DNA of 64,000 bases from Acidobacteriota bacterium (GTDB taxonomy: Bacteria > Acidobacteriota > UBA6911 > RPQK01 > JAJDTT01). The DNA is taken from assembly GCA_965217775.1 (NCBI GenBank), contig CBDCJH010000002.1, positions 2,432,001 to 2,496,000 of the forward strand, in the 5' to 3' direction. Numbering within the stretch: the first letter of the stretch is position 1; each line of letters begins with the position of its first letter. Positions 1 to 64,000 of this stretch are shown here, in pieces. A model generated the notes under the pieces. That model was not told the DNA's origin and did no database searches. It was given only the letters and a program-made list of their open reading frames with translations. Both the position numbers and the translations under genes were made by a program.

Positions 1-990
1 GATGACCCGGCTGGCCTGCCGCGCGGTCTCGGCGTCGCGGGCCCCATGCACCCGGACGGTCAGCGCCGTGGCCAGCGCCTTTTGAGGCCGCCGCTCATGC
101 GGTGGAGCCGCCGCCAACGACTCGATCTCTGCGCTGGACAGATCCGTCAGCCAGCTCAGGAATCGCCCTACGTCGACGTCCGCAGAGTTCAGCCAGAACT
201 GGTAGAACTCGTAGGGACTCGTCAACTCCGGGTCGAGCCAGACGGCGCCCTTTTCCGACTTGCCGTATTTCTTCCCCTCCGAGTTGGTCAACAGCGGAAA
301 GGTGAGGCCGTAGACCGTCGCTCCCGCGGCACGCCGCACCAGATCGACGCCGGAAACGATATTCCCCCACTGATCCGAGGCCCCCATCTGGATCCGGCAG
401 CCATATTCTCGGTACAGGTGCAGAAAATCGTAGGACTGCAGGAGCTGGTAGGAGAATTCGGTGAAGGAGATCCCCTGTTCCCGGTTCTCGATCCGGGTGC
501 GCACCGAGTCGCGCGCCAGCATCTGATTGACCGAGAAGTTCTTGCCCACGTCGCGCAGAAAGGCGATGACGTGCATGTCCCGGTACCAGTCGGCGTTGTT
601 GACGAAGCTGGGCTCCGGCCCTTCGGTTCGGCCGAAAAACTCCGAGACCTGGCGCTTCAAACGCGCGATGCGCCGGTCGATCACCTCATGGGTCTCCAGC
701 GTGCGCTCCCGGTCCTTGCCCGAAGGGTCGCCGATGAGGCCCGTAGCCCCTCCCAGCAACACGATGATCTGACCGCCTCGGCGCTTGTAGCGGTCCATCC
801 CCAGAAGCGGGATGAGGCTGCCCGCGTGCAGGCTGCCGGCGCTGGGGTCGTAGCCGACGTACAGGGGCGGCAGCGATTTGGATAGAACCGGATCGGTCAG
901 CTCGACGGTCTTCTGTGAGACGAGACCTCGGGACTCGAGGTCGGCGAGGAACGGCGTCAGGTCGGTTCCGGAACGGAAGGAAGAGGTCAT
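1..990 (-). CDS. tyrS: Tyrosine--tRNA ligase (partial, runs off the window start)
   Basis: Own translation of the minus frame from ATG 990: YVGYDPSAGSLHAGSL, GGATGLIGDPSGK, ISFTEFSYQLLQSYDF, SDQWGNI, KKYGKSEKGAVWLD. The + strand ORF 46..885 is its antisense shadow. Confidence 0.95.
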   Translation of the reverse strand, partial: MTSSFRSGTDLTPFLADLESRGLVSQKTVELTDPVLSKSLPPLYVGYDPSAGSLHAGSLIPLLGMDRYKRRGGQIIVLLGGATGLIGDPSGKDRERTLETHEVIDRRIARLKRQVSEFFGRTEGPEPSFVNNADWYRDMHVIAFLRDVGKNFSVNQMLARDSVRTRIENREQGISFTEFSYQLLQSYDFLHLYREYGCRIQMGASDQWGNIVSGVDLVRRAAGATVYGLTFPLLTNSEGKKYGKSEKGAVWLDPELTSPYEFYQFWLNSADVDVGRFLSWLTDLSSAEIESLAAAPPHERRPQKALATALTVRVHGARDAETARQASRVI

Positions 991-1362
991 GGTCTGGCCG
1001 CGTCGATCATCCAGTTCAGGGCGTGCGCGCCGTTCCGGACAACGCCGGGCGACCACGGTCCATGGTGCACCGCACACGGCCGAAATTCGATACTCGGTCC
1101 GTCGTGCGGAAGATTGACCCAGGCCCCCATTCAAGTCAAGGGAAGACTGGGGGCGAGGAAAGAGAAAATGGGAAAGAAAAAAGAGAGAAGATGAGGCGTC
1201 GGGTCGACGGAAGGTGGTCGATCTCCGCAGGTTGAAACGCCCTCCTGCCGCGGGTTATGCTGACCGGGCCTCCCGGGTGGGTTCCCACCGGCGTGGAGGT
1301 TCCAACTGCCGGGGCAGAAGGTGACTGTCGCCCGGCCGCGCACGAATCCCAAGGAGCACTCA

Positions 1363-1821
1363 ATGAAAGCTGAACAACGACTTGAAGAATTGAACATCCA
1401 GCTTCCGGACGCACCCCAGCCGGTGGCCATCTATCGCCCGGCGGTCCAGGTCGGAAATCTGTTGTTCGTCTCCGGTCACGGTCCCAATCGGGCCGATGGA
1501 ACCCAGATCACCGGAAGGGTGGGAGTCGAACTGACCGCCGAGGAAGCCAAGGAGGCGGCGCGGGTCACCGGCCTGGCGATCCTCAGCACCGTTCGGAACA
1601 CGTTGGGCTCCCTGGACCGGGTGATCCGGGTGGTGAAGGTTCTGGGAATGGTCAACGCCACACCCGACTTCACGGAGCAGCCGCAGGTCATCAACGGATT
1701 CAGCGAACTCATGATGGAGGTCTTTGGCGACCCGGGCAAAGGCGCGCGCAGCGCCGTGGGGATGGGCTCCCTCCCCGGAAACATCCCCGTTGAGGTGGAG
1801 GCCATTTTCGAGGTCGAGTGA
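1363..1821 (+). CDS. RidA/YjgF/Rid-family protein
   Basis: LFVSGHGP, VVKVLGMVNATPDFTEQPQVINGFSEL, ARSAVGMGSLP; AAGGAG RBS before ATG 1363. Confidence 0.9.
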   Translation: MKAEQRLEELNIQLPDAPQPVAIYRPAVQVGNLLFVSGHGPNRADGTQITGRVGVELTAEEAKEAARVTGLAILSTVRNTLGSLDRVIRVVKVLGMVNATPDFTEQPQVINGFSELMMEVFGDPGKGARSAVGMGSLPGNIPVEVEAIFEVE

Positions 1822-1890
1822 TTCGGGACCAAGCGCAAACCACGCCGCATCCCAGAGGATAGGCGCCGCCACTGGCTCGACCGGGCGGTC

Positions 1891-2775
1891 TCAGGGGTCG
1901 GCGACGACCTGCCCGTAGTTGATGGTGGTGTCGATAATTCCGATTTCGACCCGCCGATTCTTGGCCCGGGCCTCGGGCGTGGCCCCCGGCAACAGCGGGT
2001 TGGCCTTGCCGTGGCCCTTGGTGCTCACGATGCCGGGATCGATGCCGGCGTCCACGAGATAGTCTTGAACCGCCTTGGCTCGCCGCTCAGACAGCCTCTG
2101 GTTGTATTCGCTGCTACCGATGTCGTCGGTGTGCCCGTGAATCTGGACCCGGTATCCCGTGGAGGTCAGGAGAACACCGGCGATCCGGCTGAGCAGCTCC
2201 CGGTTCTCGGGACGCAGCGTCGCTTTGTCGAAGTCGAACTCGACGGCGTCGCTGCCCAGGTTCATCACCACGCCCAGAGCCGTCCGGCGGGTTTCGACGA
2301 TCCCGCTCAAGACTTCGTGCAGACGATTCAGCTCGCGTTCCCGTTCCGCGCGAATCCGCTCTGACTCTTCCCGGGCGGCGCGGGCATCCTCTTGGGCGAC
2401 GTGAGCCTCTTTCTTGGCGGCTTCCGCCTGCCGTCGAGCATCAGCCCGGTCTCGTTCGGCTTGGCGCCGGGCCGAGTCGGCCGCGTCCTTTCCGCGGGCT
2501 GCTTCCAGGGCAATGTGCTTCGCCTCCTGGGCCCGGTCGATGGCTTGGCCAGTCCGCTTCTCTACCTGTTCCAGGCGCTGGAGCACCGTCTGCAAAGTCT
2601 CGTTCGCCTCGGTGGTCTGCCGTTCCAGGGCGTTCAACTGATTACAACCCCGGTAGATGAAGATGCCGGCCATCAGAGCCAATATCAGGATGGCGCCGAT
2701 CGCCATCTGGGCCGGCGAAGCTCGTCCGTTTGTGCTTCCGGTGGAAACCTCGAAGTTCGGTTTTCGTCGAGCCAT
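1891..2775 (-). CDS. OmpA-family protein with N-terminal TM helix and coiled coil
   Basis: FDFDKATL, GHTDDIGSSEYNQRLSERRA, NRRVEI. Confidence 0.9.
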   Translation of the reverse strand: MARRKPNFEVSTGSTNGRASPAQMAIGAILILALMAGIFIYRGCNQLNALERQTTEANETLQTVLQRLEQVEKRTGQAIDRAQEAKHIALEAARGKDAADSARRQAERDRADARRQAEAAKKEAHVAQEDARAAREESERIRAERERELNRLHEVLSGIVETRRTALGVVMNLGSDAVEFDFDKATLRPENRELLSRIAGVLLTSTGYRVQIHGHTDDIGSSEYNQRLSERRAKAVQDYLVDAGIDPGIVSTKGHGKANPLLPGATPEARAKNRRVEIGIIDTTINYGQVVADP

Positions 2776-2904
2776 TGGAATTTTAGTTTAACAAACATTT
2801 TCGCCTGGACACGCTTCGGAGTTCGGCGGCTGGAGAGAGGACTTTCCGGTCGCCCACTCCCTGCCGCGTCCTGTTGCTCGTCGCTTTATTGCAGCACTGG
2901 AGAT

Positions 2905-2984
2905 CGGCGGCAAGAAAGCCGCCGGTCCCAATCGGCGACAAGAAAGTCGCCGCTCCCGTTCGGCGACAAGAAAGTCGCCGCTCC
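2905..2984. repeat. REP-like palindrome array, 3 units of 28 bp (CGGCGRCAAGAAAGYCGCCGSTCC)
   Basis: Three tandem hairpin units in the intergenic region; same family at 33512-33652, 35343-35413 and 43786-43813. Confidence 0.85.
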
Positions 2985-3029
2985 TGATCTTGCCCTTGCT
3001 CCCACGGATTAGTAGGCTTCACTCCTCAT

Positions 3030-3371
3030 ATGGACACGGCGGACACTCGATCCACGCCCGAAGACCGCTACGACCCGGTGTTTCTCCACTCCCGGCGGGA
3101 GGCCATCCTCATCGCCGGGGCGTGGGCGCTGGGCCTGGTGTGGGCCGTCCCCTACTGCTATCTGAACGGCTACGGTCTGCCGCCGGGAGAGGTCGAAACC
3201 ACGCTCGGCGTTCCCACCTGGCTCCTCTGGGGCATCCTGGTCCCCTGGATCGCCGCTGACCTGTTCACGGCCTGGTTCTGCTTCTTCTACTTTGTCGAAG
3301 ACGACCTGGGGGAGGAGCGGGCCGAGGCTGAGGGCGCGAACGGGCGAATTCGGACCGAGGCGGCGTCTTGA
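3030..3371 (+). CDS. DUF997 (YhdT-like) small membrane protein
   Basis: Two TM segments, 'HSRREA', 'GVPTW', 'EDDLGEE'; overlaps the downstream SSS symporter as in yhdT-panF. Confidence 0.8.
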   Translation: MDTADTRSTPEDRYDPVFLHSRREAILIAGAWALGLVWAVPYCYLNGYGLPPGEVETTLGVPTWLLWGILVPWIAADLFTAWFCFFYFVEDDLGEERAEAEGANGRIRTEAAS

Positions 3372-5311
3372 CCGACCTGGTGCCCTCCCCCTCCTACGGA
3401 TCGAACGCGGCCCTGGTCACCTTCCTCATCTACACCTTGGGCGTCCTGTTCCTGGCCTGGATGTCCAACCGTCTGCGCAAGACCAAGAGCTTCCTCTCCG
3501 AGTACTTCCTGGGGAGCCGGAGTCTGGGGGTCTGGGCCTTCGCCCTCACCTTCGCCGCCACCAGCGCGTCCGGAGGGAGCTTCACCGGCTTCCCCTCCAA
3601 GATCTACACCCACGGCTGGATCCTGGGGCTCTGGATCGGCAGCTACATCGTGGTGCCCATCTGCGGGATGGGCTTGTTGGGAAAACGGATCAATCAGATC
3701 GCCCGCCGGACGGGGGCCATCACCGTCCCGGACGTTCTTCGCGACCGGTTCGAGAGCGCGGGATTCGGACTGCTGTGCACCGTCATGATCATCTTCTTCA
3801 TGTCGGTGAATCTGGTCGCCCAGTTCAAGTCGGGCAGCCTGATCCTCAAGACCCTTCTCCTGGACGTCCCCTTCTTCCGCAGCTCGGTGCTGAGCGTCGC
3901 CGAGGTATCCCAGGGACTGAGCTTGACCGAGGGGGTCGACCCGGCCTACCTGCTCTGCCTGCTGACTTTCGCCGTGGCCGTGATCCTCTACACCACCTAC
4001 GGCGGCTTTCATGCGGTGGTGTGGACCGACGTGATGCAGGGCGTGGTCATGGTGACGGGCGTGGTCATCATGCTCCCGCTGGCTCTCATTGCCGTGGGCG
4101 GCCTGGATTCGGCGACCCAGCGTCTGGGCCGCATGGTCCCGCCCCGCTTGGGCGTCACCGACCTGGAGCTGTCCGCACCCAGCCCGGAGGACACCATCAT
4201 CCGTTCGGGAGTCTGGTTGACGGCGTCCGATGAGAAAGGCGAGCCGCGCCTCCTGCGAATCAGCCAGGAAGCGGTGATCCCCCGGGGATCCACCCAGATA
4301 CGGGAGATCCAGGCAGTGGAGATCACGTCGGAGGAAGAAGCGGCGAGTATCCGAGAGCAACTGGCGGCAGGGACTCTTCCGTCAGCCCCGCCGTCCGTCA
4401 GCGCCACGCGGATCGCCACCGAACCCTACCGCTCCGGCGCCGACAGTCCCGGCGTATACGTCAGCGGGCCCGGTCCGGACCGCTACAGCGACCTGGGGTT
4501 CCTCCCTCTGAGCCTGGCCTTCTCCTTCTTCTTCATGTGGGCCATCTCGGGAACGGGCCAGCCCAGCACCATGGTCCGCCTGATGGCCTTCAAGGGCTCC
4601 GGCACCTTGAAGCGATCCATCTTCACCGTGGCCATCTACTATTCCCTGATCTACTTCCCGCTGGTGATCATCTTCTGTTGCGCCCGCATCTTCCTGCCCG
4701 GCATGGAGCTGGAGTCGGACCGGATCATGCCGGCGACCGCCGTCTTCCTCAGCAGCTTCGCCGGCGCACCCTGGATGGCGGGGATCCTGGTGGCGGCTCC
4801 TTTCGCCGCCGTCATGTCCACGGTGGACAGCTTCCTGCTGGTCATCTCCTCCGCCCTGGTTCGGGACATCTACCAGCGCAACATCAACCCCCAGGCGCCG
4901 GAGCGCACCATCAAGAGGATGAGCTACGTCTTTACCTTCGTGGTCGGCTTCGCGGCGGTGATCGGAGCGGTGAACCCGCCCCAGTTCCTGCAGGACATCA
5001 TCGTTTACACGGGGAGCGGGCTCGCCTCCTGTTTCCTGGCCCCCGTCATCTTGGGACTCTACTGGCCGCGAATCAACACCTGGGGAGCCATGTCGGGCAT
5101 GTTGGGCGGCTTCCTGTTTCACCTGTCGCTCTACGGAGCCGGCTATCTCGCCTACGGGCGTTTCTCCTCCTACCGGCTCCTGGGGATCGATCCGGTGATC
5201 TGGGGCCTGGCGATTTCCTTCTTCCTGGTGATTGCGGTCAGCAAGGCGACGCCACCGCCGCCCCGCCATCTGGTCCGGAGGTACTTTTTCAAGCAAAAGC
5301 CGGGAGCTTGA
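3368..5311 (+). CDS. Sodium:solute symporter (PanF-like)
   Basis: EYFLGSRSLG, ATSASGGSFTGFP, YTTYGGFHAVVWTDVMQG, AAVMSTVDSFLL. Confidence 0.9.
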   Translation: MTDLVPSPSYGSNAALVTFLIYTLGVLFLAWMSNRLRKTKSFLSEYFLGSRSLGVWAFALTFAATSASGGSFTGFPSKIYTHGWILGLWIGSYIVVPICGMGLLGKRINQIARRTGAITVPDVLRDRFESAGFGLLCTVMIIFFMSVNLVAQFKSGSLILKTLLLDVPFFRSSVLSVAEVSQGLSLTEGVDPAYLLCLLTFAVAVILYTTYGGFHAVVWTDVMQGVVMVTGVVIMLPLALIAVGGLDSATQRLGRMVPPRLGVTDLELSAPSPEDTIIRSGVWLTASDEKGEPRLLRISQEAVIPRGSTQIREIQAVEITSEEEAASIREQLAAGTLPSAPPSVSATRIATEPYRSGADSPGVYVSGPGPDRYSDLGFLPLSLAFSFFFMWAISGTGQPSTMVRLMAFKGSGTLKRSIFTVAIYYSLIYFPLVIIFCCARIFLPGMELESDRIMPATAVFLSSFAGAPWMAGILVAAPFAAVMSTVDSFLLVISSALVRDIYQRNINPQAPERTIKRMSYVFTFVVGFAAVIGAVNPPQFLQDIIVYTGSGLASCFLAPVILGLYWPRINTWGAMSGMLGGFLFHLSLYGAGYLAYGRFSSYRLLGIDPVIWGLAISFFLVIAVSKATPPPPRHLVRRYFFKQKPGA

Positions 5312-5349
5312 CGGCGATCCCGCGCCGGCCCCTTTCGGTGCCGGCCAAC

Positions 5350-6396
5350 ATGAAGACCATGTGGAAATACCATCGATTCCTTCCGGTTCGCGACACCCGG
5401 CACGTCCTCACACTGGGCGAGGGCGCCACGCCCCTGGTCCAACTGGACGACGGACCGTTCCTGAAAATGGAGCAGCTCAATCCCTCTGGCTCCTACAAGG
5501 ATCGATTCGCCAGTTGCGCCGTCTCCTGGATGCGGGAGCAAGGGCTCGGCTCTTGTCTGGCCACCTCCTCGGGCAATACCGGCTCGGCCCTGGCCGCCTA
5601 CTGCGCCCGAGCCGGCATCCCCTGCCACATCTTTCTGGTGGAGACCACACCGGCGGGGAAGGCGGTTCAGATGCTGGCCTACGGGGCGGTCCTGAAACGG
5701 GTCCGGGGATTCGGGCTGGACCCGGCGGCCAGCCGCGACGTGATGGAACGGCTGCAGCGGGAGGCGACGGCGAGAAGCGCCGCGCTCCAGATCTCCGCCT
5801 TCAGCTTCAGCCCCGAGGGGATGGACGGGGTCAAGAGCATCGCCTACGAGATCGCCGACGAGTTGGGCGACGCCGACGACGTCTTCGTTCCCATCGGGGG
5901 AGGGGGCCTGCTGACGGCCATCGCCCGAGGATTCTCCGACTACTTCCGGGAGGGAAGGATCTCCCGCCTGCCCCGAATTCACGCCGTGCAGCCCCGAGGC
6001 TGCGCCACCGTCACCGGCCCCCTGGACCGGGGGGAATTCCAAGCGGTGGAAGTGGAATGCACCTCGGTCATCTCCGGTCTTCAGGTCCCTAACGTCATCG
6101 ACGCCCAGTTGGCTCTGGACACCGTCCTGGAGACGGGCGGCAGTGGACAGTCGGTGAGCGACCAGGAGGTCTTCTCGGCTCAGGAAGTGCTGTTCAGCCG
6201 AGGCGTTTACTGCGAGCCCGCCGGAGCCACCGCCTACGCCGGCTACTTGAAAGCCCGATCGGCGGGTTTGGCGCCGTCCGCCAGCCGCGCCGTCTGCATC
6301 GTGACGGGTCACGGTTTCAAGGACCTGGGATCGGTGGAACGCGCAGTCAGCTCCCGGTCCATCCCCATGGTGGAGCTGGACCGACTCCTGGATTGA
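5350..6396 (+). CDS. Threonine synthase-like PLP-dependent enzyme (fold type II)
   Basis: LGEGATPL, KMEQLNPSGSYKDR, SSGNTGSALAAY, VPIGGGGL, EPAGA, TGHGFKD; start uncertain (TTG 5308 also in frame). Confidence 0.88.
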   Translation: MKTMWKYHRFLPVRDTRHVLTLGEGATPLVQLDDGPFLKMEQLNPSGSYKDRFASCAVSWMREQGLGSCLATSSGNTGSALAAYCARAGIPCHIFLVETTPAGKAVQMLAYGAVLKRVRGFGLDPAASRDVMERLQREATARSAALQISAFSFSPEGMDGVKSIAYEIADELGDADDVFVPIGGGGLLTAIARGFSDYFREGRISRLPRIHAVQPRGCATVTGPLDRGEFQAVEVECTSVISGLQVPNVIDAQLALDTVLETGGSGQSVSDQEVFSAQEVLFSRGVYCEPAGATAYAGYLKARSAGLAPSASRAVCIVTGHGFKDLGSVERAVSSRSIPMVELDRLLD

Positions 6397-6403
6397 GGTC
6401 GCC

Positions 6404-8257
6404 ATGGCCCTGAGGATCGATCGCAACGTCATGGTCACGACGCGGGACGGAGTCCACCTGGGAACCGACGTCTACCGGCCTGCCGATGCCTCGGGGCCCT
6501 TGCCGGCCCTTCTGGAACGGACTCCCTACGGCAAGCAGGACCTGGAGCGGATGCTGCGGGCCGAGCGCTACGCCGAGCATGGCTATGCCGTGGTGGTCCA
6601 GGACTGCCGGGGCTGCCATTCCTCCGAGGGAGACCTGGTCTTCCTGGTCAACGAACCCTTCGACGGCTACGACGCCGTGGAGTGGACGGCCCGGCAGGAA
6701 TGGTGCGACGGGAAGGTGGGAACCTACGGGACCTCTTACGTGGCCTGGACCCAGAGCACGCTGGCCACGCAGAACCCCCCTCATCTAGCTTGCATGATCC
6801 CCACCATGGGCGGTTGGAACGCCTATACCAGCTCGGTTCGCCAGGGCGGGGCCTACGAGCTCCGCTTTCTGGCTTGGGCCTTCTGGCACTCCGTGAATCA
6901 CGGGAACACCGAAACCAGGGCTCTCCCCTGGTTGCAGGAGGGGCTGTCGTCGGGTCCCGATTTTCGACATTGGCTCCGGCGGCTGCCGCTGCGCCGGGGT
7001 CAGAGTCAGCTCTCGCTGCTACCGGGATACGAACGGTGGGCCCTGGAACTGGTCCGGCACGGGGATTACGACGAGTTCTGGAAACAACCCGGGTTCGCCA
7101 TCGAGGAGTTCCTGGAGCAGCACTCGGACGTCCCCATCCTCCTGATCGGAGGCTGGTACGACTCCTACACCCGCGCCACGCTGGAGGCCTTCCAGGCCCT
7201 GAGGCGGGCCAAGAAGGGACCGGTGAAGGTCGTCATGGGTCCCTGGGTGCACGGCACCTACACCACCGAGGAGCAGATCTCCGGTGACGTAGACTTGGGC
7301 CTTGAAGCGCCTCTGGAGAGTCTGGACCGCCTCCACCTGGACTGGTTCGATCAGTGGCTCAAAGGCCGGGAGACGGACGCGGCCCGCATGCCGGCCATCC
7401 GGTGGTTCCTCATGGGAGGCGGCAGCGGGCACAGGACCCGACTGGGCAATCTGGACCACGGCGGGTGCTGGCGCGAGGGAGACGGCTGGCCGTTGCCGCA
7501 GGCGGAACCCACGGCCTACTATCTCCAACCGGACCGGACCCTGTCGCCCCGCCCCTCGGACCGGAAGGAATCCTCCACCAGCTATCTCTACGATCCGCGA
7601 CGGCCGGTCCCCACCATCGGCGGGAATTTCTCCTCACTGAGCTATGTACATCCCTGGCCCGAGGGAGTCCGGCCGGAATCGGTCCCCACGCCCACCATGA
7701 TCGAGGCCGTGACTCCGGCCGGGGGGTTCGACCAGACCGAGGGCCCGGACTTCTTCGGGTGTACGCCACCCTATCTGCCGTTGGGCTCCCGTCCCGACGT
7801 CCTGGTGTTCGAGACGCCTCCGCTGGAGCAGGACCTGGAGATCGCGGGTCCCGTGGAGGTCAAGCTCTGGGTTTCCTCCTCCGCGCGGGATACCGACTTC
7901 ACCGCCAAGCTCATCGACGTCTATCCATCCAGCCCGGAGTACCCGTTGGGTTACGCGTTGAACCTGAGCGACAGCATTCTCAGGGTCCGCTACCGCGAAA
8001 GCCGCGGCAGGGCCCGGTTCCTGGAGCCGGACGAAGTGGCGTCCATCACCATCGTCCTCTACCCCACGGCCAACCGCTTCCGGAAAGGACACCGGATTCG
8101 CCTGGACGTCTCCTCCAGCAACTTCCCGCGATTCGACGTGAATCCCAACACGGGGGAGCCGCTGGGCCGGGAACGGAGCTGGGCCATCGCCCACAACACC
8201 GTGTTCCACGACCGGAGCCGGCCGTCACACGTCACGCTGCCCCTGGTCGCCCGGTGA
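6404..8257 (+). CDS. CocE/NonD family hydrolase
   Basis: RTPYGK, GTSY nucleophile motif, GWYD, GPWVH, C-terminal 'IRLDVSSSNFPRFDVNPNTG'. Confidence 0.92.
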   Translation: MALRIDRNVMVTTRDGVHLGTDVYRPADASGPLPALLERTPYGKQDLERMLRAERYAEHGYAVVVQDCRGCHSSEGDLVFLVNEPFDGYDAVEWTARQEWCDGKVGTYGTSYVAWTQSTLATQNPPHLACMIPTMGGWNAYTSSVRQGGAYELRFLAWAFWHSVNHGNTETRALPWLQEGLSSGPDFRHWLRRLPLRRGQSQLSLLPGYERWALELVRHGDYDEFWKQPGFAIEEFLEQHSDVPILLIGGWYDSYTRATLEAFQALRRAKKGPVKVVMGPWVHGTYTTEEQISGDVDLGLEAPLESLDRLHLDWFDQWLKGRETDAARMPAIRWFLMGGGSGHRTRLGNLDHGGCWREGDGWPLPQAEPTAYYLQPDRTLSPRPSDRKESSTSYLYDPRRPVPTIGGNFSSLSYVHPWPEGVRPESVPTPTMIEAVTPAGGFDQTEGPDFFGCTPPYLPLGSRPDVLVFETPPLEQDLEIAGPVEVKLWVSSSARDTDFTAKLIDVYPSSPEYPLGYALNLSDSILRVRYRESRGRARFLEPDEVASITIVLYPTANRFRKGHRIRLDVSSSNFPRFDVNPNTGEPLGRERSWAIAHNTVFHDRSRPSHVTLPLVAR

Positions 8258-8282
8258 CGGCTTCCCGGCTACCGGCCTATAT

Positions 8283-8440
8283 CAGCCCGTGGCAAAAGTC
8301 GTCACGGCATTCGACCGTCCCTGCATCCCGGCGGACTGCGTTGCGATTCGGGCACATACTCCCGGTATGCACCCGAATCGCGCCTTGTCCGGCGGGCGCA
8401 GGAACGGTCTCGGTGCTCGCGCGACTTTCACCACGGACTG
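8283..8440 (+). mobile_element. 158-bp palindromic MITE, copy 1 (TSD ATAT)
   Basis: Imperfect TIRs CAGCCCGTGGCAAAAGTCG...CGACTTTCACCACGGACTG, ATAT on both sides; six further copies in the window. Confidence 0.92.
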
Positions 8441-8516
8441 ATATGAGTTTTGAAGACACCTCCCATTCCGTTGATAATGAGCGTCACGTAAACCATTTCG
8501 TCGCAGGAGGTCGGGT

Positions 8517-10745
8517 TTGAGAATTCTTGGAGTCGTTTCCCTGGCTTGGATCACCATACACCCGGCCTTGGCCGCGGACTGGCCTTACTGGCGCGGTCCG
8601 ATTCAGAACGGCGCCGCCCTGGAGGAAGCCGCCGTCACCTCCTGGGATCAGGGTGGAGAGGGTCTTCTCTGGAAGTTCGATGAGGGAGGGCGGACCACGC
8701 CCATCATCATGGGCGGCCGACTCTTCGCCATCCTGCCGGTGGGGGAAGGGCCTGAGCGGGGGGAGCGGATCGTGGCGCTCGACGCCCTCACCGGCCGCAA
8801 GCTGTGGGAGAAACGGTTCAACGTCTTCCATACCGACATCGTGGAGAACCGCGTGGGATGGACCGCCCTGGTTGGAGACCCCGAATCGGGCCGGATCTAT
8901 GCCCACGCCACCGGGGGAGAGTTCTTCTGCCTCAGCCGTGACGGCGACGAGGTCTGGAAGGTCTCCATGACCGAGGAGCTGGGCCGAATCAGCGGCTACG
9001 GAGGGCGTCTGCACACCCCGATTCTGGACGAAGACCGGGTCGTAGTGAGCTATCTCAATTCGAGTTGGGGGAATCTGGCTCGGCCTCTCCATCGATATGT
9101 GGCCTTCCACAAGGGCGGCGGAGCCATCCAGTGGTGGGCGGCGCCGGGAGGGCAACCCTTGGATACCACCTATTCCACCCCGGTAGCGGCAGTGATGGGC
9201 GGCCGGCGGATGCTGGTGGCCGCGACGGCCGACGGAAACGCTTATGGAATGCTGGCTCGCAACGGCGAAAAGAGATGGACGTTCCGCCTCAGCAAACGGG
9301 GGCTCAACGCTTCCGTCGTGGTGGACGGGGACCGGGCGTACCTGTCTCACAGCGAAGAGAACCTGCACACCTCCAGGATGGGAAGCATCGTCTGCATCGA
9401 CGGAACCCGGACGGGGGACATCACGGAGAGCGGTGTGGTCTGGCGCCATGACGGTTACACCTTCGGGTATGCCTCGCCCGCCATCGCCAACGGCCGGCTC
9501 TATGCCGTGGACAACAGCGCCAATCTCTACTGCATGGACGCCGCCAGCGGCGACATCCACTGGGAATACAACATGGGCCGAGTGGGCAAGGGATCGCCGG
9601 TGGTGACCAGCGACGGCGTGATCTACGTGGGCGAACAGAACGGCATCTTCCACATTCTCCGCGACGAGGGCGATCGTTGCGTGTCCCTGGACAAGGAGGT
9701 GTTCGAGCGTCCCGACGGCACCGTGGACGAGATTTTCGGCTCTCCGGCCGTCGTCAACGGACGCGTCTATTTCATGAGCCGCTACGGCATCTACTGCCTC
9801 GGAAAGGCCGACCAACAGGTCCAGGCGCAGGAGATGGCTCCGGCTCCAGCCGAGACGGCACGTCCCGAACCCGGGTCCAAAGGAAGCCTCCGGGTGGTTC
9901 CGGCGGAAGCGACGCTGAGACCCGGACAGCAGATCCAACTAAGGGCGCTTCGATTCGACTCGGTGGGATCGACTCCCTCCCCGGCCGGCGTCGAGTGGTC
10001 GGCAAGCGGCGTCTCGGGAACAATCGGCGCGGACGGGAATTTCAGCGCCGGCAAGGAGCAGGCCTTCTCGGCGGGTCTCGTGACCGCCAAGAGCTCCAGT
10101 GGTCTGAGCGCCGCTGCTCGGATTCGGATCGCTCCTGATCTTCCGATCCACGAGGATTTCGAGTCGCTGGCCGTCGGCTCCGTCCCGCCGGGCTGGGTGG
10201 GCGTGGCCTCCAAGACGCAAGTCGTCGAGGCGGAAGGCAAGGTGCTCAAGAAGCTGGCCTCCAAGACGCGTCCTTCCCCGCCCTTCATGAGGCTTCGGGC
10301 CTATGCCACTCCCCCCATCCCGGGAGGGTACACGGTGGAAGCGGACCTGATGGGAAAGCTGGCCCGCAAACGCTTCAAGCCGGACATGGGGCTGATCAAC
10401 AGCCGCTACCGATTCGTCATGATGGGGATGAGGAAGAGGCTGCGGATCGAGACCTGGTCGCCGCTGCCCCGCCTGCGGCACGACGTTTCCTTCCCCTGGG
10501 AACCGGACGTCTGGTATCGAGCCAAGTTCTCGGTGTTGCTGGAGGATGGACAGGCCCGGGTGCGAGCCAAGGTCTGGCCACGGGAAGAACCGGAGCCCGA
10601 GGTCTGGAACACAGAGGTGCTGGATCCACATCCGAACCGTGACGGCAGCGCCGGACTCTACGGCTACTCCATCGGAACCACGTCCAAGAGCGACGGTCCC
10701 GAGATACTCTTCGACAACTTCAAGGTGGTGAAGAATGATGACTAG
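8517..10745 (+). CDS. PQQ-like beta-propeller protein with C-terminal beta-sandwich domain
   Basis: Signal peptide, 'DWPYWRGP', repeated 'LDALTGRKLW' / 'MDAASGDIHW' blades. Confidence 0.85.
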   Translation: MRILGVVSLAWITIHPALAADWPYWRGPIQNGAALEEAAVTSWDQGGEGLLWKFDEGGRTTPIIMGGRLFAILPVGEGPERGERIVALDALTGRKLWEKRFNVFHTDIVENRVGWTALVGDPESGRIYAHATGGEFFCLSRDGDEVWKVSMTEELGRISGYGGRLHTPILDEDRVVVSYLNSSWGNLARPLHRYVAFHKGGGAIQWWAAPGGQPLDTTYSTPVAAVMGGRRMLVAATADGNAYGMLARNGEKRWTFRLSKRGLNASVVVDGDRAYLSHSEENLHTSRMGSIVCIDGTRTGDITESGVVWRHDGYTFGYASPAIANGRLYAVDNSANLYCMDAASGDIHWEYNMGRVGKGSPVVTSDGVIYVGEQNGIFHILRDEGDRCVSLDKEVFERPDGTVDEIFGSPAVVNGRVYFMSRYGIYCLGKADQQVQAQEMAPAPAETARPEPGSKGSLRVVPAEATLRPGQQIQLRALRFDSVGSTPSPAGVEWSASGVSGTIGADGNFSAGKEQAFSAGLVTAKSSSGLSAAARIRIAPDLPIHEDFESLAVGSVPPGWVGVASKTQVVEAEGKVLKKLASKTRPSPPFMRLRAYATPPIPGGYTVEADLMGKLARKRFKPDMGLINSRYRFVMMGMRKRLRIETWSPLPRLRHDVSFPWEPDVWYRAKFSVLLEDGQARVRAKVWPREEPEPEVWNTEVLDPHPNRDGSAGLYGYSIGTTSKSDGPEILFDNFKVVKNDD

Positions 10746-12201
10746 CAGTCCAGCCAGGATCGTCCGCGTTCTGTCCATCCTGCTGGCGGCGGCAATTCTT
10801 GCCGCGCCGGGTCAGCCTCAGGCCCACGCGGGAGACTGGAAGATGTGGGGCGGGACTCCGGACCGGAACATGGTTTCGGATGAGAAGGGGATGCCTCATC
10901 GATGGGATGTCTCCAGCGGCGAGAACATCCGTTGGAAGGCGCCGTTGGGGTCCCAGACCTATGGCAATCCCGTGATCTCCGACGGGAAAATTTTCATCGG
11001 CACCAACAACAACGCCCATCACCGGCCCGGAATCACGGGCGACAAGGGGGTGATCGTCTGCCTGGAGGAGACCACCGGAAAGGTGCTGTGGCAAGCCACC
11101 CACGACAAGCTCCCCACGGGGCGGGTCAACGACTGGCCGGAACAGGGGATCTGTTCCTCTCCCTTCGTGGACGGGGACCGGATCTACTACGTCAGCAACC
11201 GGGCCGAATTGGTCTGCGCCGACGTGGAGGGGTTTCTGGACGGGGAGAACGACGGTCCCTTCCAGGACGAGAAATACCGGGAGAAAGAGGACGCGGACAT
11301 CGTCTGGGTATACGACATGATCGAGGAGCTGGGCGTGTTCCCGCACAACCTGGCCACCTCCTCCCCGGTGGGAGCCGGCGACCTGATCTTCCTGCTTACC
11401 TCCAACGGCGTGGACGAGGGTCACCTGGATCTTCCCATGCCGGACGCGCCCGCGTTCATCGCCGTGGACAAGAATACGGGCGAGTTGGCATGGGAGCGGA
11501 GCGACCCGGGTGAGAACACCCTGCACGGACAATGGTCCTCACCCACCTACGGGCTGGTCAAGGGCCGGCCCCAAGTCATTTTTGCCGGGGGTGACGGTTG
11601 GGCTTACGCCTACGAGCCCCAGGGTGGAGAGTTGATCTGGAAGTTCGACCTCAATCCCAAGGTCTCCGAGTGGAAGCTGGGCGGACGCGGCACCCGCAAC
11701 AACATCATCTCCACGCCGGTTCTCTATGAGGACAAGGTGCTGCTCAGCGTGGGTCAGGACCCGGAACATGGCGAGGGTCCCGGTCACCTCTTTTCCATCG
11801 ACGCGACCCAGACCGGCGACATCACCGAGAAGGCGCGGATCTGGCACGTGGGCGGGGAGGACTTCCGCCGCAGCATGTCCACCGTCGCCATTCAGGACGG
11901 TTTACTCTACGCGGCGGATCTGACCGGGTTTCTCTACTGCCTGGATCTCGCCACCGGAAAACGGCACTGGAGATACGACATGCTGGCCGCGGTCTGGGGG
12001 TCTCCCTATCTGGTGGACGGCAAGGTCTACCTGGGAGACGAGGACGGCGACGTGGCGGTGCTGGAGCACGGCACCACGATGAAGGAGCTGGCCGTCAACG
12101 AGATGGGAGATTCCGTCTACACGACTGCCGTGGCGACCAACGGCGTGCTCTACATCACCAACCGCAATACCCTGTTCGCAGTTGCCGACACGGCGAAGTA
12201 G
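10735..12201 (+). CDS. PQQ-like beta-propeller protein
   Basis: DWKMWGGTPDRN, WKAPLGSQTYGNP, LDLATGKRHW. Confidence 0.88.
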   Translation: MMTSSPARIVRVLSILLAAAILAAPGQPQAHAGDWKMWGGTPDRNMVSDEKGMPHRWDVSSGENIRWKAPLGSQTYGNPVISDGKIFIGTNNNAHHRPGITGDKGVIVCLEETTGKVLWQATHDKLPTGRVNDWPEQGICSSPFVDGDRIYYVSNRAELVCADVEGFLDGENDGPFQDEKYREKEDADIVWVYDMIEELGVFPHNLATSSPVGAGDLIFLLTSNGVDEGHLDLPMPDAPAFIAVDKNTGELAWERSDPGENTLHGQWSSPTYGLVKGRPQVIFAGGDGWAYAYEPQGGELIWKFDLNPKVSEWKLGGRGTRNNIISTPVLYEDKVLLSVGQDPEHGEGPGHLFSIDATQTGDITEKARIWHVGGEDFRRSMSTVAIQDGLLYAADLTGFLYCLDLATGKRHWRYDMLAAVWGSPYLVDGKVYLGDEDGDVAVLEHGTTMKELAVNEMGDSVYTTAVATNGVLYITNRNTLFAVADTAK

Positions 12202-12206
12202 AGAAA

Positions 12207-12363
12207 GGAGCGGCGATTTCTAATCGCCAAGGAGCGGCGGTTTCCTAGCCGCCGAACAGGAGCGGCGGTTTCTAGCCGCCGAACAGGAGCGGCGGTTTCT
12301 AGCCGCCGAACTCCGGAGTGACAATTTAGTGCCCAAGAATGGGCGACTGGAAATCGCCCCTCC
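12207..12363. repeat. REP-like tandem palindromes (GGAGCGGCGGTTTCTAGCCGCCGAACA x ~4 plus an inverted unit)
   Basis: ~27-bp hairpin units right after the stop at 12201, with no unique spacers. Confidence 0.85.
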
Positions 12364-12372
12364 ACCCCTACG

Positions 12373-12406
12373 AAAAAGGGCCGGCACTCAGTGCCGGCCC
12401 TTTTTT
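12373..12406. terminator. Bidirectional rho-independent terminator
   Basis: AAAAAGGGCCGGCACT-C-AGTGCCGGCCCTTTTTT between convergent genes. Confidence 0.85.
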
Positions 12407-12428
12407 CATCCACCTTTGGTGACGTGAA

Positions 12429-15400
12429 TCAGAAGTGGATCGAGAGATGCAACTGGATGAACCGGGGACGTGACGTGGAGCCGAACCGGCCGAATCCCGC
12501 CGCGTTTCCGGTGTCGGTGTTCAGGCCGCCCCAGATGTGGCGGTTGAACACGTTGAACATATCGACTCCCAAACGAACGCTCACGTCCTCGTTGACCTGA
12601 GTGTCCTTCTGGAGCGTCGCGTTCTCGTTGAAATAGCTGCACTCGCGTTCCTTGGGCAAGGTTCTGACGTTCCCCAAAGTCCAGGGAGCGGCATTCATGA
12701 ACGCGTTGACGTTCAGGAATCGCCCGCCGGGACTGTATTCCCCGCAGATGGTGTTGGTCTTGATCTGCGAGTTCAGACGCAGGACCGGCCAGATGGCTCC
12801 GAAGCCTCCCGGATACCTGACCCGGCTGGTAACGCTGATCGGCTGTCCCGAGAAGTAGTTGTGCTGAAAGCCGAGCGTCCAACCGCTGAGAAAATACCTG
12901 GTGAAAAGATTCCCACCGTTGAAAAAACGTTTTCCCGGCCCGAACGGCAGTTCATACATCCAACTCAGAGAGAGGTTCTGGGGGCGATCTTCCTGGTAAA
13001 CAAATCGGACACCCCGCTGCGAGGTGTGCTGGGCCCTTGTGAACCCATGCCCCTGCTGGGAGAAGCCGACATCGCCGATGGCCTTGGAGATCGTATGGTT
13101 GAGCATGAAGCTCAAACCGTGTCCATACCGCTTTTGCAACGACAGGACCAAGGCATGGTAGGTCAGGTTGTTCACGGGCGCAGCCCGCTGCTGGATGTCC
13201 AGCATGTGCGGGAATGGTCTGAGCGCCTGGGCGACCGGTCCCGAGAATCCTGGATAAGGAGCAGTGATCCCGGCGGCCTCAGCCTGTGGTGAACCGATCT
13301 GGGCCTGCAGAAGGCTCCCCAAACTCAAGTTTCCGACACTGAGCTGGTTTATCCGCAACGCGTCGTTGCTGGGCAGATTGTGCGAGAACTTGCCGTGGTA
13401 GTTGGCCCGAATGGCCAGCCCACCGCCCAGGTCCCGCTCCAACCCGGCGTTGAGAGTCAAGGTGCGGCCCGCCTTGAAGTCGTCCCGGTTAAGATACTGT
13501 ACCGCCTGACCGTTGGCGAAGTCCGGCTCCAGAACGGGAAGATTCGGGATGGGGTCCGGCCACCCGTTGTCCCAGTTGAAAGCCGGTGTCAGACCGCCGT
13601 CCAAACTCCTGACGGAAGGATCCAGCGTCCATCCCAAGAAGGGCGTGTTGAAGCCGCTGGTCATGGCGCCGAAGAGCGGAAAGTACATGTAGGCGCCGCT
13701 GGCCCGGATGACCGTGTTGTCATCTGGTGAATACGCGAATCCCAAACGGGGGCCCCACTGGCTCCAGAGGGTGTCCGCGACCCGCTTGAATCCGTTTCTT
13801 CCCGGACCGTCGCCCCAGAACCAGAGCGCCCCCGGCAGTCCCCCCGCTCCGGGGTTGGGTATCGTGGGGTTGAAGGCTCCGATCCGGTCGTAGGTCTCGC
13901 CCAAAGGAACGAAAACATCGTTCCGGAGACCATAGTTGATGGTCAACTTTTGGGTGGCGCGCCACGAGTCCTGGAAGTAGATGCCCCAGGCCCCGCCGTT
14001 GTGACGAAAGTCGCGTTGACTCCAGACGAATCCCGAGTCTACCTCGCCCAGCAACTTGCTGGCGAAACCGAACCCGGTGTTCGCGTTACCCGGCAAACCG
14101 GTTTCCAGGGCCGAGAAACTGAACGATCCCTGATCGAAGAGGGCCAGGTTCTGCTTGGAGACAGAAAGCAGGTAGGCGGCGCCCACCTTGAAATTGTGCG
14201 AGCCCTTGACCCAGGTCACGTCCATGTTGGCCGGGATGGTCTGGCTGGGGTCGATGAGTTTTTGGAAGATGGGCCCGTAGGCGCTCTGGCCCTGGACGCC
14301 GACTTGGGGGGCGATGGGTCCCGGCACTCCCCTGATGCCGACTTCCGCACCCGTATTGTCGTTGGCCAGACCCTGGGTGCCGATGACCCGGGGCGTCCGC
14401 GTGACGCCGGTCCGAACGTTGAATAGGACGTTGGGCCGGATCGTGTAGTGGTAATTGAAGCGATAGCGGTACTGAACTTGGTCGTTCTTGTGAAGACTGG
14501 AGATGGACTCGTCAAAGACCGGGGCGTAGTTTGACCGGGATTCCTGCAACGACTGCTCCCATCCGACCGTGAGCCGGTGGTCGCCCGCCTCGTCGAGCTG
14601 ATGATCGACCTTCAGGTAGAAAGAGGACTTGTCGACCGGTGTGGAGGTCAGGCCCCCGACCCAGTTGTTGGTCACACCCGGCCGATTGGGCAGCCCGATC
14701 CGCGAAATCAGGTTCTTGGTGACGGTGCTGAATCGATCCGCAGGAATCATGTTGTTGGGGAACGGGTCCCGAATGAACCCGCCCTGCCCGTCCGAGCGAG
14801 TGGTCATGGGGTCGTAGATGGCGCCCTGGTGGATCGGCCGGCCCAGAGAGTCGGTCCCGATCTGGGGGCCCAGAATCTCGCTGAAGTCGCCGCTGCGCAT
14901 GGCCGCGGTGGGCACGGTCCGCACCGCGTCTCCCGGAGCGGTCCGCAGCTTGTAGCCGTCGAACCCGCCGAAGAAGAACGTTCGGTTCTTCCAGATCGGG
15001 CCTCCCAGCACGAATCCGTAGTCGTTCTGCCGGGTCACGCTCTTGCTCGGGGCCAGCCAGGGCCGGGCGTCGAGAATGTCGTTCCGGAAATACCAGAAGA
15101 CGTCGCCGTGCAAGTCGTTGGTGCCCGACTTGAAGATCAGGGTGATCGCCACGCCGCTGTCCCAACCATGCTCCGCATTCGTGTTGGTGTCGAGCCGGAA
15201 CTCCTGCACCAACTCGGGAATCGGCCCCGTGTCGTCCCGGGCATTCTGGTGGGTGGAGCTGCCCGCCCGGACACCATCGATGGTGTAGCTGGGGGAAGCA
15301 TTGGGCGTGCCATGAATGAAAGCCCTGCTCATGGCGCCGTTTTCGTTGGTGTTATTGGGGTTGTAGTTCACGCCCGGCATGGTGCGCAAAAACGAGAGCG

Positions 15401-15860
15401 CCTGGCGATTGCTGTTGGAGATGGCTATCGGAAGCCGCGCGATCTCCTCGTTGACCCGGGCATATCCGGCCTTGTTCGACTGCTTCTCGATGGTGGGAAG
15501 CGTCGCCATCACCTCCACGGTCTCGGCCACATCGCCAACCGACAACGTGACGTCGATGGTCACGACCTCGCCTGAAACCACGCGGACCCCGCGCTGCTCC
15601 AGGGTTCTGAAGCCGGGCATGGTGACCGTGAGCCGGTACTCTCCGATCGCCACCGAATTGAAGGCGTAAATCCCGGCATCGCTGGTGATGGTGTCGGTCA
15701 CGATGCCGGTGCCGACGTTGGTGATGGAGACTTCCGCTCCCGGAACCACGCCGCCACTCTCATCCCGGACCGACCCGGTCACGGTCCCCACGTTCTCCTG
15801 CGCCAGCAGGGGAAGGCAGGAGAGCGCCAGAATCAGGGTCAGACTCAATACTCTACTCAT
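12429..15860 (-). CDS. TonB-dependent receptor-like outer-membrane protein (carboxypeptidase-regulatory-like N-domain)
   Basis: Signal peptide, GTVTGSVRDESGGVVPGA, KSGTNDLHG, YFQDSWRAT, C-terminal 'LSIHF'. Confidence 0.9.
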   Translation of the reverse strand: MSRVLSLTLILALSCLPLLAQENVGTVTGSVRDESGGVVPGAEVSITNVGTGIVTDTITSDAGIYAFNSVAIGEYRLTVTMPGFRTLEQRGVRVVSGEVVTIDVTLSVGDVAETVEVMATLPTIEKQSNKAGYARVNEEIARLPIAISNSNRQALSFLRTMPGVNYNPNNTNENGAMSRAFIHGTPNASPSYTIDGVRAGSSTHQNARDDTGPIPELVQEFRLDTNTNAEHGWDSGVAITLIFKSGTNDLHGDVFWYFRNDILDARPWLAPSKSVTRQNDYGFVLGGPIWKNRTFFFGGFDGYKLRTAPGDAVRTVPTAAMRSGDFSEILGPQIGTDSLGRPIHQGAIYDPMTTRSDGQGGFIRDPFPNNMIPADRFSTVTKNLISRIGLPNRPGVTNNWVGGLTSTPVDKSSFYLKVDHQLDEAGDHRLTVGWEQSLQESRSNYAPVFDESISSLHKNDQVQYRYRFNYHYTIRPNVLFNVRTGVTRTPRVIGTQGLANDNTGAEVGIRGVPGPIAPQVGVQGQSAYGPIFQKLIDPSQTIPANMDVTWVKGSHNFKVGAAYLLSVSKQNLALFDQGSFSFSALETGLPGNANTGFGFASKLLGEVDSGFVWSQRDFRHNGGAWGIYFQDSWRATQKLTINYGLRNDVFVPLGETYDRIGAFNPTIPNPGAGGLPGALWFWGDGPGRNGFKRVADTLWSQWGPRLGFAYSPDDNTVIRASGAYMYFPLFGAMTSGFNTPFLGWTLDPSVRSLDGGLTPAFNWDNGWPDPIPNLPVLEPDFANGQAVQYLNRDDFKAGRTLTLNAGLERDLGGGLAIRANYHGKFSHNLPSNDALRINQLSVGNLSLGSLLQAQIGSPQAEAAGITAPYPGFSGPVAQALRPFPHMLDIQQRAAPVNNLTYHALVLSLQKRYGHGLSFMLNHTISKAIGDVGFSQQGHGFTRAQHTSQRGVRFVYQEDRPQNLSLSWMYELPFGPGKRFFNGGNLFTRYFLSGWTLGFQHNYFSGQPISVTSRVRYPGGFGAIWPVLRLNSQIKTNTICGEYSPGGRFLNVNAFMNAAPWTLGNVRTLPKERECSYFNENATLQKDTQVNEDVSVRLGVDMFNVFNRHIWGGLNTDTGNAAGFGRFGSTSRPRFIQLHLSIHF

Positions 15861-16218
15861 TGCTACTCCTCGGACATTGAAATGAACTGACTAGTGGGAT
15901 GACGCGGCAGATCCGCAAACACACTGCAAATCTTCAAAACTCGCCGCGTAGCCAGAATAGGCGCACTTTATAACCCATCTGCCCTTCCGATACAAATTTG
16001 CTTCGGAAGAAATCTTAACCGAAGAGGATGACAACTCCGAGAGATCCTGGTGCGGGTCGCGTCAACCCCGCCAGCCGTAAACCCCGGCGACCATTTCCTG
16101 CTTCGCCCATGTGCCAGGTACAGGTCGCGGGATGCGGATACGACAGGCCCTCGCTCCGGCTCGCCAGGCGACGCTTCCAGTAGTCCTGCTGAAGGTCAGG
16201 AAAATTCTCACTGGCGCC

Positions 16219-16253
16219 AAAAAAAGAGGGGACCGGCATTTGCCGGCCCCCTC
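16219..16253 (-). terminator. Rho-independent terminator after the second TBDR gene
   Basis: GAGGGGACCGGCA-TT-TGCCGGCCCCCTC stem with A7 on + (U-tract on -). Confidence 0.8.
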
Positions 16254-16285
16254 CGGGTTCTGATCGCCTCTGCTGTTTCCGCCAA

Positions 16286-19200
16286 TCAGAAGTGAATCGA
16301 GAGACTCAGTTGGATGATCCTGGGAGGAAAGGAGACAGAACGGATGGTGCCAAAGGCCGCCTTGTTGCCGATGTCGGTATTCGGGTTGCCCCAGATATGG
16401 CGGTTGAACAGATTGAAGAAATCGGCCCCTAAGCGAACGTAGATGTCCTCGTTGACATAAGTATCTTTCTGGATGGTGGCGTTCTCGTTGAAATAGCTGC
16501 AGGCTCGTGTCGTAGGCAACGTCCTGGTATTCCCCAAGGTAAAGGGCGCAGGATTGGCAAAGGCGTTGATGTTGATGTATCGGTTCCGGGATGGGTCGTT
16601 GGGGTCGTAATCTCCACAGTCAACACCGGTCCGAACCGATACGCCGTCGACCCGGTCCGGCCAGATGGCGTTAAAGCCGCCCGGGTAGCGGACGCGGCTG
16701 CTCATATGGAGGGGCTGTGCGGAGAAATAGGCCTGCTGCATCCCAATGTTCCAGCCACCGATCAGCTTCTTCACTACCGAACTCGTGTCTGCGCCCCAGC
16801 GCTTTCCCGGTCCAAAAGGCAATTCCCACATCCAGCTCACGGCAACATTCTGGGGCCGATCCTGGTCGTACAAATACCGAAGGTGCCGTTGCGAAGTATG
16901 CTGGATGTGGCTGGCGAGCGAATGCCCCTGGTTGGCCCACCTGGCGTTGCCCAGCGCTTTGGAGATGGTGTAGTTGAGCATGAAGCTCATCCCGTGCCCG
17001 TAGCGCTTCTGCATGGACAACACCACACCATGGTAGGTCAGGTCGGTAACGGGGGCGGCGCGTTCGTTGATGTTCAGCATGTGAGGAAACGGTCTGAGCG
17101 CCTGATTCACAGGTCCTGTAAATCCCTCATAGGGAGCAGTGATCCCTGCCGCCGCGGCTGCCGGGGAATTGATGTCGGCAAAGAGCAGGGTGCCCAACGC
17201 CAGATGCCTGGGGTCAAGCTGGTTCAATCGAACGGCATCGTTACTGGGGAGACTGTGGCTGAACTTGCCGTGGTAGTTGGCTCGAAAAGCAGTACCCCAG
17301 CCCAGGTCTCTTTCCACACCAAAGTTGACGGTCAGCGTCCTGCCCGCCTTCATGGTGTCCCGGTTCAGGGCCACTACCGACTGGCCGTTGGCAAAGGAAG
17401 GGTCGAGGTCGGGCAGGTTGGGAAGGATGTCCGGAAATCCGTCATCCCAGTTGAAGCCGGGGGTCACACCACCGTCCAGACTCGCAGCGGTCACATTGAG
17501 AATCCAGCCGATAGCGGGCGTATTGAATCCGCTGGTCATGGCGCCGAAGTGTGGAAAGTACATGTAGGCGGCACTGGCCTTCAAGACGGTCTTTTCGTCA
17601 GGCGAGTAAGCCAGCCCCAGACGAGGCCCCCAGTTGCTCCAGAGGGTCGGGGCCACTCGTTTGAACCCGTTCCGGCCTGGGCCCTCACCCCAGAACCACA
17701 GGGCCCCCGGAAGACCACCGGCACCGGGGTTGGGGACGGTCGGGTTGAAGGCCCCGATGCGGTCGTAGCTCTCTCCCGCGGTTATGAAGACGTCGTTGCG
17801 GATGCCGTAATTCACCGTCAACTTGGGGGTGGCGCGCCAAGAGTCCTGAAAGTAGAAACCCCAGGCTCCGCCATCGCGTTTGAAGGCTGTTGGGCTATTG
17901 ACGGTGCCACCGTCCACCTCGCCCAGGAACTGGCTGGCAAAGCCCCATCCGGTTGCAGGGAAGCCGGGCAGACCGGTCGTGCGATCCTGAAAGCTGAAAT
18001 TTCCCTGACCAAAAATCGACGAATCCCCTTTGGAGACCGACAGTAAATAGGAGCCGCCAAATTTGAAATTGTGCGAGCCTCTGACCCAGGTCATGTCGAA
18101 GTGGGCGGGCACGGTCTGGCTGGGGTCATTGAGCTTCCGGAAAATCGGGCCATACCCGGTCATTCCCTCGGTGTTCACTCTTGGTGCATTGGGGTTGCTG
18201 ACTCCGGTAATTCCGATCTCTTCACCAAAACGGTCGTTGTCCAGACCCTGAGTACCGATAATTCGCGGCGTCCGGGTCACACCGGTGCGAAGGTTCAAGA
18301 TCACGTTGGGCCGGATGGTCCAGTAATAATTGAAGCGATAGCGGTATTGAGCCGACTCGTTTATGTGAAGGCTGGAGATCGCCTCGTCAAAGACCTGCGG
18401 ATAAGTGGACCTGTTCAGCCTGACATTCTGCTCCGTGCCAAACGTAAACTTGTGGGATCCCGCTTCATCGATCTGATGATCGATCTTGAGGTAATAGGAC
18501 TCTTTGTCGTCCGGGCGTAGAGTCTGGGTTCCGACCCAGTTATTGCTGACGCCCGGCCGGTTGGGCGCACCAACGTGCGAAAGCAGGGCCTGTGTGATCG
18601 AGCTTGAGCGGTCGGAAGGAATGATGTTTCCCGGAAAGGGATCGCGGATGAACCCGCCTTGTCCATCCGGTCGCGTGCTGGCCGGATCGAAGATCTGGCC
18701 CTGAAAAACCGGCCGGCCCAGGGCATCGGTCCCGACTTGATCCCCCAATATCTCACTGAAGTCGCCGTTGCGCATGGCAGTGGTGGGGACGGTGGCAGTC
18801 GTCCCGGAGGGGGCTGTCCGCAATTTGTAGATATCGATCCCCCCAAAGAAAAACGTGCGGTTTTTCCAGATGGGACCGCCCAGCACGAAGCCGAAGTCAT
18901 TCTGCCGGGTGACGGCTCTCCTCGCCGCAAACCAGGGTCGAGCGTCGAACACGTCGTTTCGGTTGTACCAGAAGCCAGTGCCGTGAAAGTCGTTGGTGCC
19001 TGATTTGAAGACCAGGTTGATGGCCACACCGCTGTCCCAGCCATGCTCGGCCTGGGTGTTGGTGTCGAGTCGGAATTCCTGAACCATCTCTGGAATCGGC
19101 GCCGTGTCATCGCGTGCGTTCTCGTGAGTCGAACCGCTCGCCCTCACCCCGTCAATGTTGTAGCTGGGAGAAGCAGTTGGAGTTCCCTGGACGAAGGACC

Positions 19201-19756
19201 TGGACATGGCAACGTTCTCGTTGTCGAAATACCTGAAGGGGTCGTAAGACACACCGGGCATGGTCCGCAGGAAGGACAGGGCCTGGCGGTTGTTGAACGA
19301 GACGACCAGAGGCAGACGGGCAATTTCCTCGTTCACCCTGGCATAGCCTGCCTTATTGCTTTGCTTCTCAATGGTGGGGAGTGTAGCCGCCACCTCCACG
19401 GTTTCCGTCACTTGGCCCACTGTCAACCCAACGTCGAGAGTGACAATCTCACCCGAAACGACGCGGATCCCGGTCTGTTCAAGCGTCCGGAAGCCGGTCA
19501 AGGAGGCCAGCAGCGCATATTCGCCGATGGGCACGGAGTTGAACCCGTAAAGCCCCACGTCGTTCGTCACGACGTCCCGTTGCGCGCCCGTGCCCAGGTT
19601 GGTGAGGGTCACTTCCACGCCGGGGAGAACGCCTCCGCCTTCGTCTCGCACGGTCCCGGTAACGGTTCCCACATGCTCCTGGGCCAATACCGGGAGGGAA
19701 ACCATCAAAACAAACAATGGAAGAGCACTCTTGATGGAAAAGAGGGAAGTGTGCAT
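16286..19756 (-). CDS. TonB-dependent receptor-like protein, paralog of 12429..15860
   Basis: Same architecture; shared blocks ATLPTIEKQSNKAGYARVNEEIARLP, NPGAGGLPGALWFWG and CSYFNENAT. Confidence 0.9.
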   Translation of the reverse strand: MHTSLFSIKSALPLFVLMVSLPVLAQEHVGTVTGTVRDEGGGVLPGVEVTLTNLGTGAQRDVVTNDVGLYGFNSVPIGEYALLASLTGFRTLEQTGIRVVSGEIVTLDVGLTVGQVTETVEVAATLPTIEKQSNKAGYARVNEEIARLPLVVSFNNRQALSFLRTMPGVSYDPFRYFDNENVAMSRSFVQGTPTASPSYNIDGVRASGSTHENARDDTAPIPEMVQEFRLDTNTQAEHGWDSGVAINLVFKSGTNDFHGTGFWYNRNDVFDARPWFAARRAVTRQNDFGFVLGGPIWKNRTFFFGGIDIYKLRTAPSGTTATVPTTAMRNGDFSEILGDQVGTDALGRPVFQGQIFDPASTRPDGQGGFIRDPFPGNIIPSDRSSSITQALLSHVGAPNRPGVSNNWVGTQTLRPDDKESYYLKIDHQIDEAGSHKFTFGTEQNVRLNRSTYPQVFDEAISSLHINESAQYRYRFNYYWTIRPNVILNLRTGVTRTPRIIGTQGLDNDRFGEEIGITGVSNPNAPRVNTEGMTGYGPIFRKLNDPSQTVPAHFDMTWVRGSHNFKFGGSYLLSVSKGDSSIFGQGNFSFQDRTTGLPGFPATGWGFASQFLGEVDGGTVNSPTAFKRDGGAWGFYFQDSWRATPKLTVNYGIRNDVFITAGESYDRIGAFNPTVPNPGAGGLPGALWFWGEGPGRNGFKRVAPTLWSNWGPRLGLAYSPDEKTVLKASAAYMYFPHFGAMTSGFNTPAIGWILNVTAASLDGGVTPGFNWDDGFPDILPNLPDLDPSFANGQSVVALNRDTMKAGRTLTVNFGVERDLGWGTAFRANYHGKFSHSLPSNDAVRLNQLDPRHLALGTLLFADINSPAAAAAGITAPYEGFTGPVNQALRPFPHMLNINERAAPVTDLTYHGVVLSMQKRYGHGMSFMLNYTISKALGNARWANQGHSLASHIQHTSQRHLRYLYDQDRPQNVAVSWMWELPFGPGKRWGADTSSVVKKLIGGWNIGMQQAYFSAQPLHMSSRVRYPGGFNAIWPDRVDGVSVRTGVDCGDYDPNDPSRNRYININAFANPAPFTLGNTRTLPTTRACSYFNENATIQKDTYVNEDIYVRLGADFFNLFNRHIWGNPNTDIGNKAAFGTIRSVSFPPRIIQLSLSIHF

Positions 19757-19986
19757 CGTCGTCTCCTTCTTGGCGAGCGTGGAAGTCGATTCCCACCTGT
19801 TGCACTGGAATATAGACGAGGTTGTCAGAAAAAGTCAAAAGATTTCCTGGACTTGGTGTCTTTATTACGTTAAAACGCTCGATTTTTTTGACACGTGATC
19901 TGTCCGGTCGGTAAAAATTGGACTCCCTCGTCGTGTCGCCTGGTGACCTTTTCCTGCTTCGCGCATGTGCTAGGTTAGGTCACGGG

Positions 19987-21681
19987 ATGTGGATTCGACA
20001 GGCCCTTGCTCCGGCTCTCCAGGCGACGCTCCTGGGCCTGATGACCACCCTGGCGCCATCCCTCCTTTTGTTGGCCCAGCCCCTGCCAATCCTGAGAGAC
20101 GTCACCCCAGAGGCCGGTTTGAACCTGGTCACCACCTGCGGAACGCCGCAGAAGAAATTCATCGTCGAAGGGAACGGTAGCGGTTGCGCCTGGATCGACT
20201 ACGACAACGACGGATGGACCGATCTCTACATCGTCAACGGCATCTCCAGCGCCGCGCTCATGGCGGGCCGGGAGGACGCCGCCTCCGCCCCCAATTTCCT
20301 GTTCCGCAACCGTGGGGACGGCACCTTCTCCCAGGTGACCGTCAATGCCGGAGTCGCCGGGACCGGCTTGGGCAACGGCGTGGCGGCGGCCGACTACGAC
20401 AACGACGGGTGGATCGACCTGTTCGTCACCAACTACGGCCGCGATCTTCTGTACCGGAACAACGGCAACGGAACCTTTACCGAAGTGGGAGCCTCCGCGG
20501 GAGTCGCCGGCGCCGGGGAATGGAGCACGGGAGCCGCGTTCGGAGACTACGACGGCGACGGGTGGCTGGACCTTTACGTGGCGCGCTATCTGGAGTTCGA
20601 CGTCGACGACCCTCCACTGGGAGGGGAGTTCTGCGGATACCGGGGCATCCCGGTCATGTGCGGCCCCAAAGGGCTGACGGGAGCGCCCGACGTCCTCTAC
20701 CGCAACAACGGCGACGGTACCTTCACCGATGTGACCCGGGCGACCGGGGTGCAGGATGAGAAGCTCCTGTACGGATTCACCCCGGTCTTCGAGGACTTGG
20801 ACAACGATGGCTACCCCGATCTCTTCGTCACCAACGACGCGGGCCCCAATTACCTGTACCGGAACCGGCGGGACGGGACCTTCCGGGAGACGGCGCTGCT
20901 TGCGGGGGTGGGCTACAACGCCCAGGGGACGGCCCAGGCGGACATGGGCGTAGCGGTGGGTGATGTGGGGGGTGACGGCCGGATCGACCTGTTCACCACC
21001 ACCTTCTCCGAAGAGTACTACCCCTTCTTCCGAAACCTGGGAGCAGGCGGGTTCGAGGAGGTCTCACAGCCGGTGGGACTGGCCACCCGCACCCTGCCCT
21101 ACCTGGGATGGGCGACCTTTTTCCTCGACTTCGACAACGACGGAAACCTGGACTTGTTTGTCGCCAATGGGCATATTTTCCCGCAGGTGGAGGCCTCGTT
21201 GGAAAGCTACCGGCAACCCGATCTTCTGTTTCGGGGGAACGGCGAGTTCGGATTTCAGGATGTCACCGATGAGGTGGGACTGGACCAGGCGCCGGTCCGG
21301 TCCAGCCGGGGAGGCGCCTTCTGCGACTACGACAACGACGGGGACCTGGACCTGCTGGTGCTGGCCATCGACGACGCCCCCACGCTCCTGCGCAACGACG
21401 GAGGAAACCGGCAGAACTGGCTCCAGTTCCGGCTCACCGGCAGGCGCGGCAACCGGTCCGCCATCGGGGCCCGGGTTCAGGTCGTGACCGGTTCCAAGAC
21501 TCGGACCGGCCGCATCAGAAGCGGCGGAGGCTTCCTCTCCCAGAACGACCTTCGTCTGCATTTCGGCTTGGGTCAGGCGGCCGCCGCCGACCGGGTCGAG
21601 ATCAGTTGGCCCCGCGGAGGAAGCCAGGTTCTGATGAACGTTCAAGCAAACCGGATCATCCGCATCGAGGAGGCCGAATGA
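19987..21681 (+). CDS. CRTAC1-family protein (FG-GAP/VCBS repeats + ASPIC/UnbV)
   Basis: Repeated DYDNDGWxDL, FTDVT, C-terminal 'AIGARV...SQNDLRLHFGLG'; start uncertain. Confidence 0.9.
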   Translation: MWIRQALAPALQATLLGLMTTLAPSLLLLAQPLPILRDVTPEAGLNLVTTCGTPQKKFIVEGNGSGCAWIDYDNDGWTDLYIVNGISSAALMAGREDAASAPNFLFRNRGDGTFSQVTVNAGVAGTGLGNGVAAADYDNDGWIDLFVTNYGRDLLYRNNGNGTFTEVGASAGVAGAGEWSTGAAFGDYDGDGWLDLYVARYLEFDVDDPPLGGEFCGYRGIPVMCGPKGLTGAPDVLYRNNGDGTFTDVTRATGVQDEKLLYGFTPVFEDLDNDGYPDLFVTNDAGPNYLYRNRRDGTFRETALLAGVGYNAQGTAQADMGVAVGDVGGDGRIDLFTTTFSEEYYPFFRNLGAGGFEEVSQPVGLATRTLPYLGWATFFLDFDNDGNLDLFVANGHIFPQVEASLESYRQPDLLFRGNGEFGFQDVTDEVGLDQAPVRSSRGGAFCDYDNDGDLDLLVLAIDDAPTLLRNDGGNRQNWLQFRLTGRRGNRSAIGARVQVVTGSKTRTGRIRSGGGFLSQNDLRLHFGLGQAAAADRVEISWPRGGSQVLMNVQANRIIRIEEAE

Positions 21682-23375
21682 AAGAACTATCTCCAAGTCG
21701 AGTTTCCTGGAGCGCCATTTTCCTGCTCTGCTTGTCTCTGGCGTTGCCTTCCGTGACCCCGGCCGGAGAAGCTTCCGGAGCCGGAGAGAGCGCCCGGTTC
21801 CTGGACCTCACCCTGCTGGTCTCTCCCGACCATCCAGTCAACTGGCCGGACATCTTTCCCTACGTTCAAATCAACCACTATCTCCGGATCGGTCCGCGCG
21901 GCCCTTACAACAGCGACATCATCACCATCGACGAGAACACCGGGACCCAGTTCGATTCGCCCGCTCACGGTCCGGTTCCCCGGGAGACGGCCAAGATCAC
22001 GCCCGAACGGGTGCCGGTCTGGCAATTCCTGGGGGAGGCCTGCGTCATCGACGTGCGCCCCCTGCTGGACGATGCTCCAATCGGCCACAGTCCCCTGATC
22101 CGCAAGCAGCACGTCGTGGATTGGGAGCAGCGCCACCGGCCCCTGGGCCCTGGCGACGTGGTCCTCTTCCGGAGCGGCTACAACGACAAGTATTTCAAGC
22201 CGCTTCCGGAGGGACGGGGTTTCGTGGCCGAGGTCGCGGCGGGCGAGAAAACGGCCTGGCCGGCGCCCGAGGCCGAGACCATGGACTACGTGGGGAGCCG
22301 GGGCGTTCTGACCGCAGGGATCGACAGTCCCAGCATGGGACCGCTTCCACCCCCGGGGGGCATGGAAACCCACGGCGCGGGGCTGAAATACGGAATGCTC
22401 TGGACGGAAGGGGCCCGGAATCTGGGCGACCTCCCGGCGACGGGAGCCGTCTACGTCCAACTGCCGCCGAAACACGGAGGGGGCATCGGCGCCGAGGTCC
22501 GGGCTTTCGGCATCGTCGGGAACCCGCTGGCGTCGTGGTTGATCAAAGCTGCGCGCAAACAGAGGGTCATCGATCTTTCCGTCCAGCTCTCCGAGGACCT
22601 GCCGGTCTGGTGGCCCGGTCCCGGAGCCGGCAATTCCCGTTACCCATATTACCAGCATGTGCTTCCGCTTCCCTATGTTCCGGCGCAACACCAACGCGCC
22701 TTTGACAGCCACACGGGCACGCATCTGGTGCCACCCGCCTATGCCCTGCCCCGGAAGCGATTCGACCCTGGCGACTACTCGCCGCAGGTGAGGGAGTGGC
22801 TGGGTGAATACGAGAAAAGCTACGGACCGAGAGGGTTCACCGACATCACCACCGAAAAGGTGCCTCTTTCCCAGACCGCCGGCTGGGCCCGGGTCATCGA
22901 CGTGAAGCACCGGATCGGTTCCACCCGCGAGTCTGACTGGCCAGCCTCCCCGGTCATCCGTCCCGATGACATCCGGGAGTACGAGAAACGGTCCGGCGAG
23001 CTGCAACCGGGGGACGTGGTCATCTTCCACAGCGGGTACAGCGACCGCTACCTGAAGCCGTTTCCGGAACACAAGGCCTGCATGGCGGATCCGCTCAACG
23101 GGAAACGGGAGGGCTGGCCGGCGCCGGGAGTGGACGCCATCCAGTACTTGGCGGACCGGGGAATCCGCTGCGTCGCGACGGACGGTCCGACGCTGGGAGG
23201 CGTCGATCCCAAGAACGCCATTATGACCTACTGGGCCCTCGGCAGCCGCGGATTGGTGGGCGTCGAGTACCTGACCCGCGTCGGGTCTATGCCGCCCAAG
23301 TCGTACTTCATCTTCGCCGCGCCCAGGCTCGAGGGAGCCCACGGCGGTTCCGGCCGGGCGATTGCGGTCTATTGA
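21678..23375 (+). CDS. Secreted two-domain cyclase-family (KynB-like) protein
   Basis: Two repeats of DL(T/S)..., xxTGT(Q/H), ViDV, GDVVxFxSGY, D(S/G)P(S/T)(M/L)G. Confidence 0.85.
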   Translation: MKELSPSRVSWSAIFLLCLSLALPSVTPAGEASGAGESARFLDLTLLVSPDHPVNWPDIFPYVQINHYLRIGPRGPYNSDIITIDENTGTQFDSPAHGPVPRETAKITPERVPVWQFLGEACVIDVRPLLDDAPIGHSPLIRKQHVVDWEQRHRPLGPGDVVLFRSGYNDKYFKPLPEGRGFVAEVAAGEKTAWPAPEAETMDYVGSRGVLTAGIDSPSMGPLPPPGGMETHGAGLKYGMLWTEGARNLGDLPATGAVYVQLPPKHGGGIGAEVRAFGIVGNPLASWLIKAARKQRVIDLSVQLSEDLPVWWPGPGAGNSRYPYYQHVLPLPYVPAQHQRAFDSHTGTHLVPPAYALPRKRFDPGDYSPQVREWLGEYEKSYGPRGFTDITTEKVPLSQTAGWARVIDVKHRIGSTRESDWPASPVIRPDDIREYEKRSGELQPGDVVIFHSGYSDRYLKPFPEHKACMADPLNGKREGWPAPGVDAIQYLADRGIRCVATDGPTLGGVDPKNAIMTYWALGSRGLVGVEYLTRVGSMPPKSYFIFAAPRLEGAHGGSGRAIAVY

Positions 23376-23447
23376 CCCGAATGGTAAATGGGGACCTGAT
23401 TAGTCCCTTACTCTCAAAATCGTGTGCAAATGGACGAAGAATTATTG

Positions 23448-23472
23448 GTAGGGGCGCCCCTTGTGGGCGCCC
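23448..23472. repeat. GTAG-type REP palindrome (GTAGGGGCGCCCCTTGTGGGCGCCC)
   Basis: GTAG tetranucleotide plus GC hairpin; related copies near 45594-45619 (inverted) and 57664-57689. Confidence 0.7.
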
Positions 23473-23812
23473 TCTTCGGTCCAAACCGGAGCCAGACGCG
23501 GCCAATTGAATGTCAGGCATCTGGAACGCCGGCGGCGAAGAAATTTTGGTTCCGGCTACGCCGGGTTGCGGGGAACAACACAAGGGCAAGTCCGGAACAC
23601 TCGCCGGCGGGTCCCTCTATTCCACTATTGGTATCGTGCCGGAGGAATAGCGTGGAAACTGCAGCGATGTCCCGACGGGAATAGTCTGGAAGGGAGACTG
23701 AGCAGCGAACCGGCGTGCACCGCCAAGCGGTTCAGGTCGCTTGATTCAACAACTCAGCAAGTCGTTTCTTGTTCCGGATTTTTCCTTGCGGCATTCTTGA
23801 GTTTCTGAAGAC

Positions 23813-23884
23813 GAGCCTGCCGAGTAGTGGCGTACTCGACAGGCCCTGAGCCAACTCGTCCTATGCCGGAGGACGAGCCAGCCT
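23813..23884 (-). ncRNA. Candidate 72-nt two-hairpin small RNA, copy A
   Basis: Promoter CTGAAA-N18-TACAAT on - (23921..23892); homologous to 59653-59724 with compensatory changes. Confidence 0.55.
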
Positions 23885-23920
23885 AAAAAGTATTGTACTT
23901 CACCAACACCCCTGGTTTCA

Positions 23921-24085
23921 GTCCGGCAATCGAGAGCGACCCGGGTCCGGACGAACGGCAACGCCGTCATGATCGTTCCCAACTCCGAATTCATCGAGGG
24001 ACGGGTGACGAACTGGACTGCCAACGGCCGGAACGTCCGCATCAAGGTTCCGTTGGGAGTATCCTACGGGAAATGACCCGGATCC
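23921..24085 (+). pseudogene. Mechanosensitive channel (MscS) gene fragment
   Basis: RATRVRTNGNAVMIVPNSEFIEGRVTNWTANGRNVRIKVPLGVSYG, then an apparent frameshift and stop; no start or TM part. Confidence 0.75.
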
Positions 24086-24142
24086 AAGCGGAGGGACAAG
24101 GTACCGGGAACCCGGCACCGACTCTTTGAAGGAGTTATTGTA

Positions 24143-26404
24143 ATGGCTCAACACCCGCGACCGGCCGCTGCGAGCGCCGCCACACCCTCCGTTGCAGGAC
24201 ACGGGTTCGGCACAGCACCGGTTTTCCTGGCCTCGATCAGCACCATCCTGGGGGCGATCCTCTTCCTGCGCTTCGGCTACGCCGTCGGCCATGTCGGCCT
24301 CTGGGGCAGCCTCATGATCGTCCTGATCGGACATCTGGTGACCATCCCCACCGTCCTCGCCGTGTCCGAAATCGCCACCAACCGCCGGGTGGCCGGCGGC
24401 GGCGCGTACTACATCATCAGCCGTTCCTTCGGCACCAACATCGGAGGCGCCATCGGGATCGCACTGTATTTGTCGCAGGCGATCTCGATCGCTTTCTATC
24501 TCGTCGCATTCGCGGAAGCGTTTGACCCCGTCTACGAATGGGCCGCCACCCAGTACGAAGTGACTCCCGACCCCCGCTGGATCAGCCTTCCCTGCACCCT
24601 CCTGCTCATGGTGATGATGCTTACCGTTGGGGCCAAGCTGGGCGTCGGAGCACTCTGGGTCGTCAGCGCGATGCTGGGGGTGGCGATCTCAACCTTCCTC
24701 CTGGGACAAGGGCCCGAATCGATCCGGCCCGACGGGCTGAATCTCACGACTCGAATCGAAGGCGCCGACTCTTTCGGCATTGTCTTTGCGACCTGTTTCC
24801 CCGCCTTCACCGGTATGATCGCCGGCCTTGGGCTCTCCGGTGACCTGAAGAATCCGCAGAAGAGTATTCCGCTGGGCACCATCGGGGCGACGCTGGCCGG
24901 CATGGTCGTCTACGCCTTGGTCGCGATCAAGCTCGCCCAGAGCGCCACCCCGGAAGCGCTCGCTGCCGATCAGTTCATCATGGCAAAGATCGCCTTCTGG
25001 GGCCCGGCGATCTACGTGGGGTTGGGTGCTGCCGCCTTCTCCTCTGCCCTGGGTTCGATCCTGGTGGCTCCCAGAACGCTTCAGGCGCTGGCCCGGGACA
25101 ACGTGCTCCCGGTTCCAAAACTGAATCGCGTACTCAAGCGGGTCCGTGGCAGAGCTCACGAACCCGTGGCCGCGACCTACGTATCGGGCGCCATCGCGAT
25201 CCTTTTCGTGGTCATTGGAGACGTGGATTTCATCGCACAGATCCTCAGCATGTTCTTCATGGTGACCTACGGCGCCCTCTGCACGGTCTCATTCCTCGAA
25301 TACTTCGCCGGCAATCCCTCCTACCGTCCCACCTTCCATTCCCGCTGGTACCTGTCGCTTCTGGGAGCCGTGATGTGCGGGTTGATGATGATCCAGATGA
25401 ACCTACTCTACGCGTTCCTGGCGATTTCGCTGATGGTGGCGGCCTATTACGGATTGAGTCGAACCCGCAAGGGGGAGCGCGACCTGACGGCGATTTTCCA
25501 AGGCACCATGTTCCAACTGACCCGGCGCCTCCAGATCACTCTGCAAAAGAACCAGGTGGAGAAGTCGGAAGGAGGCTGGCGTCCGTCGATCGTCGCGGTG
25601 ACCCGTTTCGGGGAACGTAGACTCGGCCACTTCGACCTGATGCGCTGGATCAGCCACCGCCACGGATTCGGGCATTTCATCCAGTTCTTTCAAGGAGACT
25701 ACACCTTCGCGGGGGAGATCCAGGCCCGGGCTCACGTGGGCAAGCTCATTGAGCGTAGCGAGATCAGCGGTGCCGGTATTTTCGTGGACTCCCTCATCTC
25801 TCCTTCCTTCGAAATGGCGCTGGCCCAAACCCTTCAGATGCCGGGTATCTCGGGACTACCCAACAATTGTGTCCTGCTGGAATTCGACAACGAGCATCCG
25901 GAGGAGATCGAAGAAACCTTGCGGGGTGTGCGTCTCGCCGCCGAGTCGCAGTTCAATGTCCTCGTATTGCGTTCCGCCAAGTACCGTTTCGGTTACCGGT
26001 CTTCGATCCACATCTGGGTGACCGAGGACAACCTGTCGAACGCTCCGCTGATGTTGCTGCTGGCCTACATCATCGTGGGGCACCCGGAATGGAGGCGGGC
26101 CCAGATCCGATTCTTCGCCTGCCTCGACTCGGAACACGCCGAACGGGAGACCCACAATCTCTCCAACATGGTGACCGTGGGCCGGCTTCCGATCTCCAGA
26201 CAGAATGTCACTTCAGTCTGCTGCGCGACGCAGGAAGCCCTGGAGCAAGAGGTGTCGGACCGGTCGTCCAAGGCCGATCTCGTTATCGCGGGGCTGACGG
26301 CCGACGCCCTCCAGTCGGAAGCGGCGGAGCAATCGCTCCGTGTCTTCGGCGGAGCGAACGACGTGCTCTTCGTCCACGCCAGCGAATCCATAGTGATCGA
26401 GTGA
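24143..26404 (+). CDS. APC-superfamily permease, cation-chloride cotransporter (SLC12)-like
   Basis: STILGAILFLR, GGGAYYIISRSFG, FPAFTGMIAGLGLSGDLKNPQKSIPLGT, 'WRP' C-terminal domain; GAAGGAG RBS. Confidence 0.88.
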   Translation: MAQHPRPAAASAATPSVAGHGFGTAPVFLASISTILGAILFLRFGYAVGHVGLWGSLMIVLIGHLVTIPTVLAVSEIATNRRVAGGGAYYIISRSFGTNIGGAIGIALYLSQAISIAFYLVAFAEAFDPVYEWAATQYEVTPDPRWISLPCTLLLMVMMLTVGAKLGVGALWVVSAMLGVAISTFLLGQGPESIRPDGLNLTTRIEGADSFGIVFATCFPAFTGMIAGLGLSGDLKNPQKSIPLGTIGATLAGMVVYALVAIKLAQSATPEALAADQFIMAKIAFWGPAIYVGLGAAAFSSALGSILVAPRTLQALARDNVLPVPKLNRVLKRVRGRAHEPVAATYVSGAIAILFVVIGDVDFIAQILSMFFMVTYGALCTVSFLEYFAGNPSYRPTFHSRWYLSLLGAVMCGLMMIQMNLLYAFLAISLMVAAYYGLSRTRKGERDLTAIFQGTMFQLTRRLQITLQKNQVEKSEGGWRPSIVAVTRFGERRLGHFDLMRWISHRHGFGHFIQFFQGDYTFAGEIQARAHVGKLIERSEISGAGIFVDSLISPSFEMALAQTLQMPGISGLPNNCVLLEFDNEHPEEIEETLRGVRLAAESQFNVLVLRSAKYRFGYRSSIHIWVTEDNLSNAPLMLLLAYIIVGHPEWRRAQIRFFACLDSEHAERETHNLSNMVTVGRLPISRQNVTSVCCATQEALEQEVSDRSSKADLVIAGLTADALQSEAAEQSLRVFGGANDVLFVHASESIVIE

Positions 26405-26428
26405 GCAGTTGACGGGTCCGGATCGAAT

Positions 26429-28006
26429 TCAGAAGCTCACATGGACCCGAGCTCCGACCACTCCCTGGGTTCCCTTGGCCGATCTTCCACCTGAACCGAA
26501 GACCAACTGAAAATCAGGAGTGAAGGCGAAATTTCGTGTGACCTGCCACCGGTAGTAGGCCTCCATCACTTTCTCGGAGGCCGCGTCACTGATCCCGAAC
26601 GCTTGGGAGAAGGCGAGACCCAGGGCCGAGTCTTGGACGCCTTCAGCAGCAAACCGCCACTGAATCCCTCCCGAATACGATGTCCGCACCGGCCCGAAGA
26701 CGAGCGCCCCCGGACCCGAATTCCCAACGCCGTAGCGTCCGAATACCCCGACCCTCGGACTGACCCACTGGTCCGCACTCACGTAGATTCCGCGCACCCC
26801 CCCTTCACCAGCCACATTGCCAAGCGTCATGCCCAAACGCCAGTGACCCGGGTAGTTCTTGAGGACCGTCCTCAGTTCCGCCTCGGTCGTCCAAAGGGGA
26901 GAGGTGAAGGCTCGTTCGGTCCTGGAAACAGCGTAACCGACTCGAAACGCGACCCCGCGGAGCCGGTCGTAACTCAGTGGCCGCTCATATTCTCCGACCA
27001 GTCCCGGAGCGACGACTCCAGTCTTGTAGGCGGCCCCGTTTACGAAGGCACTGTTGACGAACTGCCGCACCTCGTTGTTGGCGAATTGGTTGGTATCGAA
27101 GTAGTCGGAGACGTCGAGCACTCCAGCTCTCGCGCTCAGGCGGCTGCTGCCCCACCGGATTCCCTGCTCATAGAAGGCCTTGCCGAGATAGAGATTGCCT
27201 CGGGCGATCGGCTCGTTGAATCGGCTGCGGTCGCTGGCGACGTCGTTGAAGCTGCTGAACGACTCGGGACCGCCCACCACTGAGCTGTCGAAGGGTCCCC
27301 CCGCAGCACCGATCTGGAGAAAGAAGTATCCCTCGTCCCAGACCTGGCTTCGAGCCGGCAGTGCTCTCAAGGTAAAGTTCACACGTGTCCTTCCAAAAAC
27401 CGACGTCAGATGTGGCGAATCTCCAGGTACCGTGGCCATCTGAACCCCGGAGGTCACGTCACCGGTCATGACCATCCGCTCCGACATGGGCAACTCCTGG
27501 AATTGCTCGATCGCCTGGCGAAAGCCTTCCTGACCCTTGGTCAAGCTCCTGGCCTGGAGAGAATCTTCCGGGGAGGGCTCCGGATCAGGTTTCCGGGGGG
27601 CCGCCTTGTCGACTGCGCAAGTCTTGGACATCTGACCTTCGGAACCCGGCAACTCGGCCCCCAGAAGCGCGAGGCTCGCTATGTGACGGACCGGTACCGC
27701 GCTGACACCCGATCGCGCCAAGCGACGACCCAGCTCTCGAAAGAGGCGATCCAGCCGCCGTTGGCGTTCCTCGGCGGTGGGGTCGGGCGTGACTTCTTCC
27801 TCCAGGTAGGTACTCGAGAGTTCCCGCAGCAGCACGGTACGCCAGTCATCGTCTCCTGTAGCCAAACCGGATCCGGTTGAAACCCACGTCAGCAGGAAAC
27901 CCGTCACCAGGAGGCGAATTCGTCGCGTTTCTCGCCGTCCATCGATACACTTTTCCGAGGCAATCAAACGACTATCTGAGTGCATGGTCAGTTTCCTCAA
28001 TGACAC
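26429..28006 (-). CDS. Carbohydrate-selective porin (OprB-like)
   Basis: YFDTNQFANNE..QF, EKVMEAYYRWQV, TPDFQ, terminal F; start uncertain. Confidence 0.75.
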   Translation of the reverse strand: MSLRKLTMHSDSRLIASEKCIDGRRETRRIRLLVTGFLLTWVSTGSGLATGDDDWRTVLLRELSSTYLEEEVTPDPTAEERQRRLDRLFRELGRRLARSGVSAVPVRHIASLALLGAELPGSEGQMSKTCAVDKAAPRKPDPEPSPEDSLQARSLTKGQEGFRQAIEQFQELPMSERMVMTGDVTSGVQMATVPGDSPHLTSVFGRTRVNFTLRALPARSQVWDEGYFFLQIGAAGGPFDSSVVGGPESFSSFNDVASDRSRFNEPIARGNLYLGKAFYEQGIRWGSSRLSARAGVLDVSDYFDTNQFANNEVRQFVNSAFVNGAAYKTGVVAPGLVGEYERPLSYDRLRGVAFRVGYAVSRTERAFTSPLWTTEAELRTVLKNYPGHWRLGMTLGNVAGEGGVRGIYVSADQWVSPRVGVFGRYGVGNSGPGALVFGPVRTSYSGGIQWRFAAEGVQDSALGLAFSQAFGISDAASEKVMEAYYRWQVTRNFAFTPDFQLVFGSGGRSAKGTQGVVGARVHVSF

Positions 28007-28241
28007 ACCGGATGACTTCCTTCCGCGGCCGGAGCGAACCGGGAGGCCAAACTCCGATCACGACGAATCAACGTCCCTCAGTACTCCCCGCTTCATATGG
28101 CAGATCCCGACGGAACAGCTCCCCTGCCATCAGATTGTATTGGTCGACGTCGCGCGAGTCCTTGATTCTGGCTGGAGTTAGTCTGAGGGAACCCGGTAGA
28201 CGGCTAGCCGCCTGCCGTTCTCTCGGGTAGAATCCGGCCCC

Positions 28242-29825
28242 ATGGGAAGACTCCTGGTCCCGGCATGCCTGCTCTGTCTTGTGATCCTGCCCGGGTGCGG
28301 GCCGGCAGACGACGGCAGCCCCAGCCCAACGGAGAGGCAGACTGAACTGCCCATCCCGTCAGTCACCCTCAGCCTGAGCTCGAAGCTCACCAATCTGGAC
28401 ATTCTGGGCTCCACCCATCAGCCGAGCATCGTCACCCTGTACCTGATCTCCGGACGGCTTTTCCGGTTGAATCACGACTGGACGGTGGAGCCGGAGCTGG
28501 CCGAATCGATGGAGATCTCCGGCGACGGCCTGACGGCCACCGTGAGTCTCAAGGAGGGACTGGTCTACTCGGACGGCACCCCTGTCACCAGCCGGGACGT
28601 CGTCTTCGCCTACACTCGGAACCGGGATCATCCGGGGCCGTACTTCTCGACGTTGCTGGCGCCGATCCGGCAGGTCGAGACGCCGGATTCCAAAACGGTC
28701 GTTTTCCACTTGAAGGAACCCTATCTGGATCTTTCGCTGGCTCTGACCCACATGGCCATGGGCATCCATCCGCAGTCCCGGATCGAAGAGGATCCCGAAT
28801 ACTTCCGCCATCCGGTCAGCTCCGGTCCATACGTGCTGAAGGAATGGATTCCGGGGGCTTCGAAGTGGGTGATCGAAGCCAATCCCAACTATGTCCGAGG
28901 GCCAATGGCCATCCAACGGATCGAGCTGGTGGCGGTGCCCGATCCCACCTCCCGGGTGTTGCAACTGTCCGCCGGGACCATCGACTACGTGTACGACCTG
29001 CCGGTGACGGCGAGGGCTTCGTTGCCGACCGAGGTCGAGGCCTACCCGGCCCCTCACAACGGCCAGTACCACGTTGCCTTCAACGGGGGATTGCCCGACG
29101 GCCACCCCGTGCGGAACGCTCAGGTCCGGCAGGCGATCTCGCTGGCCATCGACCGGGATGAGGTCAATCAGAAGGCCTTCGGCGGAATTTCGCCTCCGGC
29201 CAGGGGATTCCAGTACGCGGGACCGCCGGAGAGCTTGTTCAACCTTCCCTACGGAGGAAAGCGGAATCTGGCGGCGGCGCGCGAGCTGCTGGCGGAGACT
29301 CCCTTCAGGGACGGCTTCAGCGTGAATCTTCAGACCTGGGGCCAACGCAGCGGTTGGACCGATGCCGCTCTGGTCATTGCCGCCAACCTGGGCGAACTGG
29401 GAATCCAGGTTCAGGTGGTCCCCCTGGAGGATGCCGTGGCCAGCTCCAATCTTCGCTCCGGCGGTTACGAGATGCAGTTTTCGGGCCTGGCCGCGGGTCC
29501 CATGAATTTCTTCAGGAGTCAATGGATTCCGGGGGCATTCTGGACCGATGCCCTCCGCTACCGCAACCCGGAGGTGATCCGTCTGGTGAACTCGGCCTCC
29601 GTCGCCATTGATTTCGACCGGAGAATCGAGCTCATCCATCGTGCGCAGGAACTGGCGCTTCAGGACATGCCGCTCGTCCCGATCTCGGAGCGGGTCGTTC
29701 TGGTAGGGAGCCGGATCGACCGGAAGATCCTGTTCGAAGCCAACCTCCCGCCCGGCACCAATCCCATGGTGGCGACGATGGCCGAGTTGCAGCGGCACCC
29801 TGGCCAATCATCCGCCGGTGAGTAG
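28242..29825 (+). CDS. ABC transporter substrate-binding lipoprotein (family 5, peptide/nickel)
   Basis: Lipobox LPGC, EPELAES, SDGTPVT, GPYVL, VRQAISLAIDR. Confidence 0.9.
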   Translation: MGRLLVPACLLCLVILPGCGPADDGSPSPTERQTELPIPSVTLSLSSKLTNLDILGSTHQPSIVTLYLISGRLFRLNHDWTVEPELAESMEISGDGLTATVSLKEGLVYSDGTPVTSRDVVFAYTRNRDHPGPYFSTLLAPIRQVETPDSKTVVFHLKEPYLDLSLALTHMAMGIHPQSRIEEDPEYFRHPVSSGPYVLKEWIPGASKWVIEANPNYVRGPMAIQRIELVAVPDPTSRVLQLSAGTIDYVYDLPVTARASLPTEVEAYPAPHNGQYHVAFNGGLPDGHPVRNAQVRQAISLAIDRDEVNQKAFGGISPPARGFQYAGPPESLFNLPYGGKRNLAAARELLAETPFRDGFSVNLQTWGQRSGWTDAALVIAANLGELGIQVQVVPLEDAVASSNLRSGGYEMQFSGLAAGPMNFFRSQWIPGAFWTDALRYRNPEVIRLVNSASVAIDFDRRIELIHRAQELALQDMPLVPISERVVLVGSRIDRKILFEANLPPGTNPMVATMAELQRHPGQSSAGE

Positions 29826-30827
29826 GTGAGAAACGGAGCGCCCCCATCCGATAACGGCTCGCTCGTACCCGCCGCCCGTGTCCCGCCCCTTCTGGGCAGA
29901 ACCCTCCGCCACCTGGCCCGGGCCGTACTGGCCGCCCTGGGCGTGCTGCTGGTCACCTTCACTCTGATCCATCTGATCCCCGGCGATCCGGTGGAGATGC
30001 TGCTGGGCGACGCCGCCACCCAGGAACTGGTCGCCAAGTACCGGGAGATCCTGGGACTGGAAGGCAGCCTGTTCCAACAGTTCACCAGATACCTGGCGTC
30101 GGTGCTGCGGGGCGACCTGGGAACCTCGCTGCAGACCGGACAGAGCGTCAACTCGGTGGTCGCCCGGACGTTTCCCATGACTGCCTGGCTGATCGGCGTG
30201 ACCGTGGTGATGGCGCTGCTGATGGCCGTCCCGTTGGGGGTCGCCGCCGCCCTGCTTCGCGGCACCTGGTTCGACCACGCGTTCCGGGTCGCCACGTCCG
30301 TCTCGCTGGCCACGCCCACCTTCTATTTCGGGCTGCTTCTCATCCTCTTGTTTGCGGTTCACCTGGGTTGGGCTCCGGTGGCCGGCTATCGGCCCGGGTT
30401 CCCCGGAAACCTCCAATATCTGTGGCTTCCGGCCCTGGCCATGTCCGGCGCACTGGTCCCGATCCTGTCCCGGGTCCTTCAGAGCTCCATCGCCGAGACC
30501 ATGGAGCAGGAGTTCGTCGAGACGGCCATCGTCCGGGGACTGCCGGCCCCGGTCCTGGTCTGGCGCTACCTGCTGCGGCCCTCGCTGGCCCCCACCATCA
30601 GCCTGCTGGGCTACATCCTGGGACAGCTCCTGAGCGCCACCGTGGTGGTCGAGATCGTGTTCAATCTTCCGGGCATGGGGACGGCCCTGGTGGTGGAAGG
30701 GGTCCTGCTGAGGGACTATCCCGTGGTCCAGGGCATCATCCTGATCTTCGCGCTCATCGTGGTCGCCGTCAGCTTCCTGTCCGATACGGTCAGCGGCTGG
30801 CTCGACCCGCGGACCCGAGTTTCATGA
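29826..30827 (+). CDS. ABC permease (DppB-like)
   Basis: PGDP, GDLGTS, FNLPGMG, RDYPVVQG, LDPR. Confidence 0.9.
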   Translation: MRNGAPPSDNGSLVPAARVPPLLGRTLRHLARAVLAALGVLLVTFTLIHLIPGDPVEMLLGDAATQELVAKYREILGLEGSLFQQFTRYLASVLRGDLGTSLQTGQSVNSVVARTFPMTAWLIGVTVVMALLMAVPLGVAAALLRGTWFDHAFRVATSVSLATPTFYFGLLLILLFAVHLGWAPVAGYRPGFPGNLQYLWLPALAMSGALVPILSRVLQSSIAETMEQEFVETAIVRGLPAPVLVWRYLLRPSLAPTISLLGYILGQLLSATVVVEIVFNLPGMGTALVVEGVLLRDYPVVQGIILIFALIVVAVSFLSDTVSGWLDPRTRVS

Positions 30828-31654
30828 AGCGACTACGGCGGCTTCCAACCATGGATCTCAACCGTTCCGCCCTGGTCGGGATCGCCATCCTCCTGCTCGT
30901 GATCATCCTGAGTGTTCTGGTTCCGCTGCTCAGCCCTCACAATCCCATTGCCACCAGCGGGTCTCCGTTGTCGCCACCCGGCGTCGAGCACCTCTTTGGG
31001 ACCGACCAACTGGGACGGGACGTCTTCACCCGGACCTTCGCGGCGGGCCGTCTGGACCTGATCCTGGCGCTCATTGGGGTTTCGGTGCCGCTCCTCATCG
31101 GGACCTTCCTGGGTGCCGTTCTGGGGACGACCCGAAACCGGCTGGTGGCCTGGTTGTGGCTGATGCTGATCGACGCCATCAACGCCTTCCCTTTCGTAGT
31201 GTTGGTCATCGCCATCGTGGCGGTGGTGGGTCCCGGAGTGACCGGTCTCCTGATCGGACTCGCGGCGGTGAACTGGGCCCGCTACGCCCGAATCGCCCGT
31301 TCCCGCGCCTTGATCCTGAGGAACGCCGAGTTCGTGGAGGCGACCCGCGTCCTGGGGTACTCCCGGCTGCGAGTCCTGATCCGGCACATTCTTCCCAACG
31401 TCTACAGCGAGACGGTCGCGTATGGACTCAGCGACTTCGTCATCGTGGTGCTGACCGTGTCGTCGCTCTCGTTTCTGGGAGCGGGGGTCAACCCGCCCAC
31501 GCCCGAGTGGGGCGCCATGATCGCCGATGGCCGCCTCTACCTGCAGACGCAATGGTGGATCACCGTCTTTCCCGGATTGGCCCTCTCTCTGACCGCCATC
31601 GGCGTCGCGCTGCTGGCCCACGGCGTGTCCGGCCGGTACGCGGGGGAGAATTAG
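30824..31654 (+). CDS. ABC permease (DppC-like)
   Basis: FGTDQLGRD, EFVEATRVLG, HILPN, SLSFLG, PEWG; ATGA overlap with the previous gene. Confidence 0.9.
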   Translation: MKRLRRLPTMDLNRSALVGIAILLLVIILSVLVPLLSPHNPIATSGSPLSPPGVEHLFGTDQLGRDVFTRTFAAGRLDLILALIGVSVPLLIGTFLGAVLGTTRNRLVAWLWLMLIDAINAFPFVVLVIAIVAVVGPGVTGLLIGLAAVNWARYARIARSRALILRNAEFVEATRVLGYSRLRVLIRHILPNVYSETVAYGLSDFVIVVLTVSSLSFLGAGVNPPTPEWGAMIADGRLYLQTQWWITVFPGLALSLTAIGVALLAHGVSGRYAGEN

Positions 31655-31738
31655 TTGATATCACCAAGTAAACACGGAACGGGTAAGCCGTTGGCCACCC
31701 CGAATCGGCCGCGGGGATGTCAACTGAGGCGGAGAGCA

Positions 31739-32734
31739 GTGGACGTAGATTCCCCCATACTGCGAGTGGAGGGCCTGCGAATCGGTGTGCCGCGGCGACG
31801 GGGAGATTTGTTGTCCATCGTGGACACGGCCGATTTCCAGTTGCTCCGCCGTCAGGCCCTGGGAATCGTGGGGGAATCGGGCTCCGGCAAGACCATGCTC
31901 TGCCGCGCCTTGATGGGGACGCTCCGGCGCCACGGAGCCATGGTGGCGTCCGGCAGAATTCTCTATCGGGATCGGGACCTGGCCGGGGCCGACGAGAAGG
32001 TCTGGCGCCGGATCCGCGGCCGGCGCATCGGATACGTCCCTCAGAGCTCCCTGGCCGGACTGAATCCGGTGCTCAAGGTCCGCACTCAGTTGACCGAGGC
32101 GATCCATGCGGCCCGGGAGGTTGCCGCCGGGGAAGCGGACGACCAGGCGCTCCAGCTTCTGGAACTGGTGCGGATTCTCCGTCCCGACCAGGTCCTGGAG
32201 ATGCGTTCCCATGAGCTCTCCGGCGGAATGCGTCAGCGCGTCATGATCGCGGCGGCCCTCGCTCAGCAGCCCGAGATCCTGATCGCCGACGAGCCGACGA
32301 CGGCGCTGGACGTGACGATCCAACGCGAGATCCTGAACTTGATCAACCGCCTGCGAGCACGTCTGAAGATGGCCCTGATCTTCGTCTCCCACGATCTGGC
32401 CGTGATCGAGGAAGTCTGTGACAGCGTGATGGTCATGTACGCCGGCGCGTCGGTCGAGAACGGACCCCTGGAGGCGTTGGTCCGTAACCCGCGCCATCCA
32501 TACACCCGGGCCTTGCTGGCCTCGCGAGTGGACCTGGCGGTGCCGGGAGAAGATTTGGAGACCATTCCGGGGGATCCGGCATCGGTCGGCGCCTGGCCCT
32601 CAGGATGCCGCTTCCGGCCCCGCTGTTCGCTGGCGGACGACGACTGCCGCGGAGGCGCCCAACCGCCTTTGGCGCCTGCCGGACGCCAACGGACGGCGTG
32701 TCTTCACCACGACCGGATGGGGTGCGATCCATGA
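31739..32734 (+). CDS. ABC ATP-binding protein (DppD-like)
   Basis: GESGSGKT, LSGGMRQR, ADEPTTALD, C-terminal Cys motif; GTG start after GGAGAG. Confidence 0.9.
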   Translation: MDVDSPILRVEGLRIGVPRRRGDLLSIVDTADFQLLRRQALGIVGESGSGKTMLCRALMGTLRRHGAMVASGRILYRDRDLAGADEKVWRRIRGRRIGYVPQSSLAGLNPVLKVRTQLTEAIHAAREVAAGEADDQALQLLELVRILRPDQVLEMRSHELSGGMRQRVMIAAALAQQPEILIADEPTTALDVTIQREILNLINRLRARLKMALIFVSHDLAVIEEVCDSVMVMYAGASVENGPLEALVRNPRHPYTRALLASRVDLAVPGEDLETIPGDPASVGAWPSGCRFRPRCSLADDDCRGGAQPPLAPAGRQRTACLHHDRMGCDP

Positions 32735-33549
32735 GCGGACCGCTGCTGGAGGGCCGGAACATCACGGTCCGGTTCGGACGGGGTGCGGACGCGTTCGAGG
32801 CCGTTCGCGATGCCAGCCTCTCCCTCGATCCGGGTGAGATCGTGGGCGTGGTTGGCGAGAGCGGCAGCGGCAAGACTACCCTTGCCAGGGTACTCGTTGG
32901 CCTCCAGCCGGCGGCCTTTGGAACGGTGTTGTGGGAAGGCAAGCAGGTCGCGGAGCCCGACTCGCGAGAGCGCTTCCCCAAGAACGAGCGCTGGAAGGTC
33001 CAGATGGTCTTCCAGGACCCGTATTCGTCCCTCAACCCCCGGATGCGGGCGTGGTCGGCGGTGGCGGAAGCCCTCCAGGTATGGCGCGGGCTGACGCGCA
33101 AACAGGCCCAGGCAGAGTCCTTTTCCCTGCTTCAATCCATCGGCATCGACGAATCCCAGGCCCGAAGGTTTCCCAAGGCACTTTCGGGCGGCCAGCGTCA
33201 GCGGGTCAGCATCGCCCGGGCCCTGGCACCCGAACCGAGGGTCCTGATCGCGGACGAGCCCACGTCCGCAATCGACCAGTCGGCCCAGGCCCGCCTCGCC
33301 AACCTGCTTCGGCGGCTGCGGTCCGAACGGAACCTGGCCATCCTCTTCATCTCCCATGATTTGGCGCTGGTGCGCTACATGACCTCCCGGGTGCACGTAA
33401 TGCGCCGGGGACGCATTGTTGAGGCGGGACCGACGGAGACGGTCTTGCGGAAGCCACGGCATGCGTACACGCGCGTCCTGCTGGACTCGTTGCCGGGACG
33501 CGGCGGGAAGGGAGCGGCGGCTTTCTTGCCGCCGATCCGGGGGGGTTAG
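32731..33549 (+). CDS. ABC ATP-binding protein (DppF-like)
   Basis: GESGSGKTT, VFQDPYSSLNP, LSGGQRQR, ADEPTS. Confidence 0.9.
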   Translation: MSGPLLEGRNITVRFGRGADAFEAVRDASLSLDPGEIVGVVGESGSGKTTLARVLVGLQPAAFGTVLWEGKQVAEPDSRERFPKNERWKVQMVFQDPYSSLNPRMRAWSAVAEALQVWRGLTRKQAQAESFSLLQSIGIDESQARRFPKALSGGQRQRVSIARALAPEPRVLIADEPTSAIDQSAQARLANLLRRLRSERNLAILFISHDLALVRYMTSRVHVMRRGRIVEAGPTETVLRKPRHAYTRVLLDSLPGRGGKGAAAFLPPIRGG

Positions 33550-33652
33550 GGGGGACGGCAGTCCCCCCTCTACACTTGCCGCCTGCCGAAGCAACACCGG
33601 AGAGCAGGCGGCAAGAAAACCGCCTGTCCCAGTGGGCGACAAGAAAGTCGCC
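33512..33652. repeat. REP-like palindromes (left part of the array interrupted by IS110)
   Basis: GGAGCGGCGGCTTTCTTGCCGCC, GGCGGCAAGAAAACCGCC, GGCGACAAGAAAGTCGCC. Confidence 0.8.
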
Positions 33653-33664
33653 TGTACCCTTTAG

Positions 33665-33845
33665 GGGACTTCACCCACGGTGGGTGAAGAGGGCCATCCG
33701 GCCGGGAGCGACCCTAAAGTCCCCGCGCCTGAGAGCACCTGGAGGGGATTCGTGCCCCGGCCGGTAGCCGCGATGGAGAACCGGTGGAAAGTCAGCGTCC
33801 TAGAACAGCCAGTACAGGAACCGATCCGAATCGCGGCGGCCCAAC
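33665..33845 (+). ncRNA. Predicted IS110 bridge RNA
   Basis: 5' hairpin 33669-33689; stem 33698-33706/33756-33764 encloses target guides; stem 33767-33774/33830-33837 encloses donor guides. Confidence 0.75.
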
Positions 33846-33872
33846 ATCCATTTAAGCACTCGGAGGGTCGGG

Positions 33873-35120
33873 ATGAAACAAGATCAATGGTTTGTGGGGG
33901 TCGATTGGGCCTCCCGGTCGCACCAAGTCTGCGTGCTGGACGCGCAAGGCACTTGTCAGGGACAGCGCAGCTTCCCGCATAGCGGTTCGGGCCTCGCCCA
34001 GATGGCCGACTGGATTCTCGAGCAGACGGGAACGAGTGCGGAGGCCGTCTCGGTGGCGATTGAAGTGATCAACGGTCCCGTAGTGGAGTTCCTGATGGGT
34101 CGGCGTTTTGTCGTCTATACCATCAATCCGACACAGTTGGATCGGTTCCGTGACCGCTTCTCGCCGGCCGGAGCGAAGGATGACCGCCGCGATGCCCGGG
34201 TGCTGGCCGACGCCCTGAGAACCGACGGCAATCGCTTGCGACGGCTGGGTCCCGTCGACTCTGAGGTGATCGAGCTGCGCGAGTACTCACGACTGGCCGA
34301 CCAGTTGATCCGCGAGCGGACCCGGCTGGTCAACCGTCTCCACGATCAACTCTGGCGCTACTATCCGCAGTTCCGGGACCTCAGCAAGAATCTCGCCGAG
34401 CCTTGGGTGATGGAAGTGTGGAAGCTGGCCCCGACGCCGGAGGATGCCCGGAAGCTGCGCCCGGTCCGGGTCGCCAAAGTGTTGAAACAACATCGGATCC
34501 GCCGAATCGATGCTCCCGAGGTCCTGCGTCTCTTGCGGGTGCCCTCCTTCCCCCTGGCCGCCGGCACCGTCCAGGCCGCCAAGGTTCACATCGCCAGCTT
34601 GGCGGAGCTCCTCGCTCTGGTCCAGCGCCAACTCCGTGACCTCTCTCGTGAGAGTGCGCGTCTGATCCGGGTTTTGGAGAAGCGGTTAGAGTCGGCGGCG
34701 GGGCCCCAGGGCCCGAGGCAGGACGTGGCGATCCTTGCCTCCCTGCCCGGGGTCGGCACCAGGGTTCTCGCCACACTACTCTCGGAAGCCTACGATGCGG
34801 TGCAACGAAGAGACTATGCCGCCTTGCGTTGTCTGTGCGGGGTCGCCCCCGTGACCCGGCGCTCCGGCAAACACACCCGCGTGGTGCGCCGCCAGGCGGT
34901 TCACCCTCGTCTGCGCGAGGCGGCCTATCATTGGGCCCGGGTATCCGCACAACACGACGCCACCAGCCGAGCCAAATACAAGGCCCTCAGGGAGCGCGGC
35001 CACGGCCATGCGCGGGCCCTGCGGTCCGTGGCTGACCGTCTGCTGGGGGTGGCCTGCACCATGTTGCGAAACCAGACGATGTTCGATGAGAATCATGCGA
35101 GACAGCGCCGTGCCGCTTGA
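33873..35120 (+). CDS. IS110 family DEDD transposase/recombinase
   Basis: VGVDW, VAIE, KDDRRDA, SLPGVG, GVAPVTRRSGK; GGAGG RBS. Confidence 0.95.
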   Translation: MKQDQWFVGVDWASRSHQVCVLDAQGTCQGQRSFPHSGSGLAQMADWILEQTGTSAEAVSVAIEVINGPVVEFLMGRRFVVYTINPTQLDRFRDRFSPAGAKDDRRDARVLADALRTDGNRLRRLGPVDSEVIELREYSRLADQLIRERTRLVNRLHDQLWRYYPQFRDLSKNLAEPWVMEVWKLAPTPEDARKLRPVRVAKVLKQHRIRRIDAPEVLRLLRVPSFPLAAGTVQAAKVHIASLAELLALVQRQLRDLSRESARLIRVLEKRLESAAGPQGPRQDVAILASLPGVGTRVLATLLSEAYDAVQRRDYAALRCLCGVAPVTRRSGKHTRVVRRQAVHPRLREAAYHWARVSAQHDATSRAKYKALRERGHGHARALRSVADRLLGVACTMLRNQTMFDENHARQRRAA

Positions 35121-35342
35121 TGTAGATCCGGCCCGAGGTTCGCTCCAGGCTCCGCCGTGCGCGACCGCGCCTGGGGCTCGAGTGCGAGCCCGCCTTGGCG
35201 AGATCGGTCCGGATCCGGTTCCGTCCTGGGATCTAGCCGCCGTCGTCGAGCCGGTGGGAAAGTGGGAAACATTCCCATGTTTTCCAATTTTCCACGGGCT
35301 CCTGGCTCCTCCCGTGCCCCCTTGATAAAAGGTGGGAAGTCC

Positions 35343-35413
35343 CCTCCCAGTGGGCGACAAGAATGTCCCCCCTCCCAATGGGCGGCAAGAAAGCCGCCCC
35401 TCCAGTCGCCCCT
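35343..35413. repeat. REP-like palindromes (right part of the interrupted array)
   Basis: GGGCGACAAGAATGTCCCC and GGCGGCAAGAAAGCCGCCCCTCC. Confidence 0.75.
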
Positions 35414-35443
35414 CCGGCCACTCCTCATCGACCGGCCTTTACT

Positions 35444-36274
35444 CTACACCGGGCGGATCCGGATGTTCTTCCAGCGGCACTTGGCGCCGGTCGGCCAGCT
35501 CTTTCCGCCGTGGACCTGGACCGCGATGCTGCCGGGTTGGCCGATGCGGTTCACGATCTCCTGGCGGTTGTCGACGTACTTCTGGTTGGTGGTGGTCGGC
35601 CCGTCGAACTCGCAGATCTTCAGGCCGTTGATCCAGGTGGTGACGTGCGGTTCGGTTCCGCTGATGAGGACCCGGGCCGTGTTCCAATCGTCAATCTTGT
35701 AGGCTTCGATGAACTCCTCCGGCGTGCAGGACGAGATCAATCCGGCTTCCTCCAAGGAGCGGCCTCCGATGGGCGTGAGACGAACCAATCGTTGGTCCTG
35801 ATCCAGGATCCCGTTGACCTCGAAGGTTGCGCAGTTGAAGCCGAAGGTCCCTTCTCCGTAGAGGAACCCCATCTTGCCGTTGTCGTGATAGTCGACCATC
35901 ATCTGCACGCACTGGCCCTTGTCGTTGCTGCGCAGAAAGAGCCCCGAGCAGACCCCCCAGTCCGGTTTGATGTCGATGGAGAGTTCAAAGTCCATGAACT
36001 TCTCGTCGGTGAGCAGGATGCCGCCGTTGCCCGAACCGGGGGGATCCTGCTGACCCGTGATGGTCCCATCCTCGACGGCCCACTGCCCACCCGTACCATG
36101 ACCGATCTTCTCCGGATTGGTGTGCCAGCCATTCAGTGAAACCCCGTCGAAAAGGGGCTTCCACTCGGATTGGGTTGAAGGGGCGCAACCCAGCGCCGAG
36201 AGTGCGGGAATGAAGCTGGCGCCCGCTGCGGTTCGAGACACGTTTTCTATGAAACGACGGCGATCAATCTGCAT
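35444..36274 (-). CDS. DUF1080 / 3-keto-disaccharide hydrolase family protein, Tat-type signal
   Basis: DRRRFI, WKPLFDGVSLNGW, WAVEDG, SGLFLR, IAVQVHG, WKNIRI. Confidence 0.88.
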   Translation of the reverse strand: MQIDRRRFIENVSRTAAGASFIPALSALGCAPSTQSEWKPLFDGVSLNGWHTNPEKIGHGTGGQWAVEDGTITGQQDPPGSGNGGILLTDEKFMDFELSIDIKPDWGVCSGLFLRSNDKGQCVQMMVDYHDNGKMGFLYGEGTFGFNCATFEVNGILDQDQRLVRLTPIGGRSLEEAGLISSCTPEEFIEAYKIDDWNTARVLISGTEPHVTTWINGLKICEFDGPTTTNQKYVDNRQEIVNRIGQPGSIAVQVHGGKSWPTGAKCRWKNIRIRPV

Positions 36275-36566
36275 GGGTCAGAACCTCCGGATGCATTCGT
36301 TGAAGTCGGTGTCGTCGGCGCCGACCGTTCGGGTTCCGAAATATCGTGGAACAGTCGCAACCGCACGGGTCGCCGACAATAATCGTCTGGATTTCGCGTT
36401 GTTCGGGATTATAGGGTCTGAACAGCGACCAAGACAACGGACTGTCCCGAAGGCAATAGAGACACGGCCGAACCGAGCACCTGCCGCGACACTCAGGTGT
36501 TACGATTGCTCCTTCAGGTCGATTTTTCCTACTACTTTCAAGAATCCGGATGTGGAGAATATTGGT

Positions 36567-36824
36567 ATGGCGCTAAAAATAGATGATGCAGAGACCCATG
36601 GCCTCGCGAAGAGGCTCGCCACGCTGACCGGAAAATCGTTGACCGAGGCGGTCAAACATGCCCTCCAGGCGCGCCTGGAGCAGGTTGAGAAATCGCGTGG
36701 CATATCGCGGCGCGTCGAAGAATTGGATCGCATCGCGCTGGACTGCGCGAAACTACCGAGGCGCGACCAACGAAGTGCCAATGAGATCATCGGTTACGAC
36801 ACTTTGGGCATTTTCGGGGCGTAA
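36567..36824 (+). CDS. vapB: VapB-family antitoxin (no adjacent vapC)
   Basis: MALKIDDAETHGLAKRLATLTGKSLTEAVKHAL...EIIGYD; GGAGA RBS. Confidence 0.8.
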   Translation: MALKIDDAETHGLAKRLATLTGKSLTEAVKHALQARLEQVEKSRGISRRVEELDRIALDCAKLPRRDQRSANEIIGYDTLGIFGA

Positions 36825-36860
36825 GAGGCTGTTGCCGAGCCCGAGAAGGAATTTCTCAAA

Positions 36861-38537
36861 GTGGTAGACACCTCAGCAAATGAGTCTCGTGACGCCGAGT
36901 CGGAGACAGGGAAAGCCCGCGCCAGGTTTTTTCGGGTGACGAAGCGAGCGAAGGAAGCGGCCACTCGGTCCGCGGAAAAGACTCGTGATCGGGCGGCACG
37001 GGTAGCGGCGGGAGCCAAGAATGCTGCGACTCGGTCCGCGGAAAAGACTCGTGACGGGGCGGCGCGGGTTGCGGACGAGGCCAAGGACGCCGCCGCCTGG
37101 TCTGCCGAAAAGGTTCGCGTCGGCACGGCTCGGGTGACGGAGGAAGCCATGCACGCAGCCAATTGGTCCACCAAAAAGACACGGGTTGGGACAACCCACA
37201 TCGCCGAGGGAGCGAAGGATGCGGCCACTCGGTCCGCCGAAAAGGGCCGCGAGGGGGCGGCACAGGTCGCAGACGGAGTCAAGGACGCGGCCGCCTGGTC
37301 CGCCGAGAAGGCACGGGTTGGGGCAACCCACATCGCCGGGGGAACGAAGGATGCAGCCACTCGGTCCGCCGAAAAGACCCGCGAGGGGGCGGCACAGGTC
37401 GCGGACGGAGTCAAGGACGCGGCCGCCTGGTCTGCCGAGAAGGCACAGGTTGGGGCAACCCACATCGCCCAGGGTACTAGGGATGCAGCCGGTTGGTCCG
37501 CCGAGAGGGCTCGCGACGGAGCGGAACAGGTTGTAGAGGGAGTCAAGGACGCGGCCGTCCGGTCCGCGGAGAAGGCTCGTCAAGGGGCTACGGCGGGGCT
37601 GTCCGTTACTCGCTCTTATGGTGCGCCGGTCATCGCCGGTGTGACGGCCGGCGTCTTGGCCGTCTCCGAGAAGGTAAGGGTGACAGATTCCTTCCAGCAG
37701 ATGTTGGCGATTATGCGCGACCCGACTCCGTTCTGGGACGCTTACGGTCACCTTTCGCGCTTTTCACTCAATCTCGACTGGGCGAACTTGGACCCGACGA
37801 AGTATTTGTACGCCGGGACACGGGGCACCTCGCGGGGTCTGGTTGAAGCACAGAGGGTCTGGGAGACGATCCCCGAACAGATCCGGATAGCGGGGCCTGA
37901 GGCCACGGCGAAGTACCTGGAGGGCAAGGACTGGAGCCACATCCGTGCATACAGCGAGGGCGGCAGTCACTCGGCGTCCAATGGCTTGTTCGAAAACTCC
38001 TCCGTGAATCGCGCACGGGGCAGCGATCTAATGACGCCGAGGGAGCTGGAAGCGGCGCAACGGATCCTGCAGAGCGACGCCTTTCACGCGACGCTCCTGG
38101 AGACGGCAAAATGCGCCTTGGAAGGGGCCTTGACCGCCGCGGCGATAGCAGCGGTGATGGCCGTGTTGGAGTACGGGCTCCAGTACCAGAGAAGAGAGAT
38201 AACGGAAGGCGAACTATACCGGGCGATCGGCAAGTCCATCATGGCCGCCGGAATCAGCGGCGCGGCCGTTTCGGGACTTTTGGCGGCGTTGGCGATGGCG
38301 TTTCCGGCAACGGTCCCGGTGATGTCGTTCCTGCTGGTCCCATTGATGGTGATCGGCTTTTCGGTCCTGGGCTTGCGGCTGGCGCGGCTGGGCAAGGGCT
38401 GGTATGAGGTGTATCTAAGCGAACAGCCGCTCAGGCCACTGGCACTTCAGTATTGGCTGGCGAACCAGGCAAGGGCCACAGCCAACTACGTCGGTACGCT
38501 GGCGAGACGGCGTCTGGCCGAAGAAGCCGGGAGGTGA
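36861..38537 (+). CDS. Hypothetical protein: LEA-like 22-aa repeats + HNH-like motif + C-terminal hydrophobic helices
   Basis: ~10 KDAA(T/A)(R/W)SAEK repeats; KDWSHIRAYSEGGSHSASNG...VNRARG; hydrophobic C-terminus. Confidence 0.75.
   Translation: MVDTSANESRDAESETGKARARFFRVTKRAKEAATRSAEKTRDRAARVAAGAKNAATRSAEKTRDGAARVADEAKDAAAWSAEKVRVGTARVTEEAMHAANWSTKKTRVGTTHIAEGAKDAATRSAEKGREGAAQVADGVKDAAAWSAEKARVGATHIAGGTKDAATRSAEKTREGAAQVADGVKDAAAWSAEKAQVGATHIAQGTRDAAGWSAERARDGAEQVVEGVKDAAVRSAEKARQGATAGLSVTRSYGAPVIAGVTAGVLAVSEKVRVTDSFQQMLAIMRDPTPFWDAYGHLSRFSLNLDWANLDPTKYLYAGTRGTSRGLVEAQRVWETIPEQIRIAGPEATAKYLEGKDWSHIRAYSEGGSHSASNGLFENSSVNRARGSDLMTPRELEAAQRILQSDAFHATLLETAKCALEGALTAAAIAAVMAVLEYGLQYQRREITEGELYRAIGKSIMAAGISGAAVSGLLAALAMAFPATVPVMSFLLVPLMVIGFSVLGLRLARLGKGWYEVYLSEQPLRPLALQYWLANQARATANYVGTLARRRLAEEAGR
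36950..37590 (+). repeat. Intragenic tandem repeat, 66-bp unit alternating as a 132-bp higher-order unit
   Basis: AAGGA(C/T)GC(G/A)GCC..(C/T)GGTC(C/T)GC(C/G)GA(A/G)AAG recurs every 66 bp. Confidence 0.85.
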
Positions 38538-38540
38538 AGG

Positions 38541-39353
38541 ATGGGGCGTTTGGGAGACAAGGTGGCGATCGTAACGGGGGCCGGTCAGGGCTTGGGCGAG
38601 TCTGTGGCCGTGCGGTTCGCGGCGGAGGGCGCCCGGGTGGCGGTCGTAGACGTGAATCCGCAAACGGCCGCGGAGACGGTAGGGAAAATCCGGGAGGCCG
38701 GCGGCGAAGCCATTTCGGTGGTGGCCGACTGCAGCGACGAGCAGGACTGCGAGCGCATGGCGGCGACCACCGTGGAGCAATTCGGCAGGATCGACATCCT
38801 CGTGAACAACGCCGCCATATTCGGCAAAGTGGCGCCTGTGTACGAGATCGATGCAGAGGTCTGGGACCGGGTCATCCGGGTCAACTTGAGCGGCCCGTTC
38901 CTCTGCTCCAAGGCGGTGATCCCCCAGATGAAACGCCAGGGGGCCGGAAGCATCGTCTGCGTCTCGTCGGTGTCGGGCGTGCAGGGCAACGAGAACCAGG
39001 CCGACTACAACACCTCCAAGCATGGCCTAATCGGCCTGACCCGTTGCATCGCCCAGGATTGCGGCCTCGACGGCATCCGGGCCAACGCCGTCTGCCCCAC
39101 CGGCATGAACACGCCCATGATGGCCAATACGCCCGCCGAGAACGTGGCGCCCTATGCGGGCCAGACGCTCATGTCCCGCTTCGCCGAGCCCAGCGAGGTG
39201 GCCAACGCCATCCTGTTCCTGGCCAGCGACGAAGCCTCCTACATCACGGGCGCCGTGCTGATGGTGGACGGCGGGATGACCGCGATCCAACCCTCCGGGC
39301 GGCAGATGGAAGTGGGCCAAGCCAGGTTTCTGGCCCGGTCTGCAAATCAGTAA
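38541..39353 (+). CDS. SDR family oxidoreductase
   Basis: TGAGQGLG, NNAA, YNTSK, DGG. Confidence 0.93.
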   Translation: MGRLGDKVAIVTGAGQGLGESVAVRFAAEGARVAVVDVNPQTAAETVGKIREAGGEAISVVADCSDEQDCERMAATTVEQFGRIDILVNNAAIFGKVAPVYEIDAEVWDRVIRVNLSGPFLCSKAVIPQMKRQGAGSIVCVSSVSGVQGNENQADYNTSKHGLIGLTRCIAQDCGLDGIRANAVCPTGMNTPMMANTPAENVAPYAGQTLMSRFAEPSEVANAILFLASDEASYITGAVLMVDGGMTAIQPSGRQMEVGQARFLARSANQ

Positions 39354-39441
39354 GCCGTGCCGGCGAACTTCGGTGGGATCGGAGGACGAGGACGAAGAGG
39401 GGGACAAGACTGTCCCCCTCCTGGCGGGGTCAGGCGCCGGG

Positions 39442-39933
39442 TTACGTGTTCTGGTGGTGCGGCTGCGGCTGGTTCAACTCCAGCAGGTTCCCGTCCGGAT
39501 CGTAGAAGAAGAGGACCACCCATCCCCCTTCCTCCGCCTCCCAGTAGACGGGCGGAGAGACGAATTCGACGCCTTCTCCCTTCAGGAACTCGTGCGTCGC
39601 CTCGATGTCTTCCACGTCGAAGCAGATATGCGCCGAAGGGACGTGGTGCAACGGGTACCGGCCCACGGGGCTCTTGGGAGTGATCCACTCGATCAGATCG
39701 AGGGTCATGCCCGGGTTCTCGGGCATCTTCATGCGATACTCCCGGATTCTCACGTCGGGGAACCGGGTCATCTTGGAGACGCCCTGGATGTTCTCGGACC
39801 CGGGCATCGGGTGCTCGACGTACTCCTCCACCTCCAGGCCCAGCAAGTGGTGATAGAAATGGAACGACCGGTCCAGATCGCGCACCATCAAGGCGATATG
39901 GTCCATCCTCCGGATCTTCTTCATCCCAGCCAT
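39442..39933 (-). CDS. VOC/glyoxalase family protein
   Basis: DHIALMVRDLDRSFHFY, HICFDVEDI, FFYDPDGNLLEL; GGAGG RBS. Confidence 0.9.
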   Translation of the reverse strand: MAGMKKIRRMDHIALMVRDLDRSFHFYHHLLGLEVEEYVEHPMPGSENIQGVSKMTRFPDVRIREYRMKMPENPGMTLDLIEWITPKSPVGRYPLHHVPSAHICFDVEDIEATHEFLKGEGVEFVSPPVYWEAEEGGWVVLFFYDPDGNLLELNQPQPHHQNT

Positions 39934-40079
39934 CGTGACACCTCCGTCGGGAAAGGCGGCCCTCCCGGAAATCGGTCGGTACCGAAACACAACGTCATCA
40001 TCTAGAATAAACCCCTATCGGGACTGACTACAGTCAGTCCTCAGATCATGACTCACTCCAACCCGGATGGTGAATCGAA

Positions 40080-42050
40080 ATGCAGATGAAGACAAGTAGA
40101 CTCGGAGTTCCATGGATGGGTGCGGCGATCCTGGCGGCGGCAGTGACGCTGGCGGCCGCCCCTCCGGAAGAGGCCAAGTCGCAGGAGATCGGCTACATCT
40201 CGCCGGAGATTCCCAAGGTAACCTTCCCGGAGCTGAAGGGCGAGTGGCAGGAAGGGCTGGTCCCGGACACCCTGGACCTGGCCGAGCGGGCCCGGCTGTC
40301 CATCAACGCGCTGACCGAGTCGGCGGACCCGGAAGCGGGCTACGAGATCTGGTGGCACGTGCTCCTGAACCGGAAGCCGCCCGTTCTGGTGCACGACTTC
40401 CATGACCTGAACGTCCAGTACAAGTTCCAGGAGGCGCTTCCCCTGCTCCGATACGCCAGCGGCAGCGACCAGAACCTGGAGGTGGATCAGGCCTGGCCGG
40501 AGAACCTGCTTCGCATGCAGGGGGAGGACGGCCTGATCTACATGCCCTTCGAGGGCCGCCCCTGGGCCGGGTTCCATGCCGACTGGCTGGAGCAGAAGGG
40601 ACTCAAGGAGACCCAGTTGGCCAGCACCGTCGCTCAAGGCGGTTGGCTGGGCAACTTCGCCCTCTACTACCTGCTGAGCGGCGACGAGTTCTGGAAGGAA
40701 AGGCTGCAGAAACTGGTCGACGGCGTGGCCCGCCTGATGATCTACAAGGACGACTACTGTTACTTTCCCTTGATGGCGGTCAACCCGGACACCGAGGTTC
40801 CCCGCGACCGGGAGGTCGTCGACCCGGACTGCACCCGGGAAGCCAGCGGGGCCGCCGCGGGTTGGATCATTCAGGGCCTCAGCCAAGCCTACCTGGCCAC
40901 CGGATACCAGCCGGCTCTGGACCTGGCCCGCAAGCTGGCCATCTACATGACCCGGCATTCCGGCTGCTACGACTCGGAAGGACGTTTCCGGGGCGTCCCC
41001 CACACCCACCTGCACACCCGCCCCATCTCCGGACTGCTGGAATTCGCCATGGCCAGCCAGGACCAGGATTTCATCGAGTACTCGAAGAACTCCTACGAAT
41101 ACGCCCGGGACTCCAGCGGCAGCGCCACCGTGGGATTCTTTCCCTCCACTCCCGGTGCCGGGGCGCAGTACTCGGCCAAGACGGTCCAGCAGGTGGCCAG
41201 ATACGGCGTGGAGGGCTGCACGATAGCCGACATGGCGGCGCTGGCCATCAAGCTGAGCCTCGCCGGGGCCGGGGACTACTGGGACGACGCCGACCGCTAT
41301 CTGAGGAACCAATTCGCCGAGATGCAGTTGTTGAAGGAAGACTTCGTCGGCCGGCTCCTGCCCGAGGACCGCTACGAGACCTGGAACCGCCCCGAGTTCG
41401 AGTCCTCCGACCGGACCGTGGAACGGAACATCGGCTCCGCCATGAGCCTGGCCTCCCCCAACGACTTCGTGGGGCATCCACTGACCTGGCCGGACCGCCC
41501 CGATTCCGATCACCTGTTCCTCATGCATTGCTGCACGGGCAACCACGCCCGGGCCATCTGGTACGCCTGGAGGCACCTGCTCCACCACCGGGACGGGGAC
41601 CTGAAGGTCAATCTGCTTCTCAACCGGGTTTCTCCGTGGGCGGACGTCCAGAGCTATATCCCCTACGAAGGACAGGTCGACGTGAAGGTCAAGCAGCCGA
41701 TCCGGCTCCAGGTTCGGATTCCCGATTGGACCGAACCGGAGAAGACGGTCTGCAAGGTGAACCAGCGGACCCGAGAGCTGCGGTGGGAGGGGCGCTACGC
41801 TCAGGTCGGGAGCGTGAAACCGGGGGACGTGGTGGAACTCTCCTTTCCCATCCAGGAGCGCACGGTCAAGGAAAAGATGTGGGGAGTCGACTTCAACCTG
41901 GTCGTGAAGGGAAACAGCGTCGTCTTCATCGACCCACCCGGAAAATACTACCCCTTCTACCAGCGGGACCATTACCGGCAGGACCGGGTCCGATGGGTGA
42001 AGCGCCGGCAATTCGTGGCTACGTCACCTGCTTTGAACTGGCCCTATTGA
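40080..42050 (+). CDS. Secreted GH127/DUF1680-like (beta-L-arabinofuranosidase-like) protein
   Basis: 'VEGCT' and 'HCCTGN' Cys/Glu motifs, 'YIPYEG', 'VRIPDW'. Confidence 0.65.
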   Translation: MQMKTSRLGVPWMGAAILAAAVTLAAAPPEEAKSQEIGYISPEIPKVTFPELKGEWQEGLVPDTLDLAERARLSINALTESADPEAGYEIWWHVLLNRKPPVLVHDFHDLNVQYKFQEALPLLRYASGSDQNLEVDQAWPENLLRMQGEDGLIYMPFEGRPWAGFHADWLEQKGLKETQLASTVAQGGWLGNFALYYLLSGDEFWKERLQKLVDGVARLMIYKDDYCYFPLMAVNPDTEVPRDREVVDPDCTREASGAAAGWIIQGLSQAYLATGYQPALDLARKLAIYMTRHSGCYDSEGRFRGVPHTHLHTRPISGLLEFAMASQDQDFIEYSKNSYEYARDSSGSATVGFFPSTPGAGAQYSAKTVQQVARYGVEGCTIADMAALAIKLSLAGAGDYWDDADRYLRNQFAEMQLLKEDFVGRLLPEDRYETWNRPEFESSDRTVERNIGSAMSLASPNDFVGHPLTWPDRPDSDHLFLMHCCTGNHARAIWYAWRHLLHHRDGDLKVNLLLNRVSPWADVQSYIPYEGQVDVKVKQPIRLQVRIPDWTEPEKTVCKVNQRTRELRWEGRYAQVGSVKPGDVVELSFPIQERTVKEKMWGVDFNLVVKGNSVVFIDPPGKYYPFYQRDHYRQDRVRWVKRRQFVATSPALNWPY

Positions 42051-42095
42051 CGGGTAGGCGACTCTCCGGCCGCAAGCAGAACGGTCGATAACTCC

Positions 42096-43781
42096 ATGGA
42101 ACGAAGGTCGGCAGCACGGCGGCTGGTTTCGATCACCATGGTGGCGCTGTCCGTCCTTTTCCAAGGTCGTCTGACCTCTGCCCCGGAAACGCCCCCGGCA
42201 GAACCACCGCCAGCCCAGGCCACAGGTTCCGAAATGGAGCCGATTCCCTTCCCCAACCTGAGCGCCATGGACGCGAACGTCCGGGAACAACTGGAACGCG
42301 CCCGGGCCGACCTGGAGCAGATAATCCGGCGCCCCGGGGCCGACCCGGAGCAGCGGGCTCGAGCCTACGGGCGAATGGGCCAGATGTTGCAGACCTACGA
42401 CCTCCTGGATGCGTCCGAGTCCTGTTATCGGAACGCCCTGCGGCTGGCGCCCCGAGATTACCGCTGGTCCTACTACCTGGCTCTCGGCTATCGGGCAAGA
42501 GGAGACCTGGAACGGGCCGGCGCCCAGTACGCCCACGTCCTGACCCTGCGCCCCAACGACCTGGCGGCGGTGCTGGGGCTGGCCCGGATCGAGTTGGAGC
42601 AGGGCCGGACGGAGGAGGCAGCGGAACATTTCCAGCGGGCGCTGAAGCTTGACCCGGAATCCGCGGCAGCGATGGCGGGTCTCGGCGAAATCGCGGCCGC
42701 CGGACGCGACTACGCGAAGGCCGTTGAACACTACGAAGAGGCTCTTCGGCGCCAGCCTCAGGCCAGCAGCCTCCACTACCGGCTGGCCATGGCCTACCGC
42801 CAGTTGAGACAGGTGGACAAGGCGCGGCTGCATTTGGGCAAGCAGGGGGACGGCGCCGTGAACTATCCCGATCCTCTGCTGAAAGAGCTGCTGAGAGTGA
42901 AGACGGGACGCTGGCGGCAGCGCGAGCAAGCCAACCGTCTACTCGAGTCCGGACAACACGAGGAGGCCGTGCGGATCTTTCGCGAGATGGTTTCCCAGGA
43001 TCCCAACGACGCCCTCGCCCTGGTGGACTTGGGCACGGCCCTGGCGCAGATGGGCCGCGTGGAGGAGGCCGTCCGGCAATTCGAGGCCGCCCTGCCTCAT
43101 ACCGCCTCCAAGTCCCGGATCCATCTGAACCTGTCCATGGGACTGATCCAGATAGGTCGTGAGGAAGAGGCCCTGGAGCACTGCCGCCAAGCGATCGAAA
43201 CGGATCCCAACTTCACCGAAGCCCATTTCCAGTTGGCCAACCTGCTGATGCGCCGGGAACTCGTCGACGAGGCGATCCCGCACTACGGCAGGGTCATCGA
43301 GTTGGATCCGGGAAATGCCTTCGCCCACTTCATGGGCGCCATGGCCGTGGTGAAGACCCAGAGCTGGAAGGAGGCCCGGTCGCGGTTGGAAGCGGGCCTG
43401 ACCGCTCTGCCCGAGGACACCGATCTGGCCCACGCCATGGCTCGCCTGCTGGCGGCCTGTCCCGACGCCGCCATCCGCAACGGGCAGCAGGCCCTGCGTC
43501 TCCTGCAGAAGGTGTTCGAACGAGTGAAGACCCCCGATTTCGAGCAGGTGGAGACGCTGGCCATGGTCTACGCCGAACTGGGCCTGTTCGATCGGGCCGT
43601 CCAGGTGCAGAGGATGATGATCACCGAAGTGTCCCGGGCCCAACGCTCCATGTTGGCAACGCTGCTACAGGAAAACCTCACCCGGTACCAGCGCAAAGAA
43701 GCCTGCCGGCAACCGTGGCGGGAGAACGATCCCGTGTTTCAGCCGACGCCCCTCCCCTTCTCTCTCCTCACTCTGCAATGA
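42096..43781 (+). CDS. Tetratricopeptide repeat protein
   Basis: Many 34-aa repeats ending ALxLxP; C-terminal 'LLAACPDAAIRNG'. Confidence 0.9.
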   Translation: MERRSAARRLVSITMVALSVLFQGRLTSAPETPPAEPPPAQATGSEMEPIPFPNLSAMDANVREQLERARADLEQIIRRPGADPEQRARAYGRMGQMLQTYDLLDASESCYRNALRLAPRDYRWSYYLALGYRARGDLERAGAQYAHVLTLRPNDLAAVLGLARIELEQGRTEEAAEHFQRALKLDPESAAAMAGLGEIAAAGRDYAKAVEHYEEALRRQPQASSLHYRLAMAYRQLRQVDKARLHLGKQGDGAVNYPDPLLKELLRVKTGRWRQREQANRLLESGQHEEAVRIFREMVSQDPNDALALVDLGTALAQMGRVEEAVRQFEAALPHTASKSRIHLNLSMGLIQIGREEEALEHCRQAIETDPNFTEAHFQLANLLMRRELVDEAIPHYGRVIELDPGNAFAHFMGAMAVVKTQSWKEARSRLEAGLTALPEDTDLAHAMARLLAACPDAAIRNGQQALRLLQKVFERVKTPDFEQVETLAMVYAELGLFDRAVQVQRMMITEVSRAQRSMLATLLQENLTRYQRKEACRQPWRENDPVFQPTPLPFSLLTLQ

Positions 43782-43785
43782 CGAT

Positions 43786-43813
43786 GGAGCGGCGACTTTC
43801 TTGTCGCCGATTG
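43786..43813. repeat. REP-like palindrome
   Basis: GGAGCGGCGACTTTCTTGTCGCCGATTG is the reverse complement of the unit at 2929-2956. Confidence 0.8.
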
Positions 43814-43867
43814 GAAGCGACAGTCTTCACCCGCCGGACTCCCATTTAACCATCGGAGATCGGCCGA

Positions 43868-45511
43868 TCAGTTTCCCACGACTCGAAACCGGTCCTCCAG
43901 TTGTACCCGCTCGTCGCTGGAGGAATCCCGGGCCTCGACCTGGGCCAGATAGGTTCCGGGTTCCAGATCGCTCAAGTCCAGCTTCTTGGTCAGGACGACC
44001 CTCTCTTCGGAGAGGAACCGGATCGATTCCCCGGCGCTGTCGGTGACGTCCCGGACCAGTTGGCCGTTCCCGTTTCGGATCCGGTAGGAGACCTCCAGCA
44101 AGGGGGTGTTGGAGGTCTGATCCACCTTGAAATTGTACAGGTGCAGGTAGATCCCGAGGGGGATCTTCCGGGTGAACTTGCGGGCGATGCTGGGCCGGAG
44201 CTTGACGTCTCCGAAGACGAACATCTCGTCGCCTTCCGGCAGCTCCTCCAGTTCCCGCATGTGGTCGGAAAGAACCAGGGAGCTGGCGCTCAGTTTCTGG
44301 GACTCTTTCACGGAAGGGGGTGGTATCAGAGCGTGCCTGACGGCGCCCACGTTGTCGCTGTTGAGGTCCTTGACAATCAAGTCCAGCTTGTAGCGAGTAT
44401 TGTTGTCCAACAGCAGCACCTTCTGGTAGAGGGACCGGCTCTGCCGCCCCAACTCGATCCATCTGTCCGGATAGGCCACGGTCATGTCCTGATCGAATTC
44501 CTGGATGAACTTCTTTCCCATGCTGGTGACGGCGCCGTAGAGGCCGATCTGGGCGTAGTGGGAGGCGCCTTTCTGCTTGAAGGTCATGTCCCGGTTCTGC
44601 AACTCCACGGTGACGGGAATCAGCACCTTGTCCTGGTTCAACCTGAAGTAGTCGCTTCGAACCTGGAACGGGAGATTGGTGTAGTTCACCGTGACTTTGA
44701 CCAGATCCCGGAGGTCGTTGTACTTGATGGGCCGGGCGGCCTGAGCCTTGGCGAAGATCTCGAAACGGGTGAAGGGATGGTCCTGGCGCCGCATGTTCGC
44801 CCGGAGGTAGGGGTTGTGCATCTCGTCGGGATGCAAGCGCCTCCCCTTCTGGGTCAGGCCCAACCTTTCGCTGTCGGTCAGCCCCAACCCGGGCAGGCCG
44901 ATCAGCGCGTCCTTTTCGTCGGGATGAAGGGCGAGACGGTACTCTCCGGTGCGGGATTCGTCCACGAATTCCAGGGTGATGTCGCTCCCGAGCCCGTCGA
45001 TCTTTCGATAACGCCACCGTTCGAAGGGGTGGACGGTGGTGGTTCCCCCGCCTTCGTAGGACTCGCGGACATATTGGCCACCCCCGCCGAAGTCCTCGAT
45101 CTCGTCAGGCGGCCCGTGGATGATGTAGATTCGGCCGCGGTCCGATCTCCAACCCGATTTGCCGCTGTGGAACCGCTCGTTGGCATACGCGATGCGGCGG
45201 TAGTGCTCTTCCTTGAACTCGTTGATGGGGGTCCTGAGGTCCAGGTCCCGCCGATACCAGAACTGCTCGATGAACTGCTCCTTTTCGGCCTCGTTGGTGA
45301 GTCCGTCGAAGACGGCCTTCTCGTCTTCGGTGATGATGTAGATCACGTCCTCGGTGAGCCATTTCCGGAAGTAATCCTGCGACTCCTCGGCCTGTACCCG
45401 GCCGTCATCCTTCCGGTTGTTCTTCTCCTTGGCCCCCGAAGCGGAAAGCGGCGGGGCAAGCAGGGCGAACACGGCCAGGGACAACGGGAAGCGGGATTGG
45501 AAGATGTGCAT
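43868..45511 (-). CDS. GWxTD domain-containing protein
   Basis: KWLTEDVIYII, EQFIEQFW, EEHYRRIAYANERF, GWRSDRGRIYIIHGPPDEIE. Confidence 0.92.
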   Translation of the reverse strand: MHIFQSRFPLSLAVFALLAPPLSASGAKEKNNRKDDGRVQAEESQDYFRKWLTEDVIYIITEDEKAVFDGLTNEAEKEQFIEQFWYRRDLDLRTPINEFKEEHYRRIAYANERFHSGKSGWRSDRGRIYIIHGPPDEIEDFGGGGQYVRESYEGGGTTTVHPFERWRYRKIDGLGSDITLEFVDESRTGEYRLALHPDEKDALIGLPGLGLTDSERLGLTQKGRRLHPDEMHNPYLRANMRRQDHPFTRFEIFAKAQAARPIKYNDLRDLVKVTVNYTNLPFQVRSDYFRLNQDKVLIPVTVELQNRDMTFKQKGASHYAQIGLYGAVTSMGKKFIQEFDQDMTVAYPDRWIELGRQSRSLYQKVLLLDNNTRYKLDLIVKDLNSDNVGAVRHALIPPPSVKESQKLSASSLVLSDHMRELEELPEGDEMFVFGDVKLRPSIARKFTRKIPLGIYLHLYNFKVDQTSNTPLLEVSYRIRNGNGQLVRDVTDSAGESIRFLSEERVVLTKKLDLSDLEPGTYLAQVEARDSSSDERVQLEDRFRVVGN

Positions 45512-45593
45512 CGTTGCCGATTATTCTACGGGGCACCGGGTCCGGGTTCAACGCGGGCGCGGGGCAACATGCGGGCCGGTGGATTGTCAAGGA

Positions 45594-45713
45594 GAGCACC
45601 CACAAGGGGTGCCCCTACGGTTCCTGTCTGTCATGGAGGAATAAATGAGCAGGAGCGGGGACATTCCTGTCCCCGGTAAACGGAGAGATCGGCGGCTGGA
45701 CAGCCGCCGATCC
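45594..45713. repeat. Cluster of REP-like palindromes
   Basis: GAGCACCCACAAGGGGTGCCCCTAC; GGAGCGGGGACATTCCTGTCCCC; CGGCGGCTGGACAGCCGCCG. Confidence 0.7.
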
Positions 45714-45832
45714 CACGGGACACGGACATCCTGAAAACTCTAAAGGGTGGTCCGGACTGAACTACAGGCTTGCCCAACGTGTGTACAACCGCCGAGCCAT
45801 CGACTCCGTCGATTCCCGTATTCACCCTTTAG

Positions 45833-45990
45833 CAGTCCGTGGTGAAAGTCCCGCGAGCACCGAGACCGTTCCTGCGCCCGCCGGACAAGGCGCGATTCGG
45901 GAGCATACCGGGAGTATGTGATCGAATCGCAACGCAGTCCGCCGGGATGCAGGGACGGTCGGATGCCGTGGCGACTTTTGCCACGGGCTG
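45833..45990 (-). mobile_element. 158-bp MITE, copy 2 (TSD TTAG)
   Basis: TTAG|CAGTCCGTGG...CCACGGGCTG|TTAG. Confidence 0.92.
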
Positions 45991-46022
45991 TTAGGCCGCA
46001 CCTACCCTCCACGCCAAGCCGG

Positions 46023-46895
46023 CTACAGAAAGGATTGATCGCACGCAGCGATGGTGTCCTCATCGGTAGCCCTCTGATCCTCCCACTCGCTGCCCTCGAA
46101 CCAATACTGGCGGCGCTGCTCGAGCCAGCCATTAGACTCGTTGACCGTAATCCAGCCATTGAGGAAATTTAAAATATCGAGATCGCCTTTCCGCACGGCC
46201 ATCGCCAGCGGTTCCAAGGCAAACGGCTCCTCGGAGGGCTGGTGCAGGGTGTCCGGGTTGGCTTCAACCCATGTGGCCCCCGTCGACGCGAACGCTGCCG
46301 CAGCATCGACATCACCGGCAACCACGGCCTCGAGGACGTCGTTGTCGGTATCAAAGAGCTCGATCATGGCACTAGGAAAAACATTCTCGATCGCGGGGAT
46401 GGACGAAGCTCCGCTCCGGGTCCCAATCGTGACATCGGAGCTGTTGAAATCTTCCAGCGTCTCCAAGTCGGTGGTTTCCGCTGTATTCGCCACCAGATAG
46501 ACGCCAGTCAAGTTGTACGGTGACGTGAAATTGACCCTGAGATTACGGCTTGGAAGTATCGTCATACCACTGATGATGGCGTCAAAATCCTTCTCGAGCA
46601 GGGATGTGATGATGTATTTCCAGTTCGCCCGCTCAAATTTAACCTCTACCCTCAGATCCTCGGCCAATTTGGTCGCGACATCGATCTCAAAGCCAATCAG
46701 CTCGCCGTCGGCATTGCAGAGCGACCAAGGCTCGAACAGGCCCAGACCGACTCTGATCGTCCCACGGTCCTGGACCTTCTCAAGAACGCTGTTGTCAAAA
46801 GACCACCAGGGGAAAATCTGGGCCATCACCTGAGGGCTGGCACCGCCCATCAGGACAACAACGACTAAGCCACACACTACTTGCTTGCTTCGCAT
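46023..46895 (-). CDS. Polar amino-acid ABC substrate-binding protein (family 3), stand-alone
   Basis: GTIRVG, GELIGFEIDVA, DAIISGMTI..R, FTSPY, MAVRKGD. Confidence 0.88.
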   Translation of the reverse strand: MRSKQVVCGLVVVVLMGGASPQVMAQIFPWWSFDNSVLEKVQDRGTIRVGLGLFEPWSLCNADGELIGFEIDVATKLAEDLRVEVKFERANWKYIITSLLEKDFDAIISGMTILPSRNLRVNFTSPYNLTGVYLVANTAETTDLETLEDFNSSDVTIGTRSGASSIPAIENVFPSAMIELFDTDNDVLEAVVAGDVDAAAAFASTGATWVEANPDTLHQPSEEPFALEPLAMAVRKGDLDILNFLNGWITVNESNGWLEQRRQYWFEGSEWEDQRATDEDTIAACDQSFL

Positions 46896-47171
46896 CGGAT
46901 ACCTCCTTTGAAGTAAAGATTCGCTCCAACCTTCAGCCCGGAATTCTCACCAGAAATGTTATTGGACACTAAACGAACGGAGCATAAGGAACGTGAACGT
47001 TTATTCACAAACTGTACCAAAAGCGGCGGAACGGATCGAGGCCGAAAGGAGGATTCAAGCGTCCCAACGAGTCCGTGCCGTAGAAGGGCAAGATCGAGTT
47101 AAAGGAAATAACTATTCAAGGAGATCATCCGCCGCCGCTTCCATGTCGACGAATGTCGATCAAACCGCGCG

Positions 47172-48482
47172 TCATGGCTTTTTCTGCAGGAGGCCCTCAG
47201 CAGCGCGCTGCCGCTCTTGGCTCCCCTCCTCTTCCAATCTCTGAAACCGTTCCAGTGAGACGCGAGCATCTTCCATCATCCCCAGCTTCCGGTAGACCTG
47301 GGCCAACTGGTAGTGGGGTTGTGGATCCCCGGGACCCAGTGCGATGGCCCGGTGGAGGGCGCCTTCGGCGGCCCGCAGTCGGCCCTTGGCCTCGTAGGCC
47401 GAAGCCAGAGCCACGTGGGCGTCCGGGAGCCTGACATCCACCTGCAACGCCCTCTCCAGGTGACGAATCGCCTGGTCGAACTGCTGCCGCGAGTTTTTGA
47501 TGATTCCCAATTCCAGGTTGACGATAGGGTGATGCGGATCGATCTTCAGCTCCTTCCGCAGCGCCGGCTCAGCCTTGTCGTATTGCCCCAGACCGAAGTA
47601 GATGTCCCCCAGGGCGAAGTTGACTCCGGGCGCGTCCGGGTTCAGGGCGACCGCTTGCTCGTACGCCTGCGCCGCCTCGTTCAGGTGTCCCCGGGCGGCG
47701 AAAAACTCGGCTCTGAGCTGATGGGACCGGAAGGAATTGGGTTCGACCTCGTCGATCCGGGCGATGGTCCGGTTGAAGCCGTCATCGCCGCCTTTCGTCA
47801 GATAAGCCTGGGCCAGCGTCTGCAAGGCTTCCAACTCCCGAGGATGGCTGCGGGTCAACGCCTCCAGATGTTCGATGCTCTCATCCACCCGTCCCAGCGC
47901 CAGGAAGCAGACGCCCAGATAGACCTGAGCCTTGACGTTCTTCGGGTCACGGGAGATCGCCTCCTGAAGGGCCCCTGCGGCCTCCGGGTACCGGTGGAGG
48001 CCGAAATAGGCGCGCCCCAGATAAAAATGGGCGTCGGGGAGATCGGGGTCGAGGGTCAGGGCACTGTGGATCGCATCGACAGCCGGGCCCAACCTTCCCT
48101 GGTATTGGTAGACCAGCCCCAACCGGACCATGATCTCAACAGTCCGTGGTGAAAGTCGCGCGAGCACCGAGACCGTTCCTGCGCCCGCCGGACAAGGCGC
48201 GATGAGGGAGCATACCGGGAGTATGTGACCGAGTCGCAACGCAGTCCGCCGGGATGCAGGGACGGTCGAATGCCGTGACGACTTTTGCCACGGGCTGTCA
48301 ACCCGTCCCGGCTGTAGTTCCAGGATACTGGTGTAGGACTTCTCGGCGGCTGGCCAATCGCCCCTCGCCTCCGCCTCCACGGCGGTTTGCAGTTGCCTCT
48401 GAACCGGGGTTTCCTGTCCAGCGGCCGATCCGGCCAAGGCCATCAGCGGAATCGTCGAGAGCAATAGCCAGAGACTCACCAT
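47172..48482 (-). CDS. TPR protein carrying an in-frame 54-codon MITE insertion
   Basis: Signal peptide and TPRs; the first TPR is interrupted by SPWQKSSRH...LSPRTV. Confidence 0.88.
   Translation of the reverse strand: MVSLWLLLSTIPLMALAGSAAGQETPVQRQLQTAVEAEARGDWPAAEKSYTSILELQPGRVDSPWQKSSRHSTVPASRRTALRLGHILPVCSLIAPCPAGAGTVSVLARLSPRTVEIMVRLGLVYQYQGRLGPAVDAIHSALTLDPDLPDAHFYLGRAYFGLHRYPEAAGALQEAISRDPKNVKAQVYLGVCFLALGRVDESIEHLEALTRSHPRELEALQTLAQAYLTKGGDDGFNRTIARIDEVEPNSFRSHQLRAEFFAARGHLNEAAQAYEQAVALNPDAPGVNFALGDIYFGLGQYDKAEPALRKELKIDPHHPIVNLELGIIKNSRQQFDQAIRHLERALQVDVRLPDAHVALASAYEAKGRLRAAEGALHRAIALGPGDPQPHYQLAQVYRKLGMMEDARVSLERFQRLEEEGSQERQRAAEGLLQKKP
48140..48297 (-). mobile_element. 158-bp MITE, copy 3 (TSD TCAA), inside the TPR gene
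   Basis: TCAA at 48136-48139 and 48298-48301. Confidence 0.93.
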
Positions 48483-48785
48483 GGCATCGAAACCCGAACC
48501 GGTGCGATTCTGTCGCTGCGCTCGGTCTATGGACGCCGGTCCTTTCGGGGCGTTACTCCAAGGAAATCAGAAGCGGCCAGCCTCGTTGAGACTATAAAAC
48601 AGTCAATTCCGGGAACACAGCAGCGACCAATCCGGGCTCGTTCCCAGAAGCACGAGTCCTCATGCCTCGGACTCCAGCGCATACCCTCGAGAACCACTTT
48701 CTCACTCCCTTTCTTGTGGTTTACGTTTATGCTGGCACCATCGAAACCGTCCAACACCCGGTTAGTCCCAACTGGAGGAACGACA

Positions 48786-49199
48786 ATGACCAAGATCTGC
48801 ACCTGCATCACGATAGCGCTTATTTTTTTCGTCCCGAATCTTCTTTCCCAGAAAGAGGAGGCCAGGCAACAAGACAAGTTCCTGCTTCTGGCCACCAGCC
48901 GGACCGGTACCATGGAGAAAGAACTCAACGAAACCGGCTCGCGCGGCTACCGCTTTGCCGGCACCCAGGGGGGCGAGACCGCCTTCGGCGGCAACGAGGT
49001 GGTCGTCATCATGTCGCTGGACCCCGAAGGCCGGCGTTTCCGCTACCTGCTCCTCGCAACCAGCCGGACCAGCACGATGCAAAAAGAGATGAACGAGGCG
49101 CCCCCGGAGTACGAGTTCGCCGGGATGACCGTGTTTCAATCCAGGTTTGGCGGAAAAGAAGCCGCTGTCATCCTCGAGGCGGAGATCAAAGAGGAGTGA
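48786..49199 (+). CDS. Secreted hypothetical protein with two internal repeats
   Basis: GGAGG RBS; signal peptide; (F/Y)LLLATSRT(G/S)TM(E/Q)KE(L/M)NE twice. Confidence 0.75.
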   Translation: MTKICTCITIALIFFVPNLLSQKEEARQQDKFLLLATSRTGTMEKELNETGSRGYRFAGTQGGETAFGGNEVVVIMSLDPEGRRFRYLLLATSRTSTMQKEMNEAPPEYEFAGMTVFQSRFGGKEAAVILEAEIKEE

Positions 49200-49361
49200 C
49201 CGTTGACGTCGGCAACCGGGAATTTACCCAGGGTCAAGTAAACAACCTAGGAGCCTGCGCCGCAGTGCGGCAGCCCGTAGGGTTGTGTCTAGAGAAGTAC
49301 GTTTGGCCTTTGTGAGAATTCCTGATCGGCGATGCTTCTGTTCATCCGTTCCAGTGTTTGA

Positions 49362-49519
49362 CAGTCCGTGGTGAAAGTCCCGCGAGCACCGAGACCGTTC
49401 CTGCGCCCGCCGGACAAGGCGCGATTCGGGTGCATACCGGGAGTATGTGCCCGAATCGCAACGCAGTCCGCCGGGATGCAGGGACGGTCGAATGCCGTGA
49501 CGACTTTTGCCACGGGCTG
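49362..49519 (-). mobile_element. 158-bp MITE, copy 4 (TSD TTGA)
   Basis: TTGA|CAGTCC...GGGCTG|TTGA. Confidence 0.92.
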
Positions 49520-49580
49520 TTGAAGCCGCGCAAACGTATTGCGCCGCCACCTAACCAGTTCGCCAAGACAATTTCAGTTT

Positions 49581-49608
49581 GATGCTATGATGTGTCGATG
49601 CTACGATG
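49581..49608 (+). promoter_or_regulatory. Putative vapBC promoter/operator direct repeat
   Basis: GATGCTATGATG-N4-GATGCTACGATG just before the antitoxin ATG; contains TATGAT. Confidence 0.5.
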
Positions 49609-49613
49609 TTCTC

Positions 49614-49838
49614 ATGAGAACTACAGTCACCATCGACGACGATGTGTTGGCCGTGGCGCGTACTCTTGCAGCAATGAAAGACATCAGTCTGGGGAGCGCT
49701 TTGTCAGACTTGGCGCGGCGCGGCTTCAGGCGAACTCAGACCAGATACGATGACGGCGTTCCCGTATTCCACGTTGACGCCGATGCGGCCCCGATCACGA
49801 GTGAGGACGTACGGAAAGCCCTCAGCGATTGGCCATGA
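49614..49838 (+). CDS. vapB: RHH-type antitoxin (VapB)
   Basis: MRTTVTIDDDVL...SLGSALSDLARRG...ITSEDV. Confidence 0.88.
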   Translation: MRTTVTIDDDVLAVARTLAAMKDISLGSALSDLARRGFRRTQTRYDDGVPVFHVDADAAPITSEDVRKALSDWP

Positions 49839-50269
49839 TCCGCTTGCTCGACGTCAACGTGCTCATTGCGCTGACATGGCCCAACCACGTACACCATGAC
49901 GTAGCGCGGTCGTGGTTTACGGAGGTCCGCACCGACGGATGGGCCACCTGCCCGCTGACCGAAGCCGGATTTGTGCGCATTTCCTGTAACCCGTCTGCCG
50001 TCAAACAGTCCATAACGGCCACCGATGCGATTGCGCTGTTGGCCAAGCTCAGAAAGCTGGAGTCGCATTCCTTCTGGGCCATGGATCTTTCCATCGTCGA
50101 TCTGCCGCCGGGAATCCTCAGGAGGATTCAAGGATACCGCCAGATCACCGACGCTGTTCTCCTGGCCCTTGCAATCCAGTTTGGGGGGCAGCTCGCCACT
50201 TTTGATTCGGGGTTCACCGATCTGTTGGCGCGGGAAGAACTCCAGTCTGTTCGTATGATTCCCATATGA
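49835..50269 (+). CDS. vapC: PIN-domain toxin (VapC)
   Basis: LLDVNVLIAL, CPLTEAGFVR, QITDAVLLALA, LATFD; ATGA coupling. Confidence 0.92.
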   Translation: MIRLLDVNVLIALTWPNHVHHDVARSWFTEVRTDGWATCPLTEAGFVRISCNPSAVKQSITATDAIALLAKLRKLESHSFWAMDLSIVDLPPGILRRIQGYRQITDAVLLALAIQFGGQLATFDSGFTDLLAREELQSVRMIPI

Positions 50270-50435
50270 GCAAACAACAATCGATACACCAGACCAGAAT
50301 CGGGGGGCCAATCCGTCACAGCCCGAGAATCGGCGGCTGGGAAGCGCCCGTTCCCAAATCGACCCGGGCGTTTTTGACAGGCCGTCCCCCTTCCCTTATC
50401 TTCTGCGGGCCAATTCTCAAGGGAGGCTCCCTGAC

Positions 50436-51224
50436 GTGAAGGACAATCGGGTACGTCAAAAGATCATCGCGGGCGAAGCGGCCGTCGGATGCTTTCTGGG
50501 ACTGGGCAGTCCCTCGGTGGCCGAGTTGCTGGCCTACTCGGGGTACGAATGGCTGCTGGTCGAAACCGAGCACAACGCCCTGGATTCGGCTCAGGTCGAG
50601 CACATGCTCATGGCCATCGACGGTTCCGGCGCCATGCCCATGGTCCGGGTCCCGCCCTCGGACCTGTTCGCCATACAGAAGGCTCTGGATATAGGCGCCA
50701 TGGGGATCATCGTCCCCATGGTGAAGACCGTGGAGGAGGCGGAGGCGGTGGTGGCCGCCACCCGTTATCCTCCGGAAGGAAAGCGAGGCTTCGGGCCTCT
50801 GCGGGCGTCCCGCTACACCCTCGACTACGAGGACTACCTGGAACGGGCCAACCGGAACATCCTGGTGGGCCTGCTGCTGGAGACCGCCGAGGCAGTGGAG
50901 GACCTGGAGCGGATCGCTTCGGTGCCCGGGGTCGACCTGCTCTACATGGGCATGTGGGACCTGTCGCTGGCTCTGGGCGTGGACCCCAGGCGTCAGCCGA
51001 ATCCCGAGACGGACGCCGTGATCGACAAGGCTCTGCAGGTGGGCCGGGACACCGGCGTGGCCATCGGCATCGGCGTCGGGAGCCCGGAAGACCTGGCGCA
51101 CCGCCTGGAGCAGGGATTCACCTTCCTGGGCTACGGGAGCGACTACAGCCTTCTGCTCGGCGGGGCCAAGTCCGCCTTGGAAACCTTTCGGGCCTCCCAA
51201 TCCGGGAGGCCGGAGAGCGGCTGA
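50436..51224 (+). CDS. HpcH/HpaI aldolase family protein
   Basis: ETEH, ALDIGAMGIIVP, RYPPEGKRG, LLET, GxxDLS. Confidence 0.9.
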   Translation: MKDNRVRQKIIAGEAAVGCFLGLGSPSVAELLAYSGYEWLLVETEHNALDSAQVEHMLMAIDGSGAMPMVRVPPSDLFAIQKALDIGAMGIIVPMVKTVEEAEAVVAATRYPPEGKRGFGPLRASRYTLDYEDYLERANRNILVGLLLETAEAVEDLERIASVPGVDLLYMGMWDLSLALGVDPRRQPNPETDAVIDKALQVGRDTGVAIGIGVGSPEDLAHRLEQGFTFLGYGSDYSLLLGGAKSALETFRASQSGRPESG

Positions 51225-51226
51225 CA
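51094..51226 (+). repeat. 133-bp direct repeat copy 1 (3' end of the aldolase gene)
   Basis: Matches 53035-53167 with 6 mismatches by eye. Confidence 0.92.
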
Positions 51227-51261
51227 TCCCGGAACCGGCGGACGCACATAGTGACGCCTAA

Positions 51262-51420
51262 CAGTCCGTGGTGAAAGTCCCGCGAGCACCGAGACCGGTC
51301 CTGCGCCCGCCGGACAAGGCACAACGGAGGGAGTATACCGGGAGGATGTGACCGAGTCGCAACGCAGTCCGCCGGGATGCAGGGACGGTCGAATGCCGCG
51401 ACGACTTTTGCCACGGGCTG
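51262..51420 (-). mobile_element. MITE copy 5 (159 bp, diverged; flanks CTAA/TTAA)
   Basis: Same TIRs; central hairpin altered; imperfect TSD. Confidence 0.9.
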
Positions 51421-51449
51421 TTAAGAACGAAACCCGCCCCATCGTTGGA

Positions 51450-51709
51450 TCACGTCGCCGAACGTCGCCAGTGCCGCATGGTTCGAGGACTCATGCCGAT
51501 GATCTCGTCAGCCTGGATCCAGTTGGTCTGCCCACAATTTGCCCCGTGTACGACGTCCTGCACCTTCATCAACCGCTCCACGGCCCGCGGTGAAACCAGC
51601 ACGATGCCCGACGTCTCAACGTCGGGGAAGAATGATCATCCTGATCCCACGCCTGCCGGATCGGACAGGTCACGTGCTGGCGGGACCGGATATTTTGCCT
51701 ACTGACGAC
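51450..51709 (-). pseudogene. Remnant of an IS end and transposase N-terminal HTH (ISNCY/IS481-like)
   Basis: Minus frame AVERLMKVQDVV...WIQADEIIGMSPRTMRHWRR then stop; IS-end-like CGGACAGGTCACGTG..CCGGATATTTT..CTACTGAC. Confidence 0.55.
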
Positions 51710-51726
51710 CGAGGCAACTCGTTTCG

Positions 51727-51766
51727 TTGACGATACGGCTGGAAATTAGGTACAATACTTTGTACA
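51727..51766 (+). promoter_or_regulatory. Sigma70 promoter with GTACA palindromic operator
   Basis: TTGACG-N18-TACAAT; GGTACA and TGTACA 12 bp apart overlap the -10; GGAGGT RBS downstream. Confidence 0.7.
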
Positions 51767-51788
51767 TTATTGGTGGAGGTGATGCAAC

Positions 51789-52265
51789 GTGGCTGAGGAA
51801 TACATTCCCATAAGCAAGGCGCGGGCCGAGATTGCCAAATGCGCCAACTTAGCTCAAACGCAGATGCGGCGCTATGTGTTAACAACTCAGGGTGACCCAA
51901 AGGTCGTCTTGCTCGGATACGAAGATTACCGTACCCTGAAAGCGACTGCCAGTCTTGCGCGCCGCCCAGAAGTCATCAGGAACATCCGCAATGGAATGGC
52001 TCATATTCGTGAGGGCAAGACGATCCCGCTCGCAGAGTTTGAACGGCAAGCGAAATTCGCCGCTAAACAAGCCCGAGACAGGGTTTTCATCGTCACAGAT
52101 CCATCTGGACACTTCTCACACCAGGACATAGCGTCCGCTTTGGAAGAAATGGGTCTAACGTTGAGTGTTCAAAAGCCTGCAGAGCCCGTTCAGTCGTACT
52201 CAATGGATTTGTTTGCGGAAAGGCCAGCCGCTAGCGCCAAGTCAAGACAAGCTGGCAATAAATGA
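51789..52265 (+). CDS. Phd/YefM-family antitoxin with C-terminal extension
   Basis: IPISKARAEI...YVLTTQGDPKVVLLGYEDYRTLKAT...GMAHIREGKTIPL. Confidence 0.8.
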   Translation: MAEEYIPISKARAEIAKCANLAQTQMRRYVLTTQGDPKVVLLGYEDYRTLKATASLARRPEVIRNIRNGMAHIREGKTIPLAEFERQAKFAAKQARDRVFIVTDPSGHFSHQDIASALEEMGLTLSVQKPAEPVQSYSMDLFAERPAASAKSRQAGNK

Positions 52266-52553
52266 GACAGTTGCTCCGAGTAACTGTACACAAAAACCTA
52301 GAAACACCAAGTATAGCCCCAACAACGAGTAGGCACGCCTTTCATCGTTGACCTTGCCAAGCCGAGATGCGATCTCAGCGGAACGGACGACCTCACCTCG
52401 ACCCCTTCGGACCAGCACCCAGACAATACGAATCCCTCGCTTAGCGAAGCCCGGCAACGAAAACGGATGGTATGATCTGGCCATCATCAGCGCGCCCATG
52501 ATTCCGAGGGTCGCACCCGAAATCGAAAAGAAATATCCCAGAGATGCCAACAC
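52242..52553 (-). CDS. Small two-TM hypothetical membrane protein
   Basis: Hydrophobic N- and C-terminal segments; directly downstream of the RelE-like ORF. Confidence 0.5.
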   Translation of the reverse strand: MLASLGYFFSISGATLGIMGALMMARSYHPFSLPGFAKRGIRIVWVLVRRGRGEVVRSAEIASRLGKVNDERRAYSLLGLYLVFLGFCVQLLGATVSFIASLS

Positions 52554-52574
52554 TTTTATCTGCTCTTTCCCATT

Positions 52575-52817
52575 TTAAGGAAGGTAAATTTCGACGACTT
52601 CCACCGCGTCACTTGTTCTGTATAGTATTGCGAATCTCCCCACATCCAAGCGATAAAGTTGATGCCCCAGTATCGGGTAGCCACTGCGGGATTGCGTTGC
52701 CACACTCCTGAGAGCTGCGCAGACGGAATCGATTTCTTGATCGCTGGGACGGAATTGAATGAACTGCTCAAAGGCACTTTCCGCAACCGTGACCTCTTTG
52801 ACTGAACGTGATGCCAT
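52575..52817 (-). CDS. RelE/ParE-like small protein
   Basis: VTVAESAFEQF...LYRLDVGRFAILY...VEVVEI pattern. Confidence 0.55.
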   Translation of the reverse strand: MASRSVKEVTVAESAFEQFIQFRPSDQEIDSVCAALRSVATQSRSGYPILGHQLYRLDVGRFAILYRTSDAVEVVEIYLP

Positions 52818-53034
52818 ACTTTTCCTACATAGGGTAATGTTTCGAATGCATTCAGTACAATCGGTGTCCAGGACCCATTCGCTTGTTTTCGGCGCTGGCG
52901 TTCAAGGCCAAGCCAGAGTCCGAAGCACGGACCCGGACGATTGAATTTATCGCCGCTCAATCTCCGAAAGCGTCACCCCAAAGGGGGTGCTGGCCCACAT
53001 CGAGTCTGGCTGGACCGACCCGGGCTCGGGTGAA

Positions 53035-53167
53035 TGGCGCACCGGCTGGAGCAGGGGTTCATCTTCCTGGGCTACGGGAGCGACTACAGCCTTCTGCTCG
53101 GCGGGGCCAAGTCCGCCCTGGAAACCTTTCGGGCCTCCCAATCCGGGAAGGCGGAGAGCGGCTGACA
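53035..53167 (+). repeat. 133-bp direct repeat copy 2 (displaced aldolase 3' end including stop)
   Basis: Encodes AHRLEQGFIFLGYGSDYSLLLGGAKSALETFRASQSGKAESG*. Confidence 0.92.
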
Positions 53168-53181
53168 CCGCGCCAAGCGAT

Positions 53182-54189
53182 TCAACTCCCTTCCTGCCGC
53201 CCCCAGCGGTCGTAGAGGAAGTCGGCCAGGGCGCTGAAGATGAGCAGGGCGCCCACGGCCACCTGCTGCACAAAGACCGAGATGCCCAGGATGTTCAGGG
53301 CATTGCGGACGATCTGAAAGAAGATCACGCCCAACAGCGTCCCCGGCATGGAGCCCCGTCCCCCGTACAGGCTCGTCCCCCCGATGACCACCGCCGCGAT
53401 GACGTCCAGCTCGGCCCCGGTCCCCGCCAGGGTGAGGGCCGAGTTCAGACGGGCCGCCAGCAGAATCCCCGCAAAGGAAGCCAGTCCGCCGCTCAGGGCG
53501 TAGAGCAGGAACTGGTGGCGCTTGACGCGGACCCCCAGGCGGCGGGCCGTTTCGGGATCGTTGCCGATGGCGAAGGTGTAGCGCCCGAAGCGGGTCTTCA
53601 CCAGCACCAGGTGGCCGATCAGGTAGACCGCCGCGGTGATCAACACCAGCACGGGGATCGGACCGATGCGCCCCTTGCCCAGAAACAGGAAGCTCTCCGG
53701 GAGGCCGACGATGGAGTTGCCGCTGGTCAGGAACATGACGGTGCCCCGGGCGACGTTGAGCATCCCCAGGGTCATGATGAAGGCTGGGATTCTGCCGTAG
53801 GCCACGGCGACGCCGTTGACCGCACCGGCGGCGGTCCCCACCAGCAATCCACCCACGATAGCGGCCGGGACCGGGATCCCGGAGACCAGGAGTCCGGCCG
53901 TTCCCATGCTCCCCAGGGCCAGGATCGAGCCCACCGAGAGGTCGATCCCGGCGGCAATGATGACGAAGGTCATACCGGCCGCGACGATGGCGTTGATGGA
54001 GAGCTGTTCCAGGATGTTGAGGAAATTTCGAGTGGTGAGAAAGACGGGAGAGATCATGGACACGACGGCCACCAGAATCAGGGTGGCCGCCAGCAGCGCC
54101 TTGAGCCGGGTGAGCTTCAGCAAGGCGGGATGCAGACCCCGGCTCGTCAAGCGGGAGACCAAAACTTGAAGCGAACGATTCCAATCCAC
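53182..54189 (-). CDS. Sugar ABC permease (RbsC-like)
   Basis: GIDLSVGS, FIMTLG, TRFGR..FAIG, ELDVIAAVVIGGTSL.GG.GS. Confidence 0.92.
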   Translation of the reverse strand: MDWNRSLQVLVSRLTSRGLHPALLKLTRLKALLAATLILVAVVSMISPVFLTTRNFLNILEQLSINAIVAAGMTFVIIAAGIDLSVGSILALGSMGTAGLLVSGIPVPAAIVGGLLVGTAAGAVNGVAVAYGRIPAFIMTLGMLNVARGTVMFLTSGNSIVGLPESFLFLGKGRIGPIPVLVLITAAVYLIGHLVLVKTRFGRYTFAIGNDPETARRLGVRVKRHQFLLYALSGGLASFAGILLAARLNSALTLAGTGAELDVIAAVVIGGTSLYGGRGSMPGTLLGVIFFQIVRNALNILGISVFVQQVAVGALLIFSALADFLYDRWGRQEGS

Positions 54190-54196
54190 GGGCCGG

Positions 54197-55003
54197 TCAA
54201 CTCCTGGACGGAAGCGGGCCCTTCAGCATCAGGTCGACGACCTCGTCCTGGTTCGTGGAACGGGTCCTCAGGTCGGCCACCGTCGCCCCCTTCCTCATGA
54301 CCACGATCCGGTCGGCGATGGAGAAGATGTCGTCCAACTCGTGACCGATCACGATCAGGGAGACTCCCTCGTCCCGAAACCTCCGGATCAGGTCCAGCGT
54401 CTTTCGGGTCTCCGCGACCCCCAGGGCCGCCGTCGGTTCGTCCATCAGGATCAGCTTGGCGCGGGCCAGTAGGGCACGGGCCAGGGCTACCGCCTGGCGC
54501 TGTCCCCCCGAAAGGTAACGCACCCGGGTTGAGGCGCGGAAGTCGTAGCCGAGCCTGCGGATCAACTCTTCCGCCTTGGCCTTCATGGACTTCTCCGCCA
54601 GCCAGCGGAGCCCGGGGACGCCCCGGCGCCACTCCCGTCCCATGAAGATGTTGGCGGTCACGTCCAGTTCGCCCAGGAGCGCCAGGTCCTGGTACACCGT
54701 CTCGATCCCATGGTGACGGGCCTCGGCGGGGCTTCCCGTTCGAAGCGGCCGGCCTTCCATGAGGAACCGTCCCCCATCGGGTCGATCGACGCCGGAGATG
54801 AGGTGGATCAGTGTCGATTTTCCGGCCCCGTTGCCGCCCACCAGGCCCACGATCTCAGCCCGGCCGACGGTGAGATCGGCGCCGTCGACCGCCGTCAGCG
54901 CGCCGAATCGTTTGGTGATACCCACCGCCTCCAGGAGAGCTGCGCGGCCGGCCCCGCCAGCGGGTCCGGTCGCGGTTCCGGAGGCGCTTTCCGGCTCGCT
55001 CAC
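54197..55003 (-). CDS. Sugar ABC ATP-binding protein (single domain)
   Basis: GGNGAGKSTL, GIETVYQDLAL, LSGGQRQ, MDEPTAALG; GTG start overlaps the SBP stop. Confidence 0.9.
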   Translation of the reverse strand: MSEPESASGTATGPAGGAGRAALLEAVGITKRFGALTAVDGADLTVGRAEIVGLVGGNGAGKSTLIHLISGVDRPDGGRFLMEGRPLRTGSPAEARHHGIETVYQDLALLGELDVTANIFMGREWRRGVPGLRWLAEKSMKAKAEELIRRLGYDFRASTRVRYLSGGQRQAVALARALLARAKLILMDEPTAALGVAETRKTLDLIRRFRDEGVSLIVIGHELDDIFSIADRIVVMRKGATVADLRTRSTNQDEVVDLMLKGPLPSRS

Positions 55004-56130
55004 AGGAGCGGCTCCCCGCTCTCGATCTGCCGGATGAACTCGTCCACGTTCTCCCTCGTCACCAGGACCACGCCGGTGTCGGTGAAGGGTGTAGATTCGA
55101 TGCCGCGGCGGAATTTGACCAGACTGTCGACGCCGGAATAGCCCATCTTGGCGGGAAACTGGGCGACCATGGCGTCCAGCTCGCCACGCTTGACCGCCTC
55201 CAGGTCCCCCAACCCCGCTTTGCCGATGGAACCGCGGCCCACTACCATCAGATCCTCGCCCAGGTTCTTTCCGAAGGCCCCGGCCGCCTGGGTGGCGCAG
55301 AGAACCGCGGGACCACCGAAGATGTAGAGACCGGCCAGATCGGGATGCGCCGTCAGCAGATCGGTGGTGGCGTTGAAGGACTGGTCGCAGAAGGGAACTC
55401 CCAGCGGAGACCCCACCATTTCCAGGTCGGGATACTTGCGCAGGCCTTCCACGAAACCGTTCATGATTTCCCGGCAGGGCAGAATGCTGGGCGGACAGGC
55501 GATGACGCCGACCTTCCCTCGATCCGAAAGGCGGTCGGCCAGCCGGTCGGCGGCCACGGTGCCGCAAAGGACATTGTCGGTGGCGGCGAAAGTGACGATA
55601 TCCCCCTCGGCGATCCCGGTGTCGATGACGGTGATGGGAATCCCGGCCTGGTTCACCTTCGACACGGCAGGCGACAGGGCGTTGGAATCGCAGGGCGCCA
55701 GCACGATGCCGTCCACTTCCAACTGAATCATGTTCTCCACGATCTGGACCTGATCCACGACATGAGTCTCGCTCTTGGCGGCGTGCAACAGCAGTTCCAC
55801 CCCCAGCTCCTCTGCCGCCCGTTGGGCGCCGTCGATGGCGTCCAGCCAGAAGGGATCGGTGTAGGACTTGGAGATGAAGGCGATCCTCAGCCGTCCGTCG
55901 CGGGAGGGATCGGGAACCGGCGCCGCGCAGGCCCAGAGCAGCAGCAGCGGGAGCAGGATCGCTAGCAGTCCGTGGGAAAAGTCCCATGAGCACCGAGACC
56001 GTTCCTGCGCCCGCCGGACAAGGCGCGATGAGGGAGCGTATGTGACCGAGTCGTAACGCAGTCCGCCGGGATGCAGGGACGGTCGAATGCCGTGACGACT
56101 TTTTCCACGGGCTGCTTGGCATCGGGTCAT
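55000..56130 (-). CDS. Sugar ABC substrate-binding lipoprotein (RbsB-like) with in-frame MITE in the signal peptide
   Basis: DPFW, VDGIVLAP, AGIPITVID, ATDN, VAQFP..MG, DTG; lipobox LWAC. Confidence 0.88.
   Translation of the reverse strand: MTRCQAARGKSRHGIRPSLHPGGLRYDSVTYAPSSRLVRRAQERSRCSWDFSHGLLAILLPLLLLWACAAPVPDPSRDGRLRIAFISKSYTDPFWLDAIDGAQRAAEELGVELLLHAAKSETHVVDQVQIVENMIQLEVDGIVLAPCDSNALSPAVSKVNQAGIPITVIDTGIAEGDIVTFAATDNVLCGTVAADRLADRLSDRGKVGVIACPPSILPCREIMNGFVEGLRKYPDLEMVGSPLGVPFCDQSFNATTDLLTAHPDLAGLYIFGGPAVLCATQAAGAFGKNLGEDLMVVGRGSIGKAGLGDLEAVKRGELDAMVAQFPAKMGYSGVDSLVKFRRGIESTPFTDTGVVLVTRENVDEFIRQIESGEPLL
55966..56114 (-). mobile_element. MITE copy 6 (149 bp, 9-bp internal deletion; flanks CTAG/CTTG)
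   Basis: Lacks ATACCGGGA of the central hairpin; 149+4=153 bp=51 codons. Confidence 0.9.
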
Positions 56131-56338
56131 GACGAGCCGGACACTAACACGTTCCGGGAGCCCCTTGCAGGATTCCCCGGACGGCGATACGGCTTGCCTC
56201 ACGGCATCGGATTCAATACCTTAAGTCGAGTGCCGGAGGGCTTGGCCACGTGGGCCAGGCCGACCGGTCTGGGAGTCGAATCCATTGATTGGAACGCCCA
56301 CTCGTTCCACAACGAGCGGCGCGGAAGAGGAAAGCAGC

Positions 56339-57088
56339 ATGCCCGGAAAACTGGACGGCAGGGTGGCGATCATCACCGGCGGCGGTAGCGGCTTGGGCGC
56401 GTCCACGGCCAGACTCTTCGCGGCCGAAGGGGCCAAAGTGGTCATCGCCGACGTCAACGTCGATGCGGGAACAGGGGTGGTCCGATCCCTCCAGGATGAC
56501 GGGACCGAAGCCCTCTTCGTCAAGACCGATGTCTCGTCGGCGGCCGACGCCCGCAACCTGATGGAGGAGACCGTCGCCCGGTTCGGCCGGATCGACATCC
56601 TCGTCAACAACGCCGGCGTCCAAGTGGAAAAGGCGGTGCCCGAAACCACCGAGGAGGATTGGGACTTCGTCCTGGGCGTCAATCTGAAGGGGCCGTTCCT
56701 CTGCTCCAAATACGCCATCCGGCAGATGCGCAAGCAGAAATCGGGGAACATCGTCTGCATCTCGTCCCTCTCCGGCGTGGTTTCCAACGGAGAACAGGCT
56801 TCCTACAACGCCTCCAAACACGGCCTCATCGGCCTGGCCAAGTGCATGGCCCACGACCACGCCCTGGAGGGCATCCGGGTGAACACGGTCTGTCCCGGCT
56901 CCATGAACACACCCATGCTGGACGGGGTGCCGGAGGAACACCTGGCGCCCTACCGCAAGAGCAACCTGCTGGAGAGGTTCGCCGATCCGGGAGAGGTGGC
57001 CAACTGCATTCTCTTTCTGGTGAGCGACGATGCCTCCTTCGTCACCGGCTCGGTTCTGGTGGCCGACGGGGGCTATACCACCAAGTGA
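56339..57088 (+). CDS. SDR family oxidoreductase, paralog of 38541..39353
   Basis: TGGGSGLG, NNAG, YNASKHGLIGL, CPGSMNTPM. Confidence 0.93.
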   Translation: MPGKLDGRVAIITGGGSGLGASTARLFAAEGAKVVIADVNVDAGTGVVRSLQDDGTEALFVKTDVSSAADARNLMEETVARFGRIDILVNNAGVQVEKAVPETTEEDWDFVLGVNLKGPFLCSKYAIRQMRKQKSGNIVCISSLSGVVSNGEQASYNASKHGLIGLAKCMAHDHALEGIRVNTVCPGSMNTPMLDGVPEEHLAPYRKSNLLERFADPGEVANCILFLVSDDASFVTGSVLVADGGYTTK

Positions 57089-57152
57089 TGCCGGACCGTC
57101 CGGCTGCCGAGGCCGGCGCCCCGGAGATACGAACCGAAAGGAGTCAAATCGG

Positions 57153-57662
57153 ATGTACCTGAAGAAGATCGACCACATCGCCGTCATGGTGAGCGACATC
57201 GAGAAATCCCTGCACTTCTATCGCGATCTGCTGGGCCTGGAGGTGGTGACTCCGGAAGAGCACATCGCGGGTCCGGTGGCGGAGATGGTGGACAAACCGG
57301 GCTGCCACATGCGCGAGTACCGCATGCGGGCTCCGGAGGGCGTCCAGGGCTACGACCGGAACGACGAAGGGGTGGCGTTGACCTTCGACATCATCCAGTG
57401 GTTGAAACCGGAGAGCCCCCAGGCGAGATACGAGGTCCACCACGTGCCCAGCGCGCACATCTGTTTCGGAGTGGAGAACCTGCCCGCGATCTACGAACGA
57501 TTGAAGGCGGAGGGCGTCGAGTTCATCTCGCCTCCGGTCCGCTTCTCGGGTGAGGGGGACTGGCACGTGCTCTTCTTCTACGATCCCGACGGGAACCTCC
57601 TGGAGCTGAACGAGACCGGCACCGGAGGCCAGATCGTGCACGATTTCGAGTGGAGCGAATAA
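57153..57662 (+). CDS. VOC/glyoxalase family protein, paralog of 39442..39933
   Basis: DHIAVMVSDIEKS, HHVPSAHICF, FFYDPDGNLLELN; AAGGAG RBS. Confidence 0.9.
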   Translation: MYLKKIDHIAVMVSDIEKSLHFYRDLLGLEVVTPEEHIAGPVAEMVDKPGCHMREYRMRAPEGVQGYDRNDEGVALTFDIIQWLKPESPQARYEVHHVPSAHICFGVENLPAIYERLKAEGVEFISPPVRFSGEGDWHVLFFYDPDGNLLELNETGTGGQIVHDFEWSE

Positions 57663-57918
57663 CGTCGGGGCAACCCTCGGGGTTGCCCTTCCTTTACGTG
57701 CGCCGTGGACTTCTCCTGACCCACCGCGACCGGACACACCCACCGGCCATGGCGTGTCGATATCGCGGTGACCGTTGCGGTTGCCCGGGTCCGGCAGGCG
57801 GGCAGAATCAATCCGGCCCCATGAGTTCGTCGCCGGGCGGCGAGTCTGAACGACTCGAGCTCCACGATTGGAGTGATTACCCGGGTTCATCGACTTGGCG
57901 CGGCGTGGCGGGGACGGA

Positions 57919-58800
57919 TCATTCGACCCTCAGGAGGCGGAAACCCAGGTAGTGGTAGCGATTGCCGGGGACGACGCCGGCGCGATACGCCGACCGGCTG
58001 CCGAGAGCGTCGTGGCTCCAACCGCCCCCTCGACGGACCCGAAGGGAGCCCGTCGCAGGGCCCTTGGGATCTGTGACACTGCCTCCCGGGTACTCCCCGT
58101 AGCGGTCCTCTACCCACTCCCACGCGTTCCCCAGCATGTCGTGCAGCCCGAAATCATTCGCAGCCTTCTCCCCCACCGGATGGGTCCCGCACCAAGTTGA
58201 CGGGTACTGCTTTTCCTTCCAGTCCGAACAATCGACCCCGCCCTCGTACCTCACCCCGCTGTTGCCGCCGTACCACGCGATCCTGTCCAACATCGGCACG
58301 TTGTTGACCCCCGCCAAATCCAAATCTCCTGCCGGCGTGTCCGTTCGAGTTCCCGCCCGCGCCGCGTACTCCCACTCGGCCTCCGTCGGCAACCGGTACC
58401 TCGCACCTTCCCCCATGCCGTTCAGCTTCCTGACGAACTGCTGCACGTCGTCCCACGAAACACTCTCCACCGGGCAATCTCGACCGCAGTTCTTGAAATC
58501 CGAGGGATTCGATCCCATCACCGCCTCCCATTGACCCTGAGTCACCTCGTATTTCCCCAGATAAAACGCCCGGCTGATCTTCACCCGAGTCACCGGTCTC
58601 TCGTCATCGTCCGCCAACCCGCTCTCCGACCCCATCCGGAACTCGCCGGCCGGTACCCGCACGAACTCCATTCCGAGGCTGTTGCTCCACTTTGCCGGCG
58701 TTGAGGCTTCTTCCTGAGCCGCCAGGCCCCCAGCAAGGAGGAGGACAGTCCACCCGGCCGCGGTCCCACGCCGACACCATGAAAACAAGTTTCCGATCAT
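57919..58800 (-). CDS. Formylglycine-generating enzyme (SUMF1/FGE-sulfatase) domain protein
   Basis: GEFRMGS, KYEVTQGQW, YRLPTEAEWEYAARAG, GLHDMLGNAWEWV, RGGGW, GFRL; GGAGG RBS. Confidence 0.92.
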   Translation of the reverse strand: MIGNLFSWCRRGTAAGWTVLLLAGGLAAQEEASTPAKWSNSLGMEFVRVPAGEFRMGSESGLADDDERPVTRVKISRAFYLGKYEVTQGQWEAVMGSNPSDFKNCGRDCPVESVSWDDVQQFVRKLNGMGEGARYRLPTEAEWEYAARAGTRTDTPAGDLDLAGVNNVPMLDRIAWYGGNSGVRYEGGVDCSDWKEKQYPSTWCGTHPVGEKAANDFGLHDMLGNAWEWVEDRYGEYPGGSVTDPKGPATGSLRVRRGGGWSHDALGSRSAYRAGVVPGNRYHYLGFRLLRVE

Positions 58801-58846
58801 GTTTCCTCCGCTCGGCTCCGGTTGGTATTCGTTGGCCTGCTATTAA

Positions 58847-59004
58847 CAGCCCGTGGCAAAAGTCATCACGGCATTCGACCGTCCCTGCATCCCGGCGGAC
58901 GGCGTTGCGATTCGGGCACATACTCCCGGTATGCACCCGAATCGCGCCTTGTCCGGCGGGCGCAGGAACGGTCTCGGTGCTCGCGGGACTTTCACCACGG
59001 ACTG
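58847..59004 (+). mobile_element. 158-bp MITE, copy 7 (TSD TTAA)
   Basis: TTAA|CAGCCC...GGACTG|TTAA. Confidence 0.92.
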
Positions 59005-59045
59005 TTAAATCCCAAAATCCCGGATGTCGTTTGCGCGATCCCGGT

Positions 59046-59300
59046 TCACGGGTCCATGACCTCGAACCGGATGTCCAGGAGCCCGCTCGGATCCTGAGTG
59101 AGTTGCCGGATGATCCGCGCCAGGTTCAGCTCGGTGACCGGTTCCAGACCTCGCGCATCCAACCGGACATTGCAGTGGGGGCAATGATCGCTCGCCGGAA
59201 TGTGTTTCGGGAAGAGGATCTCTTCGTTGCAACTGAGGCAGATCAAGCGGATCGCTTGGATGTCATCCAAGCCGAACAGCTTTCGATTCTCCGACATCAT
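59046..59300 (-). CDS. Small hypothetical protein with CxxC...CxxC (possible zinc ribbon)
   Basis: IRLICLSC...CPHC. Confidence 0.5.
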   Translation of the reverse strand: MMSENRKLFGLDDIQAIRLICLSCNEEILFPKHIPASDHCPHCNVRLDARGLEPVTELNLARIIRQLTQDPSGLLDIRFEVMDP

Positions 59301-59652
59301 CGTACTTCCAAATATTGATTCAGCGTCCGGCCGACTCATCCAACCTCGCCGGCCCAATTCAGCCGGCACTGCCAGAACAGCCAGCTTCATTCCTGCAGTT
59401 GGGTGTGGATCTGGTCGGTCGGTGATACCGGCGCCGAACTAATCTATGCGCCGCCGGCAACTTGCAGGAGGAGTGGCACCAGGAGGAACCCGTAACGGCC
59501 AGCTCCAGTGTAGGTCCCTGAATGTCTCGAAAGTCGATCTTGAAGATGACGTCGCCAACCGGAGACAAACGGGCACTTTTCCTGCCACCACTTTGGAGAG
59601 GACGTCCTATGCTGGACTGAAACCGGATTCCGGGTCGAGTAGAATAAGACTC

Positions 59653-59724
59653 AGGCTGGCTCTTCCTCCAGCATAGGACGAGTTGGTTTAGAGCCAGCCG
59701 GGTGTTGCCGCATCCGGCTGGCTC
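59653..59724 (+). ncRNA. Candidate 72-nt two-hairpin small RNA, copy B
   Basis: CTGAAA-N17-TAGAAT at 59617-59645; homolog of 23813-23884. Confidence 0.55.
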
Positions 59725-60213
59725 GCGCACAGCCATCACCATACACTAGAAGCCCCTTTCGGACAAGGTCTGCCCCTCACTTTGCCTAATTGGAAATTAT
59801 CCTTTTGTTGTAGTAGTTTGGACTGTTCATTGTTTTCCATAAACCAGACCATTCAGAGGCTGGAATGTCCTCAACCTGCGTTCATCCCCGGCATACTGAG
59901 CATATGACAATAGTCATAATGCGCCTGTGATTAAGCGATTAAAGGTAAGAGATTTTCGGGCACCGGCGAGATAAGCCCGATCCACTTAAGACAATTTTCT
60001 TACAATCGTCTCGACAGTTTCGAAACCATCAAGACATCCGATACCGGCGTCTCGCGGGTGACTACGGTCAGCACGCCGTTGATCCGTTGCGCGGTGTCTC
60101 CGGCTCTCAGCGTAGCGGCGATGTAATGGGCGGCAAGTTTGACCTGGACGGCCATGAGTTCGGCGGACCTGCCCGTGTGGGTTTGTTCTGTGAGCGGCAT
60201 TGTGGGTCCGATC

Positions 60214-61938
60214 CTATCTCGGCTCGTCCCATTTTTCCCCGCTGCCTTCCCTGAGCGTGACGTAACGGCCGGTTTCGATGCCGGTCCACTCCTCCACCAG
60301 ACCACTCGGCCAGTGGGCCCGAACTCGGATCATGTCGGCGGAATCGTCCAATCCCACGAGGACTCGGGGATCGTTGGATGAGGCATAGCTGCCGTCGGTC
60401 CGGACGCGGCGCCAGAGCGTCGGCTTGCCCTCCCTGAACACACCGACCCAGGTTCCCAAGGCGTCCCGATTGCTTTCACGGCCGACAAATCGCAGCCCCA
60501 GCCACCGATTCTCCGTACCGACACGGTTGATCAGCAGCCGGGTGCGTCCGTTGTTGTTGAAGAGCAGCACGTCCGTGTCCCCGTCGTTGTCCACGTCGCC
60601 GAAGGCCGCGCCGCGGCTGACTTCCGAGAGCCGGAACACCGATCCCGCCTCACCGGTCACTTCCTGGAATCGCCCGTCGCCCAGGTTGCGAAAGAGCTGG
60701 TTCGGCTGATGCAGAGGATACGGATCGCCCCGTCTCGCCAGGACCTCGATGGTTCTGACCTCCCCATTGGCGGCGAACAAGTCCAGCCAGCCGTCGTTGT
60801 CGTAGTCGAAGAATCGCGTGCCGAAGGCGGTGAACGGGAGGCTGGAGACGGCCAGGTTGGCTTCCAATGAGGCGTCCTTGAAAAATCCGGTGCCGTCATT
60901 CGTGTAGAGGGTGTTCTTCTCGCTCTTGAGATGGGTCGTGAAGAGGTCTTCGTCGCCGTCGTTGTCGAAATCCGCCGCGTCCACTCCCATGCTGGACTCG
61001 GCCATCCCGTCCCGGTTGAAGGCGGCGCCGGCCAGCAGCGACTCGTTCACGAAGGTCCCGTCCTTCCGGTTGATCCAGAGATCGTTGGGTCTCTGGTCGT
61101 TGGCCACGTAGACGTCCGGCCATCCGTCGGAGTTCAGGTCGGCCGCCACCACGCCCAACGCTCCGTGGTATTCCCTCGAGATCTGGCTCCTGGCCGACAC
61201 GTCCTCGAAGCTTCCGTCCCGCCGGTTTCGATAAAGGCGATTGGGTACCGGCTCATAACCCATGGGGCCACAGTAGTCGACCGCTCCGCTGGGAGCGTGG
61301 CACAGCTTCTGGTTGGAGAACCTGAAATCGACGTAGTTGCCCAGGAAGAGGTCGAGCCAACCGTCCCGGTCGTAGTCCAGGAAAGCCGCACTCACCCCCC
61401 ATCTCCCGTCGCCGGTGCCGGTCCGCGCGGTGACGTCCATGAAGGTGCCGTCCCCCCGGTTCCGATACATCTGATTGGGACCGAAGTTCAAGACGTAGAG
61501 GTCGACCCAGCCGTCGTTGTCGAAGTCCGCGGCAGCCGCGCCCATCCCGTAGCCCAGCGCCCGAATCCCGCTGGAGGCGGTGACGTCGGTAAAGCGGACC
61601 CGGCGGGTTCCGTCCGGTTGCACGATCAGATCGTTGCGGTAGAGCCGGTCCATGGGAGCCGGCCCAGCCCGGGAAACGCCGGTGCCGCCTGACGGTTCGC
61701 CCTCCCCCAGCAGATGCCCCTGGACCACGTAGAGGTCCAGGTCGCCGTCGTTGTCGTAGTCGAACAGGGCGCCGCCTCCGCCCACCATCTCGCAGTAGTA
61801 GAACTTGCCCGACATCCCGTTGAAGTGGACGAAGTCGAGGCCCGCCTGGTCCGTTTCGTCGGAGAAAATGCCGTTTGTGTCGTCTTGGGACTGCGAGTAT
61901 CCGGTGAGAAATCCGGCGTGAATCAGCAGGATCAGCAA
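60214..61938 (-). CDS. CRTAC1-family protein (FG-GAP + ASPIC/UnbV)
   Basis: DYDNDGDLDL repeats, SRGAAFGDVDNDG, DGSYASSNDPRVLVGL; start uncertain. Confidence 0.9.
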   Translation of the reverse strand: MLILLIHAGFLTGYSQSQDDTNGIFSDETDQAGLDFVHFNGMSGKFYYCEMVGGGGALFDYDNDGDLDLYVVQGHLLGEGEPSGGTGVSRAGPAPMDRLYRNDLIVQPDGTRRVRFTDVTASSGIRALGYGMGAAAADFDNDGWVDLYVLNFGPNQMYRNRGDGTFMDVTARTGTGDGRWGVSAAFLDYDRDGWLDLFLGNYVDFRFSNQKLCHAPSGAVDYCGPMGYEPVPNRLYRNRRDGSFEDVSARSQISREYHGALGVVAADLNSDGWPDVYVANDQRPNDLWINRKDGTFVNESLLAGAAFNRDGMAESSMGVDAADFDNDGDEDLFTTHLKSEKNTLYTNDGTGFFKDASLEANLAVSSLPFTAFGTRFFDYDNDGWLDLFAANGEVRTIEVLARRGDPYPLHQPNQLFRNLGDGRFQEVTGEAGSVFRLSEVSRGAAFGDVDNDGDTDVLLFNNNGRTRLLINRVGTENRWLGLRFVGRESNRDALGTWVGVFREGKPTLWRRVRTDGSYASSNDPRVLVGLDDSADMIRVRAHWPSGLVEEWTGIETGRYVTLREGSGEKWDEPR

Positions 61939-61967
61939 AACGAGCTGCAGAGTCGACCTCCGCGAAT

Positions 61968-62021
61968 TTGGCCTCAGGACTCCGCCTCGCCGGCGGATTC
62001 GATGGATTCCTTGAGGGTCTG
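61968..62021 (-). repeat. Displaced copy of the E2 gene 3' end (54 bp)
   Basis: Encodes QTLKESIESAGEAES* followed by GGCCAA, versus QTLKESIESAAAES* followed by GGCCAA at 62680-62730. Confidence 0.88.
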
Positions 62022-62276
62022 CTATGTATCTTTTGCGCCAAGCTCCTCAGCGTATTGTTCTATCGGAGTCGCACCTTCCTCGCGTGAGCGGTCCTCAAGA
62101 AACTTCATGAACACATCGCTATTGCCAAGTTCGGTCGCTTCGCGCTCGAAGCCATCAGCCTCTTCCAAAACGAAGCTAGTGCCATCCTTCGAGATTAGCA
62201 AAACGACTTCACGGCGAGCGATGGCGAGGAGATCGTCCACCGAACGTGCTTTCTCATCTAGGTTTATGGTCTTCAT
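62022..62276 (-). CDS. Putative antitoxin (Phd-like)
   Basis: MKTINL...DDLLAIARREVVLL...FMKFLEDR; ATGA-coupled to the upstream toxin. Confidence 0.7.
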   Translation of the reverse strand: MKTINLDEKARSVDDLLAIARREVVLLISKDGTSFVLEEADGFEREATELGNSDVFMKFLEDRSREEGATPIEQYAEELGAKDT

Positions 62277-62566
62277 AGATCAACCTTCCTTCCTCGGATG
62301 AATAGCACATTGTGTTGTTTGTTGCCCACCGCGACAACTTTTACCTTGTTATCTTCTTCAATCATATAGAAGACACGAAATCTATCAATACGTAGCTCCC
62401 AAGGAGAAATCGGATTCCGTCGTAAAGGTTTCTTTCTCCTTGTCCGGACCTCTGCATCCACTCCAAGGTGAGCCATTATTCCTGCGGCAATGAGGCGCTG
62501 GTCGTATACGTCACAATGGCCCAGGTCTTGCTTTGCACTTTCCGTCAACGAGATCCTATACTCCAT
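62273..62566 (-). CDS. RelE/ParE-family toxin
   Basis: YRISLTESAKQDL...KPLR.N...WELRIDRFRVFY...VVAVG.K.HN. Confidence 0.85.
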   Translation of the reverse strand: MEYRISLTESAKQDLGHCDVYDQRLIAAGIMAHLGVDAEVRTRRKKPLRRNPISPWELRIDRFRVFYMIEEDNKVKVVAVGNKQHNVLFIRGRKVDL

Positions 62567-62685
62567 TATCGGCTCGATTCAACGTCAGATCGTGAGTTAG
62601 TTCGACGGTGACGACATCACGTCGGACGGAGTGAGGCCTTGCTGCGCGATGTCGAGCACCGAGTTCCACATCGGTGACGTTGGCC

Positions 62686-63852
62686 TCAGGACTCCGCGGC
62701 GGCGGATTCGATGGACTCCTTGAGGGTCTGTAGGAACTGGGCCGCCACCGCGCCGTCCACGGCACGGTGATCGGCGTTCACGGTCACCTGCATCCTGGAA
62801 CGGACGGCGACCTGCCCGCCCACCACCACCGGCACGGAGCGGACGGTCCCTACCGAGAGGATCCCGACTTCGGGCGGATTCAGGATGGAGGTGAACTGCT
62901 CGATGCCGTACATGCCCAGGTTGGAGACCGAGAAGGTGCTTCCCTTCATCTCGTCAGGCTGGAGCCTCCGCTTTCGGGATCGATCGGCCAGATCCGCCAG
63001 TTCTGTCTGGATCCGTTCGATTCCCTTCTGCTCCACGTTCCGCAGAACCGGAACCACGAGCCCGTCTTCCAGAGAGACGGCGACCCCAAGATGAACCGCC
63101 CTGAACTCGCGGATCTCCTCCTCCACCAGATGGGCGTTCAGACGGGGATGCTTCAAGAGAGCATCGGCCACCGCTTTCAGCAGGCAGGGCGTGAGACGGC
63201 GGCGTGGGGTCGTCCGGGCCTGCAGGTCCGTGACGTCCAGCGAGAGGGAGAGAGAAATGTGGGGGGCGTTCCGGTAGCTGTCGCTGGTGCGACGGGCGAT
63301 GGAGCGCCGCGTTCCCTGGATGGGAATAACGCGATATTCCAATTCCGCAGCGGCGTCTCTTTTGGAAGCCGCCTCGTGCGCCTCAAGATCCCGGGGAAGG
63401 ATGGCGCCCTTGGGGCCGGATCCGGTGACGGTGGCCAGATCGATGCCCAACTTGCGGGCCATCTTCCTGGCTCGGGGGGACGCCCGTACCCTTCCCCGCC
63501 GGGAGCGAGTGCGGGTTCCGGTCTTTGTACCGCGTGCGCGGCGGGCGGCTGCGGGGCGAGTGGACGGTCGCTGCTTTCCGGGCGCACCGGCCGCCGGCGA
63601 GGGGGCTGCTTCACCTTCGCTCAGGAGCCACGCGATCCCCTGCCCCACCGGGATCTCGTCCCCCTCCCGGGCCATGACGTTGGACAGGACCCCGGATCCG
63701 GCGGCTTCGATCTCCATGACCGCCTTGTCGGTCTCGATCTCCATCAGCGGCTCGCCCCGGGCCACGAACTCCCCCTCGGACTTGAGCCAACGCACCAGGA
63801 CGCCCTGCTCCTGGGACATCTCCAGCGCAGGCATGATCACTTCAGTGGCCAC
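62686..63852 (-). CDS. 2-oxoacid/acetoin dehydrogenase E2 (dihydrolipoamide acyltransferase)
   Basis: Lipoyl EIETDKA, E3-binding ASPRARKMA, TFSVSNLG, DHRAVDG. Confidence 0.93.
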   Translation of the reverse strand: MATEVIMPALEMSQEQGVLVRWLKSEGEFVARGEPLMEIETDKAVMEIEAAGSGVLSNVMAREGDEIPVGQGIAWLLSEGEAAPSPAAGAPGKQRPSTRPAAARRARGTKTGTRTRSRRGRVRASPRARKMARKLGIDLATVTGSGPKGAILPRDLEAHEAASKRDAAAELEYRVIPIQGTRRSIARRTSDSYRNAPHISLSLSLDVTDLQARTTPRRRLTPCLLKAVADALLKHPRLNAHLVEEEIREFRAVHLGVAVSLEDGLVVPVLRNVEQKGIERIQTELADLADRSRKRRLQPDEMKGSTFSVSNLGMYGIEQFTSILNPPEVGILSVGTVRSVPVVVGGQVAVRSRMQVTVNADHRAVDGAVAAQFLQTLKESIESAAAES

Positions 63853-63920
63853 AAATCCTCTCCGAATTGGAATCGATGGAAAGTTCCCGGCAATGGCGAG
63901 GCCCGGTTGTAGACGACCGG

Positions 63921-64000
63921 TCAGTCTTCGAACATCCGGCGGGCGATCTCGACGATCTGCTCCTTGCGGGGAATGGTCAGGTCCTCCAGCGACGGCGAGA
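63921..64000 (-). CDS. C-terminal end of a dehydrogenase E1 beta subunit (partial)
   Basis: SPSLEDLTIPRKEQIVEIARRMFED*, directly upstream of E2. Confidence 0.7.
   Translation of the reverse strand, partial: SPSLEDLTIPRKEQIVEIARRMFED

Follow-up and report, generated by a model that had tools for sequence, protein, structure and literature searches.

A 158-bp palindromic MITE with an IS1182/IS5-like partner in an uncultured Acidobacteriota genus

Element anatomy and copies in the window

The locus is a 64-kb stretch of DNA, referred to here as the window, which carries seven copies of a palindromic MITE (Table 1). Two of these lie in frame within genes, one encoding a TPR-repeat protein and the other a solute-binding lipoprotein; the rest are intergenic. 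Scanning with the 18-nt TIR pattern CAGYCCGTGGYRAAAGTC at up to two mismatches gave 14 matches, arranged as 7 inward-facing pairs. Shuffled sequence is expected to give 0.01, and 14 matches were reached in 0 of 100 shuffles. The pairs recover each copy listed in a preliminary description of this DNA (8283, 45833, 48140, 49362, 51262, 55966 and 58847), and the 4-bp TSDs, perfect (ATAT, TTAG, TCAA, TTGA, TTAA) or imperfect (CTAA/TTAA, CTAG/CTTG), are exactly as given there. The imperfect TIRs are also present, at 18 nt rather than the claimed 19 bp.

Mean column identity in an alignment of the seven copies was 89%. Folded as single-stranded DNA, one copy formed the single long hairpin that had been described, with an energy of -58.7 kcal/mol (z = -8.8); 0 of 200 shuffles folded as well. 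The master copy is 158 bp, near-perfectly palindromic throughout, and occupies 162 bp with its TSD. Five of its six frames are open, one strand being stop-free in all three, and the closed frame contains three TGA codons, not the single one previously reported. The size of 158 bp (162 bp with TSD) that was given for the family holds for 5 of the 7 window copies and fails for those at 51262 (159 bp) and 55966 (149 bp). Similarly, five open frames, claimed for the element as such, are found in three copies (8283, 49362 and 58847), the other four having 4, 3, 4 and 3. Note that the length of copy 51262 is frame-breaking, and that copy 55966, with a 9-bp internal deletion, spans 153 bp with its TSD, still a multiple of 3. 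Copy 49362 is one base off the commonest sequence in the genome and 99% identical to most copies. The window is a local hot spot, with 7 copies against a genome-wide average of 2.1 full copies in 64 kb; at least 7 are found in 13 of 779 overlapping windows across the genome.

Table 1. Coordinates of the MITE copies, host and neighbouring genes in the window, and full copies of the partner IS elsewhere in the genome.
Feature	Coordinates	With TSD	Strand	Description
Peptidase_S15/PepX_C gene	6404-8257		+	neighbour of copy 8283
MITE copy	8283-8440	8279..8444	-	158 bp; TSD ATAT both sides; 5 open frames; intergenic
PQQ-like beta-propeller gene	8517/8568-10745		+	neighbour of copy 8283
GWxTD-domain gene	43868-45511		-	neighbour of copy 45833
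MITE copy	45833-45990	45829..45994	+	158 bp; TSD TTAG; 4 open frames; intergenic
SBP_bac_3 gene	46023-46895		-	neighbour of copy 45833
TPR-repeat host gene	47172..48482		-	secreted, 436 aa; N-terminal signal-like segment; ORF continuous through copy 48140
MITE copy	48140-48297	48136..48301	+	158 bp; TSD TCAA; 3 open frames; in frame in TPR gene
MITE copy	49362-49519	49358..49523	+	158 bp; TSD TTGA; 5 open frames; intergenic
HpcH/HpaI aldolase gene	50436-51224		+	copy 51262 begins 38 bp past its stop
MITE copy	51262-51420	51258..51424	+	159 bp; imperfect TSD CTAA/TTAA; 4 open frames; intergenic
Lipoprotein host gene	55000..56130		-	Peripla_BP_4 solute-binding; beside ABC-transporter genes; ATG at 56130; ORF open through copy 55966
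MITE copy	55966-56114	55962..56118	+	149 bp; imperfect TSD CTAG/CTTG; 3 open frames; in frame in lipoprotein gene
FGE-sulfatase gene	57919-58800		-	copy 58847 lies upstream
MITE copy	58847-59004	58843..59008	-	158 bp; TSD TTAA; 5 open frames; intergenic
Partner IS copies	C2:310455-311929, 316892-318366, 2325898-2327373			TIR CAGCCCGTGGCAAAAGTC; TSDs CTAG and TCAA

Genome copies, partner insertion sequence and relatives

The host is a free-living-type Acidobacteriota with a genome of 6.4 Mb and 62% G+C. A genome-wide search found 213 full-length copies among 267 loci, 46 of them identical. Lengths range from 143 to 162 bp, with 149 copies of exactly 158 bp; 154 have a frame-preserving length and 59 a frame-breaking one. 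The ends CAGTCCGTGG and CCACGGGCTG occur in 187 and 190 of the 213 copies, respectively. A perfect 4-bp TSD flanks 154 copies, and one with a single mismatch another 37; TSD lengths of 5 to 9 fit none of the 213. The commonest TSDs are TTAA (27), CTAG (19), ATAT (13) and TTGA (13). Five frames are open in 74 copies; on one strand, two of the frames stay open in only 54% and 41% of copies. When the master copy was shuffled, at least five open frames were obtained in 0.3% (mononucleotide), 2.4% (dinucleotide) and 5.2% (palindrome-preserving) of cases. The longest coding potential of the frames is only ~52 residues, and the element has no transposase gene of its own.

An IS5/IS1182-type transposase located outside the window had been proposed as the mobiliser, and an IS that shares the 18-nt TIRs and the 4-bp TSD length was found elsewhere in the genome. 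It is 1475 bp long and present as 3 full copies plus fragments. The copy at 2325898, ~105 kb upstream of the window, retains an intact transposase ORF of 452 aa, with matches to DUF772 (PF05598, E = 2e-16), DDE_Tnp_1_6 (PF13751, 26.7 bits against a cut-off of 25.1) and DDE_Tnp_1 (PF01609). These domains, a size of ~1.5 kb, short TIRs and a 4-bp TA-centred TSD are those of the IS1182 and IS5 families, but the transposase falls below both curated NCBIfam cut-offs: the best model, IS1182 (NF033551), scores 171.3 bits versus 270, and the next, IS5_4, 80.1 bits versus 140. Its closest annotated plasmid relatives, 47-52% identical, carry no label beyond “transposase” or “IS5 family transposase”. By its sequence, the IS is best placed on a distant or unclassified branch near IS1182/IS5.

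The MITE and the IS have only their terminal 18-23 nt in common, and the MITE interior is not IS-derived. The IS family with the same TIRs also occurs in other Acidobacteriota genomes, where diverged MITE copies adjoin IS ends. From the shared ends, the shared TSD and this co-occurrence, we infer that the MITE is moved in trans by the IS transposase. A second insertion sequence, an RNA-guided element of the IS110 family, has four copies in the genome, all inside the apical region of the MITE, which is its sole landing site seen there.

The MITE itself was present in 8 of 8 congeners, in 0 of 6 sister-genus genomes and in 0 of 26 other genomes searched in the order. In other families of the phylum its interior is retained at 71-77% identity over the full length. 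Among 40 copies of such relatives from five other Acidobacteriota genomes, five frames are open in 1 and two or three in 32, and the abundant subfamilies there are 157 or 159 bp long. Together with the 74 of 213 copies in the present genome, this indicates that frame-neutrality arose by accident in this lineage, with host selection as the filter, and is not a family trait. Literature searches found no MITE of comparable kind described for Acidobacteriota, although one census (PMC11602168) may include the family. The element is a new sequence family of ordinary MITE type.

Insertions within genes

To place insertion points relative to genes, MITE copies were excised in silico before genes were called. 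Excision was needed because the poor codon score of the MITE trims gene starts; calls made without it put 180 of 213 copies in intergenic DNA and missed or nearly missed the in-frame copies of the window. The caller was a purpose-made one based on codon usage, not a standard annotator, and its thresholds were arbitrary (score of at least 30; “internal” meaning at least 150 nt from the 3′ end). Although 86% of the genome was called coding, 169 of the 213 insertion points fell outside predicted genes and 44 inside; 13 adjoin a stop codon. Intergenic copies are spread over tandem, divergent and convergent spacers in proportion to the DNA that each makes up. Orientation showed no bias relative to genes with a 3′ end within 100 bp (49 versus 44) or to the direction of replication (106 versus 102), and a weak one at gene 5′ ends (70 versus 45).

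Among internal insertions in well-scored genes (n = 25), the ORF was kept in 19 and broken in 6, against an expectation of 49% kept (p = 0.006), computed on the element alone for random strand and phase. Intragenic copies are therefore not mostly gene-breaking; a gene-breaking majority would have spoken against the preliminary description. The all-open orientation was used in 19 of the 25, and near gene 3′ ends orientation was reversed (8 versus 2; Fisher p = 0.006). Internal ORF-preserving insertions make up ~9% of all copies. Each of the three frames on the open strand is used (8, 6 and 5 cases), so no single conserved peptide is donated; the other strand is used too. The MITE peptide appears in 46 public gene predictions, 13 of them with Pfam domains.

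In the window, the copy at 48140 forms codons 62-115 of the TPR protein, between TPR1 and TPR2, and is read from the all-open strand. Its 54 residues are absent from the four closest orthologues (G004, G006, G007 and G008). An AlphaFold2 model built with 8 homologues gave a confident solenoid, with block means of 89-98 pLDDT (approximately residues 121-420), and below 50 for the insert (model residues 58-109), where low confidence is expected at an alignment gap. In four metatranscriptome runs examined over positions 46900-48700, contigs end at the MITE borders and none spans a junction; the MITE itself has a very high summed depth, drawn from many contigs and possibly from many organisms, or else from DNA. 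The copy at 55966 splits a lipoprotein signal peptide in frame, with the n-region (MTRC) on one side and the hydrophobic core plus lipobox (LLPLLLLWAC) on the other. G007 carries an insertion at this site too, and 7 other congeners have it empty; the insertion common to G000 and G007 leaves the ORF open in both genomes, and the 9 bp lost in G000 do not shift the frame. Precise empty sites in congeners, where the flanks are contiguous and the TSD occurs once, were obtained for four intragenic copies. The insert-bearing proteins are probably made.

Interpretation

Given the observed anatomy, copy number, partner IS, empty sites and copy distribution, the element is very probably a MITE of an uncultured Acidobacteriota genus that is mobilised by the IS and lies mostly between genes, with peptide donation as a by-product. 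The DDE transposase of the 1475-bp IS would cut and paste it in trans, by way of the same ends and a 4-bp NTAN TSD. Insertion would be recent and ongoing, with most surviving copies intergenic. Copies often sit at TAA or TAG stops, presumably because these are TA-containing targets in a 62% G+C genome. Within a gene, an insertion in the all-open orientation would add 54 residues through its 162 bp and leave the protein untruncated. Host selection would purge breaking insertions and retain those at tolerant sites: between repeats, between domains, in a signal peptide or near the C-terminus. On this account, the donation of peptides is a by-product rather than the element's purpose.

That purpose goes with the peptide-donating reading of the preliminary description, likened there to Rickettsia palindromic elements (RPEs), on which length and open frames would be selected on the element itself, allowing it to enter coding DNA, and the donation of 54 residues would be central. 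RPEs are described as palindromic, ~150 bp long and inserted in frame in genes, where they add ~50 residues at tolerant positions, with nearly half of the first-described copies in ORFs (PMC10969869). Compared by description, the likeness consists of the 19 internal ORF-preserving cases, four with empty sites. The master copy with its five open frames in 162 bp (reached by 2.4% of dinucleotide and 0.3% of mononucleotide shuffles), the ORF kept in 19 of 25 internal copies, the in-frame 9-bp deletion in an insertion open in both G000 and G007, and the 46 gene predictions, 13 with Pfam domains, are what such a donor would leave. The part of the claim that stands is that ORF-keeping insertions occur, as in 2 of the 7 window copies. 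Against selection on the element itself are the 169 of 213 copies outside genes, the 74 of 213 with five frames, the 59 of frame-breaking length, the two frames open in just 54% and 41%, the 5.2% of palindrome-preserving shuffles with at least five frames, the relatives (1 of 40 with five frames, 32 of 40 with two or three, subfamilies of 157 or 159 bp) and the use of three frames of the open strand with no single peptide. Unlike RPEs as described, the present element has 44 of 213 copies inside genes and ~9% internal and ORF-preserving, is a MITE with clear TIRs, a 4-bp TSD and an identified partner IS, and resides in a 6.4-Mb, 62% G+C genome of free-living type; it donates no single conserved peptide. 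We consider a designed peptide donor very unlikely. Spread of a REP/BIME-like extragenic palindrome by a tyrosine (RAYT) transposase or by recombination would also account for a palindromic, abundant and mostly intergenic repeat. REPs, however, are given as 20-40 bp with GTAG or CGTC heads and no TSD (PMC3733652), whereas this element has 158 bp, 18-nt TIRs, CAG ends that exactly match those of a DDE IS from this genome, and a perfect 4-bp TSD in 154 of 213 copies. The TSDs and the precise empty sites in congeners contradict this reading, which we regard as improbable in the extreme.

A further reading concerns the interior: a structure of the “+” strand, most likely RNA, would have its own function (in transcript processing or stability, transposase regulation or mobilisation), and MITE ends would spread it as a domesticated or dual-use element. 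In an alignment of six lineages, 96.4% of cells are paired and both sides have changed in 23 of the 54 stem pairs, a level that none of 500 shuffles attained; slid controls yielded 4-6 pairs. Blocks opposed as internal loops do not vary. In the master copy, the stem contains 8 non-Watson-Crick pairs, which are all G-T, and never A-C, when read on one strand. As RNA the two strands fold at -114.2 versus -96.4 kcal/mol, and the better-folding strand is the same one in 211 of the 213 copies here and in 39 of 40 from five other genomes. Such compensatory changes and strand asymmetry are not obviously needed by a purely selfish element moving by cut and paste of double-stranded DNA, and the interior is unrelated to the IS. 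On the other side, concerted evolution of the palindrome arms by hairpin-templated repair could mimic compensatory change, 3 of the 8 G-T pairs fall within the TIRs, where they reflect differences between the left and right ends of the IS itself, and part of the asymmetry may have been inherited, given that the lineages are related. No copy matched Rfam at E ≤ 1 over positions 45000-60000, no T-run of an intrinsic terminator follows the hairpin in the window sequence, and neither gene 3′ ends nor replication direction show an orientation bias, with the bias at 5′ ends weak. We therefore hold it to be possible, though on the whole unlikely, that the interior is a conserved structured single-stranded element of ~120 nt, most likely RNA of the IS transposase-sense strand, under selection across several Acidobacteriota families. 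If so, it could be needed for MITE propagation or could act on host or transposase transcripts, as a MITE-borne RNA module and not as filler between two transposase-binding ends.

For the favoured reading, a MITE mobilised by its partner IS, the nearest counterparts are the classical bacterial MITEs (Correia/NEMIS, ERIC, Coxiella QMITE1 and QMITE2, and cyanobacterial families), described as short, with TIRs and TSDs, in hundreds of copies, mostly intergenic, hairpin-forming and sometimes fused in frame to genes (PMC10969869, PMC5896051). All those traits are found here. QMITE2 is reported as a hot spot for IS1111, of the IS110 family (PMC10969869, PMC5896051), which resembles the placement of 4 of 4 IS110-family copies in the apical region. 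The present element differs in its IS1182/IS5-like partner and in an interior that is not IS-derived, covaries and is strand-asymmetric across families of the phylum.

With 46 copies identical and some insertions present in one sister species but absent from another, the MITE and its IS would form a very active pair in an uncultured, environmentally widespread phylum. RPE-style colonisation of genes in frame extends to a large, G+C-rich genome: given a stop-free strand and a length divisible by three, insertions in loops, linkers and signal peptides can survive host selection. Gene callers will be misled by such copies, through extended or fused ORFs and shifted starts, and short-read assemblies are broken by them. 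The covarying, strand-asymmetric hairpin provides a testable lead on the function of MITE interiors.

Copies of the element and its partner insertion sequence

Within the window, CAGYCCGTGGYRAAAGTC was matched 14 times at ≤2 mismatches, versus 0.01 expected from shuffles. The matches formed seven inward-facing pairs of terminal inverted repeats (TIRs), exactly at 8283, 45833, 48140, 49362, 51262, 55966 and 58847. Together with an alignment of the copies (mean column identity 89%), this bears out the seven copies of a palindromic MITE, their positions and their flanking tetranucleotides as given in the preliminary description. The TIRs are likewise present, at 18 nt rather than the 19 described, and the length of 158 bp does not extend to the copies at 51262 (159 bp) and 55966 (149 bp). 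When one copy was folded as single-stranded DNA, a single long fold was obtained (−58.7 kcal/mol, z = −8.8), in agreement with the long hairpin that had been proposed. No Rfam family matched the MITE copies.

A profile built from the seven copies was then applied to the genome (6.43 Mb, 62% G+C, two contigs), in which the window is C2:2432001-2496000. It yielded 267 non-overlapping loci, 213 of them full-length (102 on one strand and 111 on the other). After end adjustment, 149 full copies were exactly 158 bp and 46 were mutually identical. Target-site duplications (TSDs) of 4 bp were perfect for 154 of the 213 and had one mismatch for 37; alternative TSD lengths fit none. Targets conform to NTAN, chiefly TTAA (27), CTAG (19), ATAT (13) and TTGA (13). 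The mean density is 2.1 full copies per 64 kb; of 779 overlapping windows, just 13 reach seven or more, which marks the window out as a MITE hot spot. Elsewhere on C2, two copies stand in tandem 4 bp apart (2174457-2174614 and 2174619-2174777), and a ~97-bp deletion derivative that retains MITE positions 1-52 and 107-158 is present in four copies (see table).

To find a source of transposase, the MITE TIRs were sought genome-wide outside MITE copies. Three TIR pairs lay 1475 bp apart, at C2:310455, 316892 and 2325898-2327373; the former two are identical to each other and 84% identical to the third. The insertion sequence (IS) so defined carries CAGCCCGTGGCAAAAGTC at both ends and is flanked by duplications of CTAG or TCAA; further remnants comprise a truncated copy and fragments. 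The transposase frame is broken in the two identical copies. Situated ∼105 kb upstream of the window, the third has an uninterrupted frame for a 452-aa protein with DUF772, DDE_Tnp_1_6 and DDE_Tnp_1, whose top NCBIfam model is IS1182 (171 bits, under the curated cut-off of 270), with IS5 models next. The nearest of its annotated relatives on plasmids show 47-52% identity. Similarity between IS and MITE is confined to 18-23 terminal bases. With shared TIRs, 4-bp TSDs and a DDE transposase, the suggestion that an IS5/IS1182-type enzyme outside the window mobilizes the MITE is probably right. Members of this IS family with the same ends were also found in metagenome-assembled genomes titled Acidobacteriota, Vicinamibacterales, Binatia and Planctomycetota, and a diverged MITE copy adjoins the IS end at two loci in Vicinamibacterales.

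A second IS, of the IS110 family, encodes a 317-aa transposase (NCBIfam “IS110 family RNA-guided transposase”, 217 bits). Its 1508-bp core is 99.7-99.9% identical among copies, of which the genome holds only four. Every one of them is inserted into a different MITE copy, always at one junction in its apical region, and each of these MITE copies has its own 4-bp TSD. The MITE seems to be a dedicated landing site for this IS, which resembles the situation in Coxiella, where IS1111, likewise of the IS110 family, targets MITE palindromes (QMITE2), as described in PMC5896051.

Coordinates of features in the window and on C2, the contig of the studied genome (G000) that contains it
Feature	Sequence	Positions	Strand	Length
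66-bp repeat array	window	36877-37602		
Aldolase-tail duplication	window	51094-51231 and 53035-53172		
CarboxypepD_reg + OMP_b-brl_4 paralogues	window	12429-15860 and 16286-19756	−	
Two MITE copies of the AlbA_2/HATPase_c_4 gene	G000:C2	6054958-6055115 and 6055724-6055881		
IS110-family IS copies	G000:C2	1656568-1658241, 3134809-3136482, 5760147-5761892, 6039542-6041287		
Sub-MITE copies	G000:C2	985933-986029, 3579131-3579227, 4889634-4889730, 5007959-5008055		~97 bp

Positions relative to genes

Genes were called with our own codon-usage caller. In an initial comparison, 180 of 213 MITE copies were intergenic, versus 8% of random 158-bp intervals; this count underestimates intragenic copies because the caller trimmed gene starts at the MITE, as is evident in the window. 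Every full copy and one TSD were therefore excised in silico and genes were re-called (4784 genes, 86% coding), which placed 169 insertion points outside genes and 44 inside. Depletion of the 213 copies from coding DNA is extreme. The TSD adjoins a stop codon in 13 of the 169 extragenic copies. Intergenic copies fall between tandem (97), divergent (44) and convergent (28) genes in proportion to spacer DNA (57%, 27% and 16%), and their orientation showed no convincing bias relative to neighboring genes; nor did MITE orientation relative to the direction of replication.

Insertions were considered internal if they were at least 150 nt from the 3′ end of a gene scoring ≥30. Among 25 such cases the open reading frame (ORF) was kept in 19 and broken in six, among the latter a gene for TnpB and one of 1033 codons that is cut at codon 779. 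Internal insertions thus do not mostly break genes; had they done so, it would have counted against the preliminary description by its own criterion. If strand and phase were random, copies in their current mix would be expected to keep the ORF in 49% of cases (p = 0.006). Of the 25 insertions, 19 lie in the orientation whose three frames lack stops in 91-97% of copies. Close to the 3′ end (within 150 nt) the preference is reversed, with eight stop-bearing and two open insertions (Fisher p = 0.006). Host selection against truncating insertions would produce such a pattern.

Individual genes were compared with those of congeners, among them G001, G002 and G004-G008. The insert forms residues 203-256, between domains, of a predicted AlbA_2/HATPase_c_4/HTH protein whose orthologue in G006 is uninterrupted, the DNA there having a single TCAA at the empty site; this gene bears two MITE copies, directly after the start codon and at codon 203. 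In a predicted 1094-aa OMP_b-brl_4 outer-membrane barrel it forms residues 981-1034, and in G001, G002 and G005 the flanks are contiguous with a 4-bp overlap. The copy at 48140 lies inside a TPR gene (47172-48482), downstream of a signal-like N-terminus and the first TPR. Empty sites were found in the DNA of G004 and G006, and the proteins of G004, G006, G007 and G008 read ...LQPER.DIMVRLGL... without the 54 residues. AlphaFold2 predicted a confident solenoid with pLDDT <50 for insert residues 58-109, as expected for a gapped alignment; the support from this model is weak. In a Peripla_BP_4 gene, the copy at 55966 separates MTRC from LLPLLLLWAC within the encoded lipoprotein signal peptide. 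G000 and G007 carry this insertion, with an open frame in both and an in-frame 9-bp deletion in G000; the other seven congeners have an empty site. Among independent public gene predictions, 46 proteins of 109 candidates contain the MITE peptide of one frame, 13 of them with Pfam domains. RNA-library contigs end at MITE borders. In four metatranscriptome libraries, summed contig depth over 48120-48302 was ∼960-16800 on the MITE versus 2-7 on the flanking gene, a height that could come from numerous contigs, from other organisms or from carried-over DNA and is therefore not evidence of transcription.

Six copies fall within 45.8-59 kb of the window, which looks like a plastic region. Genes for a PIN-domain toxin and for a protein with a Phd/YefM antitoxin domain lie between them (49829-50269 and 51789-52265). 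The last ∼135 bp of an HpcH/HpaI aldolase gene, including the stop codon, are duplicated 1.9 kb downstream at 94% identity, the downstream copy being a relic gene fragment in this MITE-dense region. The window also contains two tandem paralogous genes (∼1140-1156 aa, DNA 69-80% identical) for CarboxypepD_reg and OMP_b-brl_4 barrels, the protein type of the gene with an in-frame MITE at C2:1101265. ORF 36861-38537, whose only Pfam match is a weak apolipoprotein-like helical repeat, includes a tandem array of at least eight 66-bp (22-codon) repeats that are 62-71% alike. At 59653-59727 on the plus strand, Rfam's SymR antitoxin RNA is matched weakly (30 bits versus a gathering score of 61, E = 0.025), probably by chance.

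Conservation and strand asymmetry of the hairpin

In an alignment of 24 sequences from six lineages the hairpin is conserved whole, with 96.4% of cells paired. Both sides have changed in 23 of 54 stem pairs, a value reached by none of 500 shuffles, and slid controls gave 4-6 pairs; several facing internal-loop blocks are invariant. In the master copy (the commonest MITE sequence in the genome) each of the eight stem pairs that are not Watson-Crick is G-T when read on one strand, and the RNA fold of that strand is −114.2 kcal/mol versus −96.4 kcal/mol for the other. The G-T strand likewise folds more stably in 211 of the 213 full copies of this genome and in 39 of 40 copies from other genomes. 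As counted from the alignment table, G-U variants occur at ∼21 pair columns versus A-C at six. Three of the eight G-T pairs are within the TIRs and mirror differences between the left and right ends of the partner IS. Some of the covariation and asymmetry may stem from common descent and from concerted evolution between the arms of the palindrome. A functional single-stranded form, whether RNA or DNA, is an alternative explanation that we consider unlikely.

Frame-neutrality of the element

The preliminary description had five of six reading frames open. This is true of three of the seven window copies; the remaining four have 4, 3, 4 and 3. The master copy has five, its closed frame holding three TGA codons. 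In shuffles of the master copy, the comparison that had been proposed as a check, at least five open frames were reached by 2.4% with dinucleotides kept, 0.3% with mononucleotides kept and 5.2% with the palindrome preserved. Among the 213 full copies, 1, 21, 66, 51 and 74 have one to five open frames, respectively; on one strand, two of the frames lack stops in just 54% and 41% of copies. A frame-preserving length is found in 154.

Relatives proved decisive on whether frame-neutrality is a designed property. The MITE was found in all eight other species of the genus (89-99% identity among the matches listed) and in none of six sister-genus genomes or 26 further genomes from the order. A diverged MITE, 71-77% identical over the full 158 bp, was present in 13 of the 295 genomes that fall outside the genus in a sample of 301 from the phylum. 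Forty diverged copies from five such genomes have 5, 4, 3 or 2 open frames in 1, 7, 18 and 14 cases, and 27 are 158 bp long; abundant subfamilies are 159 bp (in the Acidobacteriota genome G110) and 157 bp (in G282). Neither freedom from stops nor length modulo three is therefore a trait of the family.

A review (PMC10969869) treats in-frame MITE insertions, of which Rickettsia palindromic elements (RPEs) are the extreme case. The proposed analogy with RPEs holds as a mechanism, in-frame insertion into genes, for a minority of MITE copies; it fails as membership or purpose, with 169 of 213 outside genes. A literature search that took in text passages from a 2024 census (PMC11602168) returned no description of this MITE family or of a similar acidobacterial MITE. 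In this genus, frame-neutrality is most plausibly accidental, its effect being that insertions are tolerated at more sites.

Follow-up and report, generated by a model that had tools for sequence, protein, structure and literature searches.

IS621 of E. coli consists of a recombinase with a 177-nt bridge RNA (PMC11208160, PMC11208158), and the account in PMC11208160 describes a promoter that is rebuilt across the circle junction. The same account gives bridge RNAs as predicted in 85.7% of IS110-subgroup and 93.0% of IS1111-subgroup ISfinder elements, and it already names REPs as targets. Elements of the IS1111 subgroup (seekRNA elements) belong to the same superfamily and also choose their sites by RNA guidance, but their guide RNA is located in the right end, and their inverted repeats are long and subterminal (PMC11208160). 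For ISCro4/IS622, the preprint describing it reports a bridge RNA with target- and donor-binding loops plus handshake guides (bioRxiv 10.1101/2025.05.14.653916). ISPpu10 and ISPpu9 of Pseudomonas putida are described as IS110-family elements that insert into one conserved intergenic stem-loop repeat (REP), with the target half-site abutting the hairpin (bioRxiv 10.64898/2026.03.19.712850; PMC12288879); for ISPpu10, the first of these two sources reports that the stem-loop acts as a second specificity determinant.

We here analyze a 64,000-nt stretch of an Acidobacteriota genome, which as a whole we call the window. Positions 33653-35342 very probably constitute an intact IS110-subgroup insertion sequence whose left end would encode an IS621-type bridge RNA, with activity argued by homology. 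The element belongs to the known bridge-RNA kind of IS110 element and involves no new principle. A literature search found no paper pairing ‘CC core’ with IS110, and the supplementary orthologue tables of PMC11208160 may already include CC cores or close relatives.

Like IS621, the element combines a recombinase (RuvC-like DEDD domain, and Tnp domain containing a conserved serine) with a predicted left-end RNA that has a 5' hairpin and two internal-loop modules. Its left guides are sense and its right guides antisense, a 2-nt core lies within the guides, the target is a REP, and a promoter is predicted to be rebuilt across the circle junction. Unlike IS621, it has a CC instead of a CT core, nine instead of seven non-core positions in the left donor guide, and a right target guide of core plus 5-7 nt, compared with core plus 2 in wild-type IS621 (other orthologues with a longer right target guide are described in PMC11208160). 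At 415 aa, compared with 326, the recombinase is longer, has about 90 extra residues between the matched blocks and is too distant for a single-sequence match; the REP family and host phylum are different, and the donor-loop handshake base is unpaired in the genus of the window. ISCro4/IS622 (PDB 9t56) has a recombinase of the same family, but according to its preprint it has a CT core and an enterobacterial host and has been engineered and assayed, whereas the window element is known from sequence alone. The likeness to ISPpu10 and ISPpu9 concerns the use of one intergenic stem-loop repeat with a half-site next to the hairpin, whereas repeat sequence and guides are unrelated. The difference from the IS1111 subgroup is one of placement, given that the modules of the window element lie in the left end; a guide RNA in a much longer right end is not what is seen here, with a left end of 220 nt and a right end of 222 nt.

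Element boundaries, recombinase and REP target

The 6.43-Mb genome (two contigs) contains three copies of the element: the window copy, a twin that is 100% identical over 1,599 nt and whose right end is split by a 2.46-kb foreign IS, and a third copy that is 82% identical. A protein search of 61 related genomes returned 10 copies in three genomes of one genus, that is, these three and seven more in two congeners. All ten have the same ends and occupy REP-type sites, and the possibility raised by the first-pass annotation that other copies might end differently was not borne out. In a sample of the phylum, 17 of 401 genomes contain a relative at E <= 1e-25, including multi-copy relatives with 39-58% protein identity. 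A related-locus search of genome contigs gave only two loci, both in one Acidobacteriota MAG, and the same search of metagenome contigs gave none.

The span 33653-35342 (1.69 kb, counting one CC) follows from left and right junctions that are uniform across all ten genus copies. We observe the following anatomy, with all features on the + strand and hyphens marking junctions. The left copy of the CC core lies at 33651-33652, and the left end junction CC-TGTAC (33651-33657) is identical in all copies. The left non-coding end (LE, 220 nt, 33653-33872), predicted to encode the bridge RNA, starts with TGTACCC, the right donor half-site, and is followed by the recombinase gene and the right non-coding end (RE, 222 nt, 35121-35342). 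Inside RE are the left donor half-site GGTGGGAAGT (35331-35340; 35331-35342 with the CC core) and the right copy of the core (35341-35342). Outside the element, the left target half-site AAAGTCG (33644-33650) forms, together with CC, the left flank (33644-33652), and the right target half-site, CCTCCCA, forms the right flank (35343-35349).

The left junctions of all ten genus copies read ...GTC(S)CC-TGTAC or ...TGTCCC-TGTAC (flank plus CC, then TGTACC), and the right junctions read GGTGGGAAGTCC-CCTCC, which is GGTGGGAAGT plus CC followed by CCTCC. Phylum relatives keep the ends CC-TGTAC and GGTGG(G/A)(G/A)AGT-CC, and have different loops that match different flanks. In total, 22 of 22 examined copies start with CC-TGTAC, the right end ...AGT-CC was recovered in 19 of 22 loci (one further copy is in a separate locus), and CC is present at both junctions in all copies. 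The reconstructed target is AAAGTCG-CC-CCTCCCA, and its exact 14-mer form AAAGTCGCCCCTCC is found free, that is, unoccupied, 17 times in the genome. This free form has one CC, which fits a 2-nt shared core without target-site duplication. The CC core proposed in the first-pass annotation is thus supported by both sets of junctions and by the free sites. A CT core in the IS621 register fits the junctions of the relatives in genome G372; it is ruled out in the genus of the window, where the right junction is GAAGTCCCCTCC.

The recombinase gene (33873-35120), with a Shine-Dalgarno sequence GGAGG at 33860-33864, is an intact ORF for a 415-aa IS110-family DEDD/Ser protein. Membership of the family is observed at several levels: Pfam DEDD_Tnp_IS110 (PF01548) matches residues 8-165 at 1.4e-36, Transposase_20 (PF02371) matches at 7.9e-16, and with 181.5 bits the protein exceeds the 140-bit cut-off of the NCBIfam model NF033542 (‘IS110 family RNA-guided transposase’). 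A single-sequence phmmer search of PDB found nothing at E <= 0.001 or at E <= 10, and a profile of 14 relatives found the IS621 transposase (8wt6_A, E = 6.1e-28) and ISCro4 (9t56_A, 7.6e-28). All 14 of 14 sequences carry D11, E64, D104, D107 and S331. Of these, D104 and D107 fall on the KTDTVDA motif of IS621 in the alignment and S331 on the serine of its ..YESGSS.. motif, residues that PMC11208158 names D102, D105 and S241. We read E64 as the probable equivalent of IS621 E60, with the HMMER alignment offset by an insert. Between the matched blocks, approximately 90 residues (158-246) have nothing opposite them in the alignment to IS621. The protein thus has the RuvC-like DEDD domain, the Tnp domain with its conserved serine and the above-cut-off family score expected of the IS110 subgroup.

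The element is embedded in an array whose small hairpin units read GGCG(A/G)C-AAGAA(A/T)-G(T/C)CGCC and which is located between the convergent 3' ends of genes for an oligopeptide-type ABC ATPase and a 3-keto-disaccharide hydrolase. The upstream units are GGCGGCAAGAAAACCGCC (33607-33624) and GGCGACAAGAAAGTCGCC (33635-33652), spanning 33607-33652. The downstream units (35353-35370 and 35381-35398, spanning 35343-35404 with the right half-site) each end in a free target-like site, AATGTCCCCCCTCC and AAAGCCGCCCCTCC. Genome-wide, the REP pattern G[AG]CA[AG]GAA[AT][GA][TC]C[GC]CC has 185 matches, and there are 30 arrays of 2-4 units with a 28-nt period. The REP consensus is followed by (G/C/T)CTCC, and the CC-CCTCC site arises from the C form only. 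A degenerate free target-like site, AMWGYCSCCCCTCC, is present 62, 55 and 75 times in the three element-carrying genomes (62 in the genome of the window), compared with 0-1 times for its reversed control (0 in that genome). The insertion point is the 3' edge of the REP hairpin, and the left target guide spans the loop end and the 3' arm. The repeat is a short imperfect palindrome, present in many copies, intergenic and often arrayed, as expected of a REP.

The first-pass annotation had proposed a REP target and had suggested examining whether other copies insert in the same REP. The proposal is supported by the 185 pattern matches, by the 62 free sites compared with none for the control and by the copies themselves, given that three of three copies in this genome and seven of seven in the congeners are at REP-type sites.

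Fold and guides of the predicted bridge RNA

In the minimum free-energy (MFE) fold of 33651-33872, the guide motifs fall in two internal loops, although the energy itself is weakly unusual (z = -2.0; 5 of 200 shuffles fold equally well). The long left end has the layout of the IS110 subgroup, a 5' hairpin and two internal-loop modules. The hairpin, CTTCACCCACGGTGGGTGAAG, has 9 bp (33669-33689). The target-binding module, loop 1 (33698-33764), consists of an outer stem (33698-33712 with 33752-33764) and a distal stem-loop (33725-33738). The donor-binding module, loop 2 (33767-33837), consists of an outer stem (33767-33774 with 33830-33837), an inner stem (33778-33781 with 33823-33826) and a distal stem-loop at approximately 33795-33810.

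We evaluated covariation on a structure drawn by hand on 13 sequences, with one stem in the 5' hairpin, two in loop 1 (outer and distal) and three in loop 2 (outer, inner and distal). Standard pairing is observed in 92.5% of cells, compared with 33-41% when the partners are slid by 1-3 columns. Compensatory change on both sides is found in 13 of 43 stem pairs, including four pairs of the hairpin (helix 1) and six of helices 4-6 in the donor module, and none of 500 shuffles attains as high a covariation score. Derivation of the structure in part from the same 13 sequences favours it in this test. RNAalifold on eight close left ends gave no compensatory stem pairs, which is explained by their 92% identity; distant relatives are needed.

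A covariance model had been suggested as a check; built on the hand-drawn structure, it finds exactly the three copies in the genome of the window, and it also finds left ends outside its seed in two other genomes (G093, 59.3 bits; G076, 53.7 bits). At the loci of relatives with 24-30% protein identity there was no convincing match (best 17.2 bits, E = 0.0067). A scan of 33000-36000 against Rfam at E <= 1 gave no family match, and Rfam may not include a bridge-RNA family.

Every motif that the first-pass annotation had read in the left end is present and in place, as are the sequences with which it had compared them. In loop 1, the left target guide AAAGTCCCC (RNA AAAGUCCCC, 33716-33724) has the sense of the top strand across left target and core and matches the REP sequence AAAGTCSCC, with one mismatch (C for G) to the site of the window copy itself. 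The right target guide TGGAGGGG (RNA UGGAGGGG, 33740-33747) is the reverse complement of CC plus CCTCC(A), GGAGGGG matching CCCCTCC. In loop 2, the left donor guide, GTGGAAAGTC, matches the element's own end GTGGGAAGTCC. We place this guide at 33784-33794 (GUGGAAAGUCA), where it differs from the right end, GTGGGAAGT plus CC, at a single position (A for G); the earlier reading was GGTGGAAAGTC at 33783-33793. The right donor guide GUACAGG (DNA GTACAGG, 33812-33818) is the reverse complement of CC plus TGTAC. All four guides pivot on the CC core. As a control for chance, we shuffled the left end of the window copy 5,000 times, preserving mononucleotide composition: 129 shuffles matched as well for the left target guide, 358 for the right target, 226 for the left donor and 73 for the right donor guide, and none of the 5,000 for all four together.

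Guides and flanks vary together between lineages. Within the genus, the left flanks are AAAGTCCCC (second copy) and AAAGTCGCC (window copy) for guide AAAGTCCCC, ACAGTCCCC three times for guide ACAGTCCCC, AATGTCCC twice for guide AATGTCCC(T), and AAAGCCGCC twice and AAAGTCGCC once for guide AAAGCCGC(A). Relatives with 52-58% protein identity keep the ends and have other guides, which match other flanks. In G372b, for example, guides GGGGTCCC and GAAAAGG face the site GGGGTC-CC-TTTTC. Using 15 distinct element-site pairs from 10 guide lineages, with relatives down to 52% protein identity, the left target guide matches its own sites at a mean of 7.9 of 9 positions, compared with 4.6 at other sites; for the right target guide (13 pairs) the means are 7.1 of 8 and 4.7. 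Of 100,000 lineage permutations, none reached the observed sum for the left target guide and 5 did so for the right one, counts that overstate independence and are not true probabilities, given that the lineages are related. The poorest cognate pairs are the left target of G370a (6 of 9) and the right target of G372a (6 of 8). The left target guide is in register 7+2 in most lineages and reads 6+2+1 where it ends in U.

The left donor guide covaries with the right end at two positions, in three variants: GTGGGGAGT (G364, G372), GTGGAGAGT (G385) and GTGGGAAGT (the rest). In most lineages its second core position has no pairing partner. Neither the right donor guide nor its DNA varies across lineages; they match, but covariation cannot test them. 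The suggestion of a longer left donor guide holds in part: the nine non-core positions (GTGGGAAGT) match in all lineages, compared with seven in IS621, but we reject the extra 5' G, because the guide column varies (G/C/T/A) while the DNA stays G. Loop 1 thus pairs with the target and covaries with it, and loop 2 is complementary to the RE-LE donor junction, the pattern of the IS110 subgroup. That this is a bridge RNA, as the first-pass annotation had put it, is supported by guide-flank covariation, stem covariation and the homology of the recombinase to those of IS621 and ISCro4; the failure of guides to covary with targets in homologues, which it had named as the outcome to look for against its reading, was not observed, and the target guides track the flanks through 10 lineages.

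Candidate handshake positions were read by the rule in PMC11208158; in loop 1 they follow the core-binding GG on its 3' side. In the window copy these two bases are AU (33748-33749), which could pair with the GT at the end of RE through A:T plus U.G, and across lineages the A(U/C) of the target loop could pair with GT in nine of ten. In G370, G372, G364, G385 and G233, the donor-loop handshake could pair with the final base of the left target (G385, for example, has UA facing TA, and G372b has GA facing TC). In the genus of the window it is AA, which is unable to pair with the final base of any of the left targets there. Neither the handshake positions nor the two single guide mismatches of the window copy were mentioned in the first-pass annotation.

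Candidate promoter, RNA contigs and proposed mechanism

A -35-like hexamer, TTGATA, is located in the right end (35322-35327) and a -10-like hexamer, TACCCT, in the left end (33655-33660), the latter usable only with the RE -35 after circularization. Joining RE to LE sets the two 17 nt apart, and the geometry TTGnnn-N17-TACnnT is found in 13 of 13 elements. Only the joined ends of a circle provide it; integrated copies have an unrelated hexamer at the corresponding position. The -10 of the window copy matches TATAAT at three of six positions, so the candidate junction promoter would fail the scanner's own criteria, and a scan for sigma-70-like sites in the linear sequence 33400-35600 found none.

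Weak support comes from metatranscriptome contigs from two runs of one study, which cover 33667-33836 with no differences and 33632-33835 with two differences; as these are contigs, ends, strand and level are unreadable, DNA carry-over is possible and one of them enters from the flank. No joint of right end to left end, as in a circle, was seen in the contigs, and the parts of the recombinase gene without RNA contig cover carry no evidential weight. Two candidate signals in the contigs were rejected. Joints skipping 1694-1699 nt, considered as empty sites, have sides of only 20-24 nt that lie in REP units and cannot be assigned to this locus, and starts at 33667 (in an RNA run and in run X1), considered as transcription starts, coincide with the point at which the copies diverge.

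By homology to IS621, the element would excise as a circle, and we infer from the anatomy and from this homology transcription and its start point, circle formation and catalysis. At the RE-LE junction, the paired hexamers would drive an RNA of approximately 180 nt from near 33667. Loop 1 of this RNA would pair with both strands of the REP site AAAGTC(G/C)-CC-CCTCC, which is made up of the 3' arm of the hairpin and the adjoining CCTCC, and loop 2 would pair with the circle junction GTGGGAAGT-CC-TGTAC. The DEDD/Ser recombinase would then exchange strands at the shared CC core, without target duplication.

Alternative readings and a possible retargeting within the genus

A genuine IS110-type bridge-RNA element whose window copy is decaying, poorly active or inactive is an unlikely reading, but one that still carries weight. 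The G-to-A mismatch of the left donor guide to the right end occurs in this lineage only, and a 13-nt leader deletion between the -10 and the 5' hairpin distinguishes the lineage from all eight other genus copies. The single mismatch of the left target guide to its own site, the weak -10 (3/6) and the split right end of the sister copy point in the same direction, as does the exact target, AAAGTCCCCCCTCC, which has no free copy in this genome and 11 in the congener G001. However, the 415-aa ORF is intact and one-mismatch free sites are plentiful in the genome (17 plus 29). The identical twin, at a different REP-type site, shares both the mismatch and the deletion, so the element moved after acquiring them. 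Given that this second copy is 100% identical over 1,599 nt, the window copy looks recently active.

The left-end motifs could in principle be DNA-level recombinase sites, subterminal repeats or a 5'-UTR fold, their likeness to the flanks reflecting common REP-like sequence; we regard this as very improbable. The mildly unusual fold energy of the left end alone, the abundance of REP-like sequence in the genome and the RNA contigs, which give no RNA ends, would all be compatible with it. However, the left guides are sense and the right guides antisense in a constant register in every lineage, and the guides lie in internal loops of covarying stems. Furthermore, relatives with non-REP flanks have loops changed to match, as in G385, where guides CCGGCGTAC(T) and CTTGCTGGG correspond to the site GCCGGCGTA-CC-CAGCAAG, and RNA guidance is reported as structurally solved for this protein family (PMC11208158).

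A spread of the REP-site copies through duplication or recombination of segments flanked by REPs, instead of site-specific insertion, is scarcely credible. In its favour, G364a has both flanks in common with G364b, and G370a has the right side to the end of the locus in common with G370b, so these pairs are segmental duplicates or lie within larger repeats; the window copy and G006d also occupy the same locus in two species. However, at this locus the flanks are 93% identical and the elements only 82.5%, with different guide lineages. Furthermore, beyond the REP-type site, which for copies in arrays extends into neighbouring REP units, the three copies in this genome, the three in G001 and the four in G006 are unrelated in sequence.

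Returning to an intact bridge-RNA element that inserts site-specifically at REPs, we tentatively propose, with confidence slightly short of even, that within this one genus the scaffold, core, donor guides and right target guide are fixed and the left target guide alone has been naturally reprogrammed at least four times (AAAGTCCCC, ACAGTCCCC, AATGTCCC, AAAGCCGC), following sub-variants of the REP arm, and that lineages independently colonized the same REP array in two species. If true, this would be a natural series showing how bridge RNAs retarget through drift of one guide as the repeat family evolves, in a system that has a CC core and donor and right-target guides longer than those of IS621, and the REP hairpin would possibly be a structural co-determinant.

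The element provides a clean, fully readable natural example from the Acidobacteriota, with a CC core, a 9+2 left donor guide, a 7-9-nt right target guide and a small natural series in which each variant of the left target guide corresponds to a REP sub-variant. It could be used as an orthologue for working out rules of core flexibility and guide length, and it may serve as a marker of REP dynamics in these genomes.

A REP array occupied in two species

The REP array that holds the element is also occupied in a congener (L019, copy d of genome G006), where the array orthologous to window 33400-35600 carries an element of another guide lineage. Identity is 93% in the flanks and 82.5% between the two elements, and the two arrays do not hold equal numbers of REP units. 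The occupied unit reads GCCGCC in the congener against GTCGCC in the window, a difference that parallels that of the left target guide. In lineages whose left target guide ends in U (copies a and b of G006, G370, and copies a and b of G372), the guide register is shifted by one base, giving 6+2+1 as opposed to 7+2 elsewhere, and the exact exchange point is masked by a C run at the crossover. In an RNA library (run X20), one contig on 33654-33993 has the G001-type variant, with both the flank GGGACTAACAGTCCCC and the guide ACAGTCCCC. Among runs X9, X11, X16 and X18-X20, those that hold parts of the stretch and have a readable label are sponge metagenomes.

Extended left ends in distant relatives

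Left ends are longer in the more distant relatives G076 (loci L025 and L039) and G093 (L026), where an additional module resembling the target loop lies 5' of the canonical one. The G076 protein is 39% identical to the window protein in the alignment of 14 relative recombinases and 41% in the genome search, which gave 37-43% for G093. In both genomes, the loops that match the actual flanks are those of the upstream module (ACCGCACTCC with ACCGCACT-CC, and AGCGCACTCC with GCGCACT-CC), and the module at the canonical position has a conserved GAUGCAUUC. The left ends of L023 (G385) and L024 (G233) are about 400 nt long, and their additional ~170 nt contain two GGAAA...UUUCC hairpins 5' of the target loop.

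Leader, right end and insertion in the host genome's copies

Both identical copies in the window's own genome lack 13 nt of the leader, which separates the -10 from the hairpin (window 33660-33666); these 13 nt are present in 8/8 other copies of the genus, and the deletion is flanked by two short GTACC-like repeats. The second of these copies (L044, G000:C2:4641900-4644480) is interrupted in its right end, at a point equivalent to window ~35238, by a 2.46-kb insertion. The inserted DNA has inverted ends CTGCCCT(T/A)TACCCACA, shows a direct repeat of 8 bp (ATCTAGCC) and codes for a protein of 726 aa in which DruA-like, Tnp_DNA_bind and DDE_Tnp_1 domains are recognised. Downstream of the window copy, a 558-aa ORF on the forward strand (36861-38537) consists in its first half of near-identical units of ~22 residues in tandem (..DAATRSAEKTRDGAARVA..).

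The right end of the window copy contains an imperfect palindrome at 35253-35297 (GGTGGGAAAGTGGGAAACAT / ATGTTTTCCAATTTTCCAC), the first arm of which is similar to the left donor half-site. The palindrome also occurs in G001, whereas the other lineages have a different GC-rich hairpin instead, and it may serve as a terminator or protein site.

Follow-up and report, generated by a model that had tools for sequence, protein, structure and literature searches.

Insertion of a toxin-antitoxin pair with duplication of the 3' end of an E2 acyltransferase gene in an Acidobacteriota genome

A small toxin-antitoxin pair of foreign composition is inserted at the 3' end of an E2 (2-oxoacid dehydrogenase acyltransferase) gene in the stretch of Acidobacteriota DNA analyzed here (the window, 64 kb in full), and the end of the E2 gene is duplicated on either side of the insert. 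The two genes of the pair are intact, related genomes hold the empty site, and no recombinase gene accompanies the insertion. We infer, with a probability of about 0.5, that host recombination and repair joined the incoming DNA to the chromosome without a dedicated recombinase. The pattern is already known as "insertion with long target duplication" and has been described for restriction-modification units, reportedly for restriction-modification gene complexes by Nobusato et al. in 2000 (Gene 259:99). In the following, an insert together with its two flanking gene-end copies is called an islet.

The intact E2 gene (62686..63852, minus strand) is the target of the insertion. Its product matched the Pfam families Biotin_lipoyl, E3_binding, and 2-oxoacid_dh (1.4e-68), and its reading frame terminates with QTLKESIESAAAES before the stop codon. 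The last 45 coding nucleotides, the stop codon, and the 6 following nucleotides are present twice. Copy A (62674..62730, minus strand; repeat families D9/D10), which possibly reaches 62665, is the E2 3' end in use, and copy B (61968..62021, minus strand), which reads QTLKESIESAGEAES before its stop codon, is a displaced, non-functional E2 3' end that runs into native downstream DNA. The copies are 91% identical over 54 bp, their runs of perfect identity (18 nt at most) are short for RecA, and a faint similarity extends for about 15 nt past the repeat on the downstream side (9/15 positions, to 61953/62665; family D9). The initial annotation had listed a synonymous change and a one-codon indel as the differences between the copies; both are present, the former as GAG/GAA, but the list was incomplete, as a non-synonymous GCC/GGC substitution also separates them. 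The best direct-repeat local score in 61500-63200 was 40, compared to a mean of 11.3 (sd 1.15, maximum 16) for 200 dinucleotide shuffles, and the 6.43-Mb genome contains exactly two copies of the E2 3'-end repeat. Just 3' of copy B is a terminator-like hairpin (61947..61963, minus strand), assigned by consensus match, followed by an FG-GAP/ASPIC repeat gene identified with Pfam (60214..61938, minus strand), which is the native downstream neighbor of E2 and adjoins it in seven of eight congeners. Rfam gave no match at gathering score in 40000-64000. An assembly artefact is an unlikely source of the duplication because contigs of another sequencing run reproduced both islet junctions without difference.

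The toxin-first pair reported earlier between the two E2 gene ends was recovered as a 658-bp insert with a GC content of 0.503, compared to 0.642 in the flanks, and the toxin and antitoxin genes are its only ORFs. The toxin gene (62273..62566, minus strand) is intact and encodes a 97-aa protein of the RelE/ParE superfamily. The match of the toxin to PF05016 (ParE_toxin) was marginal but consistent (25.3 bits, cut-off 23), and its score with TIGR02385 (RelE_StbE) was under the cut-off (18 bits vs. 27.9). Homologues of the toxin form 82 clusters, several of which are labelled RelE/ParE at source, and have PF05016. The antitoxin gene (62022..62276, minus strand; 84 aa) is outside curated families, with no Pfam or NCBIfam match, and has 59 homologous clusters. 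The two ORFs lie on the same strand, with the toxin first, and share 4 nt. As had been noted before, the antitoxin stop TAG (62022-62024) abuts copy B, and its first base is assignable to either. A spacer of 107 bp (62567..62673, minus strand) upstream of the toxin gene is part of the cargo, and the congener G006 has only GATTCAACGT in common with it. A sigma-70-type scan detected no promoter-like sequence upstream of the toxin gene; the sole match was inside that gene.

The predicted complex of the two proteins had a score of 0.72 (best control, 0.00); 116 of 157 solved complexes and two of 215 mismatched pairs scored this high, and the prediction may lean on solved RelE/ParE complexes. Model runs agreed in at least 95% of contacts, and partner pLDDT was at least 78. 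The model, in which the C-terminal half of the antitoxin would wrap the RelE/ParE-fold toxin, supports binding of the antitoxin to the toxin. Intact ORFs, the 4-nt overlap, and the modelled complex together predict a working toxin-antitoxin pair. Contigs of RNA run X15 cover 61200-62187 and 62700 onward without the toxin segment, and contig depths in runs X1, X4, and X6, which do not translate into cell shares, were 10-25 for the toxin segment and 44-110 for the flanks. The depths hint that the toxin-bearing form is a minority haplotype.

An empty site, with E2 followed by the FG-GAP gene and a single copy of the repeat, was present in seven of the eight genomes of the same genus, and none of the eight contained a larger element at this position. 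The G006 locus is toxin-less: copy B (identical to copy B here) is followed by the 3'-terminal 200 bp of the antitoxin gene, then by other sequence of about 190 bp, and finally by copy A. Three of the four differences between the E2 copies are polymorphisms shared with congeners. The one-codon indel has the long form in all eight congeners and in the displaced copy, and the +GCG form was detected on the toxin-bearing haplotype in contigs of two public runs. Judged from these alignments, the indel seems to reflect slippage within a GCN run in the active copy rather than to mark an allele; a polymorphic triplet slip makes a weak case for the earlier proposal that the two copies are once-functional alleles. 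A patch of 88% identity at 62680-62779 is only suggestive because the identity profiles of this genome (G000) against G006 and G007 are mosaic throughout.

The cargo is foreign, as seen from its low GC content, the distribution of the toxin, which was detected in 5 of the 137 class genomes, with G000 counted, and in none of the eight other congeners, and the placement of its closest DNA relative in another family. This relative, a 79% identical cassette in G020, has a VapBC pair and a RepA-like ORF with iteron-like repeats as its neighbors. Homology between the two cassettes begins at TGCTATGTATCT, the first three bases of which also match the target; the empty-site target reads GGGTCTGC and then AG. 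In both G020 and G012, the antitoxin alone is kept and the toxin gene is broken. No flanking repeats of at least 24 nt were detected within about 1.5 kb of the toxin homologues in G048, G015, G088, and G020, and the G012 copy, interrupted by an insertion sequence, likewise had none around it. The idea that the cassette spreads with its flanking gene end thus finds no support in these relatives, which lack tight repeats. Relatives of the cassette were present at three loci in genome contigs (68, 37, and 42% identity) and at five loci in metagenome contigs (39-46% identity), none of them close enough to set the upstream boundary of the cargo. A Terriglobia MAG (CAVVEL010000003.1; L040) has the same pair, with a 68% identical toxin, inside a 2.1-kb cargo; there, the 3' end of a different gene is present on both sides as a 62-nt repeat (94% identical).

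The E2 islet is not the only one of its design. A second target gene within 12 kb has the same pattern, in agreement with the initial annotation: the functional 3' end of an HpcH/HpaI aldolase gene (islet 1, copy 1; 51094..51231, plus strand; family D3) and a displaced, 94% identical copy (53035..53172, plus strand) enclose a cargo (51232..53034) with a 158-nt MITE (51258-51422), a Phd/YefM-like antitoxin gene (51789..52265, plus strand), and other, unassigned ORFs. The islet 1 cargo is missing from all five congeners tested. All six differing sites of the islet 1 copies are also polymorphic among five congeners; the displaced copy and its flank are G006-like, and the functional copy is G007-like at three of four informative sites. 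A genome scan for two-copy local repeats around low-GC cargo gave 29 rows in G000, comprising 18 islets of the 3'-end type, two of the 5'-end type, two paralogue pairs, three sub-alignments of other rows, and four ambiguous cases; the Terriglobia MAG adds a further one. Repeat lengths range from 54 to 389 nt, and the smallest cargos are 446-874 bp. Toxin-antitoxin domains were detected in 5 of the 18 3'-end-type cargos, and 3 of 13 ParE-family matches lie inside cargo, which is 0.6% of the genome, an enrichment of the kind anticipated. A changed host C-terminus was evident at three other islets of the genome, so the suggested swap of the host protein's end holds there, and at the E2 islet the allele argument for it is weak. 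The general route suggested initially is borne out in part: the pattern is general, empty sites exist, and an integrase is lacking; that a cassette would spread with the gene end is conjecture.

No recombinase was found that could be assigned to the E2 islet. PF00589 (tyrosine recombinase) is absent from the window, and the nearest match is 15 kb ahead of the first position of the window and some 77 kb away from the islet. Mobility domains were absent from the scanned cargo ORFs, and none of the 18 cargos contained PF00589. The genome encodes about 20 or more tyrosine recombinases, including four trios, one of which is 1.7 kb outside islet C2:3532482. The Ku family was not found in the 97.9%-complete genome, so classical end joining is unlikely. 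ComEC is encoded in the genome. No shared motif emerged, as no 8- to 10-mer was common to the 18 repeats beyond random genome segments in a search for exact words, which a degenerate motif could escape. A 23-nt palindrome (GAGAAGG..CCTTCTC) is present at the joint of cargo and displaced copy in 5 of the 18 islets; the window has no match to it (up to three mismatches), and it therefore gives no explanation for islets 1 and 2.

If host repair made the E2 islet, one side of the incoming DNA would have been anchored by homology within E2 or at its end, and the other side would have been closed by an illegitimate joint within the 3' end of E2, where a 3-nt microhomology (TGC) adjoins the antitoxin stop. 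E2 would thus have retained its complete end, with 54 bp of target (perhaps about 70) now on both sides of the insert, and the displaced end would be left as a fossil before the native downstream sequence. Later, ordinary homologous recombination may have reshuffled the locus among congeners and the toxin may have been lost in the G006 lineage, and toxin-antitoxin addiction plausibly slows clean loss through repeat-by-repeat deletion. Homology-facilitated illegitimate recombination in natural transformation, which de Vries and Wackernagel (2002) and Prudhomme et al. (2002) are said to have described, is similar in its one homologous anchor, its joint at a few bases of microhomology, and its independence of mobile-element enzymes, and ComEC is present here. 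In contrast to the E2 islet, where target DNA is duplicated and the 3-nt microhomology is putative, the experimental events are reported mostly to delete recipient DNA. Several observations weigh against host repair. No joining step was observed, the microhomology is just 3 nt and is taken from a 79% identical homologue, the identity runs are short for RecA, and Ku was not found. The repeat terminates within 9 nt of a stop codon in 10 of the 18 islets, a clustering that is tighter than viability alone predicts and that an evolved gene-end mimic (an att site of the integrase type) or selection favoring read-through expression would account for no less well. The differences between copies in islets 1 and 2, mostly congener polymorphisms, fit import of a donor gene end and also fit later recombination.

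Import of a donor gene end is the core of a somewhat unlikely alternative of the Campbell form, in which cargo and one gene-end copy would leave a donor as a circle or a repeat-flanked linear piece and enter a related genome through a single crossover in the homologous gene end, made by RecA or by a recombinase in trans, leaving functional and displaced ends of mixed ancestry. The congener polymorphisms at 6/6 differing sites of islet 1 and 3/4 of the E2 islet (islet 2) are consistent with such an entry, as is the split between a G006-like displaced copy and a G007-like functional copy in islet 1. The differing sites of the HigBA islet (C2:4365761) run FFFFFF and then DDDD (F, relatives agree with the functional copy; D, with the displaced copy), the reciprocal pattern of a single crossover, but this lone run could be chance among the nine islets compared (eight longer ones and islet 1). 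In L016 and L026, the functional copy deviates from the relatives at more sites than the displaced copy (11 vs. 4 and 6 vs. 2 sites), whereas the differences in L015, L075, L073, and L076 are private and interleaved rather than blockwise. The site comparison, tried as a way to tell which copy is foreign, gave mixed F/D counts in the eight longer islets (4/11, 14/4, 2/6, 10/7, 17/9, 19/18, 12/9, and 10/3), and these counts do not discriminate among the mechanisms. Private, interleaved differences, which prevail in most longer islets, date the events as old and fit in-place divergence; they are silent on how the events happened. For restriction-modification units, Furuta et al. (PMC2853133) proposed a similar cycle, in which the units invade, are amplified, and are released. 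Against a single crossover, no circle or excision product was seen, the same cassettes occur without flanking repeats in the five genomes named above (as does a HigBA relative in G005), and the first duplication would be left unexplained.

An extension of this idea, which we regard as unlikely, is that gene-end cassettes are a recombinase-free mobile form in which addiction and defence modules travel with the 3' end of a conserved host gene. If so, cassettes would exit by recombination between copies, a single homologous crossover would bring them back into related genomes, and each entry would swap the host C-terminus and land the cargo upstream of the gene's terminator. Such a form would account for the preference for 3' over 5' ends (18 to 2), for repeats that terminate at stop codons, for copies of mixed ancestry at islets 1 and 2, and for the Terriglobia scar around a homologous pair in another lineage of Acidobacteriota.

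Integrase-driven islands, IMEs, and CIMEs integrate into the 3' ends of tRNA or protein genes. They resemble the E2 islet in their 3'-end direct repeats, in the restoration of the gene by the element-side copy, and in the frequency of toxin-antitoxin genes in their cargo; the E2 islet differs in its small cargo (658 bp), in lacking a core motif common to the repeats, and in having no recombinase within the insert or next to it. That the islet is the remnant of a tyrosine-recombinase island at the E2 3' end, with the replacement gene end carried as an att site and deletions that spared the addiction-protected pair, is improbable. The 3'-end target, the restored gene, and repeats ending at stop codons are the classic att design, and the tyrosine recombinase genes of the genome, with one trio close to an islet, speak for it as well. 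However, no cargo contained PF00589, cargos are as small as 446-874 bp, the 18 repeats have no motif in common, and no larger element was found in the congeners. In addition, not a single base separates the antitoxin stop from the repeat, and a deletion would have to end exactly there. Highly improbable is a staggered cut by a transposase-like or nuclease activity with fill-in, which would make copies identical at birth and would suit the mostly private (7/0 or 0/7), interleaved differences of four longer islets and the variable repeat lengths, which also vary in published cases (PMC2853133), but the cargos have neither terminal inverted repeats nor a transposase, the 3'-end bias and stop-codon clustering are unexpected from random cuts, and the copies of islets 1 and 2 differ at congener-polymorphic sites.

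Chromosomal integrons carry toxin-antitoxin gene cassettes. Like the E2 insert, these are pair-only units, about 0.7 kb long, that are inserted in a single orientation behind a transcribed gene, but the E2 islet has no attC-like site or integron integrase, and its flanks are copies of a host gene end. The closest likeness in published work is with the restriction-modification units of Furuta, Abe, and Kobayashi (2010; PMC2853133), which, in the portions of that paper available, show target duplications from 46 to about 420 bp long, which in some cases overlap gene 3' ends, and contain no mobility genes. Shared with those units are an addiction-type pair of deviant GC content, a unique target duplicated beyond transposon length, empty sites in relatives, and the lack of an integrase or transposase. 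The published definition includes an empty site, a duplication of more than 30 bp, an insert of less than 20 kb without mobility genes, and R and M genes (PMC2853133). The E2 islet has the empty site, a duplication of more than 30 bp that is present once in the empty site, and a small mobility-free insert, but its cargo is a RelE/ParE toxin and its antitoxin, and it is therefore the same kind of event outside the restriction-modification set. Further differences are the Acidobacteriota host, the roughly 18 events within a single genome, biased 18 to 2 in favor of 3' ends, and repeat copies that are less alike than in several published pairs (PMC2853133). Furuta et al. suggested a double-strand break by the restriction enzyme as a common factor (PMC2853133), which cannot apply to a toxin directed at mRNA or gyrase, as is predicted here. 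Mruk and Kobayashi (2014; PMC3874152), in the text available, ascribe the insertion mode only to restriction-modification systems. A literature search returned no description of this scar with a toxin-antitoxin cargo, and the papers naming both long target duplication and toxin-antitoxin systems cite the scar, in their available parts, for restriction-modification systems.

How small defence modules, toxin-antitoxin pairs among them, reach ordinary chromosomal positions without a mobile-element enzyme is an old open question, and no mechanism has been given for the scar since it became known in 2000. The locus described here shows no tie of the scar to restriction enzymes, and a break by the cargo's own nuclease therefore cannot be its general cause. 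The genus is itself a data set, with about 18 events in G000, mostly complete congener genomes with empty sites, and three changed C-termini, which, without settling the competing models, makes them comparable.

The E2 acyltransferase gene (62686..63852, minus strand) is intact, encodes Biotin_lipoyl, E3_binding and 2-oxoacid_dh domains, and its product ends in QTLKESIESAAAES before the stop. The last 45 coding bases, the stop codon and 6 further bases (copy A, 62674-62730) occur a second time 709-712 bp downstream (copy B, 61968-62021), and nowhere else in the 6.43-Mb genome. Its local score of 40 exceeds chance by a wide margin (200 dinucleotide shuffles: mean 11.3, sd 1.15, maximum 16). The insert between the copies is 658 bp with a GC content of 0.503, against 0.642 in the flanks, and copy B is directly continuous with native intergenic DNA followed by an FG-GAP/ASPIC gene. 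The antitoxin stop codon abuts copy B with a spacing of 0 nt. This TAG (62022-62024) is in frame with the displaced E2 tail that comes after it (61977-62021; QTLKESIESAGEAES, then a stop), and read-through would therefore append 15 residues; the frame, a 1-in-3 chance, is probably a coincidence.

The cargo consists of two open reading frames with a 4-nt overlap, leaving no room for further genes. The 97-aa toxin belongs to the RelE/ParE superfamily (PF05016, 25.3 bits; cut-off, 23), and its homologues carry RelE/ParE names given by their sources. The 84-aa antitoxin partner matched no curated family and has 59 homologous clusters. In the modelled complex, the C-terminal half of the antitoxin (residues 41-82) wraps the toxin with a score of 0.72 (best control, 0.00). 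Among solved complexes 116 of 157 attained that mark, as did 2 of 215 mismatched pairs. At least 95% of contacts agreed between runs and the pLDDT of the partner was at least 78. The modeling supports binding of the toxin by the antitoxin, a prediction that solved RelE/ParE complexes may aid.

Empty-site strains, whose absence the initial annotation held to tell against its proposal that toxin-antitoxin cassettes spread with gene 3' ends, do exist: in seven of eight congeners the FG-GAP gene directly follows E2 and the repeated segment is single-copy. Congener G006 is about 92-98% identical, block by block, to the genome under study (G000). Its locus contains a copy B the same as that of G000, the last 200 bp of the antitoxin gene, some 190 bp of unrelated sequence that includes a GC-rich hairpin, and copy A; the toxin has been lost. 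By sequence comparison, the E2 end beside the cargo appears to have had differing histories in the two genomes. The toxin is rare and patchy: five of the 137 genomes of the class carry it, counting G000, and none of the eight congeners does. The closest DNA relative of the cassette (79% identity) lies in G020, which belongs to another family; there its toxin gene is truncated, and it adjoins a VapBC pair and a RepA-like reading frame that has three iteron-like repeats. A homologue upstream of mraZ in another genome, G012, has an intact antitoxin gene and a toxin gene interrupted by an insertion sequence. Because of this patchiness and the settings of the G020 and G012 relatives, the cargo is foreign, with plasmid or mobile-element ancestry. 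The toxin goes first in the decay of the cassette in G006, G020 and G012; toxin-antitoxin pairs usually lose the toxin first. Outside the genus, a Terriglobia MAG (CAVVEL010000003.1, 1719-3901) encodes a 68% identical toxin and the same antitoxin family within a 2.1 kb cargo between two 62-nt copies (94% identical) of the 3' end of a gene encoding 419 aa. Another scar is nested in this locus: a further 62-nt repeat, made of the 5' end of a DUF4926 gene, brackets a 186-aa reading frame with a CopG-antitoxin domain.

The whole genome was scanned for local direct repeats of 30-450 nt with at least 78% identity and a spacing of 150-8000 bp, exactly two genome copies and a cargo GC lower than that of the flanks by 0.03 or more. 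The scan yielded 29 rows, whose classes are approximate because reading frames came from a GC3-based heuristic instead of a real gene caller: 18 independent events whose repeat includes the 3' end of a gene pointing outward from the cargo, two with a gene 5' end, two paralogue pairs, three sub-alignments of other rows and four ambiguous rows. The 18 3'-end islets bear out the suggested generality of the pattern. Among them is the second target gene in the window, an HpcH/HpaI aldolase whose 3' end (51094-51231 and 53035-53172) surrounds a 1.8 kb cargo missing in all five congeners tested. For 10 of the 18 islets, no more than 9 nt separate the repeat end from the stop codon, a clustering far tighter than viability alone demands. 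In one islet (C2:5037910-5040205 on the contig, C2), the repeat runs from a gene 3' end across intergenic sequence into a tRNA-Ser(tga) gene, of which it includes the first 23 nt; the cargo-side copy ends at a MITE and the far copy runs on into the whole tRNA gene.

Cargo domains, read from a greedy, non-overlapping set of reading frames, included toxin-antitoxin families in 5 of the 18 islets: the E2 islet (RelE/ParE toxin plus antitoxin), the aldolase islet (Phd/YefM), C2:345822 (MqsA), C2:4365761 (874 bp; a Gp49/HigB-like toxin, then an HTH antitoxin, in the design of the E2 islet) and C2:5112291 (two ParE toxins). The remaining cargos held AAA_16/TPR ATPases, a Type ISP restriction fragment plus transposase fragments, or no recognisable domain. 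The expected enrichment was observed, with 3 of the genome's 13 ParE-family matches falling in islet cargos (39 kb in total, 0.6% of the genome), two of the three being one tandem duplication. This duplication (C2:5112520-5113665; about 593 bp, 100% identical) doubles a ParE toxin gene and adjoins a 313-aa reading frame that weakly matches a Y1 (IS200-like) transposase. A MITE-like element of 158 nt, which has a terminal stem, gave 272 BLAST matches in the genome, mostly full length, and none in Rfam. In the window it lies at 45828-45992, 48135-48299, 49357-49521, 51258-51422 (34 nt past the functional aldolase end), 55952-56116 and 58845-59009, and copies adjoin or lie within at least six other islets. 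Four copies are split near element position 79/86 by an insert of about 1.5 kb (C2 1656567/1658154, 3134807/3136486, 5760147/5761892 and 6039542/6041287), a sign that the MITE itself may be the target of an insertion sequence.

The E2 copies differ by the synonymous change and the one-codon indel originally listed, and also by one non-synonymous change. The indel had been taken as a sign of two once-functional alleles, a reading that was not upheld: it is private to the active copy of G000, the long form occurs in all eight congeners and in copy B, and a +GCG variant is present on the toxin-bearing haplotype in contigs of two public runs. The indel probably reflects slippage in a GCN run rather than marking an allele. 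The remaining differences, and bases just past the stop, are polymorphisms that also segregate among congeners, as are all six copy differences of the aldolase islet. A 100-bp patch at the E2 3' end (62680-62779) has an identity of only 88% between G000 and G006, compared with 99-100% over the following 300 bp. In eight longer islets the copy differences are mostly private to one copy and interleaved, with relatives agreeing with the functional/displaced copy at 4/11, 14/4, 2/6, 10/7, 17/9, 19/18, 12/9 and 10/3 positions. The HigBA islet, one of nine examined, has six functional-type followed by four displaced-type positions, as a single crossover would leave. The longer-islet differences fit old events with divergence in place and do not reveal the mechanism. 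The proposed swap of the host C-terminus was detected at three other islets. At C2:925447 the working gene ends in MAWRRAR, and the displaced copy and six congeners have a longer native tail, which in four of the six matches RRT(R/K/S)(R/S)Y(D/G/K) and in congeners G008 and G004 differs and is longer. The working gene at C2:4581863 falls 8 residues short of the displaced copy, and at C2:3532482 its last 7 residues are unlike the displaced copy and seven congeners.

The genome has 26 PF00589 matches (24 over the cut-off). None lies in the window, so no nearby integrase of the tyrosine type that could explain the islets was found; the closest match, with its end at C2:2417271, stops 15 kb short of the window and is some 77 kb away from the E2 islet. 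No tyrosine recombinase was detected in the 18 cargos, and the anticipated boundary motif did not emerge, as the 18 repeats shared no 8- to 10-mers beyond those of random genome segments. Four tyrosine-recombinase trios occur elsewhere (C2 2396814-2399265, 1689242-1691639, 2807131-2809498 and 3539583-3541983), one of them 1.7 kb outside islet C2:3532482, a site at which the gene end is duplicated in G006 too. A 23-nt imperfect palindrome, GAGAAGGTGACTGTCCCCTTCTC, is clustered on C2 (e.g., 1523868-1527341, 2110349-2122562 and 4391335-4425796); its 10-nt core has 136 exact matches there, mostly within the palindrome context. It lies within about 25 nt of the joint between cargo and displaced copy in 5 of 18 islets and has no match in the window.

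With insertion, duplication, foreign cargo, absence of a recombinase and recurrence established, we favor host recombination and repair acting on incoming DNA as the maker of the joints. On one side, homology within E2 or at its end would anchor the incoming DNA; on the other, an illegitimate joint would form within the E2 3' end at a microhomology of 3 nt, which was taken from the G020 homologue, similarity to which begins at TGCTATGTATCT. ComEC is present in G000 and Ku was not found there. Campbell-type entry of a circle carrying cargo and gene end, the idea of the initial annotation, remains in contention and accommodates both the stop-codon clustering and the 18-to-2 bias to 3' ends, which selection for read-through expression also fits. 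A staggered-cut activity of unknown kind likewise remains. A remnant of an integrase island, whose att-type site would have copied the gene end, is a further rival and would produce the same clustering and bias; the absence of recombinases and of a shared motif, and the 0-nt spacing at the antitoxin stop, speak against it.

Insertion with long target duplication was reportedly described for restriction-modification genes by Nobusato et al. in 2000. The scar of the E2 islet matches that of such units; their cargo is restriction-modification, whereas that of the E2 islet is a toxin-antitoxin pair. One survey describes restriction-modification units inserted with target repeats of 46 to about 420 bp, without other mobile elements and mostly in naturally competent species, with two Haemophilus repeats overlapping gene 3' ends; it gives the mechanism as unknown and proposes DNA breakage by the restriction enzyme as a common factor (Furuta, Abe & Kobayashi, 2010; PMC2853133). 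A later article ascribes this mode only to restriction-modification systems (Mruk & Kobayashi, 2014; PMC3874152). No description of this scar with toxin-antitoxin cargo was found in a literature search that covered subscription papers incompletely. The E2 locus is a real, well-defined toxin-antitoxin islet of known kind in a genome rich in such events, and none of the conclusions drawn depends on the unpublished genome G016. To our knowledge the cargo class and the host group, placed in Acidobacteriota by the names of homologues, are new for this scar. The same scar around a non-nuclease cargo speaks against DNA breakage by the cargo as its general cause.
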